Source: an uncultured Lachnospiraceae bacterium (GTDB lineage Bacteria > Bacillota > Clostridia > Lachnospirales > Lachnospiraceae). From it: DNA of 64,000 nucleotides. Of the stretch, positions 1 to 64,000 are shown piece after piece. The notes under the pieces were generated by a model. That model made no database searches. It worked only from the letters and a program-made list of their open reading frames with translations, and was not told where the DNA came from. The stretch's first letter is position 1, and every line of letters starts with the position of its first letter. The position numbers were made by a program, and so were the translations under genes. Location of the stretch: contig CASYOT010000002.1 in the NCBI GenBank assembly GCA_949484645.1, positions 2,912 to 66,911 on the forward strand. Reading direction: 5' to 3'.

Positions 1-2
1 AC

Positions 3-173
3 TTAGACAACGTATCTGAGAATACACAGGCAGCAGAATCCCGTATCCGTGATACAGATATGGCTTCTGAAATGGTAGAATACAGCAAGAACAACATTCT
101 TGCGCAGGCTGGACAGTCTATGTTAGCTCAGGCAAACCAGTCAAATCAGGGTGTATTATCATTGTTACAGTAA
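3..173 (+). CDS. flagellin, C-terminal fragment (gene starts upstream of window)
   Basis: Frame-3 translation ...[46 protein letters not shown] matches the conserved C-terminal D0 helix of Hag/FliC flagellins; stop at 171-173. Confidence 0.9.
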
Positions 174-192
174 TATTGAATTATTTAATAAA

Positions 193-222
193 AAAGAGCC
201 GGCGTTTGCCGGTTCTTTTTTA
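193..222 (+). terminator. rho-independent terminator of flagellin gene
   Basis: GC hairpin agagccggc-gttt-gccggttct followed by a T6 run, 20 nt after the flagellin stop. Confidence 0.8.
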
Positions 223-397
223 TATAAAATCTAAAGTTTTTGTATGTATGTCCGATATATACTATAATGAAATCAACATTTTTAAAATCTATTGTAGCAA
301 GGAAGCTGCGCCAAATTCAGGGAGGAAAATTCATGGCATTCAAAATCTGGAATTATTTTACCTAAGTATAATTGAACATTGAATAAGAAAAATATAG

Positions 398-426
398 GTT
401 GACAAATGTCAGCTTTTTATTATAAT
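398..426 (+). promoter_or_regulatory. sigma-A-like promoter (TTGACA-N16-TATAAT) driving the first island genes
   Basis: ttgacaaatgtcagctttttattataat: perfect -35 and -10 hexamers with 16-nt spacer, about 40 nt upstream of the RBS and ATG at 465. Confidence 0.6.
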
Positions 427-464
427 ACAAAAAAATATTGCTGGGCAATATGGAGGGGTATAGT

Positions 465-806
465 ATGGAGGAATTTTCAAATTTATTGTGGCACAATATT
501 GAAATTGTTCAGTGCATTTGTAATAAAATCGAGAATCAGGAAGCGTACATTGAGGATATTCGGGGATACCTTCCTTCTCTTAATCAAATGATTACATCAA
601 TATTTACAAATATGCAGCAAGGGCAAATTTCTTTGGAATTGAATCAAGGCTTTATTATTCAGGCGCTAAATGATATTCTATATGGAATAGAAAATGAAGA
701 TTCTGTATTTTTGCTTGATGTATTGCGATATGGGTTATTAGAAATTTATGGATACATAAGTAGTGAACTGCAAAGTGAGGGCTGTTATGAATCAGTTAAT
801 ATATAA
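465..806 (+). CDS. hypothetical small protein (113 aa), first gene of island
   Basis: ORF with GGAGGGG RBS 7 nt upstream of ATG 465; overlaps the Maf-like gene start by 20 nt, which suggests translational coupling; no recognisable domain. Confidence 0.45.
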   Translation: MEEFSNLLWHNIEIVQCICNKIENQEAYIEDIRGYLPSLNQMITSIFTNMQQGQISLELNQGFIIQALNDILYGIENEDSVFLLDVLRYGLLEIYGYISSELQSEGCYESVNI

Positions 807-2685
807 AAAAAATCTGGAGGCGTTAAATGCGAAATATCCTATATGGGCGGCTCTTATAGACGGGGTAAAACGTAAAAAACGAAATTTCAATGTTGAAGCA
901 GAGCAGAGTTTCATGGGAGAAACTATTTTGAAAGTAACTCAAGATGGGAAAATGCGTTACTTAAATGGAAAATATGCTCCTTCGGCAGTAGTGGAACGTT
1001 GGTTTGAAAAACAGGGAAAAATAGAAGAATACGCGCCAATTGTGATAATAGGCATTTCAAATGGAGAACATATACGACAAATTATAGAACGCTCCCCAAA
1101 GACTTCTAATATTTTAATTTATGAGCCATCTTTTGAATTATTCCGCAGGGCGATGCAAGAAGTGGATTTAACATTTCTTTTTGAGATGGATATTCCGGTA
1201 GGGATTATTGTTGAGGGATTAAATGAAGATGAGTTAGAAGCTTTCCTTTATTTATTTATATCTTATGACAATATGGCTTTTCTTCGGTGGTATATTTCAG
1301 GGAATTATCAGGAATTATTTCCAAAAGAAGTGGAAGAATTTGTAGGACGTTTAAAGAATCATGTGTCACAAATCCATATTGGCTGGAATACAAAATTACG
1401 TTATACAAATGTCAGGGCAGTAAATGTATTTGTCAATCTGCCATATTTAGCAGATGGATACAGCATTCGGGAATTGTATGGAATGCTTCCGGAAGACGTT
1501 CCGGTTATTGTCGTTTCAGCAGGCCCATCTTTAAATAAAAACATTATGGAATTGAAAAAAGCAGTCGGGAAAGCCTGTATTATTTCAACAGATACTGCGA
1601 TAAAGCCTCTCTTAAATGCAGGAATCGTGCCGAATTTCTTTATTATTATAGATGGGTTAAAGCCGGAAGTGCTATTTCAACATAAGGATATATCTAAAGT
1701 TCCTATGGTGACTATGACGGCGGTTTCCACAGAGCCGATGTCATGCCATAAAGGGAAAAAATTCTTTTATGGCGCGGAGTCTGCATTTGAAGATGAACTT
1801 ACGGGAGATATAAAGAGGAGCCGTGACGAAGACAGTGACAGAGTGATACCGTTTCTTGTAACTGGCGGTTCTGTTGCGACTTCGGCATATGCGCTGGGTT
1901 TAAATATGGGAGCTAAGACAGTGATATTAGTGGGTCAGGATCTTGCAATGACCGGGAATAAAACGCATGCAGACGGTACATTTCAGGCGCAGATGGATCA
2001 GATTGACAAAAATAGCGGCGAATACTTTGAAGTGGAAGCTATAGATGGCGGCAAGGTTTTGACGAGACTTGATTTTGATATGTACCGTAAATGGTTTGAA
2101 GACCATTTTAAGCAGTGGAATCATGTCACAGTCGTAGATGCGACAGAAGGCGGAGCATTAATTCATGGAACGAAAGTAATGACTTTAAAAAAGGCAGTTC
2201 AAAAATATTGTGTGCATGAATTTAATGTAAAGTGGCATACGGATCGCTGCAAAAAATTATTTCAAGATGAACAGCGGGAAGTTGTGTTGGATTATTTTGC
2301 AAATTCCCTAAAAAAATTACAGGAAGTGAAGAAAAAAGCGACAGAAGGGATTCGTTTCTATGAACGTCTGGAGAAGATGGCGAAAAAAAGCTCGGTATCA
2401 GATCAGGAGCTTGGAAAGGCTTTGAAAAAAATCAAGAAATTAAATCATTATATGGAAACTGACTATATGGCGCGCACTGTTATGGATAGTTTAGATGGTC
2501 TAAATTTTACGTTAAGGCCGCTTGCTTATCAATTAAGAGAGGATAAACGGAGCGAGCTTTTAGATGTGGCTAGTCAGGGAAAAGTGCTACTTTACGGGGT
2601 GGCAGTTGCAGTAGATGAAGTATCTGAGATAGCGGAAAAGACGATTGTGCAGTACGCCAATTCCAACAGGACGAAACGGAAATAA
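787..2685 (+). CDS. Maf-family (motility accessory factor, DUF115/MptE-like) putative flagellin nonulosonic-acid glycosyltransferase
   Basis: N-terminus MNQLIYKKNLEALNAKYP resembles the Maf N-terminal signature; VIVVSAGPSLNKN matches the DUF115 GPSL motif; about 630 aa, typical Maf length; located next to flagellin. Confidence 0.7.
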   Translation: MNQLIYKKNLEALNAKYPIWAALIDGVKRKKRNFNVEAEQSFMGETILKVTQDGKMRYLNGKYAPSAVVERWFEKQGKIEEYAPIVIIGISNGEHIRQIIERSPKTSNILIYEPSFELFRRAMQEVDLTFLFEMDIPVGIIVEGLNEDELEAFLYLFISYDNMAFLRWYISGNYQELFPKEVEEFVGRLKNHVSQIHIGWNTKLRYTNVRAVNVFVNLPYLADGYSIRELYGMLPEDVPVIVVSAGPSLNKNIMELKKAVGKACIISTDTAIKPLLNAGIVPNFFIIIDGLKPEVLFQHKDISKVPMVTMTAVSTEPMSCHKGKKFFYGAESAFEDELTGDIKRSRDEDSDRVIPFLVTGGSVATSAYALGLNMGAKTVILVGQDLAMTGNKTHADGTFQAQMDQIDKNSGEYFEVEAIDGGKVLTRLDFDMYRKWFEDHFKQWNHVTVVDATEGGALIHGTKVMTLKKAVQKYCVHEFNVKWHTDRCKKLFQDEQREVVLDYFANSLKKLQEVKKKATEGIRFYERLEKMAKKSSVSDQELGKALKKIKKLNHYMETDYMARTVMDSLDGLNFTLRPLAYQLREDKRSELLDVASQGKVLLYGVAVAVDEVSEIAEKTIVQYANSNRTKRK

Positions 2686-2715
2686 TAGGATCACATGATA
2701 CAGGGCATTACAAAA

Positions 2716-2756
2716 AGCAGCGGGCGGCTGAAAATCAAATTTCAGCCGCCCGCGTT
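2716..2756. terminator. bidirectional rho-independent terminator between convergent genes
   Basis: Long perfect hairpin gcgggcggctgaaa-atcaaa-tttcagccgcccgc flanked by A and T runs, between the Maf stop (2685) and the minus-strand gene end (2766). Confidence 0.75.
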
Positions 2757-2765
2757 ATGTATCTT

Positions 2766-3749
2766 TTATTTTAGGTACTTGAACCAATCTTCCGTGGCAT
2801 CGACAATGGTATCCGGCGTCCATACAGGAGCTTTCCGCCAATAGTCAATGTTTTCAAGGACTTTGCTAACGCCATCTTCAAATGAGATTTTAGGCTCCCA
2901 TCCCAGAACATCATGAATTTTTGAAGTGTCAGCAAATGTGCAGTCGGGTTCTCCGGGTCTTTTTGGGATATTTGTGATTTCACCGCCCAATAGTTCACAC
3001 AGCCTGTTTATAGAGTAGGTTCCTCCGCTTCCAACGTTGAATGTGTCTTGTTTGATATCCGACATAGCGGCTGTATAAAAAGCGTCGACAATATCTGTTA
3101 CATATGTAAAGTCCCTTGTTTGAGTTCCATCTCCTACAACGGTAAATGGTTTGTTGGCTAGTTTTTGGGCTAAAAATACGCCAAATACAGCCCCATAAGT
3201 GCCGGAAGTCCTCGATCTTGTGCCATATACGTTGAATAGTCTCAAAGTAATCACAGGAAGACCGTAGACTTGCCCCCAGTGCAAGATGGTTTCTTCCCCT
3301 AATCTTTTTGTAAGGGCATAAGGATACTGTGGCCTGATTTCGGCTGTTTCTCTGGTAGGGTATTGGTCAGGAATGCCATAACAGGAAGATGAAGCGGCAT
3401 AAAGCAGCTTTTTGATATTTGTGTTTTTCGCGCATTCCACTACATTAAACGTTCCTAGGACATTAGAGGAGTAATAATCTTGAGGCCTCTGAATAGATGG
3501 AACGATGTCGGCTAATGCCGCAAAGTGGAAAATGTAGTCCACATCTTTAAAAATAGGCTGGATTTCCTCCTTATTTCGAATGTCCATTTGATAGATGCTG
3601 AGATTTTTGTGGCCTTTGAGGTGATCTAGGTTTTCTAATCTTCCAGTGCTTAAATTATCAATTACGCGGACGTCATGCCCTTCAGATAAAAGCCTATCCA
3701 CCATATGGGAGCCAATAAATCCGCACCCGCCTGTAACCAGTGACGTCAT
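2766..3749 (-). CDS. NAD-dependent epimerase/dehydratase family (extended SDR) nucleotide-sugar modifying enzyme
   Basis: N-terminal TGGCGFIGSHMVDRL Rossmann motif, catalytic YxxxK (YPYALTK), 327 aa; last gene of a gmhA-gmhB operon, so possibly a heptose epimerase or reductase. Confidence 0.75.
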   Translation of the reverse strand: MTSLVTGGCGFIGSHMVDRLLSEGHDVRVIDNLSTGRLENLDHLKGHKNLSIYQMDIRNKEEIQPIFKDVDYIFHFAALADIVPSIQRPQDYYSSNVLGTFNVVECAKNTNIKKLLYAASSSCYGIPDQYPTRETAEIRPQYPYALTKRLGEETILHWGQVYGLPVITLRLFNVYGTRSRTSGTYGAVFGVFLAQKLANKPFTVVGDGTQTRDFTYVTDIVDAFYTAAMSDIKQDTFNVGSGGTYSINRLCELLGGEITNIPKRPGEPDCTFADTSKIHDVLGWEPKISFEDGVSKVLENIDYWRKAPVWTPDTIVDATEDWFKYLK

Positions 3750-4309
3750 ATACTGTTTCCTTCCTTTCTTTCTAATATTTTAATAAAGTCCCTCAAATCT
3801 TTCAATGTATAATCGGGAACTACTATTTCTTCTAGGCGCGCAACTCCATAACCGGAATCAAGCAATACCGTTTTTAAGTTCGCATTTTCGCCAAGCCGTA
3901 TATCACATGCGCGATCTCCAACTACATAAGAGCCATTCATAGTTATTTGAAAATCTGAACAGGCTTTTTCTAACATACCTATAGCGGGTTTGCGGCAATT
4001 ACAATTAAAGGCATAGCCTTGTATCACGCCTTTTTGATGATGTGGGCAGTAATACACAGCATCAACTCCTGTCTCTTGTATGAGATATTGATTCATGGAG
4101 AGAAGCGTTTCTTCCGTGAAATAACCGCGCGCAATCCCGCTTTGGTTAGAAACGACAATCGCATAGTAACCATAAGTATGTATTTTTTCTATACAGCTTT
4201 TGGAGTATGGGAAAATTTCCAGCTCATTTGTGGAACGGATATAGCTTTTTTCTTTAGTAAGAACGCCATCTCTATCAAGGAAAATAGCGGGTTTTGCTTT
4301 CTTTTTCAA
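3746..4309 (-). CDS. gmhB: D-glycero-D-manno-heptose 1,7-bisphosphate phosphatase-like HAD-IIIA phosphatase (GmhB-like)
   Basis: FLDRDGVL HAD motif I, SNQSGIARG motif, about 187 aa, same pattern as GmhB/histidinol-phosphatase family; overlaps gmhA by 4 nt. Confidence 0.75.
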   Translation of the reverse strand: MKKKAKPAIFLDRDGVLTKEKSYIRSTNELEIFPYSKSCIEKIHTYGYYAIVVSNQSGIARGYFTEETLLSMNQYLIQETGVDAVYYCPHHQKGVIQGYAFNCNCRKPAIGMLEKACSDFQITMNGSYVVGDRACDIRLGENANLKTVLLDSGYGVARLEEIVVPDYTLKDLRDFIKILERKEGNSI

Positions 4310-4887
4310 ATGGATGCCCCTTCACTTTCTAATATCATATCTACTATTTGTTGTAAAATTAAATTATGGGCTGATTCCACAATGCCATATTTACTGCAAG
4401 GAGTATAGACGTTAATATCGCCTAATTGCCTTGCCTTATTGTCAGGGCTAAAACCTGTAAATGTAATGACTTTTGCATTTTTTGCTTTGGCTGTTTGAAT
4501 TGCATTGATAATATTTTGTGAATTGCCTGAACTGCTGATTGCCACGACTAAATCATCTTTTTTTACAAGAAAATCCATTGGTTTTGAAAATATATATTCA
4601 TAACCATAATCGTTGCCAATGCAGGTTGTCAAAGCGTTATCATACAGGTTATATGCGTTCATTTTTCCGTTTTTCATAAAATCTGCCGCCATATGGCTGG
4701 CAATGGCAGCGCTGCCGCCGTTTCCTACGAAAAAGAGATTTGAGCAGAAACGTTTATGTTCAAGAAAAACATCAAAAAGCATTTGGATGCCTTCTGTGTA
4801 GGTTTCGTGGTATGAACCGTCTTTTTTTTGTATTTTCGTTGATTCTAATGTTTGTATAAATGTGTTAATATAATTATTTTGCAGCAT
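4306..4887 (-). CDS. gmhA: phosphoheptose (sedoheptulose-7-phosphate) isomerase, SIS domain (GmhA-like)
   Basis: SIS-domain signature FFVGNGGSAAIASHMAADF, 193 aa, typical GmhA size; 4-nt overlap with gmhB. Confidence 0.8.
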   Translation of the reverse strand: MLQNNYINTFIQTLESTKIQKKDGSYHETYTEGIQMLFDVFLEHKRFCSNLFFVGNGGSAAIASHMAADFMKNGKMNAYNLYDNALTTCIGNDYGYEYIFSKPMDFLVKKDDLVVAISSSGNSQNIINAIQTAKAKNAKVITFTGFSPDNKARQLGDINVYTPCSKYGIVESAHNLILQQIVDMILESEGASI

Positions 4888-5496
4888 AATAATCGCTTCT
4901 TTCTGATAATTATTTATAATGTATTAGTATATCACAGGAGTATAGCATGTAACAAGAATTTTTTGTAATGATTCCTGTTATTGATTTCTGTTATAAATAA
5001 TAGAAATGGTTAGAATGAAATAATTCGTAAATGATTGTATTTAATATGTATAAAGTTAAATTAAGGATAAGCCGATAAAAAGAATAAGAGTTAAATTGCG
5101 TTTTCTATCAGCATGGAAGCTGTATTTTATTCAGGGAGGAAGAAGAAATGACGAAAAGGAAAGACATGCAGCGAAAAATTGCATGGGGGGGGAAAATCAG
5201 AATCTACTAAAAAGTGGAAAAAAATTCAAACTTTATATGGATTATCTCAAGAGACGTTAGGGGCAATTTTTTTGTTGCCTTTTTTTTGGTGTCTGCCGTT
5301 TGATCCGGTTATGGCTTGTAAAGGATATAAGTGTGTTGGGATAAGAATGGATAAGAATTGTTGGAAGGACGCCTATGTTTGAAACAAAGACAGCATGGGA
5401 AACGCAGTGAATATACTACAATTCTTTTTTTGCGTTTTATAACATTTTTTGCAACAGAAGATAATATGCCAAAATAGCTGGGAAGAAGGAATTAAA

Positions 5497-7077
5497 ATGA
5501 ATTTAGAAGCTGAATTTGAACGGTTAAAAACATGTTCCCGTATTTTGATTTGGGGCGGCGGTTATCATACGAAAGAGGCGCTAAGGTTTTATAAATCTTT
5601 TTTTAGGGAACGGGACATACAGATTGTAGATAAGAATAAGGCAGGCCAAAGCATAGAAGGATATAAAATTATTGCTTCAGATGAAGCAGATTATTCGATT
5701 GATTATGTTGTGATTATGTCGTCAATATACCATGATGAAATTGAATATGCTTTGCGGAACAGACATGGTTATCAAGGGGCAGTGATAGGTTTATATGCGT
5801 TTCGGAGAGTTCTTTTAAAACTGGATTCATATGAAGAATGTATTGGGCATATGGAAGATTTTGTGTCTCATATGGAACAAGGCATAGCAAGTTATTCTTA
5901 CGACTATATATTTCAAGAAAACTATAGCGTATATAAAAAAATAAGGCTATATGCGTTTTGGGCGTCTTCTATTGGTGAATCAGTCCGGTATTTATCGGCA
6001 TATTATGAAACTGTTTTTAAGGATAAGGCAGAAGATGAATACTGCCTGTTAATTCCCTATATAAAAGGGAATGATTTCGCGAATGGGCAATTTATAGAGG
6101 TTGTTTCCCGTACAGTTCCTATGGTTACATATTGCAACTGTCATTTTTGGGAGTATGCGGTGAAAAAGTACAGAGAGCGTTTTGATTTGACGTCTTATAA
6201 TGAATTTAACGGTATTTTAGTGGATGCATATAATCAATTTGATGAACGGATTATAAACAGGACGTTTTGTGATAAAAAGTTTCCTTTGATTGCCTATACG
6301 CCGGAAGAACGTAAGATGGCGGAATATAAATTAAGGCAAATGGGCGTTTTTGGAGATTTCGTGTGTATATTTGCAAGAGATAACCACTATTTGCAGCATC
6401 AGTATGGACAGGCTTATGGAATTAATGAAATAAGAAATATGGATATCAATTCTTTTAAATCTGCAGTGGATTATTTGGAGGGACAGGGAGTAAAGGCAGT
6501 CCGCATGGGAAAAGTTGTCAACGGGCCGGTCAATCTGCCAAACTGCATAGATTATGCGGCGGATTTCCATAGCGACTTTATGGATTTATATTTATGCGGT
6601 AATTGCAAGTTTTATGCAGGGAGTTTGTCTGGGATTGTTGCGCTTGCCCAGCTTCAAAGCGCGCCTGTGGTTTTGCTCGGGGTGGTTCAGCTGGGGATTC
6701 ACAATTCAATACCATATAGGAGCAGAGATATTTACGTCCCAAAGAAAATATATGACAAAAATAAGAAACGTTTTTTAAATTTTACGGAAATATGGGATGC
6801 GGAAATGGCCGCTAAGGACAAAATATCAAAATATTATGGGGAACACGGGCTTGAGTTTATAGAGCTTGGCAAAGAAGAAATAAAAGAAGCGATAGTGGAG
6901 ATGAACGATAAATTAGATGGAGTGTATCAGGAAGACGAACAGGAAAAAGAACTTCAAAAGAAATATCATTTGCTGTTGGAAAACTGGATATTAGAGAATG
7001 GATACCAGTATTCTTATTTCTTGCATATTGACATAAGCGGCAGTTTTATTAAAAAGAATACATTTATGCTTGCATAG
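5497..7077 (+). CDS. hypothetical protein with PglD_N-like Rossmann N-domain and large uncharacterised C-terminal domain (possible transferase)
   Basis: Start chosen at MNLEAEF with GAAGGA RBS (track start 5449 also possible); N-terminal RILIWGGGYHTKEAL...IVDKN resembles the N-domain of paralogs at 26583, 28033 and 30528; no confident family. Confidence 0.4.
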   Translation: MNLEAEFERLKTCSRILIWGGGYHTKEALRFYKSFFRERDIQIVDKNKAGQSIEGYKIIASDEADYSIDYVVIMSSIYHDEIEYALRNRHGYQGAVIGLYAFRRVLLKLDSYEECIGHMEDFVSHMEQGIASYSYDYIFQENYSVYKKIRLYAFWASSIGESVRYLSAYYETVFKDKAEDEYCLLIPYIKGNDFANGQFIEVVSRTVPMVTYCNCHFWEYAVKKYRERFDLTSYNEFNGILVDAYNQFDERIINRTFCDKKFPLIAYTPEERKMAEYKLRQMGVFGDFVCIFARDNHYLQHQYGQAYGINEIRNMDINSFKSAVDYLEGQGVKAVRMGKVVNGPVNLPNCIDYAADFHSDFMDLYLCGNCKFYAGSLSGIVALAQLQSAPVVLLGVVQLGIHNSIPYRSRDIYVPKKIYDKNKKRFLNFTEIWDAEMAAKDKISKYYGEHGLEFIELGKEEIKEAIVEMNDKLDGVYQEDEQEKELQKKYHLLLENWILENGYQYSYFLHIDISGSFIKKNTFMLA

Positions 7078-7126
7078 CATTCTGGCGGGAACAAAATTTG
7101 ATGAATAAACAGGGGGAATTTGAATT

Positions 7127-8188
7127 ATGGCAGATAAAATCCGAATGGATTCGCACAAATTAATTTATCATCCAGAGAGGGTTGCGGCTTGGAAGCGTGG
7201 AGAAAATATATATCCGATTGAATTGGAAATAGGATTAACAAACGCCTGTAATCATAGATGCATTTTTTGCGCAGTGGATTATACAGGTTACAAACCGACA
7301 ATGCTTGAGGCGGATCTTTTAAAATTAAGGATCAGTGAGTTTGCAGAAAAAGGAGTGAAATCTATTATATATGCCGGAGAAGGGGAACCGCTTTTAAATA
7401 AAGACGCGGCAGATATTATTAATTTCACGAAAAAAAGCGGAATAGATGCGGCGTTATCTACAAATGGAGCATTGCTTACGCCGGAAGCATCGAGAGACTG
7501 TCTGGCTTCTTTGACATGGATTCGTTTTAGTACGGCCGCAATTAGAGAAAAAACGTATGAGAAAATCCATCAATGCCGGAAAGGAGAGCTTAAAACTGTT
7601 TTAAATAATATTCAGGAAGCAGTCCGGACGAAAAAAGATCAAGGGCTCAAAACGACGATTGGCGCGCAATTATTGCTTCTGCCGGATAATAAAGATGAAG
7701 TTGTGGAGATGGCGAAGGAAATGAAAAAAATAGGAGTGGATTATTTTACGGTAAAACCATTTTCGCAGCATCCGTCAAGCGGCAATATCTTGCAAGTGGA
7801 TTATCAGGAATTACTGGAATTGGAACGGGAATTAGAAGGAATTGGAACGGAAGAATTTAAAATATATTTCCGGGCGCATTCTATGAAGAAATTGGCATGT
7901 GAGCGCGGTTATAAGCAATGTCTGGCGCTGCCATTTATGGTATACATTGATGCGAAGGGGAATTTATGGCCCTGTATTGTGTTTATGGGGCAGGAACAGT
8001 TTAGTTATGGAAATTTATATAATGCATCATTTGAAGAAATATGGGAAGGAGAGCGGAGGAAGAAGCTGATTCAAGAGTTTTCCCAGATGGATTTAGAGAA
8101 AAATTGCAGGGAGTTGTGCAGGCTGGATGAAATGAATAAGTATCTCAATGATTTGAGAAATCCCGGACTTCATGTAAATTTTATATAG
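7127..8188 (+). CDS. radical SAM enzyme (paralog A) with Cys-rich C-terminal region
   Basis: CNHRCIFC (CxxxCxxC) 40 aa from N-terminus; GEGEPLL glycine-rich SAM motif; C-terminal cysteines suggest an auxiliary cluster; ends in ...HVNFI like the paralog at 9995. Confidence 0.8.
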   Translation: MADKIRMDSHKLIYHPERVAAWKRGENIYPIELEIGLTNACNHRCIFCAVDYTGYKPTMLEADLLKLRISEFAEKGVKSIIYAGEGEPLLNKDAADIINFTKKSGIDAALSTNGALLTPEASRDCLASLTWIRFSTAAIREKTYEKIHQCRKGELKTVLNNIQEAVRTKKDQGLKTTIGAQLLLLPDNKDEVVEMAKEMKKIGVDYFTVKPFSQHPSSGNILQVDYQELLELERELEGIGTEEFKIYFRAHSMKKLACERGYKQCLALPFMVYIDAKGNLWPCIVFMGQEQFSYGNLYNASFEEIWEGERRKKLIQEFSQMDLEKNCRELCRLDEMNKYLNDLRNPGLHVNFI

Positions 8189-8238
8189 TATCCGTTTATT
8201 CCAATAGGAGAATAAATTTTAAGAGTTAGGAGAGAACG

Positions 8239-9084
8239 ATGGATTTAAAAGAGCGGGCGGCTGAAATAAGAAAAATGATTTTTAAAATGGCATACCGGGG
8301 AGGGAGCGGGCATTTGGCATCGGCTTTTTCGATTGTGGAAATTTTAACGGTTTTATATTTTGGGGGAATTTTAAATATAGATCCGAAAAATCCGGATTGG
8401 GCGCAAAGGGATAAATTGATATTAAGCAAGGGACACGCGAGTTTGGCATTATATAGTGTATTGGGTATGAAGGGATTTTTTCCACAAAAAGAGTTACAGA
8501 CTTTTTGCAAGCCGGGTTCAGAATTCGGAGGAGAACCCAGAATGGGGCATATAACGGGCGTAGAGGCGACTACAGGCTCGCTTGGGCATGGGCTTTCATT
8601 TGGCGTGGGGATTGCAATGGCGCATAAGATGAATGGGGAAGCGAACAGGACATATGTGATAATTGGAGATGGCGAATGCCAAGAAGGAAGCATATGGGAA
8701 GCTGTAATAGCGGCGCCGCACCACAAACTAGACAATTTGACAGTGATTTTAGATAATAACAGGCTACAGGCAATGGGGAAAGTGGAGGATATTCTTGCGT
8801 TGCGCCGCCTGCGGGAAAGCTGGGAAAATTTCGGCTGGGGCATCGCAACAGTAGATGGGCACGATATAGAAAAGCTTTGTAAATGTCTGGATAAGGACAG
8901 ACAAACGGAGGATGGCAGACCGCATTTAATTTGTGCGGATACAGTGAAAGGAAAAGGCGTTTCCTTTATGGAAAGCGAGCCCATCTGGCATTATCGGATG
9001 CCGAATGAACAGGAATTAGAAATTGTATTGCAAGATTTGGGCATGACAAGAGAGGAGCTGATTCAATGCGAAATGAATATTTAG
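8239..9084 (+). CDS. transketolase, N-terminal (TPP-binding) subunit
   Basis: GGSGHLASAFS, GSLGHGLSFGVGIAMA and IIGDGECQEG motifs of the split transketolase N-subunit; 281 aa. Confidence 0.9.
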   Translation: MDLKERAAEIRKMIFKMAYRGGSGHLASAFSIVEILTVLYFGGILNIDPKNPDWAQRDKLILSKGHASLALYSVLGMKGFFPQKELQTFCKPGSEFGGEPRMGHITGVEATTGSLGHGLSFGVGIAMAHKMNGEANRTYVIIGDGECQEGSIWEAVIAAPHHKLDNLTVILDNNRLQAMGKVEDILALRRLRESWENFGWGIATVDGHDIEKLCKCLDKDRQTEDGRPHLICADTVKGKGVSFMESEPIWHYRMPNEQELEIVLQDLGMTREELIQCEMNI

Positions 9085-9989
9085 CGGAACTATATCATCT
9101 TGCAAAAAATGATCGGAATGTGCTTTCTTTAGTGTCCGATAATGGCATGATTGTATATGATGAATTTCGGGCGGCTTTTCCAGAGCAATATTTTAATTTT
9201 GGCATTTCAGAATGCCATATGATTGCGGCGGCGGCAGGAATGGCGACATGTGGGAAAATTCCTTTTGCATATACAATTAGTTCATTTTTGGCGTACCGGG
9301 CATACGAATTTTTAAGGCTGGACGTATGTCTGGAAAATTTGAATGTAAAGATAGTTGGAATAGGCACAGGCGTATCTTATGGCTATTTAGGCCCTACGCA
9401 TCATACGACAGAGGATTTGGCTCTTTTGCGATCACTGCCTAATTTGACTATATTTTCTCCGGCAAGCCCAATGGAAGCGCGCGAGGCGGTACGGGCTGCA
9501 TATCAAATAAAGGGACCTGTCTATATCCGGCTTGGCAGCAGCGGGGAACCGGAGGTTCATACGGAAAAATTTTCTTTTGAAATTGGGAAAGGGCAGGTCA
9601 TATTTGACGGGCATGACATTGCGCTGATAACTTCAGGGGCAATCACGGCTGAAGCGAAAATAGCGGCGGAGCGGCTTATGGAAGAAGGAATATCAGTTAA
9701 GCTGATTAGTATGCACACGATAAAGCCTTTTGATGAGGATCTTATAGCAAAAACGGCTGAAAAGGTTTCTAAATTAGCTGTAATAGAAGAACATAATATT
9801 ATCGGCGGGTTAGGAAGCGCAGTGGCTGAGACATTAGCAGACAGGCAGATTGCAATTCCTTTTTATAGAATTGGGTTATATGATCAATTTGCAAAAGGCT
9901 ATGGAACGGGACAACAGGTACGGATGCAAAATAGGCTGGACAGTGAAGGGATTTATCAACAAATCAGCCAATATGTAAAGGAAGGATGA
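9066..9989 (+). CDS. transketolase, C-terminal (pyrimidine-binding) subunit
   Basis: FNFGISECHMIAAAAGMA and PTHHTTEDLALLRSLPN motifs of the split transketolase C-subunit; overlaps the N-subunit gene by 19 nt. Confidence 0.9.
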   Translation: MRNEYLAELYHLAKNDRNVLSLVSDNGMIVYDEFRAAFPEQYFNFGISECHMIAAAAGMATCGKIPFAYTISSFLAYRAYEFLRLDVCLENLNVKIVGIGTGVSYGYLGPTHHTTEDLALLRSLPNLTIFSPASPMEAREAVRAAYQIKGPVYIRLGSSGEPEVHTEKFSFEIGKGQVIFDGHDIALITSGAITAEAKIAAERLMEEGISVKLISMHTIKPFDEDLIAKTAEKVSKLAVIEEHNIIGGLGSAVAETLADRQIAIPFYRIGLYDQFAKGYGTGQQVRMQNRLDSEGIYQQISQYVKEG

Positions 9990-9994
9990 CAAAA

Positions 9995-11104
9995 ATGGAG
10001 TCAGAAAAATTAATATTAGACGGCAGTAAAGTATTATGGCACAAAGATAGAATAGAGCAATGGAAAAGGGGGGAGCGTTTTGCGCCTGTTACGATTGATT
10101 GCGCGCTGACTACGAAATGCAGTTACCGCTGTGTGTATTGTTATGGAAAAATGCAGTGCATAAACCAGTCGGATAATCTTGACGAAGAAACAATTTTACG
10201 CTTTTTAGAGGATGCGGCGGAAATAGGAGTAAAAGCGGTTAGTTTTGTAAGCGATGGAGAAAGCACATGTAACCCACATTTGAAAAAAGCGGTTTTACAT
10301 GGCAAGAGCCTTGGATTAGATATGGCTCTTGGCACAAATGGCTTTTTGTTAAAAGATGAGGAATTAGAGGAAATTTTGCCGGCGCTTACTTATCTGCGTT
10401 TTAATATATCGGCTGGGGAGAGGGAACGATATGCCGAAATTCATGGCTGCGCCTTAAAATGCTATGATAAAGTAATTGAAACGATGAAAAAAGCGGTAGA
10501 TATTAGGGAGAAGAAAGATCTGGCGGTTACAATTGGAATGCAAATGGTTTTAATGCCGGATTTTGCAGATCAGATTCTTCCGCTTACAAAGTTAGGCAGA
10601 GAGATTGGCGTGGATTATCTCGTGATTAAACATTGTAGTGATGATGAGGAAGGCACGCTTGGCGTAAATTACGAAAAATATGATGCCGTGATTCCGGTTT
10701 TAAAGGAAGCGGAAACTTATTCTACGGATAAGTATCAGGTTTCGGCAAAATGGTCAAAGATTTTAAGCCATGGGAAGAAAAGTTACTGTAAGTGTTTTGG
10801 AGCCCCCTTTATTCTTCAAATGTCGGGTACGGGCCTTGTGGCTCCTTGTGGAATGTTTTTCAATGAGAAATACAGTAAATACCATATTGGAAATATTAAG
10901 GAAAAGAGATTTAAAGAGATATTTGAAAGCGACAGGTATTGGGAAGTTATGAAAATGATAACAGACGAAACTTTTGATCCAAACCGCGATTGCGGTACGC
11001 TCTGTCTTCAGCATAAAACAAATGAGGCATTGTGGAAGATCTATCAAACAGGGACAATTCCAAAGAGTCCGGAAATTGAACCGAATCATATTAATTTTAT
11101 ATAA
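9995..11104 (+). CDS. radical SAM enzyme (paralog B of 7127..8188)
   Basis: CSYRCVYC CxxxCxxC motif; aligns along its length with the 7127 protein (KRGE..P..IDCALT..C.YRC..C, shared C-terminal ...INFI); start set to ATG 9995 for better RBS spacing (track 9986). Confidence 0.8.
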   Translation: MESEKLILDGSKVLWHKDRIEQWKRGERFAPVTIDCALTTKCSYRCVYCYGKMQCINQSDNLDEETILRFLEDAAEIGVKAVSFVSDGESTCNPHLKKAVLHGKSLGLDMALGTNGFLLKDEELEEILPALTYLRFNISAGERERYAEIHGCALKCYDKVIETMKKAVDIREKKDLAVTIGMQMVLMPDFADQILPLTKLGREIGVDYLVIKHCSDDEEGTLGVNYEKYDAVIPVLKEAETYSTDKYQVSAKWSKILSHGKKSYCKCFGAPFILQMSGTGLVAPCGMFFNEKYSKYHIGNIKEKRFKEIFESDRYWEVMKMITDETFDPNRDCGTLCLQHKTNEALWKIYQTGTIPKSPEIEPNHINFI

Positions 11105-11143
11105 ATTTCAGAAATCTGGAAAAATAAGCATGGAGGCTGAAAA

Positions 11144-12673
11144 ATGGCACTTGTTGTGACAAAAGCGGAATTTAGGAATATAAGAAAGGAATTGCGGGCG
11201 GAAGGGAAGAAAGTGGTTCTCTGCCATGGCGTATTTGATTTAGTGCATCCCGGCCATATCATTCATTTTGAAGAAGCAAAAAAGATGGGGGACGTTTTAG
11301 TGGCGTCTGTCACGGCGGCAAAATATGTGAGAAAAGGTCCGGATAGGCCGTATTTTGGAGATGAGATGCGTCTGAAATTTTTATCTTCGATTGCGTATAT
11401 TGATTATATTCTTTTGTCAGAGGGCTTTACTGTAGATGATATTATTGAAGCGGCGGAGCCGGACTTGTATGTAAAAGGCTCGGAGTATCAGGCGCAAGAA
11501 GATGACATTACCGGAAAGATTGCCGGAGAAATAGAGCTGGTCCGTAAACATGGAGGGGAAATTGCTTATACAGGCGGGCAGGTGTTTAGTTCAACGAAAC
11601 TAATCAACCATGCTTTTCCATCACTTTCTGAGGAAGTGAAACAATTTATGAAATCATTTTCAGATAAGTATAGTTTATCTGAAATCAGAGCGCTGGCGGA
11701 AAAAATTTCGGGCTTTAAGATAGCGGTAATTGGAGACGTAATTATAGATGAATATATTTATTGCAATGTACAGGGGTTAATGTCGAAAGACAGGGGATAT
11801 TCTGCCCGTTATAGATATGTGGAGCAGTATTTAGGCGGTTCGTTAGCCGTGGCGAGGCATATTGCCTCATTTTGTGACGACGTCACTCTTTTGAGCGTTG
11901 TAGGGAAAGAGGAGGCGGTACATAGCCGGATGTTAGACGAACTTGGCGATAAGATGAGGATAGACGTAACGTTTAGCGATGTTTTTGAAACCATTATAAA
12001 AACACGGTACGTTTCCATGAATGAAAAACGGGAAGAGCTTGATAAAATTTTCGCTGTAAATAACCTTCCTGTATATATGCGCATTGATAAACCTGCATTA
12101 GATAAGTTTAAAGAAAAAATAAAAGAGAAAATAGAACAGTGTGACGTGGTTATTTTGTGTGATTTTGGGCATGGGCTGATAGATGAAGAAGTGATGGATT
12201 TGATTCAGTCTAAGGCGAAGTTTTTAGCGTTGAACTGCCAGACTAATTCATCGAATTATGGAAAAAATTTAATTACAAAATATAAACGGGCAGATGTATT
12301 TGCGATTGACCAGAAAGAATTGGGGCTGGCATTTGCGAATTACCGTTTAGATGAGCAAGAGCTTCTTCAGAAGTTAGAAAAACATTTGGACTGCCATGGG
12401 TGGCTGACACAGGGATCCCAAGGGGCAGTTTCGATTGAAGATGGAGAAATAAAACATTGTCCGGCATTTGTTTTAAAAGTGAAAGACACCATTGGAGCAG
12501 GGGATGCGTTCTTTTCCATTGCAAGCTTATTTGCGGCAGCAGGCGCTTCCATGGAGATGGGAACATTTATGGGAAATATTGCGGGGGCATTGGCGACAAA
12601 TATCGTAGGAAACAAAAAAGGCATTGATAAAGTAGATGTACTGAAGTACGCTTCTACTTTACTTAATATATGA
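11144..12673 (+). CDS. bifunctional sugar-phosphate nucleotidyltransferase / PfkB-family sugar kinase (HldE-like with reversed domain order)
   Basis: N-terminal cytidylyltransferase-fold domain with the HxGH motif (CHGVFDLVHPGHIIHF), as in RfaE domain II; C-terminal PfkB ribokinase-like domain ending with the GAGDAF anion-hole motif; GGAGG RBS. Confidence 0.7.
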   Translation: MALVVTKAEFRNIRKELRAEGKKVVLCHGVFDLVHPGHIIHFEEAKKMGDVLVASVTAAKYVRKGPDRPYFGDEMRLKFLSSIAYIDYILLSEGFTVDDIIEAAEPDLYVKGSEYQAQEDDITGKIAGEIELVRKHGGEIAYTGGQVFSSTKLINHAFPSLSEEVKQFMKSFSDKYSLSEIRALAEKISGFKIAVIGDVIIDEYIYCNVQGLMSKDRGYSARYRYVEQYLGGSLAVARHIASFCDDVTLLSVVGKEEAVHSRMLDELGDKMRIDVTFSDVFETIIKTRYVSMNEKREELDKIFAVNNLPVYMRIDKPALDKFKEKIKEKIEQCDVVILCDFGHGLIDEEVMDLIQSKAKFLALNCQTNSSNYGKNLITKYKRADVFAIDQKELGLAFANYRLDEQELLQKLEKHLDCHGWLTQGSQGAVSIEDGEIKHCPAFVLKVKDTIGAGDAFFSIASLFAAAGASMEMGTFMGNIAGALATNIVGNKKGIDKVDVLKYASTLLNI

Positions 12674-12711
12674 TGATTCTAAAGATATATTTATAAAATG
12701 GAGGGTAAGAA

Positions 12712-14352
12712 ATGAAGATTTTGTTGGTGGTTCCGCAATACTATAGCCGGAAAGAACGATATTATCAAATGCCATTAGGCTTAGCGTATGTGAATGCAGC
12801 TCTGCGGGAAGCAAATTTAGATGTGCAATGCCTGAATATGAACCATATTGAAGCAGAAGACGCCTATTCAGTTTTAGCTGAACGGGTAGTAAATTCCAAT
12901 ATTGACGTTGTCCTTTGCGGCGGAATAAGCCCGCTTTGGAAAACGATTGAAAAAGTGTTTGATACAGTTAAAAGGGCAAAAGCTTCCATAATTACTGTGG
13001 GGGGGGGTGGAGCCTTTACGTCGGAGCCTCTTATTTCAGCGGAACTTCTTGAAGTAGATTATGCTGTAATTGGAGAAGGGGAGATTACAGATGTAGAGCT
13101 TATTCAAACGTTGATGGCGAATCAGAATGTAAGCAATGTAAAAGGAATTGTATATAAAACGCCGGACGGATATAGGCAGACGGCTCCGAGGGAAGAAATT
13201 GCCGATGTGGATTCCATTCCATTTCCATGCTATGAGGGGTTTGACATGGATTTATATTTAGAAAATCAAATGGTGAGCGATGAATATTATTCTTTTTATT
13301 CGGACAAGCCGAGAATTATGCCGATGATTTTAGGCAGGTCATGCCCTTATCAATGCAAATTTTGTTTTCACCCTATAGGAAATAAATACAGGGTGCGAAG
13401 TCTGGATAATTTTTTTATGGAACTGGATCAATGGAAGAATAAGTATGCTCCAACCTGTATTTTGATATTAGATGAATTATTTAGCGCAAGCGTTGAAAGA
13501 GTGTATGAGTTTTGTGAAAGAATAAAAGGATATGAGATAAAATGGATTGTCCAAATGCGGGTGGATATTATCACGAAAGAGTTATTGCAGACAATGCGGG
13601 ACGCCGGATGCCTCAGCATCAGTTATGGACTTGAAAGTTTTAGCCCTGCAGTTTTGAAAAATATGAGAAAACATATCTCTTTAGCAGACATAGAAAACGC
13701 TTTAAAATTGACTTATGAAGCAAAAATAGACATTCAGGGCAATTTTATTTTTGGAGACGAGTTAGAAAATGAGCATACGATATATGAAACATTGCGGTTT
13801 TGGTTTCAGCATCCAGAATATAAAATTAATTTGGGGTGGATAGAGACATATCCGGGATGCGGCTATTATCAGGAATTATCAAAAAATTGGAGCGTTGAGG
13901 AGAAAAAAGCATTTTTAGAAATGAGTGAATGGCTGACAAATTTAACAAAGATGCCAGATGAAGAATATGGGAAATATAAAGTTGTGATTCAACTGCTTAC
14001 ATTTTATTATAACCCAGATTGTGTGAAAGAAAAAGAGACGCGGACAGACGAAAATGGCGATGGGATTATTGAAGCGAAGTGCGTGCATTGCGGTTCGGTA
14101 AATCGGTGGGCAGGAGTTAAAAAATATCTGCTAAATCAATCGTATTTTAAATTATGCTGCCGGAAATGCAATCATAGGAATGTGATTTACAGCAGGAAAG
14201 AAAGGTTAAAAAATTGGGATTTAATTCTGCCATTATGTGAGAAAATGGCTTTGGCAACAAAGGAAGATGAATTTATTAAAGCGGTAAACGCTTTATATGA
14301 GACGTATATGGTGACGCATGACCCAGAAAATCCATTTCCTGTTTTGTTTTAG
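12712..14352 (+). CDS. B12-binding (class B) radical SAM enzyme, putative sugar C-methyltransferase or related
   Basis: N-terminal B12-binding-like region (MKILLVVPQYY...PLGLAYVNAAL) followed by CPYQCKFC radical SAM motif; 546 aa; contains an in-frame G9 tract at 12999..13007. Confidence 0.75.
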   Translation: MKILLVVPQYYSRKERYYQMPLGLAYVNAALREANLDVQCLNMNHIEAEDAYSVLAERVVNSNIDVVLCGGISPLWKTIEKVFDTVKRAKASIITVGGGGAFTSEPLISAELLEVDYAVIGEGEITDVELIQTLMANQNVSNVKGIVYKTPDGYRQTAPREEIADVDSIPFPCYEGFDMDLYLENQMVSDEYYSFYSDKPRIMPMILGRSCPYQCKFCFHPIGNKYRVRSLDNFFMELDQWKNKYAPTCILILDELFSASVERVYEFCERIKGYEIKWIVQMRVDIITKELLQTMRDAGCLSISYGLESFSPAVLKNMRKHISLADIENALKLTYEAKIDIQGNFIFGDELENEHTIYETLRFWFQHPEYKINLGWIETYPGCGYYQELSKNWSVEEKKAFLEMSEWLTNLTKMPDEEYGKYKVVIQLLTFYYNPDCVKEKETRTDENGDGIIEAKCVHCGSVNRWAGVKKYLLNQSYFKLCCRKCNHRNVIYSRKERLKNWDLILPLCEKMALATKEDEFIKAVNALYETYMVTHDPENPFPVLF

Positions 14353-14369
14353 GAAAAGGATTTCCGCCA

Positions 14370-15068
14370 TTAAATTGTGACATTAAAGTATTGTTGGGCC
14401 TTACAGTATTTTTTCTGCCTGTTTCTGATTAAGACACTGCCGTCAGGGTTACGCAGCACAACGGAATCATCGGAGACCGGCTGTCCATATACAAACGCAT
14501 CTACTCCAATGGATACACGGTTTCCGATTGGTTCATTGCCTATAATTTTAGCTCCGGCGGCTAAGTAGAGCCCTTTTCCGAGTTTTGGGACAGTTTCGCC
14601 GACAGGGCTTTCACCGGTATTGATGGTGACATTTTGGCCTATTACAAGAAAATCACTGTAAGCTGCATTGCCAATTACGCTTCCTACCGGATGTGTAAGG
14701 AAGAATATTTCCGGCAGTTTGCCTTTGTAAGAGATAAAAAAACTATGTAAAGTTTTATTCAAGTAAATTAATTTGTCACAGACAGATTTGTTTGCGGAAA
14801 GCTCCCACAGTGAGTTAGCCCAAAAATATAAAAACTGGGCATACTGGTCAGAATGCAGATGCGAGAAAAATGTTTCGCCTTGGTTATCTGAATATGCGGA
14901 ATTTTTAATAAAACGGAAGCAATGCTCTGTCCGTTCTAAGGCGCGTTCAAAAGCGGCGTCAACGTCGCTGCCTTTTAGAGTATGAGTATTGCGATCCGGA
15001 AAAAAAAGCTCTAACTGATGCAGCGTATATGTTTGAAGTTCTTGTTTCGGTAATGATAGGTTCATTTC
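14370..15068 (-). CDS. hexapeptide-repeat (left-handed beta-helix) acetyltransferase, serine-acetyltransferase-like
   Basis: C-terminal LbH repeats (VIGQNVTINTG...AGAKIIGNEPIGNRVSIGVDAFV) preceded by a helical N-domain as in CysE-like O-acetyltransferases; start set to the internal MNLSL with GGAAG RBS (track start 15182). Confidence 0.65.
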   Translation of the reverse strand, partial: EMNLSLPKQELQTYTLHQLELFFPDRNTHTLKGSDVDAAFERALERTEHCFRFIKNSAYSDNQGETFFSHLHSDQYAQFLYFWANSLWELSANKSVCDKLIYLNKTLHSFFISYKGKLPEIFFLTHPVGSVIGNAAYSDFLVIGQNVTINTGESPVGETVPKLGKGLYLAAGAKIIGNEPIGNRVSIGVDAFVYGQPVSDDSVVLRNPDGSVLIRNRQKKYCKAQQYFNVTI

Positions 15069-16033
15069 TTCTTCCTTTTTTGAATATAAATTGGCTCTAA
15101 AATAAAACGTGGGAGAATTGCGTATGGCCATACATGGAACCATATCGTAGGATATTTGTATGTATTTAAAAATAATATCCATTTATCGTCCATATCATAC
15201 TGATTATCCTCTACGCTGTATTTTAGGATAGAATCTTTAATAAATCCTTTCATGTCAGTAAGAAAGATTTTTTTCATCTGGCTTTTTGGAAAACCGGCTT
15301 TTACGGCTGTTTGGAGCAAAAGTCTTTTATATTGCTTTACCCAGACTTCAAATAAATTAAATCCGCCGCTGTTATTATTTTTTGCGGCTAAATAGGGGGC
15401 TTTTGTCAGGATCATTTTAGTATTTTTGCCTGAGAGAATGTGAAATACGATATGCGCGTGTAGAAAATGGGTTCCAAAATATTTCTCAGGATGCTTTATT
15501 TGTTTAAATTTGCTCATTTTCAGAACGGTTGCAGATATATACGTTACATAAACGCCAATGTAATTCATCAGAAGGGTTTTATCGTAAGTAATCAGATCGT
15601 TTGTTTCCCTAAGTTTTATTCTTGGCGCTTTTCTAATGTCCGGATTGAATGTCTGTGTTGAATATGTAAAAGAATTTATATTAATATAGGCTGGTCTTTC
15701 TGTTTTTATCAGATATAATATTTTTTTTATCGCTCCGGGCAGCAATATGTCATCGTCCGAGAGAAACTGTATATATTCGCCGTTCGCTTTTTGGAAACAG
15801 TTAAAAAAATTTTTATCCATACCCAAATTTTTTGAATTACGATAATAACGTATCTTATGTTCTTTGCAATATTTTTTCATTACTTTTGGGGTCTCGTCTG
15901 TGGAAGCGTTATCTGATACAAGGATTTCAACGCCGTCTTCCAACTGCCCTAGCGCGCTTTCTAATGACTGGCATAATAAATGACAGCGGTTATAGGTAGG
16001 GATAGCGACTGTCAGTATAATTTTTTGTCCCAT
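15062..16033 (-). CDS. family 2 glycosyltransferase (GT-A fold)
   Basis: IPTYNRCHLLCQSLESALGQ...VSDNASTDET...DDD motifs typical of GT2; start set to MGQKIIL with RBS (track start 16138 overlaps the upstream gene). Confidence 0.8.
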   Translation of the reverse strand: MGQKIILTVAIPTYNRCHLLCQSLESALGQLEDGVEILVSDNASTDETPKVMKKYCKEHKIRYYRNSKNLGMDKNFFNCFQKANGEYIQFLSDDDILLPGAIKKILYLIKTERPAYININSFTYSTQTFNPDIRKAPRIKLRETNDLITYDKTLLMNYIGVYVTYISATVLKMSKFKQIKHPEKYFGTHFLHAHIVFHILSGKNTKMILTKAPYLAAKNNNSGGFNLFEVWVKQYKRLLLQTAVKAGFPKSQMKKIFLTDMKGFIKDSILKYSVEDNQYDMDDKWILFLNTYKYPTIWFHVWPYAILPRFILEPIYIQKRKKK

Positions 16034-16037
16034 GATC

Positions 16038-16970
16038 TTACCTCTTTCTTTTGGTTTCATAATACTGGATTGTTTTTTGGATGCCTTCTTCAAAGGGAAT
16101 TTCAGGCTTCCAGCCGGTATCTCTTGTAAGAGGTTCAATATTGATACAAGAACTTGGCATTATGCCGGGGGAGCTGATTTTTCTTTCGGGAGGGGGAGTT
16201 TTTTCTCCAATGCCTAAAGGAAGCGATGGGTTTATCATGTCCCGAATAGTTAAGACGTATTCCCGAAGTGTTTTGTGCGTTCCGCTTCCTATTCCATATG
16301 TAATATTATGCCTGCCTTTCTCTCCAATTTTAATAATTGCTTTTGCTACATCTGATACATAGACAAAATCCCAATTAGACTGGAGATTGCCATAGACAGG
16401 GTATTTGCCATCTAAAAGAGTGGTAATCGTATAAGTCAGGATATTGTCTTCTGTTCTTCCTTCCCCATATGTGCTTGGAAGAACAGTCCAAATCATATCC
16501 TGCCCTAATTGCGCGGCAACGGCTTCTAACAGATAGTGGACGGAAGTTTTTGTGGCTCCATAGATGTCAATGGGCGTCTGTTTCCTTGAAAAATCAATGA
16601 CGCATACATTATAAACATATTCTGCCACTGTGCCTGCGGCCAGAAATAGTTTGCATTTTAAATATTTAGAGAGACGTAACATATCCAGAGAAGTTTCGAT
16701 ATTGCTTAATTGCAAAGGAATGTTGTTTTTTTCTTTCCCAGAAACGCCTGCCCAGCCAAGATGATAAAATATATCATATGTTTTTCCAGACAGCCTTTGC
16801 GCCAGTTCTTTAAATTGATAGCCGGCAGTTATTGTTTTTACGGAAGAATTATGAAATGGCATAGAGGAGGGGGAGGAGGTCAGGACGGTTACGTTAGCGC
16901 CTGATTTTAATAATTCCGCAACAACATATCTGCCGATAAATCCGGTTCCTCCTGTAAGAATGGCTTTCAT
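16038..16970 (-). CDS. NAD-dependent epimerase/dehydratase family (SDR) sugar reductase/epimerase
   Basis: MKAILTGGTGFIGRYVVAELL Rossmann motif; YGATK catalytic YxxxK; 310 aa. Confidence 0.75.
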   Translation of the reverse strand: MKAILTGGTGFIGRYVVAELLKSGANVTVLTSSPSSMPFHNSSVKTITAGYQFKELAQRLSGKTYDIFYHLGWAGVSGKEKNNIPLQLSNIETSLDMLRLSKYLKCKLFLAAGTVAEYVYNVCVIDFSRKQTPIDIYGATKTSVHYLLEAVAAQLGQDMIWTVLPSTYGEGRTEDNILTYTITTLLDGKYPVYGNLQSNWDFVYVSDVAKAIIKIGEKGRHNITYGIGSGTHKTLREYVLTIRDMINPSLPLGIGEKTPPPERKISSPGIMPSSCINIEPLTRDTGWKPEIPFEEGIQKTIQYYETKRKR

Positions 16971-16980
16971 ATTCTTCCTC

Positions 16981-17994
16981 CTACTGTTCCATGCGTTTTA
17001 GAATGATGTCTGCATAGCTGTCTATATCGTCGGTTGTATTCGCCGACAGGCTTTCGCAATGTCTGCAGATTGGTATATCGTCTTTCCTCTTTTTTAAGTG
17101 GAGTTTTTGGTACTGGCAAAGTTTTTCGCCATTCCAAATATCCGCAATTTTTTCGGTTTTTAAATCGCCTAAAATATATTCTGTTTTCCAGTCTACACAG
17201 CACAGATGCGCAATGCCGGAATGGTTTATTACCATCGTAGTAAATAAAAATGGGCAGACTTCTTTTGGTTGTAGCTCCTGGCCGTAAGTGCCTTTATGGG
17301 CGTTGTTTATTTTTGCGCCGATATTTGTGTCCTGCCAAAGGGTGGAAGAAATGGTTTCTACAAATATTTCGTCAGACACTTTTTCAAATGTCTGGTAAAA
17401 ATTCTGTTTTTCTGTTTCGGTATAACCAATATCGCTGTATTTAATAAAGATTTTACAATTCTGTTTATTTTTATAGAAAAACTCGATTTTTTTATAGAAA
17501 TCCTGAAAGTCCATTTCGTATTGGCATACGTCTTTGTACTGTTGTTCATTAATTCCATTTACTGAAATATTTAATATGTCAAGACCTGCCTCAATAAGCT
17601 CAAGGCTGAGCGTTTCGTTTAGAAGCGTGCCGTTGGTCGTGATTTCAATACATTCTGCGGCCTCTGCTTTTTTGGCATAGGCTGCCATTTGGGCAATCTT
17701 GGGATTCATCAAGGGCTCTCCGATTTTAAACAGCCTTAATTTTTTGATTTTTTGTCTGCCCCAGCAAGAGACAATGTCGTCTATGATTTTTTGGAAAAGT
17801 TCCAAAGACATTGCGCCAAATGTTACATTAGATTTTTTTATGGTTTCCATGTCTGAGTGGAAACAAAAATTGCATTTTAAATTACAGGCGCTGCATACGT
17901 CAATTTGAATTGCAAAGGGCGCGGAAAGCGGCAGAACTTCCTGTAACGGGGTTCTTTCCCTTGCGTAAATTTTGGCTCTTCTTATTGCGCTCAT
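16981..17994 (-). CDS. radical SAM enzyme with C-terminal SPASM/twitch-like Cys cluster
   Basis: CNLKCNFC motif near N-terminus; C-terminal CPFLFTTMVINHSGIAHLCCVDW...C cysteine cluster; GGAGGT RBS; paralogous to 29444..30469. Confidence 0.75.
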   Translation of the reverse strand: MSAIRRAKIYARERTPLQEVLPLSAPFAIQIDVCSACNLKCNFCFHSDMETIKKSNVTFGAMSLELFQKIIDDIVSCWGRQKIKKLRLFKIGEPLMNPKIAQMAAYAKKAEAAECIEITTNGTLLNETLSLELIEAGLDILNISVNGINEQQYKDVCQYEMDFQDFYKKIEFFYKNKQNCKIFIKYSDIGYTETEKQNFYQTFEKVSDEIFVETISSTLWQDTNIGAKINNAHKGTYGQELQPKEVCPFLFTTMVINHSGIAHLCCVDWKTEYILGDLKTEKIADIWNGEKLCQYQKLHLKKRKDDIPICRHCESLSANTTDDIDSYADIILKRMEQ

Positions 17995-18020
17995 CGTTGT
18001 ACCTCCGTGTGGTCTGCTTT

Positions 18021-19805
18021 TTAAGGCAGCATAAGTTTTTTTATTTCATCTTCTTCTAAGAAAGGATACATATCATGTAAAGCGGGAGTTTTCATTTTGC
18101 CGTTTTCATCTATGCGTGACATGACTTTTGGAATAACAGGATCGTCAAATGCCTGCAATACTTCCAGTATCATATGCTTTGTTGTCTGCATAAAAGCATG
18201 TAAGCAGGAATCCACTTCGCCATTATTATGGCAGCAAAGATATTTAAACCCGAATGTGTCTGCAATTTTTTTAAAATCAGGGAAACTTACTCCGGTATCC
18301 GGCGTACAGCCAATGTATTCTCCTTGAAAGAAGTTTTTTGAAGTCTGCCGGATTGCCCCATAACCTTCATTTGAAAAGATAACGATTGAAATTGGAAGAT
18401 CGTACTGGGCAATCGTTTGAAGTTCTTGTAGGTTCATCATTATGCTTCCGTTTCCTGTAATGCAGTATACGCCGGATTTGGAGGAGATGGCGGCGCCTAT
18501 GGCCGCGGGAATATCGTATCCCATAGATCCGCAAGTATAATTTGTAAGAATCCGTTGGTTTCTCTTTTGGGTTCCAATTTGTAATTTTGCAGTATTTGCG
18601 CTGTTGTTGCCAAGCGCTAAAATGCTGTTATCCGGTTCATGTGAATGGAACTGTTTCCAAAAATAGTAGGAAGAAACCCTGTCTGACAAATGAACGCCAT
18701 GCCGGATTGCTTCATATGGAGAAAAGCGTTCTTTTAGGTTTTGGCAGTAGGAAAGCCATTCTTTATGCGGCATACAGGGGATGACGCTCTGTCTGGCAGT
18801 TTCAAAAAACTGATTTAGGTCTATATGGAGGCTCTTTTGGATTTTAAGCCCCGGTTTTAGGGCTTCGTTTTTGTCAGCGTCTATCATATAGATTTTTGCA
18901 TTTGGGGCGAAGCCGTCTTGGTTAAACCCTGTCTGCCGGAATCCCAAACTATTTCCTAAAGTTAAGATTGCATCTGCGTTTTGCAAAATAAAATTTCCGG
19001 ATCTTGATCCCACATTTCCGGAGGAGCCGAAATAAAGGGGATGCTCCATATAGAGGTTATCGGCTACCCATGCGCCTCCAATTACAGGGAGCCGCATAGA
19101 ATCAATAAAACTTAAAAACGCTTCCATACAGTTTCCGCTTCTAATGCCGGAGCCTGCAAGGATGCAAGGGCGTTTTGCAGACTGGAATTGTTGCAGAACA
19201 GATTCTATATCTTCTTTGGGAAGATGAGGGAGGGCGCTTTGATATTCTTCCGGTTCATATAATTCGCTTTCTTCGATATTTGCGCTCTGGATATCCTGTG
19301 GGACGTCTAACCAAACGGGTCCCCGCCTTCCGTCCATAGCGATATGAATTGCTTTAACCAATTCTCTCTTTACGGCGTATGGATTAGTCAGCATTGTGGC
19401 ATATTTAGTCATATTTTGAACAGATGGGATAATTTCAAATTCTTGCAAGCCACGATAACGTAAAGGAAGGCCTGATTTTGGGACGGAAATTTCATAACGG
19501 ACTTGTCCAGACAACACAATCATGGGCAGACTGTCCTGCCATGCTCCCATCACGCCTGTTATGGCGTTGGTGGAACCGGGGCCAGAGGTGACGCAGACCG
19601 CCGCCATTTTTCCGCTGTATCTTGCATAGGCTTCTGCCGCCATGGCGCACGCCTGTTCGTGGTGGTTAAAGTATTTATTCATTTTCGGACATTTTAGCAA
19701 AGCGTTGTCTAAAAACATCGCGCCTCCGCCAACGACAGCAAAACAGTCTATAATTCCGTATTCTGTCAGTGTGTCCATAATGATGTCAGCCACTCGTTTT
19801 AACAT
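18021..19805 (-). CDS. ThDP-dependent acetolactate-synthase-like enzyme (YerE-like two-carbon branching enzyme candidate)
   Basis: 594 aa with ALS/POX family architecture; ThDP-binding GDG...N-type region in the C-terminal third (CITGNGSIMMNLQEL); N-terminal VGGGAMFL...VCVTSGPGSTNAITG; GGAGGGG RBS. Confidence 0.75.
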   Translation of the reverse strand: MLKRVADIIMDTLTEYGIIDCFAVVGGGAMFLDNALLKCPKMNKYFNHHEQACAMAAEAYARYSGKMAAVCVTSGPGSTNAITGVMGAWQDSLPMIVLSGQVRYEISVPKSGLPLRYRGLQEFEIIPSVQNMTKYATMLTNPYAVKRELVKAIHIAMDGRRGPVWLDVPQDIQSANIEESELYEPEEYQSALPHLPKEDIESVLQQFQSAKRPCILAGSGIRSGNCMEAFLSFIDSMRLPVIGGAWVADNLYMEHPLYFGSSGNVGSRSGNFILQNADAILTLGNSLGFRQTGFNQDGFAPNAKIYMIDADKNEALKPGLKIQKSLHIDLNQFFETARQSVIPCMPHKEWLSYCQNLKERFSPYEAIRHGVHLSDRVSSYYFWKQFHSHEPDNSILALGNNSANTAKLQIGTQKRNQRILTNYTCGSMGYDIPAAIGAAISSKSGVYCITGNGSIMMNLQELQTIAQYDLPISIVIFSNEGYGAIRQTSKNFFQGEYIGCTPDTGVSFPDFKKIADTFGFKYLCCHNNGEVDSCLHAFMQTTKHMILEVLQAFDDPVIPKVMSRIDENGKMKTPALHDMYPFLEEDEIKKLMLP

Positions 19806-19897
19806 CTTAACGCCCCTCCAAATTTAGCTTTCGATAATTCATAACATAATTTTATATTGTTATATGGGAATTGTAAATATATATTTCTGAAAATTGT

Positions 19898-20785
19898 TTA
19901 ATAGAGTAACTGGAATAAATCTATTTCATCTTCATGTTCCAAATACCATTGATATAACTGGCGGACGGAATCTTCTATAGGCGTATATTCAAAACCGGTA
20001 AGTTCTTCCATTAAACGGGCGTTTGAAGCGGTATATTCTTTTGCCAGCCCTTCTTTACAAATGTAAATGGGGAGCTCTTTTCCGCTGATTTTTAGGACAA
20101 GGCGGCAGAGCTTTTCTAAACTGATTTTCTTTCCCGAGACGGCGTTATAGGTATGGCGGGTTGGGGCGTGATGCAAAAAATATTCTATGATCCGGCAAAA
20201 GTCTTCTACCCAGATGTAATCGAAATACACATTCTGCCGTATAGATAACGGCAGGTTTTTTATCGCTTTACAGCAGATATTTGAAATGAACTTCACGGGA
20301 TAATATTCATATTTCCCGAATATTCCGAAAAGCCGGAAGTTATAAACGTTGTCTGATTTTTCAATTAATTCCCCTATTGTATATTTCATCAAACCGTATT
20401 GGTCAGTCGGAAGGCTTTTGCCTAAATCTGTTTCCGCTACATTGGCAATGTCGAACCGTTTGTCATATTCTGCGCCTGAGCCAGAATAATACATCCTGCC
20501 AAAGAGATGGGAATTTTTATAGAAATTAAAAAAGATCCGCATATTATATTCAAATATTTTCGAACCGTCTTTCGATTTGTCTATGCTGTCGCCATATGAG
20601 GCAAAATGGAGGATGTAATCAAATCTGTGGGCTTTTAAATATTGTAATGTTTCCGTTTCTTCTATGCAGTTTAGCTCTTTGCTTGACGGAGTGTATATAT
20701 CATAATTACGGTCGTTTTTCTGGAGATATTCTTTTACGTTTCTGCCAACAAAACCGCTGGCTCCGGTAATTAATATTTTTGGCAT
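19898..20785 (-). CDS. short NAD(P)-dependent epimerase/reductase (SDR, RmlD/GDP-fucose-synthase-like size)
   Basis: MPKILITGASGFVGRNV Rossmann motif; 295 aa; paralog of 24661..25542 (shared ISNCCCKAIK...YFDY.W.EDFCRI segments). Confidence 0.7.
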   Translation of the reverse strand: MPKILITGASGFVGRNVKEYLQKNDRNYDIYTPSSKELNCIEETETLQYLKAHRFDYILHFASYGDSIDKSKDGSKIFEYNMRIFFNFYKNSHLFGRMYYSGSGAEYDKRFDIANVAETDLGKSLPTDQYGLMKYTIGELIEKSDNVYNFRLFGIFGKYEYYPVKFISNICCKAIKNLPLSIRQNVYFDYIWVEDFCRIIEYFLHHAPTRHTYNAVSGKKISLEKLCRLVLKISGKELPIYICKEGLAKEYTASNARLMEELTGFEYTPIEDSVRQLYQWYLEHEDEIDLFQLLY

Positions 20786-20955
20786 AATGTCCTCTTTTCC
20801 GAATATACAATTTTAGTTACATTTAGGGGGATGCAGCAATTAAAAAACCCTAATACTATATCGGCAATTTTTGGGGAAACATGAGAAGCGGTTGTTACGG
20901 AAAAGTTATATTTGTCCGATATAAAAATAAAGTATGGGAAAGGATGAGGGGGAAA

Positions 20956-22641
20956 ATGAGAGAAGATGAGCTTTTAGAATATGGAATACAGCAGTTTGAG
21001 AAAGAAATATACGAGGAAGCTTTAGAAGCGTTCGTTTTATTACATATGAGAGAATATAACCAAGAGGAAATCTTAAAGAATATCTATTCGTGTTATATGG
21101 AAGGGAATGAGGGGCAGTTTCGGGAGACATATGGACGTTGTAGTATTTTTAAGGAGATTCCCTATGAAGAATGTTTGCTCGATTTTGTTCCATATAAAGA
21201 AGGGGAATATTTTATTTATGATAAATTAAAAAGGGGGTTTTTGGGAACTCTTTCTTTGCCTGAAATTGAGCGTGAAAAAGAGCTGAATAGAGAATTTGAT
21301 GATATTGCGGTAGAACTTGACTGGGACTGGCGGTTGTTTAAGCCTGCTTTGAAGTGGACGGGCAAACATAAACTATACGCCATATGCCATGACAAACGGC
21401 GCTCGGTTTCATTCTGTAAGATCCCTGAAATGGAAAAATATTTTCAGAAGGTGTTTGCGTTTGGGGATCGAGAAGAATACCGGCAATATTTCCATACAAA
21501 TACCAGCGTATTTTTGCCACGTTTTTTTTGGGGGAATCAGGATGACAAACTTGCTTTGGCGCATATATGGGAGGAGGAGCACGCTTACCGTCTTACGCCT
21601 CAGGGAAGGAATACAGAGAATGTTGTGTTGTCAATCGGGATACCGACGCATGACCGTGGGAATTTAGCTTTGGAAAAAGTGGTAAATTTGCTGACGATGT
21701 GTTATGACGCAGAAATAGAAATACTGGTTTCTAAAAATGGTATGGCGTTATATCAAGAGGAATATCGTAAAATTGCCGCAATTTCTGATGCGAGGCTTCG
21801 TTATGTGGATCATAATAAGGAACTGACGGCGGATATTTCATGGATAAAAACGGTTGAGCTGTCGAAAGGACGGTTTACGTTGCTGGTCAGTGATGAGGAT
21901 AGTGTGATTATTGAAGCGCTTGATCACTATCTTTCAATGCTTTTGGAAAATCCGGAATTGATTTTTGTAAGGGCAAAAACGGCGCTGCAATATAGTTTTA
22001 TCACGACAAAGGAGATGAAAAAAGGAATAGACGCCTTTTCTCAGGTTTTTCTCCAGAATAATTATTTATCCGGCGCAATTTTAAGACGGGAGGCTTTTAT
22101 GCGGCTTCCATTTGAAAAAATTAAAGAGGAGGCCAAAAGCAATGCGTATTATATTTCATATACGCATGAATGGTGGTTTTGCTTTTTAAGTTTCGAAGGA
22201 GATTGCCGTTTGGATGGAGAATGTCTTGTTGAAGAAGGAGACTCTGTACGGGAGAAACAGGGGGAGCAGTACAAAAAACGGGGAGAAGACGCATTGTCTG
22301 CCGGATATGATTCAGATGGGGGCCTGCAAAGTTATGCCACATATGAGAGCAGGCTGGAACAATTTAAAGGATACATTGAGTTTATTCACTATATAGAGGG
22401 AAAAGGCGGGGGAAATCTGGCGCAAAAAGGGGTTAAACTTGCAATCAACAAAACAATCAGTCTGATTAAATTGGCGTATTTTGGATTTCATTATAAGACA
22501 GATGAGATTATGGAAGTGTTGGACAAGTTTAGCAGGCTTTGCATATCAGCAGTGGAAGAATTTGCTTTTACTGCGGAGGAGAAAGAGTCGCTGCTTCGGA
22601 TATTGCTTCATCAAATTCAAAATGGTGGATGGGAAATATAA
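20956..22641 (+). CDS. large GT2-domain protein with helical N-terminal domain (paralog 1), candidate glycosyltransferase
   Basis: Central VVLSIGIPTHDRGNLALEKV...LLVSDED segment resembles a GT2 Rossmann/DxD region; start set to M26 (ATG 20956) with GGATGAGGGGG RBS; 562 aa. Confidence 0.55.
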   Translation: MREDELLEYGIQQFEKEIYEEALEAFVLLHMREYNQEEILKNIYSCYMEGNEGQFRETYGRCSIFKEIPYEECLLDFVPYKEGEYFIYDKLKRGFLGTLSLPEIEREKELNREFDDIAVELDWDWRLFKPALKWTGKHKLYAICHDKRRSVSFCKIPEMEKYFQKVFAFGDREEYRQYFHTNTSVFLPRFFWGNQDDKLALAHIWEEEHAYRLTPQGRNTENVVLSIGIPTHDRGNLALEKVVNLLTMCYDAEIEILVSKNGMALYQEEYRKIAAISDARLRYVDHNKELTADISWIKTVELSKGRFTLLVSDEDSVIIEALDHYLSMLLENPELIFVRAKTALQYSFITTKEMKKGIDAFSQVFLQNNYLSGAILRREAFMRLPFEKIKEEAKSNAYYISYTHEWWFCFLSFEGDCRLDGECLVEEGDSVREKQGEQYKKRGEDALSAGYDSDGGLQSYATYESRLEQFKGYIEFIHYIEGKGGGNLAQKGVKLAINKTISLIKLAYFGFHYKTDEIMEVLDKFSRLCISAVEEFAFTAEEKESLLRILLHQIQNGGWEI

Positions 22642-22938
22642 CATTTTATTTTGTTCTAAAGTTTCTATAGGAAATATCCGATATATATTTATAGCAGTGA
22701 TTTCGGGCGTATTGTAAAAACCCAAAAATCATGGGGGGGGGGGGTAAACAGAATGAATAATTTTGTTTTGGATCGTTTTTCCAATTATATAAATAAAGAG
22801 TTTTGTATTGCCCTTCCGGGTGGTTTTTCAAAGAATTATTACTGGGCATCTATGATGCGTAAATAAAAAGTTGACATTTGCCAACTTTTTTGTTTTATAG
22901 AACACAAGTAAAATTAAGAAGGGGATGAAGGGCTTTTA

Positions 22939-24654
22939 ATGGGAAATAGAATATTAGATTATGCTTGTGAACAGTTTGAGAGCCGTAATTATTGTGAAGC
23001 GTTGGAAGCGTTTGTTTTAGCTTATATGAAAGGTTATGAGCCGGAATGGGTGATTGAAAACATTTATAATTGTTATGTGGCTTGTAATGAGCCGGAATTT
23101 CGCAATGCTTATGGAAAGTGTGGGGCAGAGGTAAGCTATGAGGATTGCGTGTTGGACTTTATGCCTTATAAAGAAGGGGAATATTATATTTTTGATAAAG
23201 AGCGAAAGCAATTTATTGGAAAGTTCTTAGTTTCAGAACTAAAGATGGTTTCATCAGAGGAAGCATTAAATGAAATCGAGTTTGGCGCGGTGGCGGAAGC
23301 GTTCCATTGGAATCTGAAGGAAGAATATCAACTGCTTGCGGCGGCAAAAGACAAGAAAGTGTATGCAGTCTGCCATGAAATCAATTATATTTCTTCCTTT
23401 TATAAAATACCGGAGTTAGAAGAATATAATAAAAATGTGAAATTGTTTCAGGATTTCAGTCAGTTTCAGCAATATTTCCATAAAAATACGGGAGTTTATC
23501 TGCCCCGGATTTTGTCAGGGGATTTAGAGAGTGTAAAAGAATTAAATGAAATAGTTGAAGCGGAACATCAATTTAGATTAACTCCGGAGGGACGCAATAC
23601 AGATCACGTATTGCTTACGATTGGGATACCTTCACGGAATAGAGGGAATCTTTTGTTAAAACGGCTGGAAAATCTGCGGAACATAAAACTGGATGCGGAA
23701 ATTGAAATTGCAATTTCGAAAAACGGCGTGGATTTCTATCAGGAAGAATATGATCAAGTGAATCAGGCGCAGGATTCCAGAATTTGTTATTATGATCATC
23801 ATAAGGATTTGGTGGCGCCTGAGAATTGGCATTTTGTGGTAGAAATGGCGCATGGGAAGTTTGTATTGCTGGTTTCGGATGAAGATGACATTATTTTAGA
23901 TTCTTTAGGGCATTATCTAAAGCTGATAACGGAGTATCCGCAAGCGAGTGTGATAAGGGCAAAGTCCTGCATATTTTATTCACGTTTATCGGAAAGATTG
24001 TATGCGGAAGGGACGGATGCATTAAAAAAAGGATTTTTGAAGCAAAATTATTTGTCAGGGTTGATTTTTAACAGGGAAAAGTTTCTAAAGCAAAATTTGC
24101 TGCGGTTAGAAAAATTCCGGGAAGATAATTTATATTATTGCCTGTATCCGCATGAGTGGTGGTGCGCCATTTTGTCAAAAAACGGCGTTTATATGGAAGA
24201 ACCGTTTTTGTTGGTTCAGGAACGTGAGTCTGTGATTCAGGAAGAAAACTCAAAATATATTGAAAAAGGAGTGATAGAAGAAGGAGAGCATATTGCAAAG
24301 GGAACAAGTCTGCCGGCGTATTCCACATATGAAAGCCGCTTACAGCAGTTTTTGGGCATGATGGAATTTGTGCGTTGGATTGCAGATGGGGATAAGGAGC
24401 TTGCTTTTTTTTGCGTTGCAAGTTGTATAAGTAAAATTTTATTTCTATTGCTGCTGGCAAGGGAGAGGGGGTATGAAGTCTCAAACTTTATGAATATAGT
24501 TGATAAATTTTGCAAAATGTCTATTGAAGCAATCCGTGAGTTTGATTTTTCTGAGGAACAGCAAGTGAAGTTATTATCAATATTAAAAACAAGCGCAATA
24601 GAAACATATGGGCAAGAGAGGGAGATTTTTGAAAAAGAACAGAATGCAGGATAG
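22939..24654 (+). CDS. large GT2-domain protein (paralog 2 of 20956..22641)
   Basis: Aligns with paralog 1 over its whole length (EALEAFVL..M..Y...I.NIY.CY......F...YG.C; GIP..NRGNL; LLVSDED; HEWW); AAGGGGATGAAGGG RBS. Confidence 0.55.
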   Translation: MGNRILDYACEQFESRNYCEALEAFVLAYMKGYEPEWVIENIYNCYVACNEPEFRNAYGKCGAEVSYEDCVLDFMPYKEGEYYIFDKERKQFIGKFLVSELKMVSSEEALNEIEFGAVAEAFHWNLKEEYQLLAAAKDKKVYAVCHEINYISSFYKIPELEEYNKNVKLFQDFSQFQQYFHKNTGVYLPRILSGDLESVKELNEIVEAEHQFRLTPEGRNTDHVLLTIGIPSRNRGNLLLKRLENLRNIKLDAEIEIAISKNGVDFYQEEYDQVNQAQDSRICYYDHHKDLVAPENWHFVVEMAHGKFVLLVSDEDDIILDSLGHYLKLITEYPQASVIRAKSCIFYSRLSERLYAEGTDALKKGFLKQNYLSGLIFNREKFLKQNLLRLEKFREDNLYYCLYPHEWWCAILSKNGVYMEEPFLLVQERESVIQEENSKYIEKGVIEEGEHIAKGTSLPAYSTYESRLQQFLGMMEFVRWIADGDKELAFFCVASCISKILFLLLLARERGYEVSNFMNIVDKFCKMSIEAIREFDFSEEQQVKLLSILKTSAIETYGQEREIFEKEQNAG

Positions 24655-24660
24655 GAAGAT

Positions 24661-25542
24661 ATGAAAACGATATTAATTTTAGGATCAACCGGATTTATAG
24701 GGAGAAATTTAAAGGAATGGTTTGAGAAAAAGAAACAGTACACAGTTTTATGTCCTAATCGCAAAGAACTGGATTTGCTCGATGAAAATATGGCAGATTC
24801 CTTTTTGGCGGCGCATAAAATAGATGTGGTTTTTAATTGCGCAATATTTTCTCCAAAGTCGGAAATGGAAGAATTGGAAGTGATTGAAAAGGATTTGCGT
24901 ATGTTTCTGAACCTTGAAAAAAATAAAGATAAATTTGGCAAAATGTTTTATTTTGGCTCTGGGGCGGAATATGATAAGACAAAGCCTATTGTACAAGTGA
25001 AAGAGACGGATATTGGGAAAAGCATTCCGAAAAGCAGATATGGCATGGTAAAATATGTAATTGGACAAATGATAGATGGATCGGATAATATCTATAATAT
25101 ACGGATATGGGGTCTGTTTGGGAAGTATGAAGACTGGTGGACGACATTTATATCGAATTGCTGTTGTAAAGCAATTAAGGATTACCCAATTTCCATTCGA
25201 AAAGACACGTATTTTGATTATCTTTGGATAGAGGATTTTTGCAGAATTGCCGAATGGGCAGTTGGACATGAATTTGAGAGCCATACATACCATGCAGGGA
25301 GCGGACGGCGTATCTTACTGTCAGAAATTGCAAAAATAGTAAGGGACGTCAGCGGCAGGGAATTAGACATTGTTATTTGCAATGAGGGGTTGGGCAATGA
25401 ATATACGGCGGACAGCTCACGTCTGATGAAGGAATATGGAAAAGACTATGTTACCCCTATGGAAACGGCAATCAGGGAATTGTATACATGGTATGAAACG
25501 CATCCGGAAATTATCAGTATGCAGAAATTAATATATGGTTAA
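24661..25542 (+). CDS. short NAD(P)-dependent epimerase/reductase (SDR), paralog of 19898..20785
   Basis: MKTILILGSTGFIGRNLKEW Rossmann motif; 293 aa; conserved blocks shared with the minus-strand paralog. Confidence 0.7.
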   Translation: MKTILILGSTGFIGRNLKEWFEKKKQYTVLCPNRKELDLLDENMADSFLAAHKIDVVFNCAIFSPKSEMEELEVIEKDLRMFLNLEKNKDKFGKMFYFGSGAEYDKTKPIVQVKETDIGKSIPKSRYGMVKYVIGQMIDGSDNIYNIRIWGLFGKYEDWWTTFISNCCCKAIKDYPISIRKDTYFDYLWIEDFCRIAEWAVGHEFESHTYHAGSGRRILLSEIAKIVRDVSGRELDIVICNEGLGNEYTADSSRLMKEYGKDYVTPMETAIRELYTWYETHPEIISMQKLIYG

Positions 25543-25570
25543 AACTTTTAGAGATTGAGAGGAATTTAAA

Positions 25571-26572
25571 ATGAACGATATTTTTGAAAACAAGTCAGTG
25601 CTGATTACCGGAGGGACGGGTTCTTTGGGAAAGTATTTTACAAGATACATTCTGACGCATTTTAATCCGCATCGGGTAGTGATATTTTCGCGTGATGAAT
25701 ATAAACAGAGCATGATGAAACAGGAATTTGCGCAGTATGGGGATAAGCTGAGATTTTTTATCGGTGACGTGAGGGATAAAGACAGGCTTCTAAGGGCGTT
25801 CGACAGAGTGCAGATTGTAATTCATGCAGCAGCGATTAAACAGGTGCCGACTTGTGAATATAACCCGATAGAGGCTATTAGGACGAATATTAATGGGGCG
25901 ATGAATGTCATTGACGCCGCGATTGACCGGAAGGTGGAGTGTGTTGTGGCGTTGTCAACGGACAAAGCGGTGAACCCGGTAAACTTATATGGCGGAACAA
26001 AATTAGTTTCGGACAAGCTTTTTGTGGCGGCGAATGCCTATGCAAAAATTTCAGGGACAAAATTTAGCGTTGTCCGGTATGGAAATGTGGCGGGCAGCAG
26101 GGGAAGCGTGATCCCGTTTTTTGAGAAACTTATGGCGGAAGGAAAGACAACGCTTCCGGTGACGGACGTGCGCATGACGCGGTTTTGGATTGATTTGGAG
26201 CAAGGGGTTAAATTAATTTTAAAAGCTTTATATACGGCTGTTGGCGGCGAAGTTTTCGTTTCTAAAATACCTTCTTTTAAAGTGACGGATTTGGTAAAAG
26301 CCATGAATCCGGATGGTTCCATTGAGGAAGTCGGTATCCGTGAAGGGGAAAAGCTGCATGAAGTAATGATTACAGATGTAGATTCAAGAAGGACGGTTGA
26401 ATTAGGGGACTGTTATGTGATTATGCCGGAATTTTCATGGTATAAGCCAAATGAAGAAATAAAAGCGGGGAAAAAGCTTCCAGATGAATTTGTTTATAGT
26501 TCAGATAAAAATACGAGCTGGCTTTCTGTGGAACAGCTTCAGGAAAAATTAAAATTATATCGAAAGAAATAG
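25571..26572 (+). CDS. pseB: UDP-N-acetylglucosamine 4,6-dehydratase (inverting), PseB/FlaA1/CapD family
   Basis: VLITGGTGSLGKYFTRYIL...HPHRVVIFSRDEYKQ...FFIGDVRD signature of the PseB/FlaA1 polysaccharide-biosynthesis family; 333 aa. Confidence 0.85.
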   Translation: MNDIFENKSVLITGGTGSLGKYFTRYILTHFNPHRVVIFSRDEYKQSMMKQEFAQYGDKLRFFIGDVRDKDRLLRAFDRVQIVIHAAAIKQVPTCEYNPIEAIRTNINGAMNVIDAAIDRKVECVVALSTDKAVNPVNLYGGTKLVSDKLFVAANAYAKISGTKFSVVRYGNVAGSRGSVIPFFEKLMAEGKTTLPVTDVRMTRFWIDLEQGVKLILKALYTAVGGEVFVSKIPSFKVTDLVKAMNPDGSIEEVGIREGEKLHEVMITDVDSRRTVELGDCYVIMPEFSWYKPNEEIKAGKKLPDEFVYSSDKNTSWLSVEQLQEKLKLYRKK

Positions 26573-26582
26573 AGGGATTCAT

Positions 26583-28040
26583 TTGGAACGGTTTGAATTA
26601 ACGGAAAAAACTAAACTATGGATTTACGGGGCAGCTTTTGGAGGGACGCTCTTATATGAAAAACTGCATAAGAATCATTATCAGGTGGAAGGGTTTATAG
26701 ATAAAAGGGCAGAGGAAATAGAGAGTTTATGCGGGCTTTCCGTCTATAGCGTAAAACAAGCCAAAGAACGTATGGGACGTGGGCAGCTAACAGTCATTAT
26801 TTCAGTGAAAAATGTGTTTGAACATAGCGGCATTGCCAGAGAGTTAATAAAAAATGGAATTACAAACATCATTTATAAGCCATATGCGGCTCTGAAAGGA
26901 TTTGCAGACGAATCAGCAAAAGAAATGTTTGAGCTTCATAATCAGTTGATTGATTGCGGCTTTTGTAAGGGCGGCAGGTTTTGCAGGGCGGACGAAATAG
27001 AAAAGAATTGGGAAATCCCAAAAGAATATCTGCTGGCCAAAGATTCCAAAATGCAGACAGTTTTTCTGCCTCTGCCTATGCTGTTTGAAAACCAAAGCGT
27101 TACGGGCGGATATAAGGAACGGAATGTTTGTTTTTTATATCCGCACATACAATTCTTCCGGTATCTTCAAGGAGAAGCCGGCGCTTCCTGCCAGCGCTAT
27201 CTGGAGTATTGTGAGATGGCAGTGGAAGAATTGGATTCTTTTCAAGTTACGGAAGCGTGGAAAGAAAATGTGATCCGAAACAGGGCAGATGTGTTTTACC
27301 AGATGAACCATGCGTTTTTGTTCCAGAAAGATTTTTTTGTCAGAAATTCGCCAGAGGCGGAATGGAATGAGGACGGATACTTTAACTTGAAAAGCGGGAA
27401 GCACAGAGCGGCATTTTTTGCCGCCCGCCGTCAGATGTATATTCCCGTAAAGATCACTCATTCGGATGCAGAAAAATGGATTTCTGAGGATAGGGCAAAT
27501 GAGGTGAAAAAAGAGCTTTTACAACAGGGCGTATTTGAATTAAAAGCTCCGGTTGAGCATCCATTTTTTTATCAGATGCCATGTACGGCAGAGAATTTTT
27601 TCTATGGCGTATGCTGTGCGTTGGCAGATGAACTCGGCGGGTTGTATTATCAAACGCCAATGGATCATGTACTGAAAGGCAAAAAGATATATTTGAATGT
27701 AGATGATTATGGGTTTGTCAGCCGTTTTTTCAGGAGAAGCGGGGCTATGGCATACGATGCCGATGAGAGGGACCGGAAATTGAAAGAAGCGTTAGAAAGG
27801 TTGTTTTCGCTTCGTTTTGGGAGGCTTGTCGCCGCTCAGGAACATTACGACTTGGCGGTGTTCAAAACAGACTGCCCGCAAAATTTGAAGCAATGTCTGG
27901 AAACTATTTTTGCGGATCATTATTTTATCCTTGCCCCAGAGAGTATTTTGTTGGAAACTGAGCGGATAAAAAGAGTTTATTGCGGGGCTGCGTGGGGAAA
28001 AAGCATGGTTTTGTGGCATTTGGAGAAATGTAATGTTTGA
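26583..28040 (+). CDS. uncharacterised protein family member 1 (PglD_N-like Rossmann N-domain + central DGHHR-type motif)
   Basis: TTG start after AGAGGGA RBS; N-domain KLWIYGAAFGGTLLYEKL...VEGFIDKRAEEI; central YFNLKSGKHRAAFFAARRQMYIPVKI; paralogs at 28033 and 30528. Confidence 0.5.
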   Translation: MERFELTEKTKLWIYGAAFGGTLLYEKLHKNHYQVEGFIDKRAEEIESLCGLSVYSVKQAKERMGRGQLTVIISVKNVFEHSGIARELIKNGITNIIYKPYAALKGFADESAKEMFELHNQLIDCGFCKGGRFCRADEIEKNWEIPKEYLLAKDSKMQTVFLPLPMLFENQSVTGGYKERNVCFLYPHIQFFRYLQGEAGASCQRYLEYCEMAVEELDSFQVTEAWKENVIRNRADVFYQMNHAFLFQKDFFVRNSPEAEWNEDGYFNLKSGKHRAAFFAARRQMYIPVKITHSDAEKWISEDRANEVKKELLQQGVFELKAPVEHPFFYQMPCTAENFFYGVCCALADELGGLYYQTPMDHVLKGKKIYLNVDDYGFVSRFFRRSGAMAYDADERDRKLKEALERLFSLRFGRLVAAQEHYDLAVFKTDCPQNLKQCLETIFADHYFILAPESILLETERIKRVYCGAAWGKSMVLWHLEKCNV

Positions 28041-29463
28041 CATTCAAAAAGAGAGCAGGATAGTCCTTTACGGGCATTCGCAATTTGACATTGTGAAAGA
28101 TAAATTCCGGGAACTAAAAGAACGTGGATATCAGGTGCTTGGATATATAGATCAAAGGGCAAAAGAGATTGAAACGTATGTACAGGCGCCTTGTTGGACA
28201 GTAGAAGATTTTCCAGTTGGGCTAAAAGAACGCCAAGACATCGTAATTATACTGTTATTGCAAAATGCGCGGATGCATGAGTCCGTTGTATCTTCACTTT
28301 GCGGCAGGGGATTTAAAAAATTTTTATTTATACCAGAAAAAGCGGATACATCTGAGAAAACATGTATGGTGCAAAAGTACAATGCCTTTATACGGTCAGA
28401 ATATGATGAGTTGATGGGGATTCCTGAATGGGACAGCTTGTGTTTAAATTCTGTAAAAGGTGGAAAGCGGTTTTTGAAATGTGGAAAAGAACGCTGTACG
28501 CTTTTGGTTCCGGTGGAAATGCTGTTTCTTTATGAACAGGAGCAGTCTTTAGAAGAAAACATCGCGTTTGCAGAGGATTATCTGGAGTTATTTGCGGTAT
28601 TGGAAGGAAAGGCATTTGAATGCGGCCGTTATTTTGATTTCATGGGAGCGGTGGAGAAGGAAGAAAAAGAAAAATTACTGGCTGACCGTTTGGCGTTATA
28701 TTGTTTGTGGGAACATTACAGACACTGCGATATAAATTATTTTATAGAAGCGGCTGCGCTTGTTTCATGGAACCGGAGAGGATATTTTAATATTATTGAC
28801 GGGCATCATAGAGTGATTTATCTGATGGCAAAGGGGTATAAGAAGATTCCCGTATCCATGCCGCTTAAAGATTATGATAAGTGGATAGGAGAGGCAGATC
28901 AGGCATTGTCCGCTGCGCTGCGCAGATTGCGCGTCCCAATTCCACATCCGTTTTTTTTGAATGAAGAATGTATCTATGAAACGCACTGGCAGAAAGTGAT
29001 TCATTATTTATATGCGGCAGGACAAAGCAGGGACTGCAGGTTTGTGGAAATAGATACTTATATGGGATATTATGCGGGGGCTTTCCAGAGAATTGTAAAA
29101 AAAGAAGCTCTGATAGTTTTAGAGAATGAGACGGATAAACGCTTATGTGAAAGTATGCAAAGGCTCATGCATCAAAAAATACCCATTTTGAACTATCCAG
29201 AAATTATGTTTCGCGAAACCGATCTTGTCTATCTGAAATTGGCTGGAAATGAGGAAGCGTCTTTTATGCGTTTTATAAAGGACGTAACTGGACAGTGTAT
29301 TTTGCTGGATATTCCTTGGGAAGAAGAAGGGAAGACGTTAAAAGAGGCTGTCCGCATTCTTGGGGGAGATTTGAAACAGATAGGCAGTTATCATAGAGAT
29401 AAGGCGTATGGAATTTATGTGATTGAAAGGAGTGTTGGCAATTATGGCAGAGGTGACGACTAG
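28033..29463 (+). CDS. uncharacterised protein family member 2
   Basis: RIVLYGHSQFDIV...VLGYIDQRAKEIE N-domain; YFNIIDGHHRVIYLMAKGYKKIPVSM motif (ParB/sulfiredoxin-like DGHHR); 8-nt overlap with member 1. Confidence 0.5.
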   Translation: MFDIQKESRIVLYGHSQFDIVKDKFRELKERGYQVLGYIDQRAKEIETYVQAPCWTVEDFPVGLKERQDIVIILLLQNARMHESVVSSLCGRGFKKFLFIPEKADTSEKTCMVQKYNAFIRSEYDELMGIPEWDSLCLNSVKGGKRFLKCGKERCTLLVPVEMLFLYEQEQSLEENIAFAEDYLELFAVLEGKAFECGRYFDFMGAVEKEEKEKLLADRLALYCLWEHYRHCDINYFIEAAALVSWNRRGYFNIIDGHHRVIYLMAKGYKKIPVSMPLKDYDKWIGEADQALSAALRRLRVPIPHPFFLNEECIYETHWQKVIHYLYAAGQSRDCRFVEIDTYMGYYAGAFQRIVKKEALIVLENETDKRLCESMQRLMHQKIPILNYPEIMFRETDLVYLKLAGNEEASFMRFIKDVTGQCILLDIPWEEEGKTLKEAVRILGGDLKQIGSYHRDKAYGIYVIERSVGNYGRGDD

Positions 29464-30469
29464 AAGCCTTAAAAATGAAAGGACAATACTGCGGGACGTT
29501 GTCCCGGTGGACACGCCTTTTTTATTAGGCATATTTTTAGGCGATATATGTAATTTTAAATGTAAATACTGCATTCAGTCTGCAGATGAATCCGTTGAGG
29601 AGAAAAAACAGTTAGTAAGGAAATTTTTAGAGTGGGAAACATTTCTTAAAATTGCAGATTCTGCAAAACAATTTCCGAAGAAAATTAAAACGGTATTGCT
29701 GACAAGCATCGGGGAGCCTTTACTGCATCCGGAAATTGTAAAGATGTTAGAGTATATGAACCGGATTGGGCTGGCGGATAACTATGAAATCATTACAAAT
29801 GCATCTATGCTTTCTGTAGATTTGGGAAGACAATTAGTGGATGCAGGGCTTACAAGATTATGCGTTTCGCTTCAGGGGCTGACGGCGGAAAAATATAAAG
29901 ACGTCTGCGGTGTAGAGATAGACTATGATGCATTTTACCAAAATTTAAAGAGTTTTTACGAATACAGCAGGGGAAAGTGCAGCGTACATATTAAGACAGT
30001 GGATCTTTCGTTAGAGGACGGTGAAGAAGACGCATTTCTAAAACTCTATGGTCCGGTATGCGACACGATTTACATTGATAAAGTCGCTCCGGTGTTTAAA
30101 GGCGTAGATTATAGCGGCATTGTGCTTGACGGGGAGCCTTATACAGAAGATAAATACAGGCAAAATGCGGCTGTGTGCTGTAGTTCTATTTTTTATACAT
30201 TGTATACGCTTGCGGACGGACGGATCGCTCCTTGTTGTGACCATCCGCAGCCGGTTATTTATGGGGACATTAACCAGACTGGGCTTGTGGAAGCATGGTC
30301 TTCTGAAAATAGAAAACGGTTTTTAAGACAGCATTTGACCCATAAAAGATGCGAAAACGGCATTTGCGCACAGTGCGCCGCGCCGCTTGTAAGAGAGTTT
30401 GACAGTGATAAGTTAGATGGCTGTGAGGAAGCAATCTTGGCCCGTTTAGAGGGGGGTATTTTTCATTAA
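29444..30469 (+). CDS. radical SAM enzyme with SPASM/twitch-like C-terminal Cys cluster (paralog of 16981..17994)
   Basis: CNFKCKYC motif; C-terminal CCSSIF...CCDHPQ...C...C cysteines; start set to ATG 29444 after GAAAGGAG (track TTG 29423). Confidence 0.75.
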   Translation: MAEVTTRSLKNERTILRDVVPVDTPFLLGIFLGDICNFKCKYCIQSADESVEEKKQLVRKFLEWETFLKIADSAKQFPKKIKTVLLTSIGEPLLHPEIVKMLEYMNRIGLADNYEIITNASMLSVDLGRQLVDAGLTRLCVSLQGLTAEKYKDVCGVEIDYDAFYQNLKSFYEYSRGKCSVHIKTVDLSLEDGEEDAFLKLYGPVCDTIYIDKVAPVFKGVDYSGIVLDGEPYTEDKYRQNAAVCCSSIFYTLYTLADGRIAPCCDHPQPVIYGDINQTGLVEAWSSENRKRFLRQHLTHKRCENGICAQCAAPLVREFDSDKLDGCEEAILARLEGGIFH

Positions 30470-30527
30470 CGAGAAGAAATTTAGTTTTCAAGATGCAGAA
30501 GAAGTTTATATATATGGCGCATCTTAT

Positions 30528-31757
30528 ATGGGTTCCGTCACAGGAAAAGCTTTGTTGGAAAATGGAAAGCGGATATGTGGGTTTATAGACAAACGGGCAA
30601 AGGACATACGACAATGCATCGGGTATCCGGTCTATGACATTGAGACATTGAAAAAGAAAGCGGGCAGACACGCTGTGATTTTTGTGGCGGTGAAAAATGT
30701 TTTTTATCATATGGACATTGCAGTGGAATTGTACGCAAATGGCTTTGAGAGAATTATATATAAGTCATGCCATGCCATTCATGGAACGATGTCAGGGGAA
30801 GAACAGTTATTAGATAAGGCGTATGAACTGATATATAAAACAGGGGACATTCCGGATTTTGAGATACCTATTGTACTGCCAAAACAGGAATTTCAATGGA
30901 CGCCAAGCAGGATTCTTTTAGAAACAGAGGAATATGTGACATTGAACGCGCCGTTAGAACAGATTTATACGGGAGTGACTGCGGCGAAATGGACAAATAC
31001 GCCCGTTTTGTCATTAATTCCGTATATTGAACTGTTCCGTTATTTTGAAGGGGACAGCCAGTGCAGGCCAGATGATTATATTGCGCTTTGTGAGGAAGGG
31101 GCGCGGAGTGAACAGATTGAAATAACGGATAGTTGGAAGCAATATGCGCTCGAAAACCGGTTTCATATTTTCGGGCAAATGCGGTGGCAGTATGAACATG
31201 AACCTGAGTTTTTTACCGTACAGGCGCCAGAGGCGGCATGGGACAAAAGGGGATATTTCCGCCTGCTGACCGGCAAGCACAGGATTTGTTTTTTGATTGC
31301 GATGGGAAAGACAAGCGCGCCGCTGAAAATTCGCAAAGACACGTGGAGGGCGATCTGTGAAGATCCTAAATTACATGAAATCCGCCAGATCTTAGAACGC
31401 AGCCCAAATGCGCAAATGCCGCTTCCGCATGTTTATTTTCAGGGAAACCGGCAGTTTCATTGTATATTCTATCAAAAAAAGCTGAGAGAACTTTATTGGC
31501 AGATGTACAAAACCGGAAAAATGTGTGGGCAGGAAAGAGAAACTTTAGAAATTCTCGATCAGACGCAGGACAGCGGATATTTTTCCCTGATATTTTCACA
31601 GATGGGCTTTTGCGTCTACAGGGATTTCAGACTGTCTTCTGATAAGAATGAAATTTATCAGAAATTGGGAATGAAAATTTCAGAACGGGCAAATAGCGCT
31701 TCAAAAACGCGGATAAGGCTGGATGGGGAGGGGAATTTTCAAAATGAAAACGACTGA
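30528..31757 (+). CDS. uncharacterised protein family member 3 (annotated start probably N-terminally truncated)
   Basis: YFRLLTGKHRICFLIAMGKTSAPLKI motif and GFIDKRAKDI N-domain; the conserved N-terminal segment ...AEEVYIYGASY is in frame upstream of ATG 30528 with no in-frame ATG, GTG or TTG before it. Confidence 0.45.
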   Translation: MGSVTGKALLENGKRICGFIDKRAKDIRQCIGYPVYDIETLKKKAGRHAVIFVAVKNVFYHMDIAVELYANGFERIIYKSCHAIHGTMSGEEQLLDKAYELIYKTGDIPDFEIPIVLPKQEFQWTPSRILLETEEYVTLNAPLEQIYTGVTAAKWTNTPVLSLIPYIELFRYFEGDSQCRPDDYIALCEEGARSEQIEITDSWKQYALENRFHIFGQMRWQYEHEPEFFTVQAPEAAWDKRGYFRLLTGKHRICFLIAMGKTSAPLKIRKDTWRAICEDPKLHEIRQILERSPNAQMPLPHVYFQGNRQFHCIFYQKKLRELYWQMYKTGKMCGQERETLEILDQTQDSGYFSLIFSQMGFCVYRDFRLSSDKNEIYQKLGMKISERANSASKTRIRLDGEGNFQNEND

Positions 31758-33288
31758 TTTAGAGTTTGAATACAATGAGCGGGCAGACGGCTATATTTAT
31801 GTGAATGAAGACAAGTTAGAAACAGAGGTAAAAGAATTGCTCCGGTCGGGAAAAGACGTTGAAGCGCTGCGCATGAACGAAGAAATTTCAAGGGAGGCCT
31901 ATCTGTGCCTTACAAAAAAACGGGAAGCTGTTTTAAAGTGGTACCATTTCAAAGAAGAATCTGAGATTTTAGAGATTGGAGCCGGATACGGGGAACTGAC
32001 AGAATATCTTTGCCGCCACAGCAGGCATGTGACGAGTTATGAGAGGAAAACCGAGCGCGCCGACATTATTAAAATGCGCTGCCAGCCATATGGGAATTTG
32101 GACTGCCATTCCGGTTTATTACAAGATATGCGTTGGCAAAAGACATATGATTATATATTTTTGCATGATATTTTAGCATTATCCCGAAAGTTTTTTAAAG
32201 GGGAAGATGCAAGCGTAGAGATGCTTAAGTTTTTGCTTCCATATCTTAAAGAAGACGGAAAATTTATCATAACGGTTGAAAACCGTCTTGGGCTTAAGTA
32301 TTTTGCCGGGGCGGCAGAAGAAATTTCCTCACAGTTTTTTTGGGGGCTTAATCTTTTTGACGAAGATGAAAGAGGCAGGACATTTTCAAGAAAAGAATTG
32401 GAACGGGTTCTGCAAAAAAGTGGTTTAGAAAATATAAATTGGTTTTATCCGTATCCTGATTTGGCATATCCGTTAGAGATTTATACAGATGAAGTCATGG
32501 ATAAAATGGGATATGGGATCTCTATGCCGGATTATGAAATTGTTTCAGACCGTTATCAGTTTTTTGATGAGCAGAGAATGTTTTGGGCTTTAAGGAACGA
32601 GGGGATTGCAAATCGGTTTGTGAATGCGTTTTTTGTGGAATGTTCCAGAAAAGAATCCGGCAAACAGCTTTTATTTGCGGATTTAAAAAATGGATTTACC
32701 ATAAAGGAACAGACAGAACAAGGCTTTATAGACGGGAGTGGGAATCTTCTTCCTAAAGGGGAACGTCTCGATGTGTATCTGGCAGGAAAACTTCAGGAAA
32801 CCGTGAATTGCAATCTGGGCGGCAAGAATCCATTTATATCTGAAATTTATGATGTGTTCCGTGAAATATATTTGTATTTACAGAAGTCTTTTTGCAGGAT
32901 ACAGGATTTCTATTATTCAGACGGCAAGATTGCGCTGCATGAACAAAAGCAAGAGAAAAAACCGGCGTCGGAGTATTGGCGCTGGGAATTGGTTTATGAA
33001 TGGTATTTCAGGCATGTCATGTTTTACAGAAACGCAAAAAGAAGAATTTTGCTGGAAGATTTGCTGGAGATTGTACAGGTAAACACCGGGCATATTGCAG
33101 AATATTTGAAGGTTTGGAAAGATAAGTCAGAGAAGCATTATATTACGCCGAGATTGTCGCAGAATATGTTTGATTTTGAAGCGGAAGCGGCAAAGGATGC
33201 GAGGTATTTTGGGCAGGAACTAATAAATAAAAGGACATTAAAAGATAAATTGGAAAGTATGTGGAGCATAGGCGGGGAAACGGAATGA
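31744..33288 (+). CDS. class I SAM-dependent methyltransferase domain protein with large C-terminal extension
   Basis: ILEIGAGYGELTEYL methyltransferase motif I; start set to MKTTDLEF with GGAGGGGAA RBS; 514 aa. Confidence 0.65.
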   Translation: MKTTDLEFEYNERADGYIYVNEDKLETEVKELLRSGKDVEALRMNEEISREAYLCLTKKREAVLKWYHFKEESEILEIGAGYGELTEYLCRHSRHVTSYERKTERADIIKMRCQPYGNLDCHSGLLQDMRWQKTYDYIFLHDILALSRKFFKGEDASVEMLKFLLPYLKEDGKFIITVENRLGLKYFAGAAEEISSQFFWGLNLFDEDERGRTFSRKELERVLQKSGLENINWFYPYPDLAYPLEIYTDEVMDKMGYGISMPDYEIVSDRYQFFDEQRMFWALRNEGIANRFVNAFFVECSRKESGKQLLFADLKNGFTIKEQTEQGFIDGSGNLLPKGERLDVYLAGKLQETVNCNLGGKNPFISEIYDVFREIYLYLQKSFCRIQDFYYSDGKIALHEQKQEKKPASEYWRWELVYEWYFRHVMFYRNAKRRILLEDLLEIVQVNTGHIAEYLKVWKDKSEKHYITPRLSQNMFDFEAEAAKDARYFGQELINKRTLKDKLESMWSIGGETE

Positions 33289-34151
33289 AAGAGTTGACAA
33301 AGGAGATTATCCAATATATCGGCGCGGTCAAAAAGGAGTATGAAAAGAGGTATCATATCCAGATTTTAATGTGGACAGTGAGAAAATCATTTCTGAGGGG
33401 CTTGGAACGAAAGACAAGTGATTTGGACGTTGTGTTTGTGTTCCAAAATTTAGATTCAAAGAAGAAAAAAATTATCTTTGAGCGCGCAGACCGCAGAATT
33501 GAGCTGCAATGCTGGGACATACAGGATATATTGGAAATCATTGCTGAGAATAAAAGGCGATCTTTACAGGAAAAGAAGTTTTTCCCATACTATAAAAGCA
33601 ATGAGTTGAAACATTATATTTTGGATTATTACCATGGCTTTTATGCCGGCTGGGATTCTGCGCTGATGAAAGATGAGTATGGATTTTGCCAAAATTGCGG
33701 GAAACATATCTTTCATCTTTATGAACCGTTTGTTGTGGCAAATATGTTGTATTTGGATTTAAAAGGGCAGTGTAAACGCGTCGAAATGGGGTATTGGTTG
33801 TCTTTAAATGAATACATTAATGCTATCTGGTCAGGGTTAGCGGGGCTTCATGCGCTTTCAAATGGCAGGCCTTCCGATACGCAGATACGGTTTTTGGCGG
33901 AAACGTATCTGAACGGGGAGGAGGCCAAAATGCTACTAAGCTATGTTGCGCATTTTAAACAGACAGTCCAAAAGCAGAGTAATTACTGCAATATGGAAGC
34001 GTTAAACCAAATGCTTTTGGATCTTAAGCTTAGGCTGGAGAAAAAAATGAAACAGTTTAACATACAAGAGATTGACATAGAAAAAGAACTTTTGGATATC
34101 CAAGGTCAATTAAAGGAAATGAGGAATGTTTATGAAAATTCAAGTTGCTGA
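33285..34151 (+). CDS. putative nucleotidyltransferase-fold (Pol-beta-like) protein
   Basis: RGLERKTSDLDVVFVF resembles the GS-x(n)-DxD minimal nucleotidyltransferase motif; ATGA overlap with the upstream stop; otherwise unrecognised. Confidence 0.35.
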   Translation: MKELTKEIIQYIGAVKKEYEKRYHIQILMWTVRKSFLRGLERKTSDLDVVFVFQNLDSKKKKIIFERADRRIELQCWDIQDILEIIAENKRRSLQEKKFFPYYKSNELKHYILDYYHGFYAGWDSALMKDEYGFCQNCGKHIFHLYEPFVVANMLYLDLKGQCKRVEMGYWLSLNEYINAIWSGLAGLHALSNGRPSDTQIRFLAETYLNGEEAKMLLSYVAHFKQTVQKQSNYCNMEALNQMLLDLKLRLEKKMKQFNIQEIDIEKELLDIQGQLKEMRNVYENSSC

Positions 34152-35937
34152 TTATGTTGCGCAGTTTTTAATGGAAAAAGGAATTACGGATCTTTTTTCA
34201 GTAGTAGGCGGCGGCTCGATGTTTCTAAATGATGCGTTTGGGAGGGCAAAAGGCATACGCTGTATTTATAACCATCATGAGCAGGCCTGCGCCATGGCGG
34301 CAGAAGCTTATTTTAAGTATAAAAACCAAATGGCGGCTGTCTGCGTGACGTCAGGGCCGGGCGGGACAAATGCTCTGACAGGGGTTCTTGGCGCATGGCA
34401 GGATAGCATCCCGTTATTTATTATTTCCGGACAGGTTCGTTATGAGACAACGGTAGACAGTGCAGGACTTCCTTTGCGGCAGTTTGGGGGACAGGAGCAC
34501 CAAATTGTGGATACTGTCAAAAATATAACGAAGTATGCGGCAATGGTGAAAAAAGCGGAAGACGTCAGATGGCATTTGGAAAAAGCGTATGATATGGCAA
34601 TGGATGGAAGACGGGGTCCGGTTTGGCTGGATATTCCATTAAATGTGCAGAGCGCTGAAATTGAAACGGAATCGTTAAAAGGGTTTCAGAAACCTGAGAA
34701 AGACAGAGAAAAGGTTAGAGGGTATGCAGACTCTATTTTGGAGGAAGTAAAGAAGGCGGAACGGCCGTTAATCATAGCTGGTTCCGCAGTACGGTCTTCA
34801 GGCGCGCAAGACGTTTTTCTCAGGCTGTTGGAACGGCTGCATATTCCGGTGACATATCCTCTGGTCGTGTCTGATTTGGTAAGCAATGAGAATCGTCAGG
34901 CGGTAGGCTGTTTTGGAGGGGCAGGGACGAGAGCCGGAAATTTTGCAGTCCAAAATGCGGATCTACTGCTTGTGTTTGGATGCAGAATGGCATTTTCCCA
35001 TATTGGGTTTAATTATGAAAAATTTTCTCCGGCTTCCAGAAAGATTGTAGTAGACATAGATGAGGCGGAACAGTCAAAACCCACGATGAAACGCGATATA
35101 AAAATATTGGCAGACGTACGGGATATACTTGAAGAAATGGAAAAGCGTGATTTATGCGGTATGCCTTCCTATCCAAAATGGAATGCGTATTGTCAGGAAT
35201 TAAAGAAAAGATTTCCGATCTATCAAAAGCATCATGAAACAAGCGAAGATGGAAGGGTCAATCCTTATTTTATGGCAAAAGCATTGTCGGATCGTATGGA
35301 TGAACATGGCATTATCGCGCTTGGCAATAGTTCGGGATTAGATCCAAAACTTCAGTATGGCATAGAGAAACAAGGGGAACGGGTTATTTTAAATTGTAAC
35401 TGCGGTTCTATGGGATACTGCCTTCCGGCAGGCATTGGCGCCGCGGCGGCTTCGGGCAGACGGGTGGTTGTATATACAGGGGACGGATGTATGCAGATGA
35501 ATATACAGGAGCTTTTAACCATTTCTCACAATAAACTTCCGGTAAAAATCATTGTGCTGAATAATAAAGGATATGGCGGAGTGGTCGCTACGCAGACTAA
35601 TTTTTTCGATGGGCATCTGTGCGGCTGTACGGAGGAATCCGGCATCAGTATGCCGGACTTTGAAAAGCTTGCGTATGCGTATGGATTTCAATATGTCAGG
35701 GCCGAGAACCATGAGCAGGTAGAAAAGGCTTTGGATGCATTATTATGTGATGACGCCCCGGCAATATGTGAGGTGTATCAAGATATGATTCAGGGGATTG
35801 AACCTAGGGTTTCAAGCAGGAAGTTAGAAGATGGGACATTGGTTTCAACCGGAATTGATGACTTAGCCCCATTCCTTCCTTTAGAAGAATATGAAGCCTG
35901 CCAATATGAGAATTGGGTGAAAGGCGGAAAAGAATGA
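34132..35937 (+). CDS. ThDP-dependent acetolactate-synthase-like enzyme (second YerE-like paralog)
   Basis: Aligns with the 18021..19805 protein (DLFSVVGGGSMFLNDAF, HHEQACAMAAEAY, VCVTSGPGGTNALTG, GRRGPVWLDIP, C-terminal ThDP motif YTGDGCMQMNIQEL); start at ATG 34132 after GAGGA. Confidence 0.75.
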   Translation: MKIQVADYVAQFLMEKGITDLFSVVGGGSMFLNDAFGRAKGIRCIYNHHEQACAMAAEAYFKYKNQMAAVCVTSGPGGTNALTGVLGAWQDSIPLFIISGQVRYETTVDSAGLPLRQFGGQEHQIVDTVKNITKYAAMVKKAEDVRWHLEKAYDMAMDGRRGPVWLDIPLNVQSAEIETESLKGFQKPEKDREKVRGYADSILEEVKKAERPLIIAGSAVRSSGAQDVFLRLLERLHIPVTYPLVVSDLVSNENRQAVGCFGGAGTRAGNFAVQNADLLLVFGCRMAFSHIGFNYEKFSPASRKIVVDIDEAEQSKPTMKRDIKILADVRDILEEMEKRDLCGMPSYPKWNAYCQELKKRFPIYQKHHETSEDGRVNPYFMAKALSDRMDEHGIIALGNSSGLDPKLQYGIEKQGERVILNCNCGSMGYCLPAGIGAAAASGRRVVVYTGDGCMQMNIQELLTISHNKLPVKIIVLNNKGYGGVVATQTNFFDGHLCGCTEESGISMPDFEKLAYAYGFQYVRAENHEQVEKALDALLCDDAPAICEVYQDMIQGIEPRVSSRKLEDGTLVSTGIDDLAPFLPLEEYEACQYENWVKGGKE

Positions 35938-36845
35938 AACTTTGTTTAGGGACTGTCCAACAGGGATTGGAATATGGGATTAATAATAAGTATGGAAAGC
36001 CTTCAAAAGAGTATAGCCAAAAAATCTTTTACGAAGCGGTAAAGCATGGGATTACAATGTTTGATACGGCAAGGGCATATGGAGATGCAGAATTGCTTTT
36101 GGGGGAATATTTAAAAGAACATGGGAATCGAAATGAAATCAAGATCATATCAAAACTCCGTCCGAACATACTAGAAGGTTGTAAGGATATATACGATACG
36201 ATATGCCGGGAATGTGAAGGCACTTTAAAGCGGATAGGCGTAGAATCCTTAGACGGATATTTGCTCCATACGCCGGAGTACATCCGAGATCCCAAAGTCG
36301 TTTCGGCTCTTTTAAAATTAAAGGAGGAGGGATATGCTTCGCATATAGGCGTATCCATTTACAATATAGAAGACGGGGACGTTGCAATCAATACGGGGGC
36401 AGTTGACTATATACAGCTTCCTTTTAGCATATTTGACCAGCGCGGAAAAAACAGCGGATTTCTCCGGCGGGCAAAAGAAGCCAAAATTACGGTATTTGCA
36501 AGAAGCATATTTTTGCAGGGATTGTATTTTATGGATGCGGGCAGTCTGCCGGAAAAAGTGAAACGGGCAGAGCCTATGCTGCGGAACTGGGAGCTGATTT
36601 TAGAGGAGCGTCACGCCAATCGGGAAGAAGTCTTAATTGAATTTGTGAAACAGTCCAAAGAGATTGATTATCTTGTGTTTGGAGTAGACACAGTGGAACA
36701 GTTACAAAGAGATATTTCTGTATTCGAAAGCGAAAGTAAATTAGATGAAACTATTTGGAACATAATCGGAGAAAAATTTTCCGATGTGGAGGAAAGCATT
36801 ATAATACCAAGTTTATGGGCGAAACAAGAAAGGAAGGGAAAATGA
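35934..36845 (+). CDS. aldo/keto reductase family oxidoreductase
   Basis: MKLCLGTVQQG...FDTARAYGDAELLLGEYL and IGVSIYN AKR signatures; ATGA overlap with the upstream stop. Confidence 0.75.
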   Translation: MKLCLGTVQQGLEYGINNKYGKPSKEYSQKIFYEAVKHGITMFDTARAYGDAELLLGEYLKEHGNRNEIKIISKLRPNILEGCKDIYDTICRECEGTLKRIGVESLDGYLLHTPEYIRDPKVVSALLKLKEEGYASHIGVSIYNIEDGDVAINTGAVDYIQLPFSIFDQRGKNSGFLRRAKEAKITVFARSIFLQGLYFMDAGSLPEKVKRAEPMLRNWELILEERHANREEVLIEFVKQSKEIDYLVFGVDTVEQLQRDISVFESESKLDETIWNIIGEKFSDVEESIIIPSLWAKQERKGK

Positions 36846-37544
36846 TGGGAGCAAAAAACATTTTTTTAACGACAGAAGGGGACGCATGGTATAGGAGAAA
36901 CCGTGAAAAGTTAGAAGAAGAAAGTGGATTTTCGGCGGTGGATTTAATGATTGATTTTCTAAATAGACAAAAAAAATCTCTGGGGGGGGGTAAATGGCTT
37001 TTCGTGGGATAAGCTGAATATTTTGGAAATCGGGTGTAGTTATGGATATAATCTGGCAAAGTTTTGCGAATCATTTTCTTGTCAATGTTATGGAATTGAA
37101 CCGTCAAAAGAAGCGGTAGAAGATGGAAATAGAAGATATAAGGATCTGCCAATTCAATTAACTCAGGGAACAGGGGATCTTTTGCCGTATGAGGCGGAAT
37201 CTATGGATGTGGTTATAATGGGATTTTGCATGTTGTGGATGGAGCGGAAAGACATATTGCAGGCATACGCGCAAGCAGACAGAGTTTTGAAAACAAATGG
37301 GATTATGATGGTTTATGATTTTGATGCGAAAATGCCATATCTTAGGGATAATATCCATAATAGAGAAGTGTTTACATATAAAATGGATTATGCGCAGCCG
37401 TTCATGGCTTTTCCAAACTATTATTTAATGGATAAGACCGTATTTTGCCATATGGGAAATTTTTTTGACAAAAGAATACAGGAAAGAATATCTTTGCAGA
37501 TTTTATATAAAGAGTCTTTGGAGGATGCGTATAGGAAAGGATAA
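36842..37544 (+). pseudogene. SAM-dependent methyltransferase, frameshifted at an A8-G9 homopolymer (candidate phase-OFF copy)
   Basis: Two consecutive ORFs (36842..37006 and 37023..37544) together align to the intact paralog 37571..38266 (about 85% nt identity); the reading frame breaks at the G9 tract 36982..36990; an 8-G version restores ...SLGGVNGFSWDKLNILEIGCSYGY.... Confidence 0.7.
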
Positions 37545-37570
37545 AGGACCAGAGAAAGGCAGGCGGTAAA

Positions 37571-38266
37571 GTGGAGGCAAAGGAGATATTCTTAACGACA
37601 GAAGGGGACGCATGGTATAGAAGAAATCGTGAAAAACTGGAAGAAACAAAAAATTTTATTGCGGCAGAGATAATCATAGAATTTTTAAACAGACAAAAGA
37701 GCGGTATGGGAATGAATGGCTTTGCATGGGAGCGTTTTAAGATTTTAGAAGTCGGATGCAGTTATGGTTATCATTTGGCAAAGTTTTGTGAAGCGTTTCC
37801 CTGCCAGTGCTATGGAATTGAGCCGTCAAAAGAAGCGGTGGAAGACGGCAGTCATAAATATAAAGGCCTGCCTATGCAGTTAGTTCAGGGGACAGGTGAT
37901 TCTCTGCCATATGAAGCGGAATCTATGGATATTGTCATTATGGGGTTTTGTATGTTTTGGATGGATAGAAATCATCTGCTGCAGGCGTATGCGGAAGCGG
38001 ACAGGGTCTTAAAACCAAAGGGATTGCTTATAATTTATGATTTTGACACGAAGCTTCCCTATGTCAGAGACAATGCGCACAGTAAAGATGTGGATACATT
38101 TAAAATGGATTATGCAAAAGCGTTGACGGCTCTGCCGCATTATTACTTAATGGATAAAACGGTGTTTTGCCATAAAGGAAATTATTTTGATGAAGATATA
38201 CAGGAAAGGATTTCCATGCAGATTCTTTATAAGGAGGATTTCAAAGATGCATATATCAGAGGGTGA
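37571..38266 (+). CDS. class I SAM-dependent methyltransferase (intact tandem paralog)
   Basis: ILEVGCSYGYHLAKF motif I and VIMGFCMFWMD; 231 aa; GTG start at 37571 as in the track, with no in-frame ATG before it. Confidence 0.65.
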   Translation: MEAKEIFLTTEGDAWYRRNREKLEETKNFIAAEIIIEFLNRQKSGMGMNGFAWERFKILEVGCSYGYHLAKFCEAFPCQCYGIEPSKEAVEDGSHKYKGLPMQLVQGTGDSLPYEAESMDIVIMGFCMFWMDRNHLLQAYAEADRVLKPKGLLIIYDFDTKLPYVRDNAHSKDVDTFKMDYAKALTALPHYYLMDKTVFCHKGNYFDEDIQERISMQILYKEDFKDAYIRG

Positions 38267-39038
38267 ACGGCCGGATGTTTTGATTATGATACAGGCGAGG
38301 ACGGGGTCTTCTAGGCTGGCGAATAAAGTTCTGCATAAAATAAAAGGAATCACGGTATTGGAACATGTGATTAACCGGATGCAAAAGTGTGAAAATGCGG
38401 ACGAAGTGATTGTTGCGACAACTGTTGAACAAAATGATTTAGAGATTGTAAAAATTTGCGCAGAAAAAGGCGTGCGGGTTTATTGCGGTTCAGAACAGGA
38501 TGTGCTTGACAGGTATTATCAGGCGGCGCGTTTATTTGGACGAGACGGGGAAAAACATATTGTAAGAATTACGGCGGATTGCCCTATGCACGATTTTAGG
38601 ATTGTAGACAGAGTAATTAAAGAGCATTTTGCCCATCATGCAGATTATACCTCTAATGCTGAGAGTGAGACATTCCCAGATGGGTTAGATGTGGAAGTCT
38701 TTCGGTTTGAGGCATTAGAACAGGCATGGCGGGAAGCTAAATTGGCATCGGATCGTGAGCATGTGACGCAATATATCAGAAGATGTGAAACAATGACGAA
38801 ATATTCCGTAGAAAGCGCGGTTAATTACAGAGAGGAACGCTGGACGCTTGATGAGCCGGAAGACGAAGCGTTTATAAAAGAAATTTTTGACAGGTTATAT
38901 GAGAAAGACCCATTCTTTGGAATGGAGCAGGTATTGGAGACGGAACGAAAAGAGCCGGAATTAAAGAAAATAAATGCCGCTTTAATTCGAAATGAAGGGT
39001 TATTGAAATCATTAGACCGGGATTATATTGTGAAATAA
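38247..39038 (+). CDS. SpsF/CMP-sugar cytidylyltransferase family (CTP_transf_3), putative CMP-pseudaminic acid synthetase
   Basis: IMIQARTGSSRLANKVL motif typical of SpsF/KdsB-type cytidylyltransferases; start at MHISEG with AAGGAGGA RBS; upstream of pseI/G/C/H. Confidence 0.6.
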   Translation: MHISEGERPDVLIMIQARTGSSRLANKVLHKIKGITVLEHVINRMQKCENADEVIVATTVEQNDLEIVKICAEKGVRVYCGSEQDVLDRYYQAARLFGRDGEKHIVRITADCPMHDFRIVDRVIKEHFAHHADYTSNAESETFPDGLDVEVFRFEALEQAWREAKLASDREHVTQYIRRCETMTKYSVESAVNYREERWTLDEPEDEAFIKEIFDRLYEKDPFFGMEQVLETERKEPELKKINAALIRNEGLLKSLDRDYIVK

Positions 39039-39051
39039 GGAGGGGTAAAGT

Positions 39052-40362
39052 ATGGGAAAATCCCAAAAACTTTATCAAAGGGCGAAATCAATGATTCCGG
39101 GCGGGACGCAGTTATTGAGCAAGCGCCCTGAAATGTTTTTGCCGGAATACTGGCCGGCATATTATAAGAAGGCAAAAGGATGCTATGTATGGGATCTGGA
39201 TGACCGTAAATATATGGATGCAAGTTATATGGGAATAGGCGCGAATGTCCTTGGATATGCAGATGAGGATATAGATCTTGCCGTTAAATGGGCCATTTCT
39301 AACGGGAGTATGTGTACATTAAATGCGCCGGAAGAAGTGGCTTTGGCGGAAAAAATTATAGAATTACATCCGTGGGCAACGCAGGTCAGATATGCAAAAA
39401 CAGGCGGTGAAGCATTGGCGGTTGCAGTCCGCATTGCGCGGGCATATGCAAAAAAGGACATGATTCTATTTTGTGGGTACCATGGCTGGAGTGATTGGTA
39501 TCTGGCTGCAAATTTAAGTGAGGATTCGGCGCTGGACGGTCATTTGATTCAGGGATTAGAGCCGGCGGGCGTACCGCGGGGATTGGCGCAGACAGCGTTT
39601 CCATTCCGTTATAATGACATAAACAATTTTTTAGAGCTTATTGAAGCATACAAAGGGAGGATTGCGGCAGTCGTTTTAGAGCCGATTCGGAATATTTATC
39701 CGAAAAATGATTTCTTGCAGACTGTCCGGGAAGTGACGAAAAGAGAGGATATTGTCTTGATAGCGGACGAGGTGTCTGCCGGATTCCGTTTGAATTGCGG
39801 AGGGGCGCATCTTACATTAGGATTTGAACCGGATATGGCAGTGTTGGCGAAGGCGTTAGGCAACGGGTATCCGATGTCTGTTATTTTTGGGAAAGCCGGA
39901 TATATGGAATCTGCGCAGAGCACATTTATCAGCAGCACTTACTGGACGGAACGGACGGGACTTTGCGCGGCGCTGGCCGTTATCAAAAAATACCAAACAG
40001 AGCATGTAGAAAAACATCTTGACAGAATAGGGAAGATGGTTTTAGGGGGCTGGAAAGATGCGGCCAACCAATATGGGGTAAAGATAAAGCTTTCCGGCAT
40101 ACCGCCGCTGGCCCACTTTGAATTTGAATTGGACAGCCCGCTTGCATACAATACTTACTTTACGCAAGAAATGTTGAAAAAAGGATTTTTGGCAACGAAT
40201 GCGTTTTATGCGTCGTATGCGCATAAGGAAACGGATATTTTGGAATATTTGAATGCGGCAAACCAAGTGTTTCGGCAAATATCGGAAATTACAGCATCGT
40301 CAGATATTATGCGGCATTTAGACGGCCCATTGCGCCAGACCGGATTTCAAAGGCTTACCTGA
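39052..40362 (+). CDS. class III (glutamate-1-semialdehyde aminomutase-like) PLP aminotransferase
   Basis: N-terminus SQKLYQRAKSMIPGGTQLLSKRP... and internal ...EPI...NDFLQ..REV...IVLIADEV..GFR resemble HemL-family enzymes; AAGGAGGGG RBS. Confidence 0.7.
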   Translation: MGKSQKLYQRAKSMIPGGTQLLSKRPEMFLPEYWPAYYKKAKGCYVWDLDDRKYMDASYMGIGANVLGYADEDIDLAVKWAISNGSMCTLNAPEEVALAEKIIELHPWATQVRYAKTGGEALAVAVRIARAYAKKDMILFCGYHGWSDWYLAANLSEDSALDGHLIQGLEPAGVPRGLAQTAFPFRYNDINNFLELIEAYKGRIAAVVLEPIRNIYPKNDFLQTVREVTKREDIVLIADEVSAGFRLNCGGAHLTLGFEPDMAVLAKALGNGYPMSVIFGKAGYMESAQSTFISSTYWTERTGLCAALAVIKKYQTEHVEKHLDRIGKMVLGGWKDAANQYGVKIKLSGIPPLAHFEFELDSPLAYNTYFTQEMLKKGFLATNAFYASYAHKETDILEYLNAANQVFRQISEITASSDIMRHLDGPLRQTGFQRLT

Positions 40363-40386
40363 CACTGGAAGTAGGAGAAAGGGAAT

Positions 40387-41427
40387 ATGGAAATGAAAAT
40401 GTATCAGCTTATGAAAGAGCGCGCCTATGTAATTGCGGAAATGTCGGCAAATCATGCGGGCTCGAAAGAAACCGCGGTAAAACTAATTCATGCAGCGAAA
40501 ATGGCGGGAGCGGACTGTGTGAAAATACAGACTTACACGGCGGATACGATGACGTTAGATTGTGATAACGCATATTTTCATATTGGAGATGGGACATGGA
40601 AAGGCGATACACTGTATTCTTTGTATGAAAAAGCGTATATGCCATGGGAATGGCAGGCGGAATTAAAGGAGGTCACAGAGACATTAGGCATGGATTTTTT
40701 GTCCACTCCATTTGATAAGACGTCGGTGGATTTTTTGGAAAGCCTTGACGTGGCGGCGTATAAGATTGCATCGTTTGAGCTGACAGATCTTCCGCTGATT
40801 CAGTATGTGGCATCGAAAGGAAAACCGGTGATTCTGTCGACGGGCATGGCGGAGTTGTATGAAATAGACGAAGCTGTAAAAACAATCCAGAGGGAACATA
40901 ATTCTCAAATTATTTTAATGCACTGCGCAAGCGCGTATCCGGCGATTACAGAGGATATGAATTTGTATACAATGCAAAATCTAAAAGAGGTTTATCAAGT
41001 TCCGGTCGGGCTGTCCGATCATTCCATGGGTTCTGTCGGAGCCATTACAGCGGTGGCGTTAGGCGCGCAAATTATTGAAAAACATTTTTGCCTTGACCGG
41101 GCCATTGAAACGCCGGATTCCTCATTTTCCATGAACCCTGCTGAGTTTCGGCAGATGGTATGTGACATACGGCAGGCGGAAAAAGCGTTAGGATCGGTCC
41201 GGTATGGGGTGAAAAGCCAAGAAAATCCAAATCTTGGCTTTAGGAGGTCTATTTTTGTCACCCAAGACATTAAAAAGGGGCAGAAGCTGACAGAAGAAAA
41301 TATCCGGGTGATTCGGCCGGGATATGGGGCGCCGCCTAAATTTTATGGGGAAGCCTTGGGACAGACGGCTTTAAGTGACCTGAAAAGAGGCACACCTCTT
41401 AAGATTTCGGATATAGGAAGTGTGTAA
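40387..41427 (+). CDS. pseI: nonulosonic acid synthase, NeuB family (pseudaminic acid synthase candidate)
   Basis: YVIAEMSANHAGSKETAVKLIHAAKMAGADCVKIQTY NeuB N-terminal TIM-barrel signature and C-terminal SAF domain (IFVTQDIKKGQKLTEENIRVIRPG); syntenic with pseG/C/H. Confidence 0.8.
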   Translation: MEMKMYQLMKERAYVIAEMSANHAGSKETAVKLIHAAKMAGADCVKIQTYTADTMTLDCDNAYFHIGDGTWKGDTLYSLYEKAYMPWEWQAELKEVTETLGMDFLSTPFDKTSVDFLESLDVAAYKIASFELTDLPLIQYVASKGKPVILSTGMAELYEIDEAVKTIQREHNSQIILMHCASAYPAITEDMNLYTMQNLKEVYQVPVGLSDHSMGSVGAITAVALGAQIIEKHFCLDRAIETPDSSFSMNPAEFRQMVCDIRQAEKALGSVRYGVKSQENPNLGFRRSIFVTQDIKKGQKLTEENIRVIRPGYGAPPKFYGEALGQTALSDLKRGTPLKISDIGSV

Positions 41428-41442
41428 AAAGAGGGGCGGCTT

Positions 41443-42447
41443 ATGAAAAAAAGAGTGTATATCCGGGCGGACATGAACCCTCAAATAGCGACCGGCCATA
41501 TCAGGCGCTGCCTTGCAATTTCAGACGCGGTCAGGGAACTTGGGGGAGAGGCGGTTTTTTTGACGGCGGATTTTAATGCAAAACGGCTGTTAGAAGAACA
41601 TGGGCTAAGATATTATGTTTTAAACAGCAGATGGGATAGGATGCAAGATGAATTAGAGACATTGTATCAGATAATCCAGAAAGAAAATATAGATACATTA
41701 TTAATTGACAGTTATCAGGTTACAAAAAAGTATTTGGAAAATCTTAAGAAAGCTGTTAAAATTGTATTGCTGGATGATTTATTTTTGTTTGATTATCCGG
41801 CAGACGAAATCATATGTTACGCAAATTACTGCCATCAGTTTCCCTATGATAAAAAAAGATATGAAAACTTATATTTGGGCATGGACTATACACCCCTGCG
41901 GCGTGTGTTTTGGAAGCCCGAAAAGAAGGAAATCCGAAAAGAAATCAGGCGGGTTTTGGTCTGTTCCGGTGGCAGTGATATGTTTGGGGCGATAGAAACG
42001 ATAGTGGGGAAATTAAAAGATCGGTATGAGTGTATCGATGCAGTTTGCGGATTGTATTCTGATTCGTATGAAAAGCTGTTGGAAACTTATGGAGGATATA
42101 AAAATATCCGAATCGTAAAAGACGTAAAAGATATTGAAACTTATATGCTTCAGGCAGATGTGGCAATTTCTGCGGGCGGGACTGCGTTGTATGAATTATG
42201 CGCAGTTGGCGCGCCGGCCATTTCTTATGCAATAGCGGACAACCAGCTTAAAAATGTTATGCAGTTTGAAAAAGACGGTCTCATTTCATATGCCGGGGAC
42301 ATACGGCGGGAAGATATTAGTGAAAACGTTTTAACTTATTTAGAGAAATATGAGAGCCAAACGACGCGCAGCGAATTGTCACGGAAAATGCAAAGCGCTG
42401 TTGATGGAAAGGGCGCGGTTAGGATTGCAAAGGCTCTCATGGAATAG
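41443..42447 (+). CDS. pseG: UDP-2,4-diacetamido-2,4,6-trideoxy-beta-L-altropyranose hydrolase (PseG, GT-B/MurG-like)
   Basis: RADMNPQIATGHIRRCLAISDAV matches the PseG N-terminal signature (R.D.s..iG.GH..R.L.La); 334 aa. Confidence 0.75.
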   Translation: MKKRVYIRADMNPQIATGHIRRCLAISDAVRELGGEAVFLTADFNAKRLLEEHGLRYYVLNSRWDRMQDELETLYQIIQKENIDTLLIDSYQVTKKYLENLKKAVKIVLLDDLFLFDYPADEIICYANYCHQFPYDKKRYENLYLGMDYTPLRRVFWKPEKKEIRKEIRRVLVCSGGSDMFGAIETIVGKLKDRYECIDAVCGLYSDSYEKLLETYGGYKNIRIVKDVKDIETYMLQADVAISAGGTALYELCAVGAPAISYAIADNQLKNVMQFEKDGLISYAGDIRREDISENVLTYLEKYESQTTRSELSRKMQSAVDGKGAVRIAKALME

Positions 42448-42453
42448 AAGCAG

Positions 42454-43584
42454 GTGATGAAAATGTATATTCCATATGGAAAGCAGTTTATAGATGAAGA
42501 AGATATAGCGGCAGTGGTTGAGACGCTGAAAAGCGATTGCATTACGACAGGCCCTAGGATAGCGGAGTTTGAGCAGGCTGTGTGTGAGTATACAGGGGCG
42601 AAATACGCGGTGGCGGTTTCGAGTGGAACGGCGGCTCTGCATATTGCCTGTCTGGCGGCAGGCATAGGAAAAGATGACGAAGCAGTTACGTCTCCGATGA
42701 CATTTGCGGCATCTGCAAATTGTGTGTTGTATTGTGGGGGAAGGCCTGTTTTTGCGGACATTAAACCAGATACCTATAACTTAGATCCGAATGACGTTAG
42801 AAGGAAAATAACGAATAAGACGAAAGCGGTCATTGCGGTAGATTATACAGGGCAGCCGTGTGAGTTGGAAGAATTAAAACAAATTGCAAAAGAACGTCAG
42901 TTGTATTTGATTGAAGATGCGGCTCATGCCATAGGGGCGGAATACAAGGGCAGGCGGGTAGGCTCAATTTCTGATATGACGACATTCAGTCTGCATCCGG
43001 TTAAACATATTACGAGCGGAGAGGGCGGCATTGTAACGACAAATAATAAGGAACTCTATAAAAAATTGATTTTATTCCGGAATCATGGTATAACAAGAGA
43101 GAGAGAAGCTATGACGAAAATGGAAGGCGGCTGGTATTACGAACAGTTAGATTTGGGGTATAATTACCGGATTACTGATTTTCAGTGCGCGCTTGCCGCA
43201 TCACAGCTTAAAAAATTAGATCGGTTTATACAAAAAAGGACGGAACTTGCCGGACGCTATGAGTATGCGTTTCAAGATATGGAAGATGTCGTTTGCCCGT
43301 ATCAAAAAGAAGGATGCAAAAACAGTTGGCATTTATATGTGATACAGGTGAAAAACAGGGCAGAGACATTCCGGAAAATGAGAGAAGCCGGGATTGGCGT
43401 AAATGTGCACTATATTCCGGTTTATAAGCATCCGTATTATCAGAGCCTTGGATATGGAAATGTAGAATGTAAAAATGCAGAATCGCTATATCAGCATATT
43501 ATCAGTTTGCCTCTCTATTATATGCTTACATATGAACAGCAGGATTATGTGATTGGGCAGTTAAAGAAAATTTTAATGGGATAA
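42454..43584 (+). CDS. pseC: DegT/DnrJ/EryC1-family PLP aminotransferase (PseC-like UDP-4-keto-6-deoxy sugar aminotransferase)
   Basis: IPYGKQFIDEEDIAAVVETLKSDCITTGPRIAEFEQAV...AVSSGTAALHIA typical of PseC/DegT; 376 aa. Confidence 0.8.
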   Translation: MMKMYIPYGKQFIDEEDIAAVVETLKSDCITTGPRIAEFEQAVCEYTGAKYAVAVSSGTAALHIACLAAGIGKDDEAVTSPMTFAASANCVLYCGGRPVFADIKPDTYNLDPNDVRRKITNKTKAVIAVDYTGQPCELEELKQIAKERQLYLIEDAAHAIGAEYKGRRVGSISDMTTFSLHPVKHITSGEGGIVTTNNKELYKKLILFRNHGITREREAMTKMEGGWYYEQLDLGYNYRITDFQCALAASQLKKLDRFIQKRTELAGRYEYAFQDMEDVVCPYQKEGCKNSWHLYVIQVKNRAETFRKMREAGIGVNVHYIPVYKHPYYQSLGYGNVECKNAESLYQHIISLPLYYMLTYEQQDYVIGQLKKILMG

Positions 43585-43594
43585 GGGGCATTTT

Positions 43595-44047
43595 ATGGAA
43601 GGTTATTTGAAAGCGGCGGAAGAATCAGATATGGATATTTTGTTTGAATGGGCGAATGACCCCATTGTCCGCCAAAATTCTTTCCATTCAGAAAGAATAC
43701 TTTATGAGGATCATAAGAAATGGTTTTATGGCATATTAGAGGGCAGTGGATGCAGGCAATATATTTATATTTGTAATAATGAAAAAATCGGACAGGCGCG
43801 TATTACAGTAAACGGATTTGAAGCAGAAATTTCGTATAGCATATGTCCGCAAAAAAGAAATCAGGGGCATGGGGCAAAGTTATTACAGTTAATCTATCGG
43901 CAAGTGAAAGAGGAGTTTCCTCAGATTCGGAAATTGATAGGAAAAGTCAAACCAGAAAATATTGCGTCTGCCAAAGCGTTTCTTCACGCAGGTTATGGGG
44001 AGCAGTATTCTGTTTATGAAAGGCAGATGGAGTTACAGGCAGAGTAA
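43595..44047 (+). CDS. pseH: GNAT-family N-acetyltransferase (PseH-like)
   Basis: 150 aa; ILFEWANDPIVRQNSF N-terminus and GNAT core (RNQGHGAKLL); position directly after pseC. Confidence 0.65.
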   Translation: MEGYLKAAEESDMDILFEWANDPIVRQNSFHSERILYEDHKKWFYGILEGSGCRQYIYICNNEKIGQARITVNGFEAEISYSICPQKRNQGHGAKLLQLIYRQVKEEFPQIRKLIGKVKPENIASAKAFLHAGYGEQYSVYERQMELQAE

Positions 44048-44128
44048 AATATTGGAAAAACGGAACCGTTTTCGGCAAATATGTGGTAAGGTGAGAGACG
44101 AAAATAGGAGAAAAGCAGAGGTGTCTAA

Positions 44129-44908
44129 ATGAAAGTGATTATTTTGGCAGGCGGGCTGCCAAGCACATTAATTGAAGAAGATGAAAAAATGCCGAAACCT
44201 ATGGCGGAAATTGGCGGAAGGCCGATGCTTTGGCACATTATGAAACAATATTCGTATTATGGCTACAATGAATTTATTATTTGCACCGGTTATAAGGGTG
44301 ACGTGATCAAAGAGTATTTTATGAATTTTTATATCTATCAATCGGACATCACGGTGGATTTACAGACGAATGCCGTTAAACTGCATAGAAAACAAACGGA
44401 AGATTGGAAAGTGTCTATTATAGATACGGGATTGTCTTCTTCTATTATTGACCGCTTGTATATGATACGGGACTATATTGAGCAGGAAGCCGCTCTGGTT
44501 TCTTATGGAGACTGCCTTTCAGATATCAACATTGCGAAAATGGCAGAAGAACATAAAAGACACAAAAAAGCCGCGACATTTGCCGCCGCGCATCCAACTG
44601 GGAGAAATGAGATTCTGCCGATGAATGACATTGGGGAATATCACAGTTTACAGCAAAGCGGGATAAAGGAAGATGCGTGGGTAAACGCCTGCAATATGAT
44701 TTTAGAGCCACAGGCGTTTGATTCTATAGGAAACAGCATAAAACAGTCTATGCCCCTGCCCTTGATTGACTGTCTGGCGACTCAAGGGGGGATACATATG
44801 TACCGCCATAGTGGTTTTTGGTCTCCGGTTGAGACGGTAAGGGATAAAACTTGGCTGGAAGGTTTGTGGGCTCAGGGACAAGCACCGTGGAAGGTTTGGG
44901 AAGACTAG
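44129..44908 (+). CDS. glucose-1-phosphate cytidylyltransferase-like protein with degenerate nucleotide-binding loop
   Basis: Aligns with the RfbF-like protein at 46012 (MKVIILAGG...KPMAEIGGRPMLWHIMKQYSYYG..EFIICTGYKG..IKEYF.N.Y) but the G-loop reads GGLPSTL instead of GGKGTRI. Confidence 0.6.
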   Translation: MKVIILAGGLPSTLIEEDEKMPKPMAEIGGRPMLWHIMKQYSYYGYNEFIICTGYKGDVIKEYFMNFYIYQSDITVDLQTNAVKLHRKQTEDWKVSIIDTGLSSSIIDRLYMIRDYIEQEAALVSYGDCLSDINIAKMAEEHKRHKKAATFAAAHPTGRNEILPMNDIGEYHSLQQSGIKEDAWVNACNMILEPQAFDSIGNSIKQSMPLPLIDCLATQGGIHMYRHSGFWSPVETVRDKTWLEGLWAQGQAPWKVWED

Positions 44909-44953
44909 CCCAAGGTTAGTTTTATGCACAATACATAAAAGGAGGGCTGAAAA

Positions 44954-46015
44954 TTGAGTATATTGGATTTTTACCGGGATAAAACTGTTTTAGTCACGGG
45001 CCATACCGGATTTAAAGGAAGCTGGCTGTGCGTGATGCTTCAAATGGCAGGCGCAAATGTAGTAGGTTATGCGTTAAAGCCGGAAAGGGAATCACTGTAT
45101 GCGTTATCAAAAGCGGGCAGGCAGATGGAGTCCGTTGAAGGAGATGTCCGTGATTTAAACCATTTAAAGTCTGTATTCCGGCAATATCAGCCGGAGCTGG
45201 TATTTCATTTAGCGGCTCAGCCTATTGTACGGACAAGTTATGAAGATCCTGTCTTTACCTATGAAACAAACGTAATGGGAACGGTCAATCTGTTAGAGAG
45301 CGTAAGAACAGTTTCAAGCGTTGCCGCAATTTTAAATGTCACAACCGATAAAGTTTATGAAAACAGGGAATGGGAGTGGGGCTACCGTGAAACAGATCCG
45401 TTAGACGGATATGATCCTTACTCAAACAGCAAATCCTGTTCGGAATTGGTAACGCACAGCTACAAGAAATCTTTTTTCGATTCCATGGGAACCGCAGTTT
45501 CTACGGCAAGGGCAGGAAATGTCATTGGCGGCGGGGATTTTGCAAAAGACCGGATTATTCCGGACTGCATACGGGCGGCAATGGAAGGGAAAGAAATTGT
45601 AATCCGCAACCCATACTCGATACGGCCGTTCCAGCATGTGTTAGAGCCGCTTGGCGCCTATTTAATGATTATGCAACAGCAGGCGCGTTTTCCGGAAAAA
45701 CAGGGATATTATAATGTGGGGCCAGAGGAAGGAGACTGCATTACGGTAGGCGCATTAGCGGATTTGTTTTGTGAAGAATGGAAAGACGGCGCTTCTTGGA
45801 AAAATATTTGTGACGAAGGCCCTCACGAAGCGGCCTATTTAAAACTGGACTGTTCTCACATAAAACATAACATCGGCTGGAAACCCCGCTGGAATATCCA
45901 AAAGGCAGTGGAAAAAACGGTGGAATGGACAAAGGCATACCAGTCGCATGGAGACGTCAGGGCGTGTATGGAACGCCAGATTCATGAATTTTACAAAGGA
46001 AGAACAACGATATGA
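44954..46015 (+). CDS. rfbG: CDP-glucose 4,6-dehydratase (RfbG/DdhB-like)
   Basis: FYRDKTVLVTGHTGFKGSWL signature of CDP-glucose 4,6-dehydratase; TTG start after AAAGGAGGG RBS; 353 aa. Confidence 0.8.
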   Translation: MSILDFYRDKTVLVTGHTGFKGSWLCVMLQMAGANVVGYALKPERESLYALSKAGRQMESVEGDVRDLNHLKSVFRQYQPELVFHLAAQPIVRTSYEDPVFTYETNVMGTVNLLESVRTVSSVAAILNVTTDKVYENREWEWGYRETDPLDGYDPYSNSKSCSELVTHSYKKSFFDSMGTAVSTARAGNVIGGGDFAKDRIIPDCIRAAMEGKEIVIRNPYSIRPFQHVLEPLGAYLMIMQQQARFPEKQGYYNVGPEEGDCITVGALADLFCEEWKDGASWKNICDEGPHEAAYLKLDCSHIKHNIGWKPRWNIQKAVEKTVEWTKAYQSHGDVRACMERQIHEFYKGRTTI

Positions 46016-46785
46016 AAGTAGTCATTTTAGCGGGCGGAAAAGGGACGAGAATCAGTGAGGAGTCAAGGCTGCGTCCAAAACCAATGGTGGAAATTGGCGG
46101 AAAACCAATCCTTTGGCACATTATGCGCCAATATGCCGCATATGGATTTTGCGAGTTTATTATTTGCTGTGGCTATAAAGGGCATATGATAAAAGAATAT
46201 TTTGTCAATTATTACCGGAATAACAGCCAAATCGAAATTAGCCTGAAAAACCAGCAAGCACAGGTGTTAGTGAAAAACAGCGAGCCATGGAAAGTGACAT
46301 TGGTGGATACGGGACTTGAAACGCTGACCGCCGGCAGGATATTAAAGGTGAGGGACTATATCGGAGACGAGCCGTTTTTTCTGACGTATGGAGACGGCGT
46401 GTCCAATGTAAATATCCATGAGTTGTTGAAATTCCATAAGGAGCAAAAGAAAACCGTAACGATATCAACGACACAGCCGGAAGGCAGGTTTGGGGCATTA
46501 CAGCTCGATGGATCGGGGACGCAGATTCTTGGGTTTAAGGAAAAAGCAAGGGCGGATCAAGCTTGGGTCAACATTGGTTTTATGGCGTTAGAGCCGTCCG
46601 TTTACCCATATTTGGGAGATGGAAACGCAATGTTAGAAGCCCTTCCGTTTGAGCGGTTAGCCAGAGACGGACAAATGGCGGCATATAAACATACCGGATT
46701 TTGGTCTCCGATGGACAATATCCATGACAGGGAATATTTGGAAAAACTATGGAACAGCGGCAGCGCGCCTTGGAGAGTAGGATAG
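46012..46785 (+). CDS. rfbF: glucose-1-phosphate cytidylyltransferase (RfbF/DdhA-like)
   Basis: MKVVILAGGKGTRISEESRLRPKPMVEIGGKPILWHIM signature; 257 aa; 4-nt overlap with rfbG. Confidence 0.85.
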   Translation: MKVVILAGGKGTRISEESRLRPKPMVEIGGKPILWHIMRQYAAYGFCEFIICCGYKGHMIKEYFVNYYRNNSQIEISLKNQQAQVLVKNSEPWKVTLVDTGLETLTAGRILKVRDYIGDEPFFLTYGDGVSNVNIHELLKFHKEQKKTVTISTTQPEGRFGALQLDGSGTQILGFKEKARADQAWVNIGFMALEPSVYPYLGDGNAMLEALPFERLARDGQMAAYKHTGFWSPMDNIHDREYLEKLWNSGSAPWRVG

Positions 46786-46801
46786 AAAGGATAGGGGTAT
46801 T

Positions 46802-48145
46802 ATGTTTGAACAGAAAACAGAAGCAGAGGCAAGGGAAGAAATTCTTACAATGGTGACAGAGTATTGCAAAACATTTCATATGACGAAAAAGGAATATCAG
46901 GAAGGAGACAGGATTTCGTATGCCTCCCGCGTATATGATGAAGCGGAAATGTGGAATCTTGCAGACAGCGCATTGGAATTTTGGCTGACTTCCGGCAGGT
47001 ATACCGAGCGGTTTGAAAAAGAATTCGCAGAGTATATCGGCGTATCTTACTGTTCTCTCGTTAATTCCGGCTCGTCCGCGAATCTGCTTGCGTTTATGGC
47101 TCTTACGTCTCCGTTATTAAAAGAAAGGCGCATATGCCGCGGCGATGAAATTATTACGGTGGCGGCAGGATTCCCGACGACGGTCACGCCCTATCTGCAA
47201 TATGGCGCAGTCCCTGTTTTTTTGGATTTAACGGTTCCGCAGTATAATATCGATACGGAACAATTAGAGCGGGCATTGTCAGATAAGACAAAGGCAGTGA
47301 TGATTGCGCATACACTTGGGAATCCATTTGATTTAAAAACGGTAAAAGAATTTTGTGAGAAACATACGCTATGGCTGATAGAGGACAACTGCGATGCGCT
47401 GGGAAGCGAATATTGTTTGGATGGAGTTTGGAAAAAAACAGGCAGTGTGGGGGATATAGGAACCAGCAGTTTTTACCCGCCGCATCATATGACGATGGGG
47501 GAAGGCGGGGCGGTTTATACTGACAACCCGCTTTTACATAAAATTATCCGTTCGATGCGCGATTGGGGGCGGGATTGTATGTGCCCGTCCGGTCAGGATA
47601 ATCTATGTGGGCATCGGTTTGATAAACAGTATGGCGAATTGCCATTAGGCTATGACCATAAATATGTATATTCCCATTTTGGCTATAATTTAAAAGCGAC
47701 TGATATGCAGGCGGCAATCGGCTGCGCCCAGCTTCAAAAACTGCCGGAATTTACGAAACAAAGGAGAGCAAATTTTAAGCGGTTAAAGGAGCGGTTATCG
47801 GATTTGCAGGATAAACTGATTTTGCCGGAAGCGTGTCCGGATTCAAACCCGTCATGGTTTGGTTTTTTAATTACCTGTAAAGAAGGCGTGGATAAAAATC
47901 AAATCGTTTCTTATTTAGAAGAACATGGCGTACAGACCAGAATGTTATTTTCCGGAAACTTAACGAAACAGCCTTGTTTTGATGAATTGCGTAAGTCAAA
48001 AGAGGGCTACCGGATTGTGGATACGCTGAAACAGACAGACATTATTATGGAAAGAAGTTTTTGGATTGGCGTATATCCCGGAATGACGGATAAGAAGATT
48101 GACGCTATGGCAAAACTGTTAAAGGAAGCGGTGGCGTCCATTTGA
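46802..48145 (+). CDS. rfbH: CDP-6-deoxy-D-xylo-4-hexulose-3-dehydrase (E1, RfbH/DdhC-like, PMP-dependent)
   Basis: 447 aa DegT-fold protein with the RfbH-type N-terminus (...YASRVYDEAEMWNLADSALEFWLTSGRY...EFAEYIGVSYCSLVNSGSSANLLAF). Confidence 0.8.
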   Translation: MFEQKTEAEAREEILTMVTEYCKTFHMTKKEYQEGDRISYASRVYDEAEMWNLADSALEFWLTSGRYTERFEKEFAEYIGVSYCSLVNSGSSANLLAFMALTSPLLKERRICRGDEIITVAAGFPTTVTPYLQYGAVPVFLDLTVPQYNIDTEQLERALSDKTKAVMIAHTLGNPFDLKTVKEFCEKHTLWLIEDNCDALGSEYCLDGVWKKTGSVGDIGTSSFYPPHHMTMGEGGAVYTDNPLLHKIIRSMRDWGRDCMCPSGQDNLCGHRFDKQYGELPLGYDHKYVYSHFGYNLKATDMQAAIGCAQLQKLPEFTKQRRANFKRLKERLSDLQDKLILPEACPDSNPSWFGFLITCKEGVDKNQIVSYLEEHGVQTRMLFSGNLTKQPCFDELRKSKEGYRIVDTLKQTDIIMERSFWIGVYPGMTDKKIDAMAKLLKEAVASI

Positions 48146-48185
48146 CAGGCATTCTATCCATAGGCGGGAAGGAATTAAAAGAAAA

Positions 48186-48845
48186 ATGAATGATATTATC
48201 CTAATCGGCTCTGGAGGCTGTATGCGGGAGCTGGTCTGGCAGATACAGCAGTTGAACGGGGAATGCCGTGTATGGAATATTTTAGGCTATGTTGACAAAG
48301 CCGATCGGTCCGGCGTTTCCGACATAAAAGTTTCCGGCCAGAGCATTCCCTATCTTGGCGGAGATGACTTCCTTTTACGCCGGACCGAACAGACGAATGC
48401 CGCTATATGTGTCGGGAATCCTTCCTTACGGAAAAAAATTGCCAAGAACATACAGAAAAACCCGCATATCTGTTTTCCTAATTTAATTTTAGGCAATGTA
48501 AAAATCTGCTCTGACGTACAAATCGGGAAAGGCTGTATTATCAGTATGGACGCCCGTATTTCTACGAATGTTGCATTGGGGGATTTTGTTTTTTTAAATA
48601 TGGGAAGCGGGATCTGCCATGACGGAAAAATTGGAAATTATGTCACATTAAGCCCAGATGTGCGTCTTGCCGGAAACGTAACCGTGGAAGAAGGCTGTGA
48701 CATTGGCATGGGAGCAAAGATTATACAGGGCAGGCATATCGGCGCAAATGCAGTGATCGGGGCAGGAAGCGTCGTCATCACTGACATAGCGGCTGGCTGC
48801 ATGGCGGCCGGCGCGCCGGCAAAGGAGAAGAAGAAAAAAATATGA
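48186..48845 (+). CDS. NeuD/PglD-family hexapeptide sugar N-acetyltransferase (LegH-like)
   Basis: N-terminal Rossmann-like ILIGSGGCMRELVWQI...LGYVDKAD followed by LbH repeats (GNYVTLSPDVRLAGNVTVEEGCDIGMGAKI). Confidence 0.75.
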   Translation: MNDIILIGSGGCMRELVWQIQQLNGECRVWNILGYVDKADRSGVSDIKVSGQSIPYLGGDDFLLRRTEQTNAAICVGNPSLRKKIAKNIQKNPHICFPNLILGNVKICSDVQIGKGCIISMDARISTNVALGDFVFLNMGSGICHDGKIGNYVTLSPDVRLAGNVTVEEGCDIGMGAKIIQGRHIGANAVIGAGSVVITDIAAGCMAAGAPAKEKKKKI

Positions 48846-49831
48846 GCGTCACTATTATCGCCGAAGCAGGCGTAAACCATAATGGCAGTTTCACGCTTGC
48901 GAAGAAAATGGCAAAAGCCGCAAAAGATTCCGGAGCGGATTATGTCAAGTTCCAGACATTTAAACCGGAAAATTTAGTTTCAAAATATGCCGCAAAAGCT
49001 GATTACCAAAAAGCATCTGGCAGTCAGGACGAAAACCAGTTGCAAATGTTAAAAAAGCTTGCCTTAACGGAACAGGATTTTTTGGCATTAAAGCGGTACT
49101 GTGAAAGCATCGGGATCGGATTTTTGTCTACACCGTTTGATTTGGACAGCATAGAATTTCTAGATACCATAGGCATGGATTTCTGGAAATTGCCGTCTGG
49201 GGAAATTACAAATTATCTTTATTTAGAAAAAATTGCAAAGACGAAGAAAAAAATCGTTTTGTCCACGGGCATGTGTGAGATTTCAGAAATTCGGGACGCT
49301 ATAACTGTTTTGAATAAAAACGGCGCAGCGGATCTTACGCTTTTGCATTGCAATACGGAATACCCGACGCCTTTTGCAGACGTAAATTTGCTCGCTATGC
49401 ATCATTTAAAACGGGAATTTCAAATGCCTGTCGGATATTCTGACCATACGATTGGCATTGAAGTCCCCATTGCCGCCGCCGCGCTTGGCGCAGTTGTAAT
49501 AGAAAAGCATTTTACGCTTGACAGAAATATGGAAGGCCCGGATCAGAAAGCCAGCTTAGAGCCCAAAGGGCTTCGTCAAATGATACGCGCAATCCGCAAT
49601 ATAGAACTCAGCATGGGCGATGGTTATAAACGCCGCTCGCCTTCCGAAGAAAAAAACCTTGCCGCCGCCAGAAAAAGTCTTGTCGCAAAACGCGCGATCC
49701 GCAAAGGAGAGCTTTTTACAGCGGAGAACCTGACTGCAAAACGTCCGGGAAATGGGATAAGCCCGATGAAATGGAACGAAGTTTTAGGCATGGCGGCCGA
49801 AAAAGATTATGAGGTGGACGAACTGATATGA
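48842..49831 (+). CDS. legI: nonulosonic acid synthase, NeuB family (legionaminic acid synthase candidate)
   Basis: TIIAEAGVNHNGSFTLAKKMAKAAKDSGADYVKFQTF NeuB signature plus C-terminal SAF domain; adjacent to the NeuC- and NeuA-like genes. Confidence 0.8.
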   Translation: MSVTIIAEAGVNHNGSFTLAKKMAKAAKDSGADYVKFQTFKPENLVSKYAAKADYQKASGSQDENQLQMLKKLALTEQDFLALKRYCESIGIGFLSTPFDLDSIEFLDTIGMDFWKLPSGEITNYLYLEKIAKTKKKIVLSTGMCEISEIRDAITVLNKNGAADLTLLHCNTEYPTPFADVNLLAMHHLKREFQMPVGYSDHTIGIEVPIAAAALGAVVIEKHFTLDRNMEGPDQKASLEPKGLRQMIRAIRNIELSMGDGYKRRSPSEEKNLAAARKSLVAKRAIRKGELFTAENLTAKRPGNGISPMKWNEVLGMAAEKDYEVDELI

Positions 49832-50979
49832 AAAAAATTGCAGTGGTTACAGCGACGCGGGCAGAATATGGGATCTTGCGGCCTTTACTGGAACGTTTGG
49901 AAAAAGAGCCGGAATTTCAGCTTTTACTTTATGTAACGGGAACCCATCTGGTTTCCCAATACGGAAATACACAGACAGAAATAGAAGCTGACGGCATAGC
50001 GGTTCACAGAAAAATCCCAATCTTAGAAAGCGGGAACACGCCATATGCGGTGTCCCTGACAATGGCAAACGCAATCCGTGGATTTGCGGATGCGTTTGCG
50101 CAGGATAAACCCGATTTTTTAGTGGTCTTAGGAGACCGTACAGAATTGCTTGGGATATGCAGCGCGGCTATGAACGAACGAATCCCAATCGCCCATCTGC
50201 ATGGCGGGGAATTGACCGAAGGGGCTGTAGACGATTGCGTCCGCCATGCCGTCACGAAAATGAGTTACCTGCATTTTGCGGCGGCGGAGCCTTACCGGCA
50301 GCGGATTATCCAGATGGGGGAAGCGCCGGAACGCGTATTTAACGTTGGCGCGCTTGGCGTGGAAAATACATTAAACGTTCCGCTTTTCAGCCGTGAAGAA
50401 CTTTGTGAAGAAATCGGGATTCCTGCTAATCTCAGGTATGCAGTCGTTACCTTTCACCCAGTTACATTAGAAGCGGAATGCGCCGTTGAACAGACGAAAG
50501 CATTGTTAGATGCGATTCAGGAAGAAAACCAATTTTTCTATCTGATTACAAAAGCGAACGCAGACGTCGGCGGTGAAATAGTCAATACATTGTGTGAACA
50601 GTTCGCAAAACAAAACAGCCATGTGAAACTGACTGCTTCGCTTGGCATGAAGCGTTATTTAAGCGCAGTCAAATACAGCGCATTCGTACTGGGCAATTCA
50701 TCAAGTGGAATTATTGAAGCTCCCGCGCTTGGCGCGCCTGCCGTCAACATTGGGAACCGCCAGAAAGGAAGGCTTATGGCGGATACTGTAATTTCCTGTG
50801 GAAATACAAAAGATGAAATAGCGGCCGCTATGAAAAAAGCCATTCGGACGGAACGGAAAAAATCCATTCTCTATGGAAGCGGGGGAACTTCTGAGAAAAT
50901 AATAAAAACGCTTAAAGAAGTGTTACAGGGCGGGAACATAAATCTGGAAAAACAGTTTTACGATTGGAGAATGAAATGA
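49828..50979 (+). CDS. legG: hydrolysing NDP-N-acetylhexosamine 2-epimerase (NeuC/LegG-like)
   Basis: KIAVVTATRAEYGILRPLLERL N-terminus typical of NeuC-type 2-epimerases; 383 aa. Confidence 0.8.
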   Translation: MKKIAVVTATRAEYGILRPLLERLEKEPEFQLLLYVTGTHLVSQYGNTQTEIEADGIAVHRKIPILESGNTPYAVSLTMANAIRGFADAFAQDKPDFLVVLGDRTELLGICSAAMNERIPIAHLHGGELTEGAVDDCVRHAVTKMSYLHFAAAEPYRQRIIQMGEAPERVFNVGALGVENTLNVPLFSREELCEEIGIPANLRYAVVTFHPVTLEAECAVEQTKALLDAIQEENQFFYLITKANADVGGEIVNTLCEQFAKQNSHVKLTASLGMKRYLSAVKYSAFVLGNSSSGIIEAPALGAPAVNIGNRQKGRLMADTVISCGNTKDEIAAAMKKAIRTERKKSILYGSGGTSEKIIKTLKEVLQGGNINLEKQFYDWRMK

Positions 50980-51662
50980 AGCAAATCGCAGTCATTCCGG
51001 CAAGAAGCGGCTCGAAGGGATTGAAAGATAAAAACATTAAAGTCTTAAACGGAAAACCAATGATGGCGTATACCATAGAGGCGGCATTAAACTCCAAATT
51101 ATTTGACTGCGTCCACGTTTCTACAGACAGCGCGCAGTACGCTTCCATAGCAAAACAGTATGGCGCAGACGTTCCTTTTTTACGGGATAAGGAGCTGGCA
51201 GATTCAAAAGCCAGCACATGGGACGCCCTTCGGGATGTCATTCAAAAGTATAAAGAAGCAGGGCGGGAATTTGACGCTGTGACGCTGTTACAGCCTACGT
51301 CTCCGTTAAGGAGCGCTGCAGACATTAGGGAAGCACACTGCATTTTTCAGGAGAAAAACGCTGATTCCGTCGTAAGCGTCTGTCAAATGGAGCACCCAAT
51401 ACAGATTTGCAATACACTTGGAGAAAACGGCTCTCTCTATCAGTTTCTTGACAGCAACCGAATCGGAGCAAGGCAGGATCAGGCTGTTTACTACCGTATC
51501 AATGGCGCAATTTATATTTTGAAATTATGGATGCTTTTGGAAAAAGAAAATATTTATAATAAAAACTCATACGCATATATTATGAGTAAAGCGCATTCGG
51601 TCGATATTGATGATTATTTAGATTTTAAATTGGCGGAAATTCTGGCAAAGGAAAATTTCTAA
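50976..51662 (+). CDS. legF: CMP-nonulosonic acid synthetase, NeuA family (LegF-like)
   Basis: IAVIPARSGSKGLKDKNI motif of acylneuraminate cytidylyltransferases; start at MKQIAV (ATGA overlap with the legG stop). Confidence 0.8.
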   Translation: MKQIAVIPARSGSKGLKDKNIKVLNGKPMMAYTIEAALNSKLFDCVHVSTDSAQYASIAKQYGADVPFLRDKELADSKASTWDALRDVIQKYKEAGREFDAVTLLQPTSPLRSAADIREAHCIFQEKNADSVVSVCQMEHPIQICNTLGENGSLYQFLDSNRIGARQDQAVYYRINGAIYILKLWMLLEKENIYNKNSYAYIMSKAHSVDIDDYLDFKLAEILAKENF

Positions 51663-51739
51663 GAGAATCGAGCGCGTATGCCGATATAAAAGGCAGAGAC
51701 CTATCAGGGAGGATATGGAACAAACATGGAGGTTGCCCT

Positions 51740-52813
51740 ATGAATGCAGAAAAATTGACGTCATTTTTAATCTCCCCCGATCATACTGTGGTAGAAGCTA
51801 TGCAGAAAATCGACAGTAACGCGAGGGGAATTTTATTTGCGGCAGATGAGAGCCGGAAATTATTAGGCGTTGTGACGGATGGAGATATCCGCAGATGGCT
51901 GATTAAAACGGGAGAATTAAAAGGTTCTATAGAAAGCGTGATGAACCGCAGCCCGAAAACCATACGTCCGGATAAAGTTTCCGCTTCCAGAGAATACATG
52001 GAAAAATTAGTGATTACGGCGTTGCCTGTCGTAAACGAAAGCGGGATTATCTGCGATATTATATTTCGGGAGCCAAAGGAAGGCAGATGCATCAAACGGA
52101 AAGGCCATTTGGATAGCGTTTCCGTTGTAATTATGGCGGGAGGAAAAGGGACAAGGCTGTATCCTTTTACAAAAATACTTCCGAAACCGCTTATTCCGAT
52201 CGGGGATATTCCAATAATGGAACGTATTATAAATAAATTCCGCGAGTTTGACGTCAAAGATTTCTATGTTACGGTGAATTACAGGAAAAATATGATTAAA
52301 TCATATTTTTCGGAAATCAGCTCGGACTATTCGATCTCTTATGTAGAAGAAGACAAGCCGCTTGGAACGGCGGGAAGCCTTGGGCTGATTCCGGCAAATT
52401 TTGAAAAACCGTTTCTGATTACAAATTGCGATATTTTAATCCATGCGGATTATAGCGATATATACCGCCATCACATAGAATCTGGAAATGAACTTACAAT
52501 AGTAACTGCTTTAAAAAATATTGTAGTTCCATATGGCGTGATACATTCAGGAGAAAATGGAGGAATCGAGCGGCTTGAAGAAAAGCCGAAGCTTTCTTAT
52601 TTTGTTAATACCGGAATGTATATTTTAAATCCGGATATACAACATGAAATTCCGCAAGAAACATTTTTCCATATGACTGATTTGGCGGATAAATTGTTAA
52701 AAGAAAACCGGAAAGTGGGTATGTACCCTATCAGCGAAGATTCCTTTTTGGATATGGGGGAATTTGAGGAAATGCGCCGTATGGAAGAAAAATTAAATAT
52801 GAAGACGGAATAA
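51740..52813 (+). CDS. CBS-domain sugar-phosphate nucleotidyltransferase (PtmE-like GlcN-1-P guanylyltransferase candidate)
   Basis: N-terminal CBS pair (VVEAMQKIDSNARGILFAADESRKLLGVVTDGDIRR) fused to an NTP-transferase domain (VVIMAGGKGTRLYPFTKILPKPLIPI). Confidence 0.7.
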   Translation: MNAEKLTSFLISPDHTVVEAMQKIDSNARGILFAADESRKLLGVVTDGDIRRWLIKTGELKGSIESVMNRSPKTIRPDKVSASREYMEKLVITALPVVNESGIICDIIFREPKEGRCIKRKGHLDSVSVVIMAGGKGTRLYPFTKILPKPLIPIGDIPIMERIINKFREFDVKDFYVTVNYRKNMIKSYFSEISSDYSISYVEEDKPLGTAGSLGLIPANFEKPFLITNCDILIHADYSDIYRHHIESGNELTIVTALKNIVVPYGVIHSGENGGIERLEEKPKLSYFVNTGMYILNPDIQHEIPQETFFHMTDLADKLLKENRKVGMYPISEDSFLDMGEFEEMRRMEEKLNMKTE

Positions 52814-52839
52814 GCAGGAGGAAAAAGGAGGCATTTAAT

Positions 52840-53820
52840 ATGAAGAAAGCGCTTGTAACAGGTGCGGACGGGTTTATCGGGAGCCATTTGACGGAAAGCC
52901 TTTTAGAAAAAGGCTATCAGGTAAAAGCATTTGTTTATTATAATTCATTTAATAACTGGGGGTGGCTGGATACGCTGCCCAAAGAGAAGTTAAGCCAGAT
53001 TGAAATTTTTTCAGGCGACGTCAGAGATCCGAATGGCGTGCGGGAAGCGATGAAAGGCGTAGATTTGGTATTTCATTTAGCAGCGCTTATCGCAATCCCA
53101 TTTAGCTACCATTCTCCGGATTCTTATGTGGATACGAATATTAAGGGGACACTAAACGTTTTGCAGGCGGCAAGGGAGCTAAACACGGAGCGTCTGCTTG
53201 TCACGTCCACTTCAGAAGTGTATGGAACTGCGCAGTATGTTCCTATTGACGAAAAGCATCCGTATCAGGGGCAGTCGCCATATTCCGCGACCAAAATTGG
53301 GGCAGACCGTCTGGCAGAGAGTTTTTACCGCAGTTTTAAGCTTCCGGTGACGATTGTGCGCCCATTTAACACATACGGGCCAAGACAGTCTGCAAGAGCG
53401 GTGATCCCAACGATTATTACCCAGCTTTTGGCGGGGAAAGATGAGATCAAACTGGGTTCTTTGGCCCCGACAAGAGATTTCAACTATGTCAAAGACACTG
53501 CGGCAGGCTTTCTTGCAATCGCTAAATCCCAAAAAACGATCGGCGAAGAAATCAATATAGCGACGCAACAGGAGATTTCCATTGGAGATTTGGCAAACGA
53601 AATTATTTCTCAAATCCGTCCGTCCGCTAAAATCATTTGCGATGAAGCAAGGCTGCGGCCTGAAAAAAGCGAAGTCAACCGTTTGCTTGGCTCAAATGAA
53701 AAAATTATGCGGCTCACGGACTGGAAACAGCAATACACGTTTGCCCAAGGGATTTCCGAAACCATTGAATGGCTCCGCCATCATATGGATGCTTATAAAA
53801 CAGATATTTATAATGTATAG
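52840..53820 (+). CDS. legB: NDP-N-acetylglucosamine 4,6-dehydratase, retaining (LegB-like SDR)
   Basis: KALVTGADGFIGSHLTESLL Rossmann motif; YSATK catalytic motif; 326 aa; position in the leg-like block. Confidence 0.7.
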   Translation: MKKALVTGADGFIGSHLTESLLEKGYQVKAFVYYNSFNNWGWLDTLPKEKLSQIEIFSGDVRDPNGVREAMKGVDLVFHLAALIAIPFSYHSPDSYVDTNIKGTLNVLQAARELNTERLLVTSTSEVYGTAQYVPIDEKHPYQGQSPYSATKIGADRLAESFYRSFKLPVTIVRPFNTYGPRQSARAVIPTIITQLLAGKDEIKLGSLAPTRDFNYVKDTAAGFLAIAKSQKTIGEEINIATQQEISIGDLANEIISQIRPSAKIICDEARLRPEKSEVNRLLGSNEKIMRLTDWKQQYTFAQGISETIEWLRHHMDAYKTDIYNV

Positions 53821-53832
53821 GGGAGAAATGTT

Positions 53833-55020
53833 ATGAGCCGTTATATACCATTGTCTATTCCGAATTTTGAAGGAAATGAAAAAAAATATGTTCTCGATGC
53901 AGTTGAACAAGGCTGGGTTTCTACGGGAGGGGCGTATATTACAAAACTTGAACGGATGCTGGCGGATTATCTGCATACGGAGGAGGCTGCCGCCTGTCAA
54001 AGCGGCACAAGCGGGATACATCTTGCGTTAATAGAATGTGGGGTTTTGCCGGGCGACATGGTTTTAGTTCCGACTCTAACATTTATTGCGGCTGTGAATC
54101 CGGTGCGTTACCAGTTTGCAGAGCCTGTGTTTTTGGACTGTGATAAGAGTCTGTGCGTCGACCCTGTCAAACTGCGTCAATTTTGCGAACAAGAGTGTAC
54201 GTTAAAAGAAAACCGCCTTGTCCATAATCTGACCCAAAAAACCGTAAAAGCGCTGATCGTTGTGCATGTTTTTGGAAATTTTGCCGATATGGAAGCGATT
54301 ATGGAAATAGCGGAAACGTACCATATTAAAGTGATTGAAGATGCGACGGAAAGTTTGGGAAGCCGGTACGAAAAGGGGCGTTTTGCCGGAAAGTATGCTG
54401 GCGCGATAGGGGATTTCGGTGTATTCTCCTTCAATGGAAATAAAATTATTACAACGGGCGGGGGCGGCGCAGTCACTGCAAAAAATGCGGAAACAGTCCG
54501 CCATATCCGCTATCTGTCCACACAGGCAAAAGATGATCCGCATTTTTATATACATGATGAAGTCGGTTATAACTACCGCATGACGAACTTACAAGCGGCG
54601 CTTGGAGTGGCGCAAATGGAAAAATTAGAAGAATTTATTGAGCGGAAGCATAAAAATTATGAGCTGTACCGTGAATTGTTTTCTGATTTTGCATATGGGA
54701 AACTGCTTGGGTTCCGTGAAGACACGTATTCCAATCAGTGGTTTTATGCGTTAGAGTTAAATGGAAAACTAAAGTTTCCGCTTCGGAATCTGATTGAACG
54801 GCTGGAGACTTTCGGCGTGCAGACAAGAGCAGTCTGGGGGCTGATTCACAGGCAAAAGCCGTATCAGAATTGCCTTGCCTATGAAATGGAACGGGCGCCT
54901 TATTATAGCGGCTGTATTTTAAATCTGCCTTGCAGTACGCAAATTACAGAAGAAGAAATCCGTTATGCGGCGCAGACCATACAAAGAGAAATAGAATCAT
55001 GGAGGATAACAGATGATTGA
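53833..55020 (+). CDS. legC: DegT/DnrJ/EryC1-family aminotransferase (LegC-like)
   Basis: IPLSIPNFEGNEKKYVLDAVEQGWVSTGG...FNGNKIITTGGGGAV DegT-family signatures; 395 aa. Confidence 0.75.
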   Translation: MSRYIPLSIPNFEGNEKKYVLDAVEQGWVSTGGAYITKLERMLADYLHTEEAAACQSGTSGIHLALIECGVLPGDMVLVPTLTFIAAVNPVRYQFAEPVFLDCDKSLCVDPVKLRQFCEQECTLKENRLVHNLTQKTVKALIVVHVFGNFADMEAIMEIAETYHIKVIEDATESLGSRYEKGRFAGKYAGAIGDFGVFSFNGNKIITTGGGGAVTAKNAETVRHIRYLSTQAKDDPHFYIHDEVGYNYRMTNLQAALGVAQMEKLEEFIERKHKNYELYRELFSDFAYGKLLGFREDTYSNQWFYALELNGKLKFPLRNLIERLETFGVQTRAVWGLIHRQKPYQNCLAYEMERAPYYSGCILNLPCSTQITEEEIRYAAQTIQREIESWRITDD

Positions 55021-55375
55021 AAATAGAGATGAGCAAAAAGAGGCATTGGAAGTTTTGCTTGGGTTTAATGAACGTTTGGTGAAAAACATGAAATTAGTTG
55101 CAAAGGAGTTAAAAGACGGAAGGTTAGACGATACCGAAGCGTTTTTAAATGACATTACGCAAGCGATGAATTGGGAGATTCAAGTTGTCAATGGGACGTT
55201 GGATTTGCTGAATGAAGGAAAAGAGCGTCTGGATAAAGTAAGATTTAATGAGAAGATCCAAGCGTTAAGCGGCGCAATCGCATCCAAAGACGACAAACAA
55301 ATGGCGGAAACGTTTCTGGAGGCTGTTTCTGTGTTTGAGGAGCTTGGCGCTGCGGCGAAAGAGGTTGTTTCCTAA
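55013..55375 (+). CDS. hypothetical small acidic helical protein, last gene of the island operon
   Basis: 120-aa ORF overlapping the legC stop by 8 nt; no recognisable motif. Confidence 0.4.
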   Translation: MIENRDEQKEALEVLLGFNERLVKNMKLVAKELKDGRLDDTEAFLNDITQAMNWEIQVVNGTLDLLNEGKERLDKVRFNEKIQALSGAIASKDDKQMAETFLEAVSVFEELGAAAKEVVS

Positions 55376-55408
55376 GTAAATAATGATAGAATCGGATAAG
55401 TATTAGAA

Positions 55409-55458
55409 ATAGCGTATTTTATTTATATTTTGATAAATAAAATACGCTATTTTTTTCT
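55409..55458 (+). terminator. rho-independent terminator ending the island operon
   Basis: Inverted repeat aaatagcgtattttattta / taaataaaatacgctattt followed by T7. Confidence 0.7.
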
Positions 55459-55629
55459 CGTGATTTAGAAAAGTTTAAAAATGTTTTCTGAAATTTATAG
55501 AATACAACTTACAGTTTTCTTAATTCTTTAAAAAAAACGAAATATTTTACCATATATGGAAGTATATATTAAGTTAAAAATAGTAAAATTATGCTAAAAA
55601 AATATATTGAATACGAAAGGATAATCAGT

Positions 55630-55872
55630 ATGAAAGAACAAAAGATAGTGGCTGAAAGAATTAAGTATCTGTGTGAACAGGAAGGGATTTCTTATTACGA
55701 ATTGTCTTATAAAGCTGCAGTGCCGATTACAACATTGATACATATTATTAATTGTTCCACAAAAAATCCCGGAATATTTACAATTATCAAAGTGTGCAAT
55801 GGATTAAATGTAACGATACAGGAGTTTTTCAATTCGAAAGAATTTATTGATATTGAGTATGAACCGGAATAA
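55630..55872 (+). CDS. XRE-family helix-turn-helix transcriptional regulator (small)
   Basis: IKYLCEQEGISYYELSYKAAVPITTLIHII fits the Cro/C1-type HTH pattern; start chosen at MKEQ with GAAAGGA RBS. Confidence 0.6.
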   Translation: MKEQKIVAERIKYLCEQEGISYYELSYKAAVPITTLIHIINCSTKNPGIFTIIKVCNGLNVTIQEFFNSKEFIDIEYEPE

Positions 55873-55974
55873 TGTGTTCGGGAAAGGGAAGTTTTTAAGT
55901 CGTTTTTATTGTATTTGACAGATGTTTTGGCATATGCTATTCTTGTCATAGAAAAACTGCATAAGAATCTTCAG

Positions 55975-56140
55975 GGCAGGGTGACTTTGCAAAGCAGGGG
56001 ATTCCCTACCGGTGGTAAAGCCCACGAGCCGCAAGGCATGATTCGGTGACTCTTATCAAACGGCAAAAGTCGGATAAGCGGGATTCCGAAGCCGACAGTA
56101 TAGTCTGGATGAAAGAAGGTAAATGTCGTATCGTTTTTAG
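55975..56140 (+). ncRNA. FMN riboswitch (RFN element) aptamer
   Basis: Conserved RFN blocks: cagggcagggtga...ggattccctaccggtggtaaagcccacgagcc...gattcggtga...cggcaaaagtcggata...gggattccgaagccgacagtatagtctggatgaaagaagg; lies upstream of ribD. Confidence 0.85.
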
Positions 56141-56207
56141 GCGCTTCCTGTATGCCATTTGGCTTTAAAAGACGGCATATATAAGACGAGGGACATGGTT
56201 TGCATTG

Positions 56208-56245
56208 TGGGAGAACCGGCTCTGAAATAGATTGTTTCAGCGCCG
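56208..56245 (+). terminator. riboswitch expression-platform terminator
   Basis: Hairpin ccggctctgaaa-tagattg-tttcagcgccgg followed by T6, between the aptamer and ribD. Confidence 0.65.
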
Positions 56246-56354
56246 GTTTTTTGATGGCAGAGTTTTTGCGCAAGCCAGAGTTTTTGCGCAAGCCAGAGTT
56301 TTTTTGACAGGGCAGTGTTTTTTGGGGATTGAAAAAGGGAAGGGAAGTGACAAG

Positions 56355-57455
56355 ATGGAAGATAGGGACTATATGCGGATTGCAATAAAAGAAGCAAAAA
56401 AGGGAGAAGGCTTTACGAATCCAAATCCGATGGTTGGGGCCGCGCTTGTGAAAGACGGGCGGGTAATTGGCAAGGATTTCCACCATAGATACGGTGGATT
56501 CCATGCTGAGCGGAATGTAATTTTAAATTGCAGGGAGCCTGTGGAGGGAGCAAAACTTTATGTGACATTAGAGCCATGCTGTCATTATGGAAAAACGCCG
56601 CCCTGTACGGATATTATCATTGAAAGTGGCATTCGGGAGGTATATATTGGCTCAATGGACCCAAATCCGCTTGTCGCGGGAAAAGGCGTAAAGCAGTTAA
56701 AAAAGCATGGCATAAAAGTTGTGACGGGCGTTTGCGAAGCGGAGTGCCTAGAACTTAACCGCGTGTTTTTTCATTATATAAAACATAAAACGCCCTATGT
56801 TATCATGAAATATGCGATGACGGCTGATGGGAAAATTGCGACGCGGACGGGAAAGTCAAAGTGGATTACTTCAGAAGCTGCCAGAGGACGCGTTCAGGAA
56901 AGCCGCCATAAATATATGGGGATTATGGCAGGGGTTGGCACTGTGCTTTTGGACAATCCGAGATTAACGTGCAGATTGGAAGGGAAAAGAAGTCCGGCGC
57001 GGATTATTTGCGATACGCATCTGCGGACGCCGCTTACGGCAGAAGTGGTACAGACGGCGCGTGAGATTCCGACAATTCTTGCAACGGCAGAAACAGACAG
57101 TAAAAAGATGGAGCCTTATCATGCAAAGGGGGTTCAGATGCTTGCCGTTCCCTTAGAAGGGGAAAGACTGGATTTAAAAATCTTAATGCAAAAATTGGGC
57201 GAACAGGGGATCGACAGTATATTGTTGGAAGGCGGGGCAATACTGAATTATAGCGCATTAAAAAGCGGGATTGTCCATGCGGTTGAGATGTACATTGCGC
57301 CGAAACTGTTTGGCGGGACACAAGCGAAAACGCCCGTGGAAGGGCTTGGCGTAGAACTGCCGGATCAGGCGTTTCAACTGTGTGATCCAAAGATTTCCCA
57401 GATCGGGGAGGATATTTTAATTGAATGGAAGGTGGGTGTATGTTTACAGGAATAA
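56355..57455 (+). CDS. ribD: bifunctional riboflavin biosynthesis deaminase/reductase RibD
   Basis: MEDRDYMRIAIKEAKKGEGFTNPNPMVGAALVKDG...HAERNVILNC...TLEPCCHYGKTPPC deaminase zinc motifs, then reductase domain; start set to ATG 56355 (the track start 56232 would run through the terminator). Confidence 0.9.
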   Translation: MEDRDYMRIAIKEAKKGEGFTNPNPMVGAALVKDGRVIGKDFHHRYGGFHAERNVILNCREPVEGAKLYVTLEPCCHYGKTPPCTDIIIESGIREVYIGSMDPNPLVAGKGVKQLKKHGIKVVTGVCEAECLELNRVFFHYIKHKTPYVIMKYAMTADGKIATRTGKSKWITSEAARGRVQESRHKYMGIMAGVGTVLLDNPRLTCRLEGKRSPARIICDTHLRTPLTAEVVQTAREIPTILATAETDSKKMEPYHAKGVQMLAVPLEGERLDLKILMQKLGEQGIDSILLEGGAILNYSALKSGIVHAVEMYIAPKLFGGTQAKTPVEGLGVELPDQAFQLCDPKISQIGEDILIEWKVGVCLQE

Positions 57456-58078
57456 TAGAAGAAATCGGCACAGTGCGGAGGATTGGATCGGGCAGAATCC
57501 ATATTCGGGCAAAAACGGTTTTAGAAGGCGTGAAAATTGGGGACAGTATTGCCGTTAATGGGGTTTGCCTGACGGTGACGGAATTGGGCGCGGATTTTTT
57601 TGCCGCAGACGTTATGCCGGAGACTTTTCAGAGAAGCTCTTTGGGAAAGCTTAAGACGGGAAGCGGCGTGAATTTAGAGCGGGCGATGGCGGCGGACGGA
57701 CGGTTTGGCGGGCATATTGTTTCCGGACATATTGATGGGACGGGGAAAATCCAGTCTATTACAAAAGACGGGAATGCGGTCCGTTACCGGATTGACACAT
57801 CGAAAGAGCTTTTGCGTGGGATTGTGGAAAAAGGGTCGGTGGCTGTAGACGGCATTAGCTTAACAGTTGCCGCAGTGGCATCGGATTGGTTTGAACTTTC
57901 GGTGATTCCCCATACGCTTCATGAGACGGTTTTGGAGAAGAAACGGATAGGGGAAATTGTGAATCTGGAAAATGATATGATCGGAAAATATGTAGAGCGG
58001 CTGTTGTCTTTGAATCAGGAAGAAGAAAAAAAGCCGTCTGCGTTGACAAAAGAATTTTTGCTTCGGGCAGGATTTTAG
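57440..58078 (+). CDS. ribE: riboflavin synthase alpha subunit
   Basis: [12 protein letters not shown]...two lumazine-binding repeats ([13 protein letters not shown] / [12 protein letters not shown]). Confidence 0.9.
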
Positions 58079-58089
58079 GAGGGAAAAAC

Positions 58090-59295
58090 ATGCAGGCATT
58101 TAGTTCGGTGAAAGAAGCGTTAGAAGATTTAAGGCAGGGAAAAATTATTCTTGTCACAGATGATGAGGATAGGGAAAATGAAGGGGATTTTATTTGCGCG
58201 GCGGAATTTGCGACGACGGAAAATGTTAATTTTATGGCGATGCATGGCAAAGGGCTGATTTGTATGCCGATGGGGAAGGCGCTTGTGGAAAAATTAATGC
58301 TTCCGCAAATGGTTTCGAATAACACGGATAACCATGAAACGGCGTTTACGGTTTCGATTGATGCGGTGGAAACGACGACAGGGATTTCAGCGAAAGAGCG
58401 TGGGATTACCGCCAGAAAGTGCGTCGATGAAAACGCCGTTCCTGAGGATTTCAGAAGGCCGGGGCACATGTTTCCGCTTTTAGCGAAAAAGAACGGCGTG
58501 CTGGAGCGTAACGGGCATACGGAAGCGACAGTCGATTTGATGCGGCTTGCGGGATTAAAGGAATGCGGCTTGTGCTGTGAAATTATGCGGGAAGACGGAA
58601 CGATGATGCGGACAGAGGAATTGATGGGTCTTGCGAAAGAATTTCAAATTAAGATGATTACGATTCAGGCAATTCAGGAATACAGGAAAGTGCATGAAAA
58701 GCTGGTAGAGGAAGTTGCAATTACGAAAATGCCGACGCGTTATGGGGAGTTTTTGGCGCATGGGTATGTCAACCGCTTAAATGGAGAGCATCATGTGGCA
58801 TTGGTAAAAGGAGAGATTGGAGACGGAGAGCATTTGCTTTGCCGCGTCCATTCGGAGTGCTTGACGGGCGATGCGTTTGGCTCGATGAAGTGTGACTGTG
58901 GGCAGCAGCTTCAATCGGCGATGAAGCAAATTGAAAAAGAAGGCCGTGGGATTTTGCTTTATCTGCGGCAGGAGGGCCGCGGGATTGGGCTTATCAATAA
59001 ACTTCGGGCGTATGAATTGCAGGATCGGGGAATGGATACGGTGGAAGCGAATTTGGCGCTGGGCTTTGAGGAGGATTTGCGGGAGTATTATATTGGGGCG
59101 CAGATTCTCAGGGATTTGGGCGTAAAAAGTTTGCGGCTTTTGACAAATAATCCGAAGAAGATTGACGGCCTTTCGGAGTTTGGGCTTAGCATTGAACAAA
59201 GAGTGCCGATTCAGATGGAGCTGACGCCGTTTGATGCGTATTATATGAGGACGAAGAAGAAGAAGATGGGGCATATGTTGGAGGGGGAGTTTTAG
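58090..59295 (+). CDS. ribBA: bifunctional 3,4-dihydroxy-2-butanone-4-phosphate synthase / GTP cyclohydrolase II
   Basis: [16 protein letters not shown] synthase motif; C-terminal GTP cyclohydrolase II with [21 protein letters not shown] zinc motif. Confidence 0.9.
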
Positions 59296-59678
59296 CGGAC
59301 GCTGCCCAGCAGATACAATTTTCCGCTGGGAGCGCTTTTGCTTGTTGACGCTCGCAGCGGCGCTAAGACGCCAAAATACGGCGTCTAAGAGCCGGCGGCG
59401 TCAAGAATCCCTGCGGCTAATTGTATCTGCTGTTCATCTGGCATTGGGGGACGGTAGGTTTGGTGGGCATTAATGGGTATTGGGTTAGGGAGGAATTTCA
59501 TGTTGGAAAGCGGGGGCTTGTGTTTGAAGCGCAGTGTAGTGGGGGTTGAATAATGGAGAATTGGACTATGGCAGGTTTAGTTTTGGGAAACTGGCTGGTT
59601 TTATCTGCTGTTTAACGGGGGATTGACGGACGGTAGGTTTAGGCGGCTGTAAAATAATAGTTAAGGAGATGGAATGAG

Positions 59679-60146
59679 ATGAATGTATTTGAGGGAAAGA
59701 TTGTTGCGAAGGATATTAGAATTGGGATTGTGGTGGCTAGGTTTAATGAGTTTATTACGGATAAGCTTCTGGGGGGAGCGGTTGACGGGCTTAAGAGGCA
59801 TGAAGTGTCTGAGGATTTGATTGATGTGGCTTGGGTTCCGGGAGCGTTTGAGATTCCGTTGGCGGCGAAGGCTATGGCGGAAAGTGGAAAGTATGATGCG
59901 GTGATTTGTCTTGGCGCGGTGATTCGGGGGGCGACTTCACATTATGATTATGTTTGTAGTGAGGTTTCGAAGGGAGTCGCTCAGGTGGCGCTTCAGTCGG
60001 GGCTTCCGGTGATGTTTGGCGTGTTGACGACGGATACGATTGAGCAGGCGATTGAGCGCGCAGGAAGCAAGGCTGGCAATAAGGGATTTGACTGTGCGAC
60101 GGGCGCGATTGAGATGATTAATTTGCTGCGGGGGATTCGCGGTTAG
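59679..60146 (+). CDS. ribH: 6,7-dimethyl-8-ribityllumazine synthase
   Basis: [33 protein letters not shown]...VPGAFEIP lumazine synthase signature; 155 aa. Confidence 0.9.
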
Positions 60147-60321
60147 TGGGTGTTTGGAAATGAAATCAGGCATTCTTTTGCTTTTGGGCAGGAGGATGCC
60201 TGATTTATTTTTGGGTTTATTGTAAACTTATTTTTGTGATTGGTTGACAATCTGGAAGGGGTATTATAGAATTGGAAATGGATATTATGGAGGGGAGGGG
60301 TATGGGACGATGGGTTTATCG

Positions 60322-62229
60322 TTTTATAGTGTGAAAATGAGGGCAAGTGAACAGGGAAAGCATATTTCAGGGGCGGAGCGTCTTGTTTTGGAGCGGGAAG
60401 TGGACGTTTGCGTGGAGCAGATGCTTGGGCGTGGGCGGAATCATTCGAAGGGGAAGGCGGATTTGCTGAATATTAAAATGGAAAAGATTGAGGAGAATGA
60501 GATTTTATATTTGGATACACTTCCGGTTTCTACGGTTGAAGTGAAGGATTTCAGAGACGGGCTTAAGGAAGTCAGAAATTGTTTGTTGGAATTGGGGATT
60601 GTGAACGTAGAGGGGATCTTGGGGCGTTTGCCGGAAACGTATGCGATGCGTGGGGCTATGTTGTTAGATGTGGATACGCTGAAACGGTTAGAGCCGGACA
60701 GGGAGCGTGGGGTTAGGGCTACTTATATGGACGGAGTAAGGACGGGGGAAGCTGTTTTTACGAAGGGGAAACATCATTTTCAAGAGGCGGTTGTGCTGGC
60801 GGCGAAGGTGGCGAATGCGCCGAATATTATTGGGGAAATTTGTATTTCGGACGATCCGGATTATGTGGCGGGGTATGTCGCATCGAAGGTGTTTGGGTAT
60901 CGGCGGATTACGAAAGTGAAGGAAGCTGGAAGTGAATTGGGCGGGAGGATTTTTTTGTATCGGGGGCGGGAGGAGGATGTGGCGGAGACGGTTGGCTTTT
61001 TGGAGCATCAGGCTGTGCTTGTGAGGAATGCGCCGGAACTTTTTTCGAGGAACCATAGCGAGGGGAAGTTTGGGTTTCTTAATGAGGAGCTTAAACGTCT
61101 GCGGGAGGATTTTTTATTTCGGAGTATGAAGACTATGCAGTCTGCGCAGTCCTCGTCGGTTTTATGTGATGGAAGGCGTGTGCTTTTGCTTGCTTCAAAT
61201 CATTATTTGGATTTGGCCCGCCGTAAGGATGTGAAGGAGTCTGCGGAGCGGGCGCTTGACTTGTATGGAACGGGTTCGGGAGGTTCGCGGCTTACGACGG
61301 GCAATACGGTTCTGCATGAAAAATTGGAAAGCAGGATTGCAGAGTTTAAAGGGGAGGAGTCTGCGCTGCTGTTTAATTCGGGTTATGTTGCGAATCTTGC
61401 CGCAATTTCTGCGCTTATGGGAAAAGGGGACGTGATTTTCAGTGATGAATTAAATCATGCGAGCATTATTGACGGCTGCCGTCTAAGCGGGGCGGAGATT
61501 GTAATATACCGGCATAATGATATGAGGGATTTGGAGCAAAAGCTGGCCAAGTGTCCGTTTCGGAGGGGGCTTGTGGTGAGTGATGCGGTGTTTAGCATGG
61601 ACGGGGATATTTTAAATCTGCCGGAGTTTGCGCAGCTTGCGGATCGGCATCAGGCGTTGTCGATGGTAGATGAGGCGCATTCGACGGGAGTGATTGGAAG
61701 GACGGGGCGTGGGATTGTGGAGCATTATCATGGCGTATGCAGGCCGGATATTTTGATGGGGACGCTTAGTAAGGCGATTGGCAGTGAAGGCGGGTTTGTT
61801 TGTGGGAGCAGGGCGCTGACGGAATTTTTAAGGCACAAGGCTCGGGGGTTTGTCTTTTCCACTTCACTTTCTCCGGCTGTGGCGGCGGCTTCAATTCAGG
61901 CGCTTGAGGCATTGGAGGAGAATCCGCAGTTGGTTTTAAGGCTTAGGGAAAATGTGTTGTTTTTTTGTGGCTGTTTACGCGAGGGAGGGATTTTGGCTGA
62001 TTCAAAAAGCGCGGTGATACCGATTATGATTGGAGACGAGAAAAAGGCGATTGAGATTTCGGAGGAGCTTTTTTCGGAAGGGTATTTTATCCCTGCAATT
62101 CGTTACCCTACAGTGAAAAGAGGGAGCGCAAGATTGCGGGCGGCGCTTATGTCGGAACATTCGAAAAAAGATCTTAGGGAAGCGGCAGAAGCAATTTTGA
62201 GAGTGTGCGGAAAATATGGGATTGTATGA
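60322..62229 (+). CDS. bioWF: fused 6-carboxyhexanoate-CoA ligase (BioW) / 8-amino-7-oxononanoate synthase (BioF)
   Basis: N-terminal about 250 aa FYSVKMRASEQGKHISGAERL...SDDPDYVAGYVASKVFGYRRITKVKE matches BioW; C-terminal about 390 aa LLLASNHYLDL...GSGGSRLTTGN...FNSGYVANLAAIS...TLSKA matches BioF; single uninterrupted ORF. Confidence 0.75.
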   Translation, partial: FYSVKMRASEQGKHISGAERLVLEREVDVCVEQMLGRGRNHSKGKADLLNIKMEKIEENEILYLDTLPVSTVEVKDFRDGLKEVRNCLLELGIVNVEGILGRLPETYAMRGAMLLDVDTLKRLEPDRERGVRATYMDGVRTGEAVFTKGKHHFQEAVVLAAKVANAPNIIGEICISDDPDYVAGYVASKVFGYRRITKVKEAGSELGGRIFLYRGREEDVAETVGFLEHQAVLVRNAPELFSRNHSEGKFGFLNEELKRLREDFLFRSMKTMQSAQSSSVLCDGRRVLLLASNHYLDLARRKDVKESAERALDLYGTGSGGSRLTTGNTVLHEKLESRIAEFKGEESALLFNSGYVANLAAISALMGKGDVIFSDELNHASIIDGCRLSGAEIVIYRHNDMRDLEQKLAKCPFRRGLVVSDAVFSMDGDILNLPEFAQLADRHQALSMVDEAHSTGVIGRTGRGIVEHYHGVCRPDILMGTLSKAIGSEGGFVCGSRALTEFLRHKARGFVFSTSLSPAVAAASIQALEALEENPQLVLRLRENVLFFCGCLREGGILADSKSAVIPIMIGDEKKAIEISEELFSEGYFIPAIRYPTVKRGSARLRAALMSEHSKKDLREAAEAILRVCGKYGIV

Positions 62230-62248
62230 TTAGAAAGGGTGTGAAACT

Positions 62249-62929
62249 ATGGGGAAAGGGCTTTTTATTACGGGCACTGGCACAGATGTTGGAAAGACAT
62301 ATGTTTCCGCTTTGATTGTAAAAAAACTGCGGGACGCTGGTTTTCGCAGTGGCTATTTTAAAGCGGCGGCCAGCGGCAGCCAAAGAACCCAAAGTGGTCT
62401 GGCGCCGGAAGATGCGGAATATGTAAAGGCTGTTGCGGGGATTGGCGGGAAGCTGTCTGAAATGGTTCCATATGCGTATGAACATGCGTATTCTCCGCAT
62501 TTGGCGGCTCAGATTGAGGGGAATCCGGTGGAAATGGACGTTGTCTGTGGGAAATATGAAGCTATGTTGGAACGGTATGAGTATGTGACTGTGGAAGGCA
62601 GTGGAGGAATTGTCTGTCCGATTCGTTTTGACACGCAGGTGATTTTACTGGAAGATGTGATAAAGAAACTGAACCTTGGCGTTTTGGCTGTTGCAGATTC
62701 AGGGCTTGGGGCGATTAATCGGAGTGTCTTGACGGTGAGTTATTTAAGGAGCAGGGAAATAGAGGTGAAGGGGATTGTATTGAATCGTTTTCGGGACAGC
62801 ATTGTGGAAATGGATAATAGGAAGATGATCGAGTATCTGACAGGCGTTCCGGTAGTGGCTGCCTTGCGTGAAGGTGAAATGTGTCTGGATATTGGGATAG
62901 AGAGGCTGGCGGGATTTTATGACGAATGA
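62249..62929 (+). CDS. bioD: dethiobiotin synthetase
   Basis: MGKGLFITGTGTDVGKTYVSA P-loop signature of BioD; 226 aa. Confidence 0.85.
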   Translation: MGKGLFITGTGTDVGKTYVSALIVKKLRDAGFRSGYFKAAASGSQRTQSGLAPEDAEYVKAVAGIGGKLSEMVPYAYEHAYSPHLAAQIEGNPVEMDVVCGKYEAMLERYEYVTVEGSGGIVCPIRFDTQVILLEDVIKKLNLGVLAVADSGLGAINRSVLTVSYLRSREIEVKGIVLNRFRDSIVEMDNRKMIEYLTGVPVVAALREGEMCLDIGIERLAGFYDE

Positions 62930-63395
62930 ACGGGGGGATTCGGTTAAAAAACTTGTAACGGACGGTATGCTGGCGGCGGTTCTGCTGGTTACGGGAATGT
63001 TTAAAATCCCATCGTTTCTACCGGGCGCGGAATTTCAGATTTCGGCTCCGTTTGCGGTGGCGGTTGCAAAGATTTTGGGATTTAAAAGGTATCTTATGAT
63101 TGGCCTTGCGGCAAGTGTCTGTGGGTTTGCGGTTGGCGCGCAAAATTTGTTAAATATCATGGTTGCCATGGTTTACAGAGTTGTAGTTGGACTTTTGCTG
63201 GATCTGTTTCCAGACAGCAAAGCCGCGGTGGCGCTTTGCGGGCCTTGCGGCACGTTTGTTTCCAGACTTTTGCTGGCGCAGGTTTTGGGCGTTGACTGGG
63301 TTCTGTTGGTTTTGTATGCGCTTCCGGGCATGGCGTTTACGGCGGTTTTGGCTCCGGTGTTTATAAAAGCGGGAAGGAGGTTTGGTTTGCAATGA
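62919..63395 (+). CDS. bioY: biotin transporter substrate-binding component BioY (ECF-type)
   Basis: 158-aa hydrophobic protein with 4-5 predicted TM helices and BioY-like GMLAAVLLVTGMFKIP N-terminal pattern; located inside the bio operon. Confidence 0.6.
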   Translation: MTNERGDSVKKLVTDGMLAAVLLVTGMFKIPSFLPGAEFQISAPFAVAVAKILGFKRYLMIGLAASVCGFAVGAQNLLNIMVAMVYRVVVGLLLDLFPDSKAAVALCGPCGTFVSRLLLAQVLGVDWVLLVLYALPGMAFTAVLAPVFIKAGRRFGLQ

Positions 63396-64000
63396 AGATG
63401 CAAGAGGATTTTGCAAAGAGGGATTTAAGGCATATTTGGCATCCATGTTCGCAGATGAAGGATTATGAAGAACTTCCCCCAATGATTATTGATCATGGGA
63501 AGGGCGTTTATTTATACGATGTGAACGGAAAGGAGTATATGGATATTGTAAGCTCTTGGTGGTGTAATCTGCTGGGGCATTGTAATCCTAAGATAAATGA
63601 AAGCATAAAACGGCAGTTGGACAAGTTAGAGCATGTGATTTTCGCAAATTTTTCACATGAACCGGCGATCCGGCTTTGTGAGGAATTAAAAGAGGAGCTT
63701 CCGGAAGGATTAGAAAAATTCCATTTTTCGGACAATGGTTCTGGGGCGGTGGAGTGCGCGCTTAAGATGGCGTTTCAATACCAGTATCAGACGGGGAATC
63801 CGCAGAAGAAAAAGTTTATGTGCTTTACGGATGCGTATCATGGAGAGACGATTGGGGCGCTGTCTGTCGGATGCATGGATTTGTATGCAAAAATTTATCA
63901 GCCGATGCTTATGGATACGATTCGGGTACAGGCGCCGGACTGTTACCGCTGCCCTTTTGGGTTAAACAGGGATTGTTGTAATGCGGAGTGTTTTGTATAT
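63392..64000 (+). CDS. bioA: adenosylmethionine-8-amino-7-oxononanoate aminotransferase, N-terminal part (runs off window)
   Basis: MKMQEDFAKRDLRHIWHPCSQMKDYEELPPMIIDHGKGVYLYDVNGKEYMDIVSSWWCNLLGH matches the BioA N-terminus; open to the end of the window. Confidence 0.8.
   Translation, partial: MKMQEDFAKRDLRHIWHPCSQMKDYEELPPMIIDHGKGVYLYDVNGKEYMDIVSSWWCNLLGHCNPKINESIKRQLDKLEHVIFANFSHEPAIRLCEELKEELPEGLEKFHFSDNGSGAVECALKMAFQYQYQTGNPQKKKFMCFTDAYHGETIGALSVGCMDLYAKIYQPMLMDTIRVQAPDCYRCPFGLNRDCCNAECFVY

Follow-up and report, generated by a model that had tools for sequence, protein, structure and literature searches.

The DNA analysed here, referred to as the window, is a stretch of 64,000 nucleotides from an uncultured mouse-gut Clostridia bacterium. 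It opens in the 3′ end of a flagellin gene (3..173, + strand), which encodes the D0 C-terminal helix, with the flagellin sequence ending at 170. A Maf-type (MptE-like) flagellin glycosyltransferase gene follows at 763..2685 on the + strand, with a PF01973 score of 119.8 bits (cut-off 34.6); its match to Maf_flag10_N is weak and under the cut-off, and that to PseD is partial. The island starts straight after these two genes and contains nonulosonic-acid genes, namely a PseB-like Polysacc_synt_2 gene, two NeuB genes, CMP-transferases, and DegT aminotransferases, and NCBI names the product of 40387..41427 a pseudaminic acid synthase. Because the end of the flagellin gene lies at the start of the window, the island is taken as a flagellin glycosylation island. 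The species is represented in ENA, Logan, and NCBI data. Identical proteins carry the NCBI label 'Eubacterium sp.', and the closest species representatives in a contig search, which did not recover the species itself, are Lachnospiraceae MAGs at 73-74% identity.

The gene at 12712..14352 (+) encodes a class B (B12-binding) radical-SAM (rSAM) protein of 546 aa, as indicated by the ORF layout and by two Pfam domains, B12-binding (PF02310, 46.7 bits over residues 19-130; cut-off 32.1) and Radical_SAM (PF04055, 62.3 bits over residues 205-363; cut-off 29.5). The CxxxCxxC [4Fe-4S] motif reads CPYQCKFC, and C211, C215, and C218 are invariant in 35 homologues. The gene closes a run of + strand genes, and the next gene is convergent on the - strand. 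Its neighbourhood suggests that the product acts on the flagellin glycan. The putative C-methylation of the original prediction is a guess, because the protein reaches no NCBIfam equivalog: the best, BchE, scores 130 bits (cut-off 481), and the P- and C-methyltransferase models stay below 100 bits, far under their cut-offs. The PDB contains only distant matches, the best at 4e-14 and mainly over the radical-SAM core, and neither NCBIfam nor the PDB places the protein in a characterised methyltransferase subfamily. The tailoring step is probably methylation or another radical modification.

Positions 12999-13007 (+) of the window are GGGGGGGGG, an uninterrupted G9 tract. Its predicted coordinates, in frame within the 546-aa B12-binding radical-SAM gene and coding for GGGG, are exact, and Pfam agrees. 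The tract lies in the codons GTG GGG GGG GGT GGA, which encode V96-G97-G98-G99-G100 (counted from the ATG) within ITVGGGGAFT, and forms part of the VGGGG of the B12-binding domain. A lone G9 run is not known to form a G-quadruplex by itself. In the window G9 keeps the rSAM frame open (ON). In silico, G8 leads to a product of 114 aa and G10 to one of 112-113 aa, as expected from the earlier claim that a slip of one base truncates the enzyme after about 100 residues, and the genes called on contigs that naturally have G8 or G10 agree with these products. Each other length seen (G7, G8, G10, and G11) leaves the gene in two pieces, of about 113 aa and about 413 aa. The larger piece is a C-terminal remnant ORF (13111..14352, +) with a TTG start and without the B12-binding domain, which gene callers report when the tract is out of frame; the remnant of the window allele is listed in 33 blocks.

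The presence of G9 is by itself only mildly unusual. The window has 41.7% GC and 26% G on the + strand, and GGG makes up 30% of the Gly codons. When synonymous codons are resampled for the same protein, a G run of at least 9 appears in the rSAM gene 6.4% of the time (P about 0.06) and anywhere in the coding sequence of the window 27% of the time. Dinucleotide shuffles contain a mean of 3.55 G8 hits compared with 10 observed, and at least 10 in 3 of 100 shuffles. The distribution of G-run lengths is odd (six G6, no G7, one G8, two G9, and one G12), and C runs of at least 6 are absent from the window. The proposal that such a tract is unlikely by chance in a low-GC coding region is therefore overstated, and the argument from length was dropped, since shuffles and resampling give no significant improbability. 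With composition tests this weak, the strong evidence is comparative rather than compositional.

Near-identical assemblies of the same species contain tracts of G7, G8, G9, G10, and G11, and these lengths are spread over three or more SNP backgrounds. Invariance across isolates, which would have spoken against a switch, is thus not what the data show. Locus L084 has G8 and locus L083 has G9 on an identical SNP background. Four loci (L087-L090) have G10 on the window's own haplotype, and in two of them, L087 and L088, the tract is the sole difference from the window. Haplotype B ranges from G7 to G11, and haplotype C has G8 and G10. Three contigs of nearly equal size have G8 (SRR15129751), G7 (SRR15129794), and G11 (SRR15129618), and the runs ERR128696xx/ERR12869779 have G8 or G10. 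The recurrence on three haplotypes, and the similar size of contigs whose run accessions are close in number, lend indirect support to a frequent and reversible switch within a clonal population. JGI metagenome contigs, scanned with the tract flanks and a variable gap, gave no match. In the protein collection the 546-aa forms occur on 300 contigs and the 413/412-aa forms on 110, which are counts of contigs and not of independent strains. These counts are the only unbiased ones, as the sequenced loci were chosen by their truncated products and are enriched for OFF. The neighbouring RibBA, PseI-like, and HldE-like proteins of the same collection are almost always full length. The suggestion of a switchable poly-G tract is thereby supported between assemblies.

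All of the tract variation is a comparison between assemblies, which are known to be unreliable at homopolymers; a miscalled run in short-read assemblies, with a true length that is always G9, would produce apparent variants. Contig L111 also starts about 90 bases downstream of a G12 tract at 22733, with the tract just off the contig end. Such an artefact is nevertheless very improbable. A/T runs of 6-8 bases on the same contigs vary at a single T8 tract in 644 comparisons, while G runs of at least 8 are variable in 26 of 31. Over 21.6 kb, two G tracts are the only differences between locus L001 and the window. The same non-G9 lengths recur across record styles (NODE_, k107_, -scaffold_, Logan contigs, and NCBI MAGs), and they take five values rather than a one-base scatter. 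A tract-free orthologue lacks products truncated just past the motif, and methyltransferase proteins predicted from an ON tract elsewhere in the island occur exactly on 46 contigs.

Three further variable G tracts are present in the window, at 5185, 22733, and 36982. The tract at 36982..36990 (+) is a G9 inside a SAM-dependent methyltransferase gene (36842..37544, +; Pfam Methyltransf_11). The frames show that the gene is split by G9 and is OFF in the window. With G8 or G11 it encodes a protein of 233 or 234 aa that is colinear with a tract-free paralogue at 37571..38266. These predicted ON proteins are found exactly in nature on 39 and 7 contigs, compared with 345 for the 173-aa fragment. The G8 tract at 5185..5192 (+) lies 12 codons into a small ORF with an ATG at 5148 and a strong RBS, in the intergenic region between divergent genes, ahead of a glycosyltransferase gene of the TIGR04372 type (5497..7077, TIGR04372 hit). 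It is G9 in L001. Among contigs with the small ORF, 186 encode the 78-aa G10 product, 120 a form of 95 aa, and 3 the product of G7. The intergenic G12 tract at 22733..22744 (+) stops 8 nt short of the start codon (ATG) of a 37-aa ORF, and a glycosyltransferase-like gene (22939..24654) follows about 195 nt downstream; the tract is G11 in L001, L109, and L110, and G13 in L002. Promoter scans around the 22733 and 5185 tracts found no -35/-10 pair spanning either. A run of another kind is the T8 on the + strand at 15721..15728 (A8 in the sense of the gene), in a GT2 glycosyltransferase gene on the - strand (15167..16138). Its T7 allele truncates the GT2 gene, and the run is variable within one SNP haplotype only. 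With an island that follows a flagellin and a Maf gene and contains three further variable G tracts, the likeness to Campylobacter drawn in the original prediction is apt.

Related lineages also contain such tracts. Four further lineages, at 55-75% protein identity, have a run of G at the same motif; in three of them, at least one contig is OFF. The L085/L086 lineage has G8 and G10 at the motif, with an ON form of 544 aa on 6 contigs and an OFF form of 432 aa on 6 contigs. L112 has G8 and L113 has G7 at the same motif, and L006 has an in-frame G9. Most relatives, for example L003, L004, and L007, encode the glycine motif with mixed GGN codons, as had been named in advance as evidence against a switch. 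Their existence stands, but it does not refute switching, because four lineages have a tract at the same motif and three are OFF, because one mixed-codon lineage has another variable poly-G in the same gene, and because the tract-free orthologue is without a class truncated just past the motif. The mixed-codon lineage in question, that of L118, has its variable poly-G 55 codons downstream of the GGGG motif, in a non-conserved loop, with lengths of G9, G10, and G11; G10 is ON (31 contigs), and G9 or G11 is OFF (7 contigs). The tract-free orthologue (P0004/L003) has no class of about 430 aa cut just past the motif. A tract that is kept or re-created in the same gene of several related gut Clostridia argues that switchability itself is selected.

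The G9 tract is best read as a simple-sequence contingency locus that would switch the rSAM gene ON and OFF by tract length, a reading of the sequences to which we give a probability of about 0.8. The tract lies inside an ORF, it is polymorphic among near-identical genomes, and its length shifts the frame. The G tract would slip by at least one base during replication, at a rate far above that of base substitution. A G9 tract gives the intact frame for the 546-aa cobalamin-dependent radical-SAM enzyme, and G7, G8, G10, or G11 leads to a stop about 15 codons past the tract and a stub of about 113 aa. An out-of-frame tract leaves at best the 413-aa remnant, and the enzyme would presumably lose its activity (OFF). 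Since the rSAM gene is last in its run and its neighbour is convergent, switching should proceed without polar effects. It would remove one tailoring step on a sugar of the flagellin glycan. Several slipping tracts together could generate a clonal population with mixed flagellin glycoforms.

A different reading is that the tract is a non-adaptive hotspot, in which the conserved GGGG cobalamin-binding motif happens to use GGG, and slips cause a neutral or mildly deleterious loss in a gene that is decaying or dispensable. The resampling frequency and the share of GGG among Gly codons given above favour this, as do the mixed codons of many relatives and the T7 allele of GT2, which looks lineage-bound in the manner of an ordinary pseudogenising mutation. 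G9, the ON length, is also the majority state, and OFF alleles may thus be short-lived deleterious variants. However, alleles both shorter and longer than G9 are found repeatedly, on several haplotypes, and ON stays frequent, which is the pattern of back-and-forth change and not of one-way decay. Purifying selection on a required enzyme should interrupt the run synonymously, as in relatives. Tracts at the same motif occur in the four further lineages, the L118 lineage has a separate one in a loop of the gene that is not conserved, and three more G tracts vary within the island. The hotspot is therefore an unlikely explanation, if a better one than an assembly artefact. Least probable of all is recoding by transcriptional slippage or ribosomal frameshifting at the tract, by which 'OFF' genotypes would still make the full-length enzyme and tract length would tune expression. 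Long homopolymers can in general induce slippage of RNA polymerase, mostly at A/T runs; G runs are poorer sites, and the several DNA lengths with their clean frame effects are wholly explained by slippage of the DNA.

Beyond a single contingency locus, the island may form a multi-locus 'phasome' of the Campylobacter style acting on the flagellin glycan of gut Clostridia, a wider proposal for and against which we see equal odds. It would comprise 4-5 independently slipping tracts (rSAM, methyltransferase, GT2, and two upstream or small-ORF tracts), and a clone could take as many as 16-32 glycoform states. Strong selection for switchability would have put poly-G at two codon positions of the same rSAM gene in sister lineages, and the result would be an unrecognised layer of immune or phage evasion in commensals, distinct from the invertons of Bacteroides.

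Mouse and human Lachnospiraceae flagellins are immunodominant antigens, as CBir1 is in colitis and Crohn's disease; they are also ligands of TLR5 and dominant targets of IgA and T cells. If their glycan coat switches stochastically, the consequences would extend to IgA coating, recognition by T cells, susceptibility to phage, and the persistence of strains. The rSAM gene is annotated as two fragments in about a quarter of the assemblies, and a MAG pipeline would take it for a pseudogene or 'hypothetical protein'. The tract also represents a natural ON/OFF pair, with which a function could be assigned to this uncharacterised B12 radical-SAM enzyme with a putative role in sugar tailoring.

The rSAM protein resembles the class B cobalamin-dependent radical-SAM enzymes, which include P- and C-methyltransferases, HpnR, BchE, and CysS, in its N-terminal B12-binding domain and CxxxCxxC core. 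In contrast to HpnR, BchE, and CysS, it has no equivalog-level match and occurs in a context of sugar and flagellin glycosylation. Switching of flagellar glycosylation by slipped-strand changes in poly-G is characteristic of Campylobacter; the literature searched contains no report of it from Lachnospiraceae or other gut Clostridia. The B12-binding radical-SAM class is not known from the Campylobacter locus, and C. jejuni is not known to have MutS/MutL-type repair. The flagellar glycosylation locus of C. jejuni has phase-variable poly-G/C tracts in maf1, maf4, maf7, Cj1295, and other genes (PMC13130089, which cites Hitchen 2010 for Cj1295). Both systems have intragenic G/C homopolymers with translational ON/OFF effects, clustered in one flagellin island with Maf and nonulosonic-acid genes, and glycan heterogeneity is found in C. 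jejuni (PMC13130089). The island described here has four G tracts, two of them inside glycan-tailoring genes. It differs in its host, an uncultured Gram-positive-type gut Clostridia bacterium and not an epsilonproteobacterial pathogen, and in its target, a B12-binding radical-SAM enzyme. Among the poly-G switches of pilin glycosylation in Neisseria, a coding tract in pgtA toggles one pilin glycan modification and is found in some strains but not in others (PMC2193922). The rSAM tract is similar in being a coding-region poly-G in a putative protein-glycosylation gene of some lineages only, whereas the modified protein is flagellin instead of pilin, and the enzyme class and phylum are different. 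Among gut commensals, phase-variable surface glycans have mostly been described from Bacteroides, in which they depend on invertons that act by site-specific promoter inversion and are proposed to serve phage and immune evasion (PMC12355684; PMC11892184). The predicted switch is comparable in that a surface glycan of a gut commensal would vary stochastically, with slipped-strand mispairing in place of promoter inversion.

The G9 tract at 12999-13007 lies in frame on the + strand, inside the 546-aa B12-binding radical-SAM gene (12712..14352), exactly as in the original prediction. Counted from the ATG, its codons are GTG GGG GGG GGT GGA, i.e., V96-G-G-G-G100 within ...ITVGGGGAFT.... Pfam models for B12-binding (residues 19-130) and Radical_SAM (residues 205-363) match the protein above their gathering scores, and it has a cluster motif, CPYQCKFC, whose cysteines are unchanged in 35 homologues. 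In the classical cobalamin-binding fingerprint, the counterpart of the glycine run is presumably the 'GG' element. In silico, the loss of one G leads to a stop after 114 aa and the gain of one to a stop after 112-113 aa, close to the roughly 100 residues foreseen for a slip of plus or minus 1. Any tract length other than 9 modulo 3 cuts the enzyme short ahead of most of the catalytic core, and the 413-aa remnant has no cobalamin domain. The protein reaches no equivalog in NCBIfam, and its match to PDB relatives is mostly confined to the radical-SAM core. Most class B radical-SAM enzymes are methyltransferases, with cyclases and ring-contracting enzymes among the others; 'C-methylation' as the reaction is a guess.

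The region is a glycosylation island for flagellin. The window opens on the last part of a flagellin gene (3' end, 3-173, + strand, coding to 170 in the frame 3 translation), which encodes the flagellin C-terminus and is directly followed by a 122-aa ORF (438..806) and a Maf/MptE-like glycosyltransferase gene (763..2685), downstream of which lie about 55 kb of sugar-nucleotide genes. These comprise four SPASM radical-SAM enzymes, a split transketolase, two acetolactate-synthase-like TPP enzymes, and an HldE-like kinase/adenylyltransferase that, together with SIS and HAD genes, points to a heptose-type pathway. Epimerases, a PseB-like dehydratase, two NeuB synthases, CMP-transferases, aminotransferases, acetyltransferases, and glycosyltransferases are also present, and riboflavin and biotin genes occupy the far end of the window. 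The stretch 2766-36845 is unusually rich in sugar chemistry, with an aldo-keto reductase and several proteins without a family match, and its gene set implies a complex, probably novel glycan besides nonulosonic acids. The NeuB-family synthases (40387-41427 and 48842-49831) each have their own cytidylyltransferase and aminotransferases, an arrangement that implies one Pse-like and one Leg/Neu-like nonulosonic-acid pathway, separate from each other. The radical-SAM gene is the last in a + strand run from 7127 to 14352, with a convergent neighbour on the - strand at 14370, so a frameshift should be without polar effect. That neighbour, an acetyltransferase-like gene (14370..15182), has a 7-bp deletion (ATGTTTG, window 15029-15035) in the MAG GCA_948785075.1, which may be genuine or an assembly defect; the same MAG has an N run at the position corresponding to 7650. 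Identical proteins are named 'MAG: Eubacterium sp.' at NCBI, and among species representatives the closest are MAGs of uncultured Lachnospiraceae, in part from mouse-gut catalogues.

Within the species, the tract is not of constant length. Two loci found through the exact upstream protein, L083 and L084, differ from the window by an identical set of 13 SNPs; the gene is intact in L083, with G9, and broken into pieces of 114 aa and 413 aa in L084, with G8. A search with the 413-aa remnant of the window allele led to contigs with G10. Two of these, L087 and L088, match the window from 11600 to 16100 except at the tract. With 16 more loci obtained through two further truncated alleles, G7 occurs at three loci, G8 at six, G9 at four (the window counted), G10 at 11, and G11 at one, in a sample enriched on purpose for OFF alleles, those with a broken frame. 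Haplotype A, the SNP background of the window allele, has G9 and G10, haplotype B has G7, G8, G9, G10, and G11, and haplotype C has G8 and G10; more than one length on each of three haplotypes indicates that tract changes are recurrent. Contigs of nearly equal length from close run accessions also vary, with G8 in SRR15129751, G7 in SRR15129794, and G11 in SRR15129618, and likewise G10 in ERR12869686, ERR12869688, and ERR12869689 and G8 in ERR12869691, ERR12869700, and ERR12869779. The accession numbers suggest that these contigs possibly come from shared studies.

General homopolymer noise of assemblies does not account for this variation. Across all same-species loci, 644 comparisons at runs of 6-8 A or T gave a single variable tract (T8 at 15721), while G runs of at least 8 differed in length in 26 of 31. 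The protein clusters of three genes next to it or elsewhere in the island (RibBA, the PseI-like synthase, and the HldE-like enzyme) are essentially all full length, plus scattered contig-end fragments. Over 21.6 kb, locus L001 has no substitution relative to the window and differs only in two G tracts, at 5185 and 22733. A count free of the enrichment for OFF alleles comes from the radical-SAM enzyme's protein cluster at 90% identity, with 546-aa full-length forms on 300 contigs and forms of 413/412 aa on 110. ON alleles, with the frame intact, and OFF alleles coexist at appreciable frequency.

Chance is a separate matter, and composition by itself marks the tract as more than accidental only weakly. 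The + strand of the window is 26% G and 16% C (41.7% GC), and GGG accounts for 30% of the glycine codons among the genes of the window. When synonymous codons were redrawn for the same protein, a G run of at least 9 arose within the gene in 6.4% of draws, and dinucleotide shuffles reached the observed G8 match count in 3 of 100. The claim that such a tract is unlikely by chance is thus unproven on composition, and comparative evidence was therefore sought. The spectrum of G-run lengths on the + strand is unusual: six G6, no G7, then G8, G9, G9, and G12, with no C run of at least 6 on that strand. Strand asymmetry is strong, with positive GC skew across the whole window and every long G/C run being G on the + strand.

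The GGGG motif is kept across the family. Mixed GGN codons in relatives, named beforehand as an argument against a switch, do encode it in most species representatives, but four other lineages have G tracts there, and one more has a tract at a second site. L085 (G8) and L086 (G10) are OFF, and their cluster contains an ON 544-aa form and an OFF 432-aa form on six contigs each. L112 (G8) is OFF, with an ON 544-aa form in the same cluster; L113 (ATA, then G7) is OFF; L006, from an Oscillospiraceae genome, reads TGC GGG GGG GGG in frame. L112 (GCA_037194105.1) also has another G8 tract, at 124-131, within a Methyltransf_23-type gene that lies just ahead of the frameshifted radical-SAM gene. This second tract suggests that islands with several tracts are common in the clade.

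The lineage of the homologous proteins P0008 and P0217 is the most telling case among these. In this related species the motif is written in mixed codons (GTA GGT GGG GGC GGA), and another tract lies 55 codons downstream, ATG CAG GGG GGG GGG TAT ('MQGGGY', 'TPDGY' in the window), in a non-conserved loop at codons 152-155 (L118:1953-1962, with L114-L117). G10 is ON here (545 aa, 31 contigs), G9 or G11 is OFF (390 aa, seven contigs), and the tract indel is the sole, or nearly sole, difference between contigs. The same gene appears to have gained a switch twice. In the tract-free orthologue P0004 (locus L003), which serves as the negative control, 26 contigs are full length and the class of about 430 aa, truncated just past the motif, is absent. 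Two independent tract positions within one gene, and the disappearance of the truncated class along with the tract, make a codon accident the poorer fit and argue for selection on switchability itself.

Similar tracts occur elsewhere in the window. A SAM-dependent methyltransferase gene (36842-37544) is frameshifted, or OFF, at a G9 tract (36982-36990); G8 or G11 would give read-through to 233 or 234 aa, colinear with a tract-free tandem paralogue (37571..38266). Both predicted ON proteins are on record exactly, on 39 and seven contigs, and the 173-aa OFF fragment is on 345. Ahead of a TIGR04372-type glycosyltransferase gene, in the divergent intergenic region, a small ORF with a strong RBS starts at 5148 (ATG) and has a G8 tract (5185-5192) 12 codons in. 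With G7 or G10, this ORF is predicted to encode a 77- or 78-aa protein bearing a hydrophobic segment, and the products of G7, G9, and G10 are all present in the public collection. The intergenic G12 tract (22733-22744; G11, G12, and G13 among assemblies) ends 8 nt ahead of the ATG of a 37-aa ORF, with a glycosyltransferase-like gene about 195 nt downstream, and a promoter scan found no -35/-10 pair spanning it. The T8 tract (15721-15728) is A8 in the sense of a family-2 glycosyltransferase gene (15167..16138, - strand), which T7 truncates; T8/T7 variation is limited to haplotype B and may reflect either a poly-A switch or a pseudogene confined to one lineage.

The length variation, the ON and OFF alleles, and the controls all favour the proposal that the G9 tract makes the gene stochastically switchable, and phase variation of the radical-SAM gene through poly-G finds support in the comparative data. 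Tract length would change by slipped-strand mispairing, at a high rate and reversibly, the OFF product would be inactive, and the enzyme would tailor a sugar destined for flagellin.

Literature searches turned up no report of such switching in Lachnospiraceae or gut Clostridia. A 2026 survey of Clostridium flagellar glycosylation raises phase variation solely by analogy with C. jejuni, and reviews of commensal glycan variation emphasize Bacteroides invertons. The closest analogue is the flagellar glycosylation locus of Campylobacter jejuni, with its poly-G/C phase-variable genes (PMC13130089; Hitchen et al. 2010, as cited in PMC13130089 and PMC13317340). Neisseria pgtA is comparable as a poly-G switch, but in the glycosylation of pilin instead of flagellin (PMC2193922). 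The mechanism is therefore already known, while the phylum, the ecology, and the targeted enzyme class are new.

Follow-up and report, generated by a model that had tools for sequence, protein, structure and literature searches.

A six-gene operon in a flagellin glycosylation island of a gut Lachnospiraceae bacterium, probably for the synthesis and transfer of a carbon-branched sugar

Gram-positive bacteria reportedly install sugar branches by means of a pyruvate-dehydrogenase-like E1. The work on paulomycin biosynthesis contrasts Gram-positive branch installation with that by the single ThDP enzyme YerE, and describes the formation of a C-4 acetyl branch, its stereospecific ketoreduction and the subsequent O-acylation of the new hydroxyl, with the branch ketoreductase Pau7 and the 7'-O-acyltransferase Pau6 as the enzymes of the last two steps in paulomycose tailoring (PMC4753412). 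Branch formation followed by ketoreduction is also the scheme of YerE/YerF, from the yersiniose A pathway of Yersinia pseudotuberculosis (PMC9306805, PMC12247030). Together with ErwE/ErwF, MMAR_2332, PpYerE and JanthE, YerE/YerF constitute the described systems closest to the locus reported here, and the established acceptor, CDP-4-keto-3,6-dideoxyglucose, holds for all characterised YerE-like enzymes (PMC12247030; also PMC9306805). For the radical-SAM part of the locus the closest known systems are BtrN (butirosin), DesII, BlsE and AprD4/AprD3, all of which act on sugar carbinol carbons.

The window, a stretch of 64,000 nucleotides, was found to carry a block of six minus-strand genes (Table 1). 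The sequence-only reading had described six co-directional genes for an SDR, a ThDP enzyme, a radical-SAM/SPASM protein, a second SDR, a GT2 and a hexapeptide acetyltransferase, and both the gene array and the domain calls were borne out, by the ORFs and by domain searches respectively. The block shares with the YerE/YerF group a three-domain enzyme of the ThDP decarboxylase superfamily. An SDR, presumably NAD(P)H-dependent and a candidate for the YerF role, lies beside the gene of this enzyme, RfbF/G/H are encoded in the same island and stand next to the block in close relatives, and the arrangement would fit the published scheme of branching and then reduction (PMC9306805, PMC12247030). The block differs in that it is found in the flagellin glycosylation island of a Gram-positive anaerobe and not in an LPS context, in that its ThDP enzyme belongs to a separate clade travelling with an SDR1-family SDR and often with a Twitch radical-SAM gene and Leg genes, in the GNG that replaces GDG, and in that the window yielded no recognisable E3/AscD-type reductase to partner RfbH.

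Table 1 Features of the window discussed in the text. Promoter, hairpin and functional assignments are predictions.
Feature	Position	Strand	Basis or remark
Flagellin gene, 3' end	1..168	+	Flagellin_C, E 8e-18; marks the locus as a flagellin glycosylation island
Maf (MptE-like) motility-accessory-factor gene	763..2685	+	Marker of flagellin glycosylation islands
AU-rich inverted repeat/hairpin, about 13 bp	14328..14365		Spans stop codon of plus-strand B12-radical-SAM gene and the 17-nt gap
Six-gene block	14370-20785	-	ORFs all co-directional, all open
Serine-acetyltransferase/WcaB-like hexapeptide acetyltransferase, 231 aa	14370..15065	-	Start moved from 15182
Soluble GT2 glycosyltransferase, 323 aa	15062..16033	-	Start moved from 16138
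SDR2, extended SDR, 310 aa	16038..16970	-	Domain search
Radical SAM (rSAM) with SPASM/Twitch, BtrN-type auxiliary-cluster domain	16981..17994	-	Domain search and cysteine spacing
YerE-like ThDP-dependent carboligase, 594 aa, N/M/C domains	18021..19805	-	Pfam TPP_enzyme_N/M/C
Possible internal sigma-70-like promoter, TTTACA-17-TAAAAT	19849..19877	-	Consensus match only, in SDR1/ThDP gap
SDR1, extended SDR, 295 aa, YxxxK present	19898..20785	-	Domain search
Predicted sigma-28/sigma-D-like promoter, TCATGTTT-N11-GCCGATAT	20858..20884	-	73 nt 5' of SDR1 start codon
GT2-like protein u586, about 560 aa	20956..22641	+	Divergent from the block and outside it
Paralogous second branching module	22939..36845	+	
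GT2-like, 571 aa, second module	22939-24654	+	
SDR293, second module	24661-25542	+	
PseB, second module	25571-26572	+	
rSAM_D, second module	29444-30469	+	
ThDP2, second module	34126-35937	+	
Aldo-keto reductase, second module	35913-36845	+	After ThDP2
RfbF1, RfbG, RfbF2, RfbH	44129..48145	+	CDP-4-keto-3,6-dideoxyhexose pathway, about 23 kb from the block

The longest ORFs overshoot the starts of the GT2 and acetyltransferase genes, which were placed at 16033 and 15065 by homologue alignments and an independent gene call. After this correction the intergenic distances, from SDR1 to the acetyltransferase, are 92, 26, 10, 4 and -4 nt, the last being an ATGA overlap of the GT2 stop and the acetyltransferase start, and ribosome-binding sites accompany the 26, 10, 4 and -4 nt junctions. 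Translational coupling, earlier proposed for all six genes, thus remains plausible at the final three or four junctions but not at SDR1/ThDP, where the 92-nt gap holds its own ribosome-binding site and a sigma-70-like site. The acetyltransferase, of the left-handed-beta-helix type, had no Pfam match, and its matches to CysE/EpsC/WcaB (E about 1e-11) and to serine acetyltransferases in the PDB (E 1e-7) are weak; its homologues, at 46-80% identity, go with the ThDP clade of the block in 10/34 loci.

The best solved relatives of the ThDP protein are JanthE (8rph, E 1e-99) and PpYerE (5ahk, E 7e-72), which precede every acetolactate synthase (ALS). Full-length alignment gave 338 bits with JanthE and 246 bits with PpYerE against 201 bits with the best ALS structure, and the best score against the NCBIfam ALS models, 302 bits, is far under their cut-offs of 538-1084. 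The catalytic glutamate is present, that of HHEQA aligning with its counterparts in JanthE and PpYerE. The protein is nearer to these two than to any ALS, in agreement with its initial description as YerE-like, and its clade is distinct from the canonical YerE clade, with about 40% identity between the two.

The canonical ThDP/Mg motif is GDG-X24-27-NN, and at this place the window allele reads GNG...SN (D452N); the same allele carries D141N. The Asp of GDG is kept in 37/39 other clade homologues outside the lineage, the remaining two being unmatched by the motif pattern, and GDG also stands in the major allele of the species, which falls in the same 90% cluster (415 contigs). Reportedly, the D440N substitution abolishes cofactor binding in Zymomonas PDC, and D428N is said to weaken it greatly in E. 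coli AHAS II. With the Mg-binding Asp changed to Asn here and kept elsewhere, the branching step may be weak or dead in the window strain. The operon could thus be partly decayed in this lineage, with D452N crippling or inactivating branching and leaving only downstream tailoring or transfer, or nothing; such decay, compatible with the explanation preferred below, is possible but doubtful. The GNG allele is full-length and intact and has become fixed across a widespread sublineage (94 contigs), other members of which also read GNG, all six ORFs are open, Mg ligation by Asn could still occur, and JanthE is active with a non-canonical CDG motif in which the first Gly varies and the Asp is kept (PMC12188165).

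The rSAM protein has its CX3CX2C motif at C37/C41/C44, and the invariant C247, C265, C310 and C313 are spaced as the cysteines of BtrN. These four residues are predicted to bind a single auxiliary 4Fe-4S cluster in a truncated SPASM fold, as in Twitch domains. Two extended SDRs flank the ThDP-rSAM pair. The SDR1 family is adjacent to the ThDP clade of the block in 30/34 loci, and in environmental loci its genes come immediately downstream of rSAM_C homologues. Look-ups anchored on the rSAM, and so independent of the ThDP gene, disclosed a ThDP gene in each of the contexts recovered (4/4), one of which was from a deltaproteobacterial symbiont, and in 8/10 metagenome contigs of at least 10 kb with an rSAM homologue of at least 31% identity; among the rSAM-anchored loci, an SDR1-family SDR was the next recognisable gene in about 18 and RfbF/G/H in 9. 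Relatives of SDR2, at 31-32% identity, directly follow canonical YerE-clade genes in the rfbFGH clusters of Firmicutes. The SDR2 family holds the YerF position in these canonical clusters. The SDR1 family goes with the rSAM; canonical clusters carry other SDRs, and orthology of SDR1 to YerF is not demonstrable.

The main interest of the locus lies in this trio of ThDP enzyme, Twitch rSAM and SDR1, which is uncharacterised and recurs across phyla (marine and freshwater bacteria, the deltaproteobacterial symbiont and gut Lachnospiraceae). It is proposed tentatively, at somewhat less than even confidence, that the trio defines an uncharacterised radical step in the biosynthesis of a branched sugar. 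This step could consist in the oxidation of a carbinol of the branched nucleotide sugar, or in an elimination there, with a reduction to follow. If so, an abundant human gut commensal would bear a new carbon-branched sugar on its flagellin; in a more extreme version of the same proposal, a diverted Leg pathway would give a C-branched nonulosonic acid. A general logic of rSAM and ThDP enzymes for anaerobic sugar branching is hinted at by the island as a whole, which contains two YerE-like ThDP enzymes, a split transketolase, four Twitch/SPASM rSAMs and one B12-rSAM, each of its three ThDP C-C-forming systems sharing its gene array with at least one Twitch/SPASM rSAM.

A 55-kb flagellin O-glycosylation island, which extends from the flagellin gene to an FMN riboswitch and the rib operon, includes the block as one of its operons. 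The host, an abundant gut Lachnospiraceae, is labelled 'Eubacterium sp.' at NCBI. PseB, PseC, PseG, PseI, LegB, LegC, NeuB, NeuC and NeuD all score above the NCBIfam cut-offs and a PseF-like gene scores just under (191.6 vs 205.7); CBS-nucleotidyltransferase genes are also present, and the Leg and Pse gene sets are complete. The flagellin islands of Campylobacter and of Clostridium botulinum/difficile, among others, likewise combine a flagellin gene, Maf and complete Pse/Leg sets with all-soluble enzymes and a hypervariable mosaic content, but in the island of the window C-C bond-forming and radical enzymes are unusually numerous, and a search of the collection of papers at hand found no flagellin glycan or pathway of this kind. 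The SDR1-ThDP-rSAM module has a conserved partner glycosyltransferase in the divergently transcribed u586, homologues of which adjoin the module in loci L011, L003, L085 and L094.

That the block serves a cell-surface polysaccharide (capsule, EPS or a teichoic-acid-like polymer) and not flagellin is highly improbable, even though characterised YerE-like enzymes work in LPS O-antigen biosynthesis (PMC12247030) and a GT2 with WcaB/EpsC-like acetyltransferases is typical of EPS loci. The island opens with the flagellin gene and Maf, homologous modules adjoin flagellin, FliD and FliS genes in L085-L090, and the promoter predicted for the block is sigma-28-like. Moreover, no flippase, polymerase, ABC exporter or priming phosphoglycosyltransferase was found in the 55 kb, and a hydropathy scan, a crude method, gave no multi-TM protein among the 49 genes from Maf onward.

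The sequence-only reading had further taken the block for a self-contained cassette. The domain calls give no nucleotidyltransferase, 4,6-dehydratase or 3-dehydrase within it; it cannot be called self-contained, since the activation of the sugar and the formation of its 4-keto group fall to genes outside the block, namely the rfb genes of Table 1 and the Leg and Pse genes. These would provide two near-equally likely acceptor sources, CDP-4-keto-3,6-dideoxyhexose from RfbF/G/H and 4-keto-6-deoxy-HexNAc from the Leg/Pse genes. In L011 and L030, the two nearest relatives of the block over its full length, the rfb genes abut it, and RfbF/G/H are found within 10 kb in 16/34 loci of its ThDP clade and in 36/46 loci of the canonical clade. 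The ThDP paralogue of the second module belongs to the latter, tightly rfbFGH-linked clade (36/46); on this linkage, the CDP-sugar may feed the paralogue instead of the enzyme of the block.

It was also considered whether SDR1-ThDP(-rSAM) intercepts the 4-keto-6-deoxy-HexNAc of LegB/PseB, so that the product would be a C-branched HexNAc, or a C7-branched nonulosonic acid once NeuC/NeuB have acted, in place of a yersiniose-like 3,6-dideoxyhexose. Within 10 kb, NeuB accompanies 27/34 loci of the ThDP clade, compared with 10/34 for RfbH, the clade being found inside Leg-type nonulosonate operons more often than beside rfbFGH. The order SDR1, CBS-nucleotidyltransferase, ThDP is common in loci of this clade and continues with NeuD, NeuB, NeuC and LegB in L002, L004-L009, L030 and L088-L090; L004, L005 and L007 have no DegT-type aminotransferase within 10 kb, and the completeness of the Leg and Pse sets in the window points the same way. 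However, flagellin islands carry Leg genes anyway, so that their co-occurrence is weakly specific, and two formyltransferases and a de-N-acetylase in L004 imply that amino groups are still made. The contiguity of the rfb genes in the two closest relatives, the company of rfbFGH kept by distant rSAM/ThDP/SDR trios and the acceptor shared by all characterised YerE-like enzymes also weigh against the HexNAc substrate, which is on balance unlikely.

The best explanation, held with moderate confidence, is that this operon of the flagellin island tailors a nucleotide-activated 4-ketosugar supplied from elsewhere in the island, its six genes probably building, tailoring, transferring and acetylating a carbon-branched sugar. 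The gist of the function first assigned, namely YerE-like two-carbon branching, reduction, transfer and acetylation of a branched deoxysugar, is retained, without the self-contained and foreign character then attached to it. We infer the following scheme from sequence, including the substrates, the order of the steps and the division of roles between the SDRs. The acceptor would be CDP-4-keto-3,6-dideoxyhexose (RfbF/G/H, 44-48 kb) or GDP/UDP-4-keto-6-deoxy-HexNAc (LegB or PseB). The ThDP enzyme would decarboxylate a 2-keto acid, probably pyruvate, and add the acyl anion to the sugar ketone, giving a C-acyl (C2) branch on a tertiary alcohol; one SDR would reduce the carbonyl of the branch in a YerF-like manner. 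The BtrN-like Twitch rSAM could then abstract a carbinol hydrogen, with oxidation of the sugar or elimination of a substituent, and the second SDR would reduce the resulting ketone, for a net epimerisation or deoxygenation. Transfer to the flagellin glycan would be due to the soluble GT2 and/or the divergent GT2-like protein of 560 aa, and acetylation to the SAT-like acetyltransferase. The paulomycin pathway has a common logic with the block, which includes reductases and an acetyltransferase (SDR1-ThDP-AcT sets in 10/34 loci), but Pau7 is an aldo-keto reductase and Pau6 an acyltransferase of a different family. It is the ThDP gene of the second module, not that of the block, that is followed by an aldo-keto reductase gene.

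As for base composition, the block was said to be visibly more AT-rich than the genes around it. Its GC content is 39.6% (0.396), against 0.395 for 5449-14352 and 0.406 for 20881-36845, and it is indistinguishable from its immediate neighbours gene by gene both in GC (0.393 vs 0.402, Mann-Whitney p = 0.66) and in GC3 (0.395 vs 0.392, p = 0.85). The statement holds when the block is set against the pse/rfb/leg genes at 37-55 kb (GC 0.430, p about 0.02) or against the rib/bio genes (GC 0.487, p = 0.001); the entire left 37 kb of the island is, however, low in GC, all its other genes also falling below these two sets. The RSCU distance of the block is 0.53 vs 0.37, and it reaches 0.59-0.63 in the three other minus-strand genes of the window (2766-4887). 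This deviation arises from a replication-strand skew that swaps C and G at third positions (C.25 and G.15 in the block, C.13 and G.26 in plus-strand genes), and it is not a mark of foreign origin.

Synteny leads to the same result. Another Lachnospiraceae lineage, L011, has this block in the same setting, with u586 and the B12-radical-SAM gene on either side; there, block and flanks fall in one range of identity, 70-88%, with no discordance specific to the block. Exact-match look-ups, which reach near-identical strains only, found the block on 23/23 contigs for each flanking protein, and the single apparent variant is an assembly gap. Block proteins occur on about 500-570 contigs, a prevalence comparable to that of the RibBA and BioD of the species (about 400-700). 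No tRNA gene was found at the block as an insertion signature, its boundary repeats are short and at chance level, and neither the block nor the adjacent operon on either side encodes an integrase or transposase domain. The horizontal acquisition suggested for the block at the outset finds no support in these data. A scan of GTDB species representatives gave no block homologue above 84% identity, so that the block may be missing from the genome that represents the species, or that genome may be incomplete.

A recently acquired, AT-rich, self-contained cassette that alone makes, reduces, transfers and O-acetylates a branched deoxysugar is accordingly very unlikely, and on the two points named by the sequence-only reading itself, a GC difference and absence from relatives, it is largely refuted. 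The lower GC than in the pse/rfb/leg and rib/bio genes, an RSCU profile unlike that of the plus-strand neighbours, the mosaic nature of glycosylation islands across Lachnospiraceae with the module in differing contexts, and the species-representative scan speak in its favour. They are outweighed by the flank-like composition, the strand effect common to other minus-strand genes, the conserved context in L011 and on the 23/23 contigs, the housekeeping-level prevalence, the lack of tRNAs, repeats and mobility genes, and the sugar activation and keto-forming genes missing from the block. Recent insertion is rejected in favour of an old block, strand-equilibrated and near-core, within a mosaic island. 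Neither more AT-rich than its neighbours nor self-contained, and without foreign signs, the block amounts to a fairly ordinary, though uncharacterised, operon for glycan tailoring.

The block is probably transcribed, as a late flagellar operon, from the sigma-D/sigma-28-type promoter predicted upstream of SDR1. This site departs at three positions from the sigma-28 consensus, and such matches are modestly enriched (4 observed vs 1.3 expected). The window holds 13 GCCGATAW sites; three are intergenic (intergenic DNA being 7.4%), and all three are correctly oriented, each ahead of the first gene of an operon. Promoter-like sites in the SDR1/ThDP region showed no enrichment over shuffles. At the other end of the block, the gap to the convergent plus-strand operon is exactly 17 nt (14353-14369, GAAAAGGATTTCCGCCA), as noted initially, and a scan of it gave no canonical intrinsic terminator, likewise in line with the first description. 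The hairpin that spans this gap has no U-tail or U-tract; its 101-nt minus-strand fold has z = -4.2.

The best description of the minus-strand block at 14370-20785 is a variant YerE/YerF branching cassette inside a flagellin glycosylation island, set apart from YerE/YerF by a conserved radical SAM partner of the Twitch type. Minus-strand open reading frames fill this interval with six co-directional genes, and the domain calls of an earlier sequence-only reading were upheld by Pfam and NCBIfam; for the acetyltransferase AcT the database matches were weak only. The start of AcT was corrected, as nine of ten homologues begin aligning at Met40 of the long ORF, and that of GT2 was corrected likewise, its homologue alignments beginning at about Met36; both corrected starts agree with those called independently on an identical metagenome contig. 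Intervals between successive genes are 92, 26, 10, 4 and -4 nt, and Shine-Dalgarno sequences are present. The arrangement is operon-like and is predicted to be a real operon. Translational coupling, proposed earlier for the whole set, is credible at the distal junctions and is not plausible at the SDR1/ThDP gap, which has its own ribosome-binding site and a sigma-70-like hexamer pair.

Positions of the block genes and of other features of the island
Feature	Position	Strand	Description
SDR1	19898-20785	-	extended SDR; first in transcription order
ThDP	18021-19805	-	ThDP enzyme with N, M and C domains; second
rSAM_C	16981-17994	-	radical SAM with SPASM/Twitch; third
SDR2	16038-16970	-	extended SDR; fourth
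GT2	15062-16033	-	GT2 glycosyltransferase, 323 aa; fifth
AcT	14370-15065	-	serine-acetyltransferase/WcaB-like beta-helix acetyltransferase, 231 aa; last
Hairpin	14328-14365		AU-rich, about 13 bp
u586	20956-22641	+	GT2-like, about 560 aa, outside the block
Flagellin 3' end	1-168		Flagellin_C, frame +3
Heptose set	2766-14352		GmhA, GmhB, GMD-like dehydratase, HldE-like protein; range also takes in the split transketolase, its rSAM/SPASM genes and the B12-rSAM gene
rSAM/SPASM gene	7127-8188		left of split transketolase
Split transketolase	8239-9989		between two rSAM/SPASM genes
rSAM/SPASM gene	9995-11104		right of split transketolase
Second module	22939-36845	+	branching module paralogous to the block
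Three related proteins	26583-31757	+	485, 476 and 409 aa
ThDP2	34126-35937	+	paralogue of ThDP
Aldo-keto reductase	35913-36845	+	directly after ThDP2
Methyltransferase pair	37023-38266	+	DVU_1556 family, 173 and 231 aa
rfb set	44129-48145		RfbF, RfbG, RfbF, RfbH
Cytidylyltransferase 1	44129-44908	+	glucose-1-phosphate cytidylyltransferase
Cytidylyltransferase 2	46012-46785	+	glucose-1-phosphate cytidylyltransferase
FMN riboswitch	55963-56124	+	82 bits, ahead of rib operon

What lies at the SDR1/ThDP junction varies among loci. In the window it is an empty 92-nt gap (19806-19897), in the homologous locus of another Lachnospiraceae lineage, L011, it holds a 555-aa ORF without a Pfam match (8295-9959), and in most other relatives (L002, L004-L009 and L030) a CBS-domain nucleotidyltransferase. 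At the other end the block converges on the plus-strand B12-dependent radical SAM gene (B12-rSAM) with the 17-nt gap described earlier. No canonical terminator was predicted at this junction, as had also been noted; the AU-rich hairpin spans the stop codon of the plus-strand gene. In L011, AcT and the B12-rSAM homologue are separated by a further four genes, namely a methyltransferase, a radical SAM protein of 513 aa and two unknowns.

Over its full length the ThDP protein aligns with two YerE-like enzymes, JanthE (8rph, 338 bits) and PpYerE (5ahk, 246 bits), which outrank all acetolactate synthases among its matches. Assignment of the gene as an acetolactate synthase (ALS/IlvB) was rejected, since it scores far under every ALS family cut-off, its best relatives are YerE-like and its context is one of sugar genes. 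In the YerE-like reaction a 2-keto acid supplies an acyl anion that, bound to ThDP, is added to the CDP-4-keto-3,6-dideoxyglucose ketone, and the branch is then reduced by a neighbouring reductase, YerF or ErwF (PMC12247030, PMC9306805). SDR2-like genes occupy the YerF position in canonical clusters of Firmicutes. The enzymology put forward from the sequence was guessed correctly in its gist, a predicted YerE-like branching step with reduction, transfer and acetylation of a deoxysugar. At the Mg-binding GDG motif the allele in the window has Asn in place of Asp (D452N, giving GNG; codon 452 is AAC, 18450-18452), and it has D141N as well. GDG is found in the major conspecific allele and in 37/39 other clade homologues, the remaining two being unmatched by the motif pattern. 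Within the same 90% cluster the GDG allele accounts for 415 contigs versus 94 for the window allele, which is fixed in a sublineage; the D452N protein may bind its cofactor poorly and may be a natural attenuated or inactive variant.

The four invariant C-terminal cysteines of rSAM_C (C247, C265, C310 and C313) have the spacing of the BtrN cysteines and align to BtrN positions 187, 232 and 235, and by extrapolation 169, the ligands of the auxiliary cluster in BtrN. Unlike a full SPASM domain, rSAM_C has no CX5CX3C element. With this pattern rSAM_C is a Twitch enzyme, of the type that abstracts hydrogen from sugar carbinol carbons. A role as a RiPP maturase was rejected on the basis of the single BtrN-type auxiliary site, of the sugar radical SAM enzymes as top structural neighbours, and of SDR, ThDP and rfb neighbours across phyla. 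Searches anchored on rSAM_C alone found a ThDP gene in 4/4 contexts looked up and in 8/10 metagenome contigs (at least 10 kb, rSAM identity at least 31%). The four contexts include flagellin-adjacent loci of mouse and human gut Lachnospiraceae and a deltaproteobacterial symbiont of Olavius, whose locus also holds RfbH/G/F-like genes, an HpcH aldolase and a C-methyltransferase. The next recognisable gene was of the SDR1 family at about 18 of the rSAM-anchored loci, and RfbF/G/H were present at 9. The conserved core therefore consists of ThDP, the Twitch rSAM and an SDR1-family SDR, and SDR2, GT2 and AcT are accessories to it. The divergent GT2-like gene u586 accompanies the core in four lineages and may be the protein that actually performs the transfer. 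Split transketolases are the partners of more distant rSAM homologues (L123 and L126), as they are of the pair of rSAM/SPASM genes in the window; the recurrence of the transketolase-rSAM-transketolase order in metagenome loci suggests a general pairing of radical SAM and ThDP enzymes in sugar branching.

The block was described earlier as self-contained. This could not be maintained, because the RfbF/G/H genes of the keto-sugar pathway lie outside it in the window and abut it in its two closest relatives with all six genes. In L011 (70-87% identity) RfbH, RfbF, RfbG, RfbF and u586 are divergent from SDR1, and relative to this locus the window carries about 21 kb inserted between u586 and the rfb genes; in L030 (59-71% identity) RfbF and RfbH come after the acetyltransferase. 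The clades of the two ThDP proteins of the window were compared over 80 genome loci, counting features within 10 kb; ThDP2, 42% identical to ThDP, belongs to the canonical clade (46 loci), the other 34 loci forming the block's clade. RfbF/G/H were present at 36/46 canonical loci and at 16/34 of the block's clade. An SDR1-family SDR (30/34, adjacent), NeuB (27/34), a Twitch rSAM (10/34) and an AcT homologue (10/34) were each found in the block's clade and at 0/46 canonical loci. A frequent order in the block's clade is SDR1, CBS-nucleotidyltransferase, ThDP, then NeuD, NeuB, NeuC and LegB, and with this Leg-type order the acceptor could equally be the product of LegB or PseB. A CDP-dideoxyhexose and a 4-keto-6-deoxy-HexNAc are thus roughly comparable as candidate acceptors. 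The proposal that ThDP and SDR1 replace the LegC aminotransferase, which arose from the lack of a DegT gene in L004, L005 and L007, is weakened by the formyltransferases and de-N-acetylase of L004, as these imply amino sugars.

The surroundings of the block are those of a flagellin glycosylation island. Translated directly, the window start gives a flagellin C-terminus (E 8e-18), the gene of an MptE-like Maf protein comes after the flagellin 3' end, and the following 55 kb encode soluble proteins only, up to the FMN riboswitch and the rib operon as right border. The spacer before the riboswitch (55.4-56 kb) has a low GC content (33%), the riboswitch marking the right edge of a low-GC island. 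Besides the heptose, rfb and B12-rSAM genes the island holds a pseudaminic set (PseB/C/G/I) and a Leg set (NeuD, NeuB, NeuC, a PseF-like gene, CBS-nucleotidyltransferase, LegB and LegC). A sequence TCATGTTT-N11-GCCGATAT at 20858-20884 (-), 73 nt upstream of SDR1, resembles the sigma-28/sigma-D consensus. Closer matches are TAAAGTTT-N11-TCCGATAT at 232-258 (+), after the flagellin gene and before Maf, and TAAAGTTA-N12-GCCGATAA at 5051-5078 (+), before the u542/TIGR04372 glycosyltransferase operon; a bare GCCGATAT -10 element, its -35 match unassessed, lies at 51680-51687 (+) in the gap before the CBS-nucleotidyltransferase, LegB and LegC genes. Exact GCCGATAW occurs in the intergenic DNA (7.4%) at three sites, 5071, 20858 and 51680, all pointing into operon starts. 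These promoter-like sites fit a prediction of the block as a late flagellar operon, and the island may be a set of such operons.

Several further features of the island were recorded. The HldE-like protein is domain-swapped, with the cytidylyltransferase N-terminal and the PfkB kinase C-terminal. The second module contains a GT2-like 571-aa protein (41% identity to u586), SDR293 (46% to SDR1), rSAM_D (29% to rSAM_C) and ThDP2, which is of the canonical YerE clade; the adjacent aldo-keto reductase recalls the AKR Pau7 of paulomycin, which reduces an acetyl branch. The three mutually related proteins, 23-28% identical and located between PseB and a methyltransferase, gave no Pfam or NCBIfam match, and proteins homologous to them turn up again close to the ThDP module in L009, L019 and L034. 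In the pair of adjacent methyltransferase ORFs, 71% identical, the first resembles a tandem copy that has been truncated. The two cytidylyltransferase paralogues, 42% identical, flank the CDP-glucose 4,6-dehydratase gene, the first falling slightly short of the equivalog score threshold. Nowhere in the window was an E3 (AscD/RfbI) reductase recognised that could partner RfbH.

The block had been taken as more AT-rich than its neighbours. Its GC content (0.396) is indeed below that of the pse/rfb/leg genes at 37-55 kb (0.430, p about 0.02) and of the rib/bio genes (0.487, p = 0.001), but this is common to everything in 1-37 kb, and the block equals its immediate surroundings (left operon 0.395; 16 kb to the right 0.406), per-gene GC and GC3 not differing from other genes of the island's left part (p = 0.66 and 0.85). 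In codon usage the block does differ (RSCU rms 0.53, against 0.37 for plus-strand genes of the island), and the other minus-strand genes (2766-4887) do so to the same extent (0.59-0.63), so that the difference is a strand artefact and was discarded as a test of foreign origin. Its source is an exchange between C and G at third codon positions (C.25 and G.15 in the block; C.13 and G.26 in plus-strand genes). GC skew is very strong and uniform in the window, about +0.3 on the plus strand, which is G-rich whatever the gene direction; at third positions plus-strand genes are rich in G and minus-strand genes in C. Apart from the block, only the genes at 2766-4887 lie on the lagging strand (head-on) in these 64 kb. 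The composition of the block has therefore come into equilibrium with the lagging strand, which argues against its recent inversion or import. Strong replication-strand skew can thus make a minus-strand operon look foreign by codon usage without being so.

In L011 the same inverted block lies between u586 and the B12-rSAM homologue, with overlapping block and flank identities, and for each of the two flanks all contigs read with the exact flanking protein (23/23) have the block. L083, which seemed to be a natural variant without SDR1 and with a shortened AcT, is 99.9% identical and contains an N-run and two indels, and was dismissed as an assembly artefact. The block proteins occur on about as many contigs as the species' RibBA and BioD. 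Exact matches to window proteins occur in hundreds of metagenome contigs, with NCBI names from a 'Eubacterium sp.' MAG; a scan of one representative genome per species gave no match above 84% identity, so that the comparison covered contigs rather than complete conspecific genomes. No tRNAs were found, and no meaningful repeats at the block boundaries. The island is mosaic between genera, yet nothing marks the block as a recent import; it is not demonstrably foreign, and the earlier finding fails as evidence for horizontal acquisition or for a self-contained cassette.

The trio of ThDP, rSAM and SDR is a better lead than the cassette as first claimed. From the locus, a Lachnospiraceae flagellin is predicted to bear a sugar that is carbon-branched and has tertiary-alcohol chemistry. 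Lachnospiraceae flagellins are major antigens of the human gut and TLR5 ligands, and to our knowledge their glycans are essentially unmapped; searches of the literature gave nothing specific tying YerE, yersiniose, branched-chain sugars or radical SAM enzymes to flagellin. The conserved partnership of a ThDP carboligase and a Twitch rSAM is absent from every characterised YerE pathway, and offers a tractable way into new radical sugar chemistry and into new carboligases for chiral tertiary alcohols. Last, a minimal module of SDR1, ThDP, rSAM and a 560-aa glycosyltransferase was found directly after flagellin genes in Lachnospiraceae of mouse and human gut (L085-L087), followed by a sulfatase-family transferase, choline kinase, LicC-like nucleotidyltransferase and BCCT transporter, a gene set that suggests phosphocholine decoration of the flagellin glycan.

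Follow-up and report, generated by a model that had tools for sequence, protein, structure and literature searches.

Two YerE-like ThDP enzymes in a flagellin glycosylation island point to unusual branched flagellar sugars

Among YerE-like thiamine diphosphate (ThDP) enzymes, JanthE has been characterised biochemically and accepts ketones (PMC12188165, PMC12247030). The donors of ErwE, MMAR_2332 and MyGE are long 4-hydroxy-2-oxo acids supplied by cluster-encoded aldolases (PMC9306805). SpnQ, an E1-type enzyme, relies on general ferredoxin/flavodoxin reductase pairs (PMC8987622). The flagellin glycan of Shewanella oneidensis contains a nitrogen-free 236-Da unit of composition C9H16O7.

We analysed a 64,000-nucleotide stretch of DNA from an uncultured Lachnospiraceae bacterium (the window), in which an island of about 55 kb houses two ThDP paralogues together with CDP-dideoxyhexose genes. 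The window begins with two motility genes:

1..170, plus strand: 3' end of a flagellin gene (C-terminal helix), from direct translation of the window start
763..2685, plus strand: Maf-type motility accessory factor (flagellin nonulosonate transferase family; Pfam MptE-like, 1.3e-34, with a weak Maf_flag10_N match)

Because a flagellin C-terminus is followed by a Maf gene, we take the island to be one for flagellin glycosylation and the context to be real, as an initial annotation of this DNA had implied; every feature which that annotation listed was found in place. Related genomes keep the genes for the ThDP enzyme and its partner reductase in company with those for CDP sugars and sialic-acid-type synthases. 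This points to island-encoded sugars that are unusual, branched and chemically undescribed so far.

The two ThDP proteins are as follows:

18021..19805, minus strand: ThDP1, YerE-like ThDP carboligase, 594 aa (three TPP domains; below all AHAS cut-offs)
34126..35937, plus strand: ThDP2, YerE-like ThDP carboligase, 603 aa, with a canonical GDG motif (three TPP domains; below all AHAS cut-offs)

In public data ThDP2 is called at 601 aa. Both proteins carry TPP_enzyme_N, TPP_enzyme_M and TPP_enzyme_C, and they align end to end (42% identity, E = 1e-166), in agreement with the mutually alignable acetolactate-synthase-like pair of 594 and 603 aa first described. The top PDB match of both was JanthE (8rph; 338 bits for ThDP1, 340 bits for ThDP2); PpYerE (5ahk) gave 246 and 234 bits, and E. 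coli AHAS I gave 201 and 213 bits. ThDP2 and JanthE also have a C-terminal tail in common. Neighbour joining united ThDP1, ThDP2 and their homologues in a single clade with JanthE as its sister. Identity to characterised YerE-like enzymes was about 30-33%, barely above the 28-30% to E. coli IlvB, in a comparison that did not include YpYerE, ErwE and YerF sequences; the family assignment draws chiefly on gene context and HMM scores. On these grounds ThDP1 and ThDP2 are placed in a separate clade of YerE-like ThDP carboligases, which is related to JanthE and widespread.

That the pair are instead ordinary acetohydroxyacid/acetolactate synthases (IlvB-type or AlsS-type), lying in the island by chance, is extremely improbable. 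Their leading NCBIfam names are acetolactate synthase models, and some public annotations read "acetolactate synthase large subunit". However, the acetohydroxyacid synthase (AHAS) equivalog TIGR00118 reached 290 and 310 bits where 538 are required, every AHAS/AlsS equivalog was missed by a wide margin (170-310 bits against cut-offs of 500-1080), and the AHAS motif RFDDR is absent from both proteins. Moreover, domain scans found neither a small regulatory subunit nor an ilv gene in the window, ThDP orthologues always lie in sugar-nucleotide clusters, and among solved structures JanthE comes closest, ahead of any AHAS. Cut-offs, RFDDR absence, cluster context and the JanthE match effectively refute a housekeeping AHAS identity, so the initial assignment as YerE-like stands. 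FAD features, which that annotation would have counted against it, are no discriminating test, since YerE too is reported to be a flavoprotein (Chen et al., 1998).

The initial annotation overlooked a replacement of the Mg-binding Asp in ThDP1. The window protein has GNG for GDG (D452N; codon 452 is AAC) and also D141N, and these are the only differences between this allele (P0241) and the commonest one (P0242, 415 contigs). The GDG Asp is kept in 250 of 254 retrieved sequences with a matchable motif; Asn occurs in four, and the two identified are the window allele and a close variant (P0248). From its sequence, ThDP1 of this strain may be inactive or crippled. Since the residue that anchors Mg2+ and diphosphate is replaced, ThDP1 could be a decaying or switched-off copy, leaving only ThDP2 functional and one branched product instead of two; we regard this as possible, at somewhat less than an even chance. 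In Zymomonas pyruvate decarboxylase, the equivalent Asp-to-Asn change reportedly leaves the enzyme unable to bind its cofactor (Candy and Duggleby, 1994). Yet the Asn carbonyl oxygen can still ligate Mg2+, and the Asn allele is full-length and intact on 94 contigs in many samples, and so persists in the population. JanthE is active despite a non-canonical CDG motif (PMC12188165).

The CDP-sugar genes lie 24 kb from ThDP1 and 8 kb from ThDP2:

44129..44908, plus strand: second RfbF-like glucose-1-phosphate cytidylyltransferase paralogue (TIGR02623, 284 bits, just under the cut-off of 300), in the same position in locus L021
44954..46015, plus strand: RfbG, CDP-glucose 4,6-dehydratase (TIGR02622, 438 bits, cut-off 278)
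46012..46785, plus strand: RfbF, glucose-1-phosphate cytidylyltransferase (TIGR02623, 359 bits, cut-off 300)
46802..48145, plus strand: RfbH/E1, CDP-4-keto-6-deoxyglucose 3-dehydrase, PMP and [2Fe-2S] (NF011936, 710 bits, cut-off 423)

The rfbF, rfbG and rfbH assignments thus pass their model cut-offs, as first annotated. RfbH matched the Yersinia E1 structure (PDB 3bcx) at 492 bits, retains the four cluster cysteines (C197-x61-C259-x-C261-x7-C269) and has His in place of the Schiff-base Lys (SFYPPHHMT); judged by these motifs, it is a bona fide and intact E1. None of the Pfam-scanned ORFs from 763 to 57455 has the E3 domains Fer2, FAD_binding_6 or NAD_binding_1, and in six frames across the whole window no real ORF carries a plant-type C-x4-C-x2-C-x20-40-C motif; the sole regex match to such a ferredoxin-like motif is antisense, at the rfbF/rfbH junction. 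ORFs at 57425-63395 were searched for E3 by the Cys motif scan alone. The initial annotation had likewise seen no E3 partner. We compared 80 loci with ThDP homologues, 53 of them full-length. An E3-type reductase is missing from all 80, so its absence is no peculiarity of this island. The E1 Cys and His motifs are kept in all 29 RfbH homologues that neighbour ThDP genes.

The ThDP1 operon and its surroundings contain the following genes:

14370..15182, minus strand: hexapeptide-repeat acetyltransferase-like protein, last gene of the operon (weak CysE/EpsC-type NCBIfam matches; no match in the Pfam scan)
15062..16138, minus strand: GT2 glycosyltransferase (Pfam Glycos_transf_2, 1.2e-27)
16038..16970, minus strand: SDR, NAD-dependent epimerase/dehydratase family, 310 aa (Pfam Epimerase, 3e-31; no NCBIfam equivalog found)
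16981..17994, minus strand: radical SAM/SPASM protein, directly downstream of ThDP1 (Pfam Radical_SAM and SPASM)
19898..20785, minus strand: SDR295, RmlD/epimerase-type reductase, candidate YerF-type ketoreductase of ThDP1 (Pfam Epimerase, RmlD_sub_bind)
20881..22641, plus strand: 586-aa protein between the operon and the remaining island (no Pfam match)
24661..25542, plus strand: SDR293, SDR295 paralogue upstream of pseB (Pfam Epimerase, RmlD_sub_bind)

In L002, L011 and L021 the radical SAM/SPASM gene keeps its place beside the ThDP1 orthologue; L016 and L055 have downstream copies of it with 66% identity. The GT2 gene is syntenic in L002, L021 and L055, the acetyltransferase-like gene accompanies ThDP homologues in 14 loci, and SDR293 is the top match of the ThDP-adjacent SDR in some related loci. 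Elsewhere, ThDP1 orthologues are embedded in Leg operons, in the order SDR-PtmE-ThDP1-PglD-NeuB-NeuC-LegB.

ThDP2 is part of a pseudaminic-acid operon, where a conserved methyltransferase/AKR/cytidylyltransferase/aminotransferase module surrounds it; a legionaminic-acid-type operon lies further along:

25571..26572, plus strand: PseB-type UDP-GlcNAc 4,6-dehydratase (Pfam Polysacc_synt_2, 1.5e-100)
33261..34151, plus strand: protein of about 290 aa upstream of ThDP2 (weak NTP_transf_2 match only)
35913..36845, plus strand: aldo/keto reductase (AKR), candidate ketoreductase for the ThDP2 product (Pfam Aldo_ket_red, 1.2e-32)
37023-37544 and 37571-38266, plus strand: two SAM-dependent methyltransferase ORFs (Pfam Methyltransf_11, Methyltransf_25)
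38187..39038, plus strand: divergent CTP_transf_3 cytidylyltransferase, CMP-ulosonate synthetase type (Pfam CTP_transf_3, 1e-28; NCBIfam matches KdsB-type only, all below cut-off)
39052..40362, plus strand: class-III aminotransferase of the conserved module, glutamate-1-semialdehyde aminomutase-like (Pfam Aminotran_3; NCBIfam matches all below cut-off)
40387..41427, plus strand: PseI, pseudaminic acid synthase, NeuB family (TIGR03586, 470 bits, cut-off 340)
41443-42447, plus strand: PseG-like (Pfam Glyco_tran_28_C)
42454-43584, plus strand: PseC-type aminotransferase (Pfam DegT_DnrJ_EryC1, 9.7e-126)
43595-44047, plus strand: GNAT/PseH-like (Pfam Acetyltransf_3)
48186..55020, plus strand: legionaminic-acid-type operon of NeuD/PglD-like, NeuB (LegI type), NeuC (LegG type), cytidylyltransferase, PtmE-like CBS-nucleotidyltransferase, LegB-like and LegC-like genes (NCBIfam TIGR03570; TIGR03569, 486 against 400; TIGR03568, 435 against 236; TIGR03584, 192, below 206)

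The 290-aa protein gene is always upstream of ThDP2 orthologues (position kept in L082 and L083), and the AKR gene directly follows them in L082 and L057 and lies nearby in L083. Each ThDP gene thus has its own adjacent reductase, SDR295 or the AKR; Pfam confirmed the family of this AKR and of three SDRs, in line with the several YerF-type SDR candidates and the AKR first noted.

Many orthologues of both paralogues (at least 68% identical for ThDP1) share the same kind of neighbourhood, so the association is not due to chance. Loci from Elusimicrobia, Alphaproteobacteria, Desulfovibrionaceae, Melainabacteria, Spirochaetes and Firmicutes share the order rfbF-rfbG-rfbH-SDR-ThDP; it is contiguous and co-directional in L041, L050, L052, L053, L054, L061, L063, L068 and L069, and the five genes lie close together in many Firmicutes. 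In L021, a close relative with an 84% identical ThDP1, rfbH-F-G-F2 directly adjoins the ThDP1 operon, and the 586-aa protein gene separates that operon from rfbF2-G-F-H. An SDR295 homologue is found in 67 of the 80 loci, among them 26 of the 35 with no rfb gene in reach, and in 38 it is no more than 300 bp from the ThDP gene. Because the SDR stays with the ThDP gene even without rfb genes, it belongs to the ThDP step and not to E1. The recurring order supports YerE/YerF-like branching of a CDP-4-keto sugar.

We put at about even the chance that a ThDP enzyme and its dedicated ketoreductase branch E1-made CDP-4-keto-3,6-dideoxyglucose for flagellin; the acceptor, donor, reductase roles and electron source are those that we infer. 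RfbF and RfbG would convert glucose-1-phosphate to CDP-4-keto-6-deoxyglucose, from which E1 would remove the 3-hydroxyl to give CDP-4-keto-3,6-dideoxyglucose, drawing its two electrons from a housekeeping ferredoxin or flavodoxin system instead of a dedicated E3. The ThDP enzyme would decarboxylate a 2-oxo acid and add the acyl-anion equivalent to the C4 ketone, producing a tertiary alcohol with a C-acyl branch. SDR295 (for ThDP1) or the AKR (for ThDP2) would reduce the branch carbonyl, and a GT2-type transferase would transfer the CDP-activated sugar to flagellin. With pyruvate as donor, the product would be a yersiniose-type sugar.

The initial annotation had proposed just such a yersiniose-like sugar. 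Its YerE-like branching is supported by the rfb-SDR-ThDP order; its two-carbon pyruvate branch is now one option among others, so that the reading as first given is supported in part. The ThDP family keeps company with NeuB-type synthases (64 of 80 loci, within 3 kb in 43) more often than with rfbH (within 10 kb in just 29 of 80; any rfb gene in 31 of the 53 full-length loci), and of 46 full loci that have NeuB, 41 lack the CMP-nonulosonate synthetase (CTP_transf_3). This tight link to operons mostly lacking the synthetase suggests another donor or another acceptor than in the plain pyruvate scheme. Gene context favours an island-made 2-oxo acid as donor, most parsimoniously a NeuB-made 3-deoxy-2-ulosonic (nonulosonic) acid.

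The same counts, together with ThDP1 orthologues in Leg operons and ThDP2 in a pse operon, also fit a reading that we consider unlikely, though not negligible: the ThDP/reductase pairs would tailor the NeuB product and not a CDP sugar, like S. oneidensis sfmABC. For example, a two-carbon unit from pyruvate could be added, as in an AHAS reaction, to the 2-keto group of the NeuB-made ulosonic acid; ketoreduction would then give a branched aldonic acid needing no CMP activation. On this reading the rfb genes would contribute to the same glycan a plain 3,6-dideoxyhexose, of the paratose or abequose type. In S. oneidensis, sfmA (NeuB-like), sfmB (a 581-aa TPP enzyme annotated IlvB), sfmC (reductase) and sfmD (methyltransferase) are each needed for the flagellin glycan (PMC3765264), and C9H16O7 equals, by arithmetic, a C7 3-deoxy-heptulosonate plus pyruvate minus CO2 plus 2H minus H2O. 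Plain paratose has been predicted for Clostridium flagellin islands with RfbF/G/H/S (PMC13317340). By contrast, if the ThDP enzyme ignores the E1 product, there is no easy explanation for a contiguous rfbF-G-H-SDR-ThDP order in at least six phyla, and the compact islands have one or two glycosyltransferases and no obvious ligase for a free acid. The SDR beside RfbH tracks the ThDP gene, not RfbH, which leaves no dedicated 4-ketoreductase for a plain dideoxyhexose, and the nearest characterised relatives take ketones, not 2-keto acids (PMC12247030). The ThDP2 module fits nonulosonate tailoring and CDP-sugar branching equally well.

Compared by gene content and annotation, the genetically proven Shewanella sfmABC set (NeuB-like protein, TPP enzyme, reductase) differs in that no CDP-sugar partner has been reported; by analogy, the ThDP enzymes may act on the ulosonic acid itself, as that biochemically uncharacterised module might. 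For the branching of a CDP sugar, SpnQ is a precedent for E3-independent E1-type chemistry, and ErwE, MMAR_2332 and MyGE, with their cluster-made 2-oxo acids, are precedents for the NeuB-made donor proposed here.

The window opens within a flagellin gene, of which it includes the final ~55 codons (1-170, plus strand, read from its translation), so that the island starts directly 3' of this gene. A Maf gene follows, and then about 55 kb of sugar-nucleotide genes, up to the riboflavin operon (RibD at 56232). Pseudaminic-type (Pse) and legionaminic-type (Leg) gene sets, both complete and each including a cytidylyltransferase, flank the CDP-hexose genes, and the island also encodes two ALS-type ThDP proteins. 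The features discussed here include:

8239-9084 and 9066-9989: split transketolase, ThDP-dependent
18021-19805, minus strand: ThDP1, a YerE-like ThDP protein of 594 aa
19898-20785, minus strand: SDR295, the reductase paired with ThDP1
24661-25542, plus strand: SDR293, a paralogue of SDR295
34126-35937, plus strand: ThDP2, a paralogue of ThDP1, 603 aa
35913-36845, plus strand: AKR, paired with ThDP2

ThDP1 and ThDP2 are 42% identical over their full length. Both contain the TPP_enzyme_N, M and C domains (Pfam, 1e-21 to 1e-32), fall in the size class of ~580-620 aa and retain the catalytic Glu of the N domain (HHEQ); ThDP2 has the motif GDG...NN and ThDP1 has GNG...SN, which reads GDG in its orthologues. 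In comparisons with NCBIfam models, the best acetohydroxyacid synthase (AHAS) model, TIGR00118, gave 290 bits for ThDP1 and 310 bits for ThDP2 against a cut-off of 538, other models fell further below, and AHAS/AlsS equivalog scores were about one-third to one-half of the cut-offs for both proteins. The RFDDR motif is present in E. coli IlvB but in neither ThDP1 nor ThDP2, nor in any of the 18 homologues checked, and ORF domain scans found no ilvN, ilvH, ilvC or ilvD in the window. The missed cut-offs, the absence of RFDDR and a gene context without ilv genes rule out a housekeeping AHAS identity; together with a neighbor-joining tree, they bear out the initial annotation, which had called these proteins YerE-like. 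A phosphonate (AEP) pathway formed by ThDP2, the aminotransferase and the cytidylyltransferase was likewise rejected, as no PEP mutase domain was found and both ThDP proteins are of full ALS type, not Ppd type.

When PDB entries were ranked by similarity to ThDP1 and ThDP2, JanthE (8rph; 338 and 340 bits, respectively) came ahead of PpYerE (5ahk; 246 and 234 bits) and E. coli AHAS I (201 and 213 bits). JanthE has been characterized as a 'YerE-like' carboligase that takes ketones (PMC12188165, PMC12247030), and it shares with ThDP2 a C-terminal extension that PpYerE and IlvB lack. In the neighbor-joining tree, which is small, ThDP1, ThDP2 and 18 homologues from other genomes formed one clade, sister to JanthE. 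Because identities are low and close together (~32-33% to JanthE, ~30% to PpYerE and 28-30% to IlvB), sequence alone supports the YerE-like assignment only moderately; by bit score and tree the two proteins appear nearer to JanthE and PpYerE, the YerE-like enzymes compared, than to AHAS, with a small margin in percent identity. We predict that ThDP1 and ThDP2 add a decarboxylated 2-oxo acid to a nucleotide 4-ketosugar.

The GNG motif of ThDP1 arises at codon 452 (window 18450-18452), which is AAC, so that D452N turns GDG into GNG. Asp occupies this position in 250 of the 254 retrieved sequences bearing the motif. The window protein differs from the commonest allele, P0242, at two residues only, D141N and D452N; P0242, with Asp, was counted on 415 contigs and the window allele, with Asn, on 94, public copies of this gut Lachnospiraceae being labelled 'Eubacterium sp.'. 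D452 is the Asp of the GDG motif that anchors Mg2+ and diphosphate, and the equivalent Asp-to-Asn change reportedly inactivates Zymomonas pyruvate decarboxylase. D452N may impair ThDP1 in this strain and, if so, would leave ThDP2 as the sole active branching enzyme. The allele hints at strain-level variation in the glycan, and as a natural change from GDG to GNG it provides material for cofactor-binding studies.

YerE-type branching of CDP-4-keto-3,6-dideoxyglucose is established, and some O-antigens and mycobacterial lipooligosaccharides owe their rare C-branched sugars to YerE-like enzymes; to our knowledge, no other ThDP enzymes of the decarboxylase type add to ketones that are isolated (non-activated). 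To relate the ThDP proteins to their genetic surroundings, we scanned genomes at one per species, which yielded 80 loci with homologues, and took up to 10 kb of flanking DNA on either side. Neighboring genes were labelled by tblastn with all window proteins, and some labels were checked by Pfam or NCBIfam. As flanks were 10 kb and islands extend to more than 50 kb, absence of rfb or cytidylyltransferase genes applies to the locus, not to the genome. An SDR of the SDR295/293 type was present in 67 of the 80 loci, at most 300 bp from the ThDP gene in 38, and a NeuB-type (PEP-condensing nonulosonate) synthase in 64, at most 3 kb away in 43. The CDP-dideoxyhexose genes rfbF, rfbG and rfbH were found within 10 kb in 37, 30 and 29 of the 80 loci, and the motifs of E1, the RfbH enzyme, were present in all 29 RfbH proteins.

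The order rfbF-rfbG-rfbH-SDR-ThDP, contiguous and co-directional, recurs in Elusimicrobium (L041), Alphaproteobacteria (L052, L061, L068, L069), Mailhella (L053, L063), Gastranaerophilales (L054) and an uncultured rumen bacterium (L050), and a Spirochaetes MAG (L078) and many Firmicutes have these genes with few others interleaved. In L021, which encodes a ThDP1 orthologue of 84% identity, rfbH-F-G-F2 directly adjoins the SDR295-ThDP1 operon, unlike in the window, where a ~21-kb pse/ThDP2 block splits the rfb genes from this operon. The recurrent gene order and L021 constitute the strongest evidence that the E1 product is the likely substrate of the ThDP step. The SDR is kept beside the ThDP gene in most loci with no rfb gene in reach, which fits a YerF-like role better than a role as paratose or abequose synthase. 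An AKR gene directly follows ThDP2 orthologues. Five loci have rfbF and rfbG near the ThDP gene and no rfbH nearby (L073, from Romboutsia sedimentorum, and L074, L057, L018 and L038). The acceptor in lineages without rfbH may be CDP-4-keto-6-deoxyglucose, not a 3,6-dideoxy sugar.

The CDP-hexose genes of the window are well supported, with rfbG at 438 bits against a cut-off of 278 (TIGR02622) and rfbF at 359 against 300 (TIGR02623). A second RfbF-like gene at 44129-44908, kept at the same position in L021, reaches 284 of the 300 bits required by TIGR02623 and may encode a cytidylyltransferase that activates some other hexose-1-phosphate. RfbH scores 710 bits against 423 (NF011936) and matches the Yersinia pseudotuberculosis E1 structure 3bcx at 492 bits with its motifs aligned. 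The His in place of the Schiff-base Lys is intact, as is the [2Fe-2S] motif of four cysteines, C-x(57-61)-C-x-C-x7-C, implying that the island RfbH should be an active E1 dependent on a reductase. No gene for E3, the DdhD/AscD-type reductase partner, was found in the window, either by Pfam scans, which up to 57455 covered most ORFs of 120 aa or longer, or by a six-frame ferredoxin-motif scan of all 64 kb, and a six-frame plant-ferredoxin motif scan detected no E3-like ORF in any of the 80 related loci. The earlier impression that no E3 partner was evident is confirmed for the window and extends to these loci. E1 has no neighboring E3 in the 29 rfbH loci, from several phyla, and since E3 is missing at all 80 loci, its absence belongs to the cassette and is not a gap of this island. 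General pairs of ferredoxin or flavodoxin with a reductase can supply SpnQ, which is of E1 type (PMC8987622), and it is plausible that such pairs feed E1 in these mostly anaerobic hosts.

To determine where the 2-oxo acid might come from, we considered the nonulosonate genes. Of the 53 loci whose flanks are complete, 46 encode a NeuB-type synthase, and only 5 of these 46 encode a CTP_transf_3 cytidylyltransferase, the type to which CMP-nonulosonate synthetases belong. Searches for CMP-transferases by tblastn (E < 1e-3) and by an iterated HMM, which drifted into fused PseG domains, gave the same 9 loci, and jackhmmer found Maf in only 2 of the related loci. The NeuB and NeuC genes are standard where checked and pass or nearly pass NCBIfam cut-offs. 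ThDP1 orthologues usually lie in a Leg-type operon, SDR-PtmE-ThDP1-PglD-NeuB-NeuC-LegB(-LegC), with no LegF. Compact operons are present in Elusimicrobium (rfbF-G-H-SDR-ThDP-PseB-PseC-TIM barrel-GNAT-PseI-GT2) and Mailhella (rfbF-G-H-SDR-ThDP-NeuD-NeuB-NeuC-...-GT2). Romboutsia sedimentorum has FlgK-FlgL-FliW-FliS-FliD-flagellin-GT2/TPR-rfbF-rfbG-ThDP-NeuB-NeuC-SDR-methyltransferase..., a layout shared by Paenibacillus (L081), and L080 likewise opens with flagellin, a 630-aa ORF, rfbF, ThDP and NeuB, after which the contig stops; its rfbF is followed by ThDP without an intervening rfbG. Neither a CMP-synthetase nor a Maf gene was found within reach in any of these compact islands.

The window itself is arranged differently: its Leg operon (48186-55020) holds a cytidylyltransferase (50964-51662), ThDP1 and SDR295 lie 29 kb away, and ThDP1 is the GNG allele. 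The complementary pattern, Leg operons with SDR295 and ThDP1 and without the cytidylyltransferase, is seen in L003, L006-L010, L013-L016, L048 and L055. In Elusimicrobium posterum (L041, 11790-12810) the PseB homologue is split into ORFs of 203 and 134 aa, and an AP_endonuc_2 TIM-barrel gene occupies the position expected for pseG. L032, L060, L070, L072, L075 and L076 share another architecture, consisting of SDR, ThDP, a cytidylyltransferase::PseG-like fusion of ~540 aa and a NeuB that has diverged to ~35% identity with the window NeuB proteins. In the Spirochaetes locus L078, a gene for DUF386 (8692-9153; YhcH family, linked to sialic acid metabolism) lies between NeuB and SDR-ThDP. A Wzx-type flippase follows the cassette in L078, which also has several glycosyltransferases downstream (together 15450-20768), and in L005 (14500-15792), suggesting that the branched sugar is not confined to flagellin.

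Nonulosonic acids are 3-deoxy-4-hydroxy-2-oxo acids. They share this functional pattern with the preferred donors of the YerE-like enzymes ErwE and MMAR_2332, which are aldolase-made 4-hydroxy-2-oxo acids (PMC9306805). The most parsimonious reading of the compact islands, a tentative one drawn from gene order, is that the ThDP enzyme would be fed by the NeuB product. The donor would be a NeuB-made nonulosonic acid, of Leg type for ThDP1 and Pse type for ThDP2, and would be Neu5Ac in Romboutsia, Paenibacillus and Mailhella. The ThDP enzyme would decarboxylate the nonulosonate and join its C2 to C4 of a CDP-4-keto-(3,)6-deoxyhexose; a ketoreduction would follow, and the product would be a CDP-activated sugar with 16-18 carbons (acetyls counted), a hexose C-C-fused to a decarboxylated nonulosonate. 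The CDP of the hexose, standing in for CMP activation, would account for operons without a CMP-nonulosonate synthetase. We consider it doubtful overall that a NeuB-made nonulosonate acts as the 2-oxo-acid donor and is joined by a C-C bond to a CDP-4-ketohexose. If it does, glycan residues of 420.211 Da (3,6-dideoxy acceptor with Leg5Ac7Ac or Pse5Ac7Ac) and 411.174 Da (6-deoxy acceptor with Neu5Ac) are expected, with each O-methyl group adding 14.016 Da.

The surroundings of ThDP2 bear on a different reading, in which the window ThDP enzymes could tailor ulosonic acids, not a CDP sugar, as in the Shewanella oneidensis sfm system. The ThDP2 module (31723-40362), kept in L082 and L083 and inserted in the window between pseB and pseI, comprises a 521-aa methyltransferase, a ~290-aa unknown protein, ThDP2, AKR, further methyltransferase(s), a divergent CTP_transf_3 cytidylyltransferase and a GSA-aminomutase-like class-III aminotransferase; a tblastn search of plasmids with ThDP2 gave no match. 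ThDP2 occurs together with AKR, two methyltransferases and PseI, and its place inside the pse operon with AKR, methyltransferases, cytidylyltransferase and class-III aminotransferase fits tailoring at least as well as CDP-sugar branching. In S. oneidensis, the flagellin glycan depends on sfmABCDE, an operon for a NeuB-like protein, an IlvB-annotated TPP enzyme of 581 aa, a reductase, a methyltransferase and an ATP-grasp protein, with no CDP-sugar genes described; the glycan is a mono-N-acetyl pseudaminic-like sugar that carries a C9H16O7 unit, free of nitrogen and methylated up to twice (PMC3765264). By our own arithmetic, a C7 3-deoxy-heptulosonate and pyruvate add up to C9H16O7 (236 Da) after loss of CO2, gain of 2H and loss of H2O. 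A reduced AHAS-type adduct at the 2-keto group of a NeuB product would have this composition and would account for SfmA, SfmB and SfmC. The sfm module thus has genetic backing in Shewanella without described CDP-sugar genes. By operon description, SfmB (SO_3262) resembles the window proteins: it is an IlvB-like TPP enzyme whose gene lies among those for a NeuB-like synthase, a reductase and a methyltransferase, and genetics show that this module is needed for a flagellin glycan with a pseudaminic-acid-like sugar as its base. The sfm operon differs in its FabG-type reductase, in having no reported CDP-hexose genes and in its ATP-grasp ligase, which was not recognized in the window.

A separate sugar-tailoring block at 2766-14352 encodes GmhA-like and GmhB-like proteins, an SDR, an HldE-like kinase/cytidylyltransferase, the split transketolase, two radical SAM/SPASM proteins and one B12-binding radical SAM protein, and the same genes adjoin a ThDP1 orthologue in L004. 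The split transketolase is a third ThDP-dependent enzyme of the window, perhaps with a heptose as substrate. Proteins of 485, 476 and 409 aa (26583-29463, 30528-31757) have no Pfam or PDB sequence match, and PDB sequence searches with the 485-aa protein, the 476-aa protein and SDR295 gave nothing informative. All three recur beside ThDP, SDR and NeuB genes in ~11 related loci (for example L033, L035, L040, L064 and L077), and a ligase or transferase role is possible.

This large ThDP clade occurs in common Lachnospiraceae of the gut and in further bacteria, most of them anaerobes. Its ties to a reductase, to E3-less CDP-dideoxyhexose genes and to CMP-less nonulosonate synthases predict an undescribed class of flagellar sugars, a prediction open to test in Romboutsia sedimentorum, Paenibacillus sp. 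TAB 01 and Elusimicrobium posterum, which are in culture and whose islands are compact. Such sugars may perhaps explain unassigned flagellin glycan masses, such as the 236-264-Da unit of Shewanella. The immune system meets flagellins of gut Lachnospiraceae as prominent antigens, which makes their glycans relevant to host recognition. The clade also offers new carboligases for biocatalysis.

A close parallel in gene content is YerE/YerF of Y. pseudotuberculosis, which make CDP-yersiniose A: there, too, an ALS-like ThDP enzyme is encoded with ddhA/B/C-type genes (rfbF/G/H here) and beside a dedicated reductase, and the acceptor expected here is likewise the E1 product CDP-4-keto-3,6-dideoxyglucose. 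The island RfbH has all hallmarks of DdhC/AscC (E1) as a PMP enzyme with His for Lys and a four-Cys [2Fe-2S] motif. By contrast, the island lacks ddhD/ascD and belongs to flagellin glycosylation in Firmicutes, not to an O-antigen cluster, and the window proteins, likened to YpYerE/YerF by gene content, form a separate clade ~30% identical to PpYerE. Unlike in Y. pseudotuberculosis YerE, the donor in the island is probably not, or not solely, pyruvate. The 'yersiniose-like' sugars proposed in the initial annotation therefore stand in part: the YerE-like family, the presence of rfbF/G/H in the island and the adjacent reductase agree with them, whereas pyruvate is only one option for the donor, given the NeuB link. 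SpnQ resembles the island RfbH in having no dedicated reductase gene nearby, but it acts on a TDP-2,6-dideoxy sugar in an actinomycete, whereas RfbH is a true CDP-glucose-pathway E1.

ErwE, MMAR_2332 and MyGE (erwiniose, caryophyllose and gastriose) are also YerE-like and have a reductase acting after carboligation. In the 'unifying scheme', a class II pyruvate aldolase encoded in the same cluster supplies them with a long 4-hydroxy-2-oxo acid as donor (PMC9306805); in the island, by contrast, the sole encoded sources of 2-oxo acids are NeuB-type PEP-condensing synthases. These yield C9 ulosonic acids of the diacetamido or acetamido kind, which exceed every tested donor in size. Among solved structures the nearest is JanthE, from Janthinobacterium sp. 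HH01, which shares the C-terminal extension, accepts ketones and has a broad donor range, but it is only 32-33% identical and has CDG in place of GDG (ThDP2) or GNG (ThDP1); similarity to it leaves the substrates of the island enzymes unfixed. A survey of Clostridium flagellin islands noted RfbF/G/H/S and predicted paratose, and ThDP enzymes are not mentioned in it (PMC13317340). New in comparison with these systems are a separate YerE-like clade in flagellin-glycosylation and surface-polysaccharide loci of gut anaerobes, the systematic absence of E3 with a tight tie to nonulosonate synthases without CMP activation, and the presence of two paralogues in one island, each with its own adjacent reductase and, in relatives, with a different type of nonulosonate.
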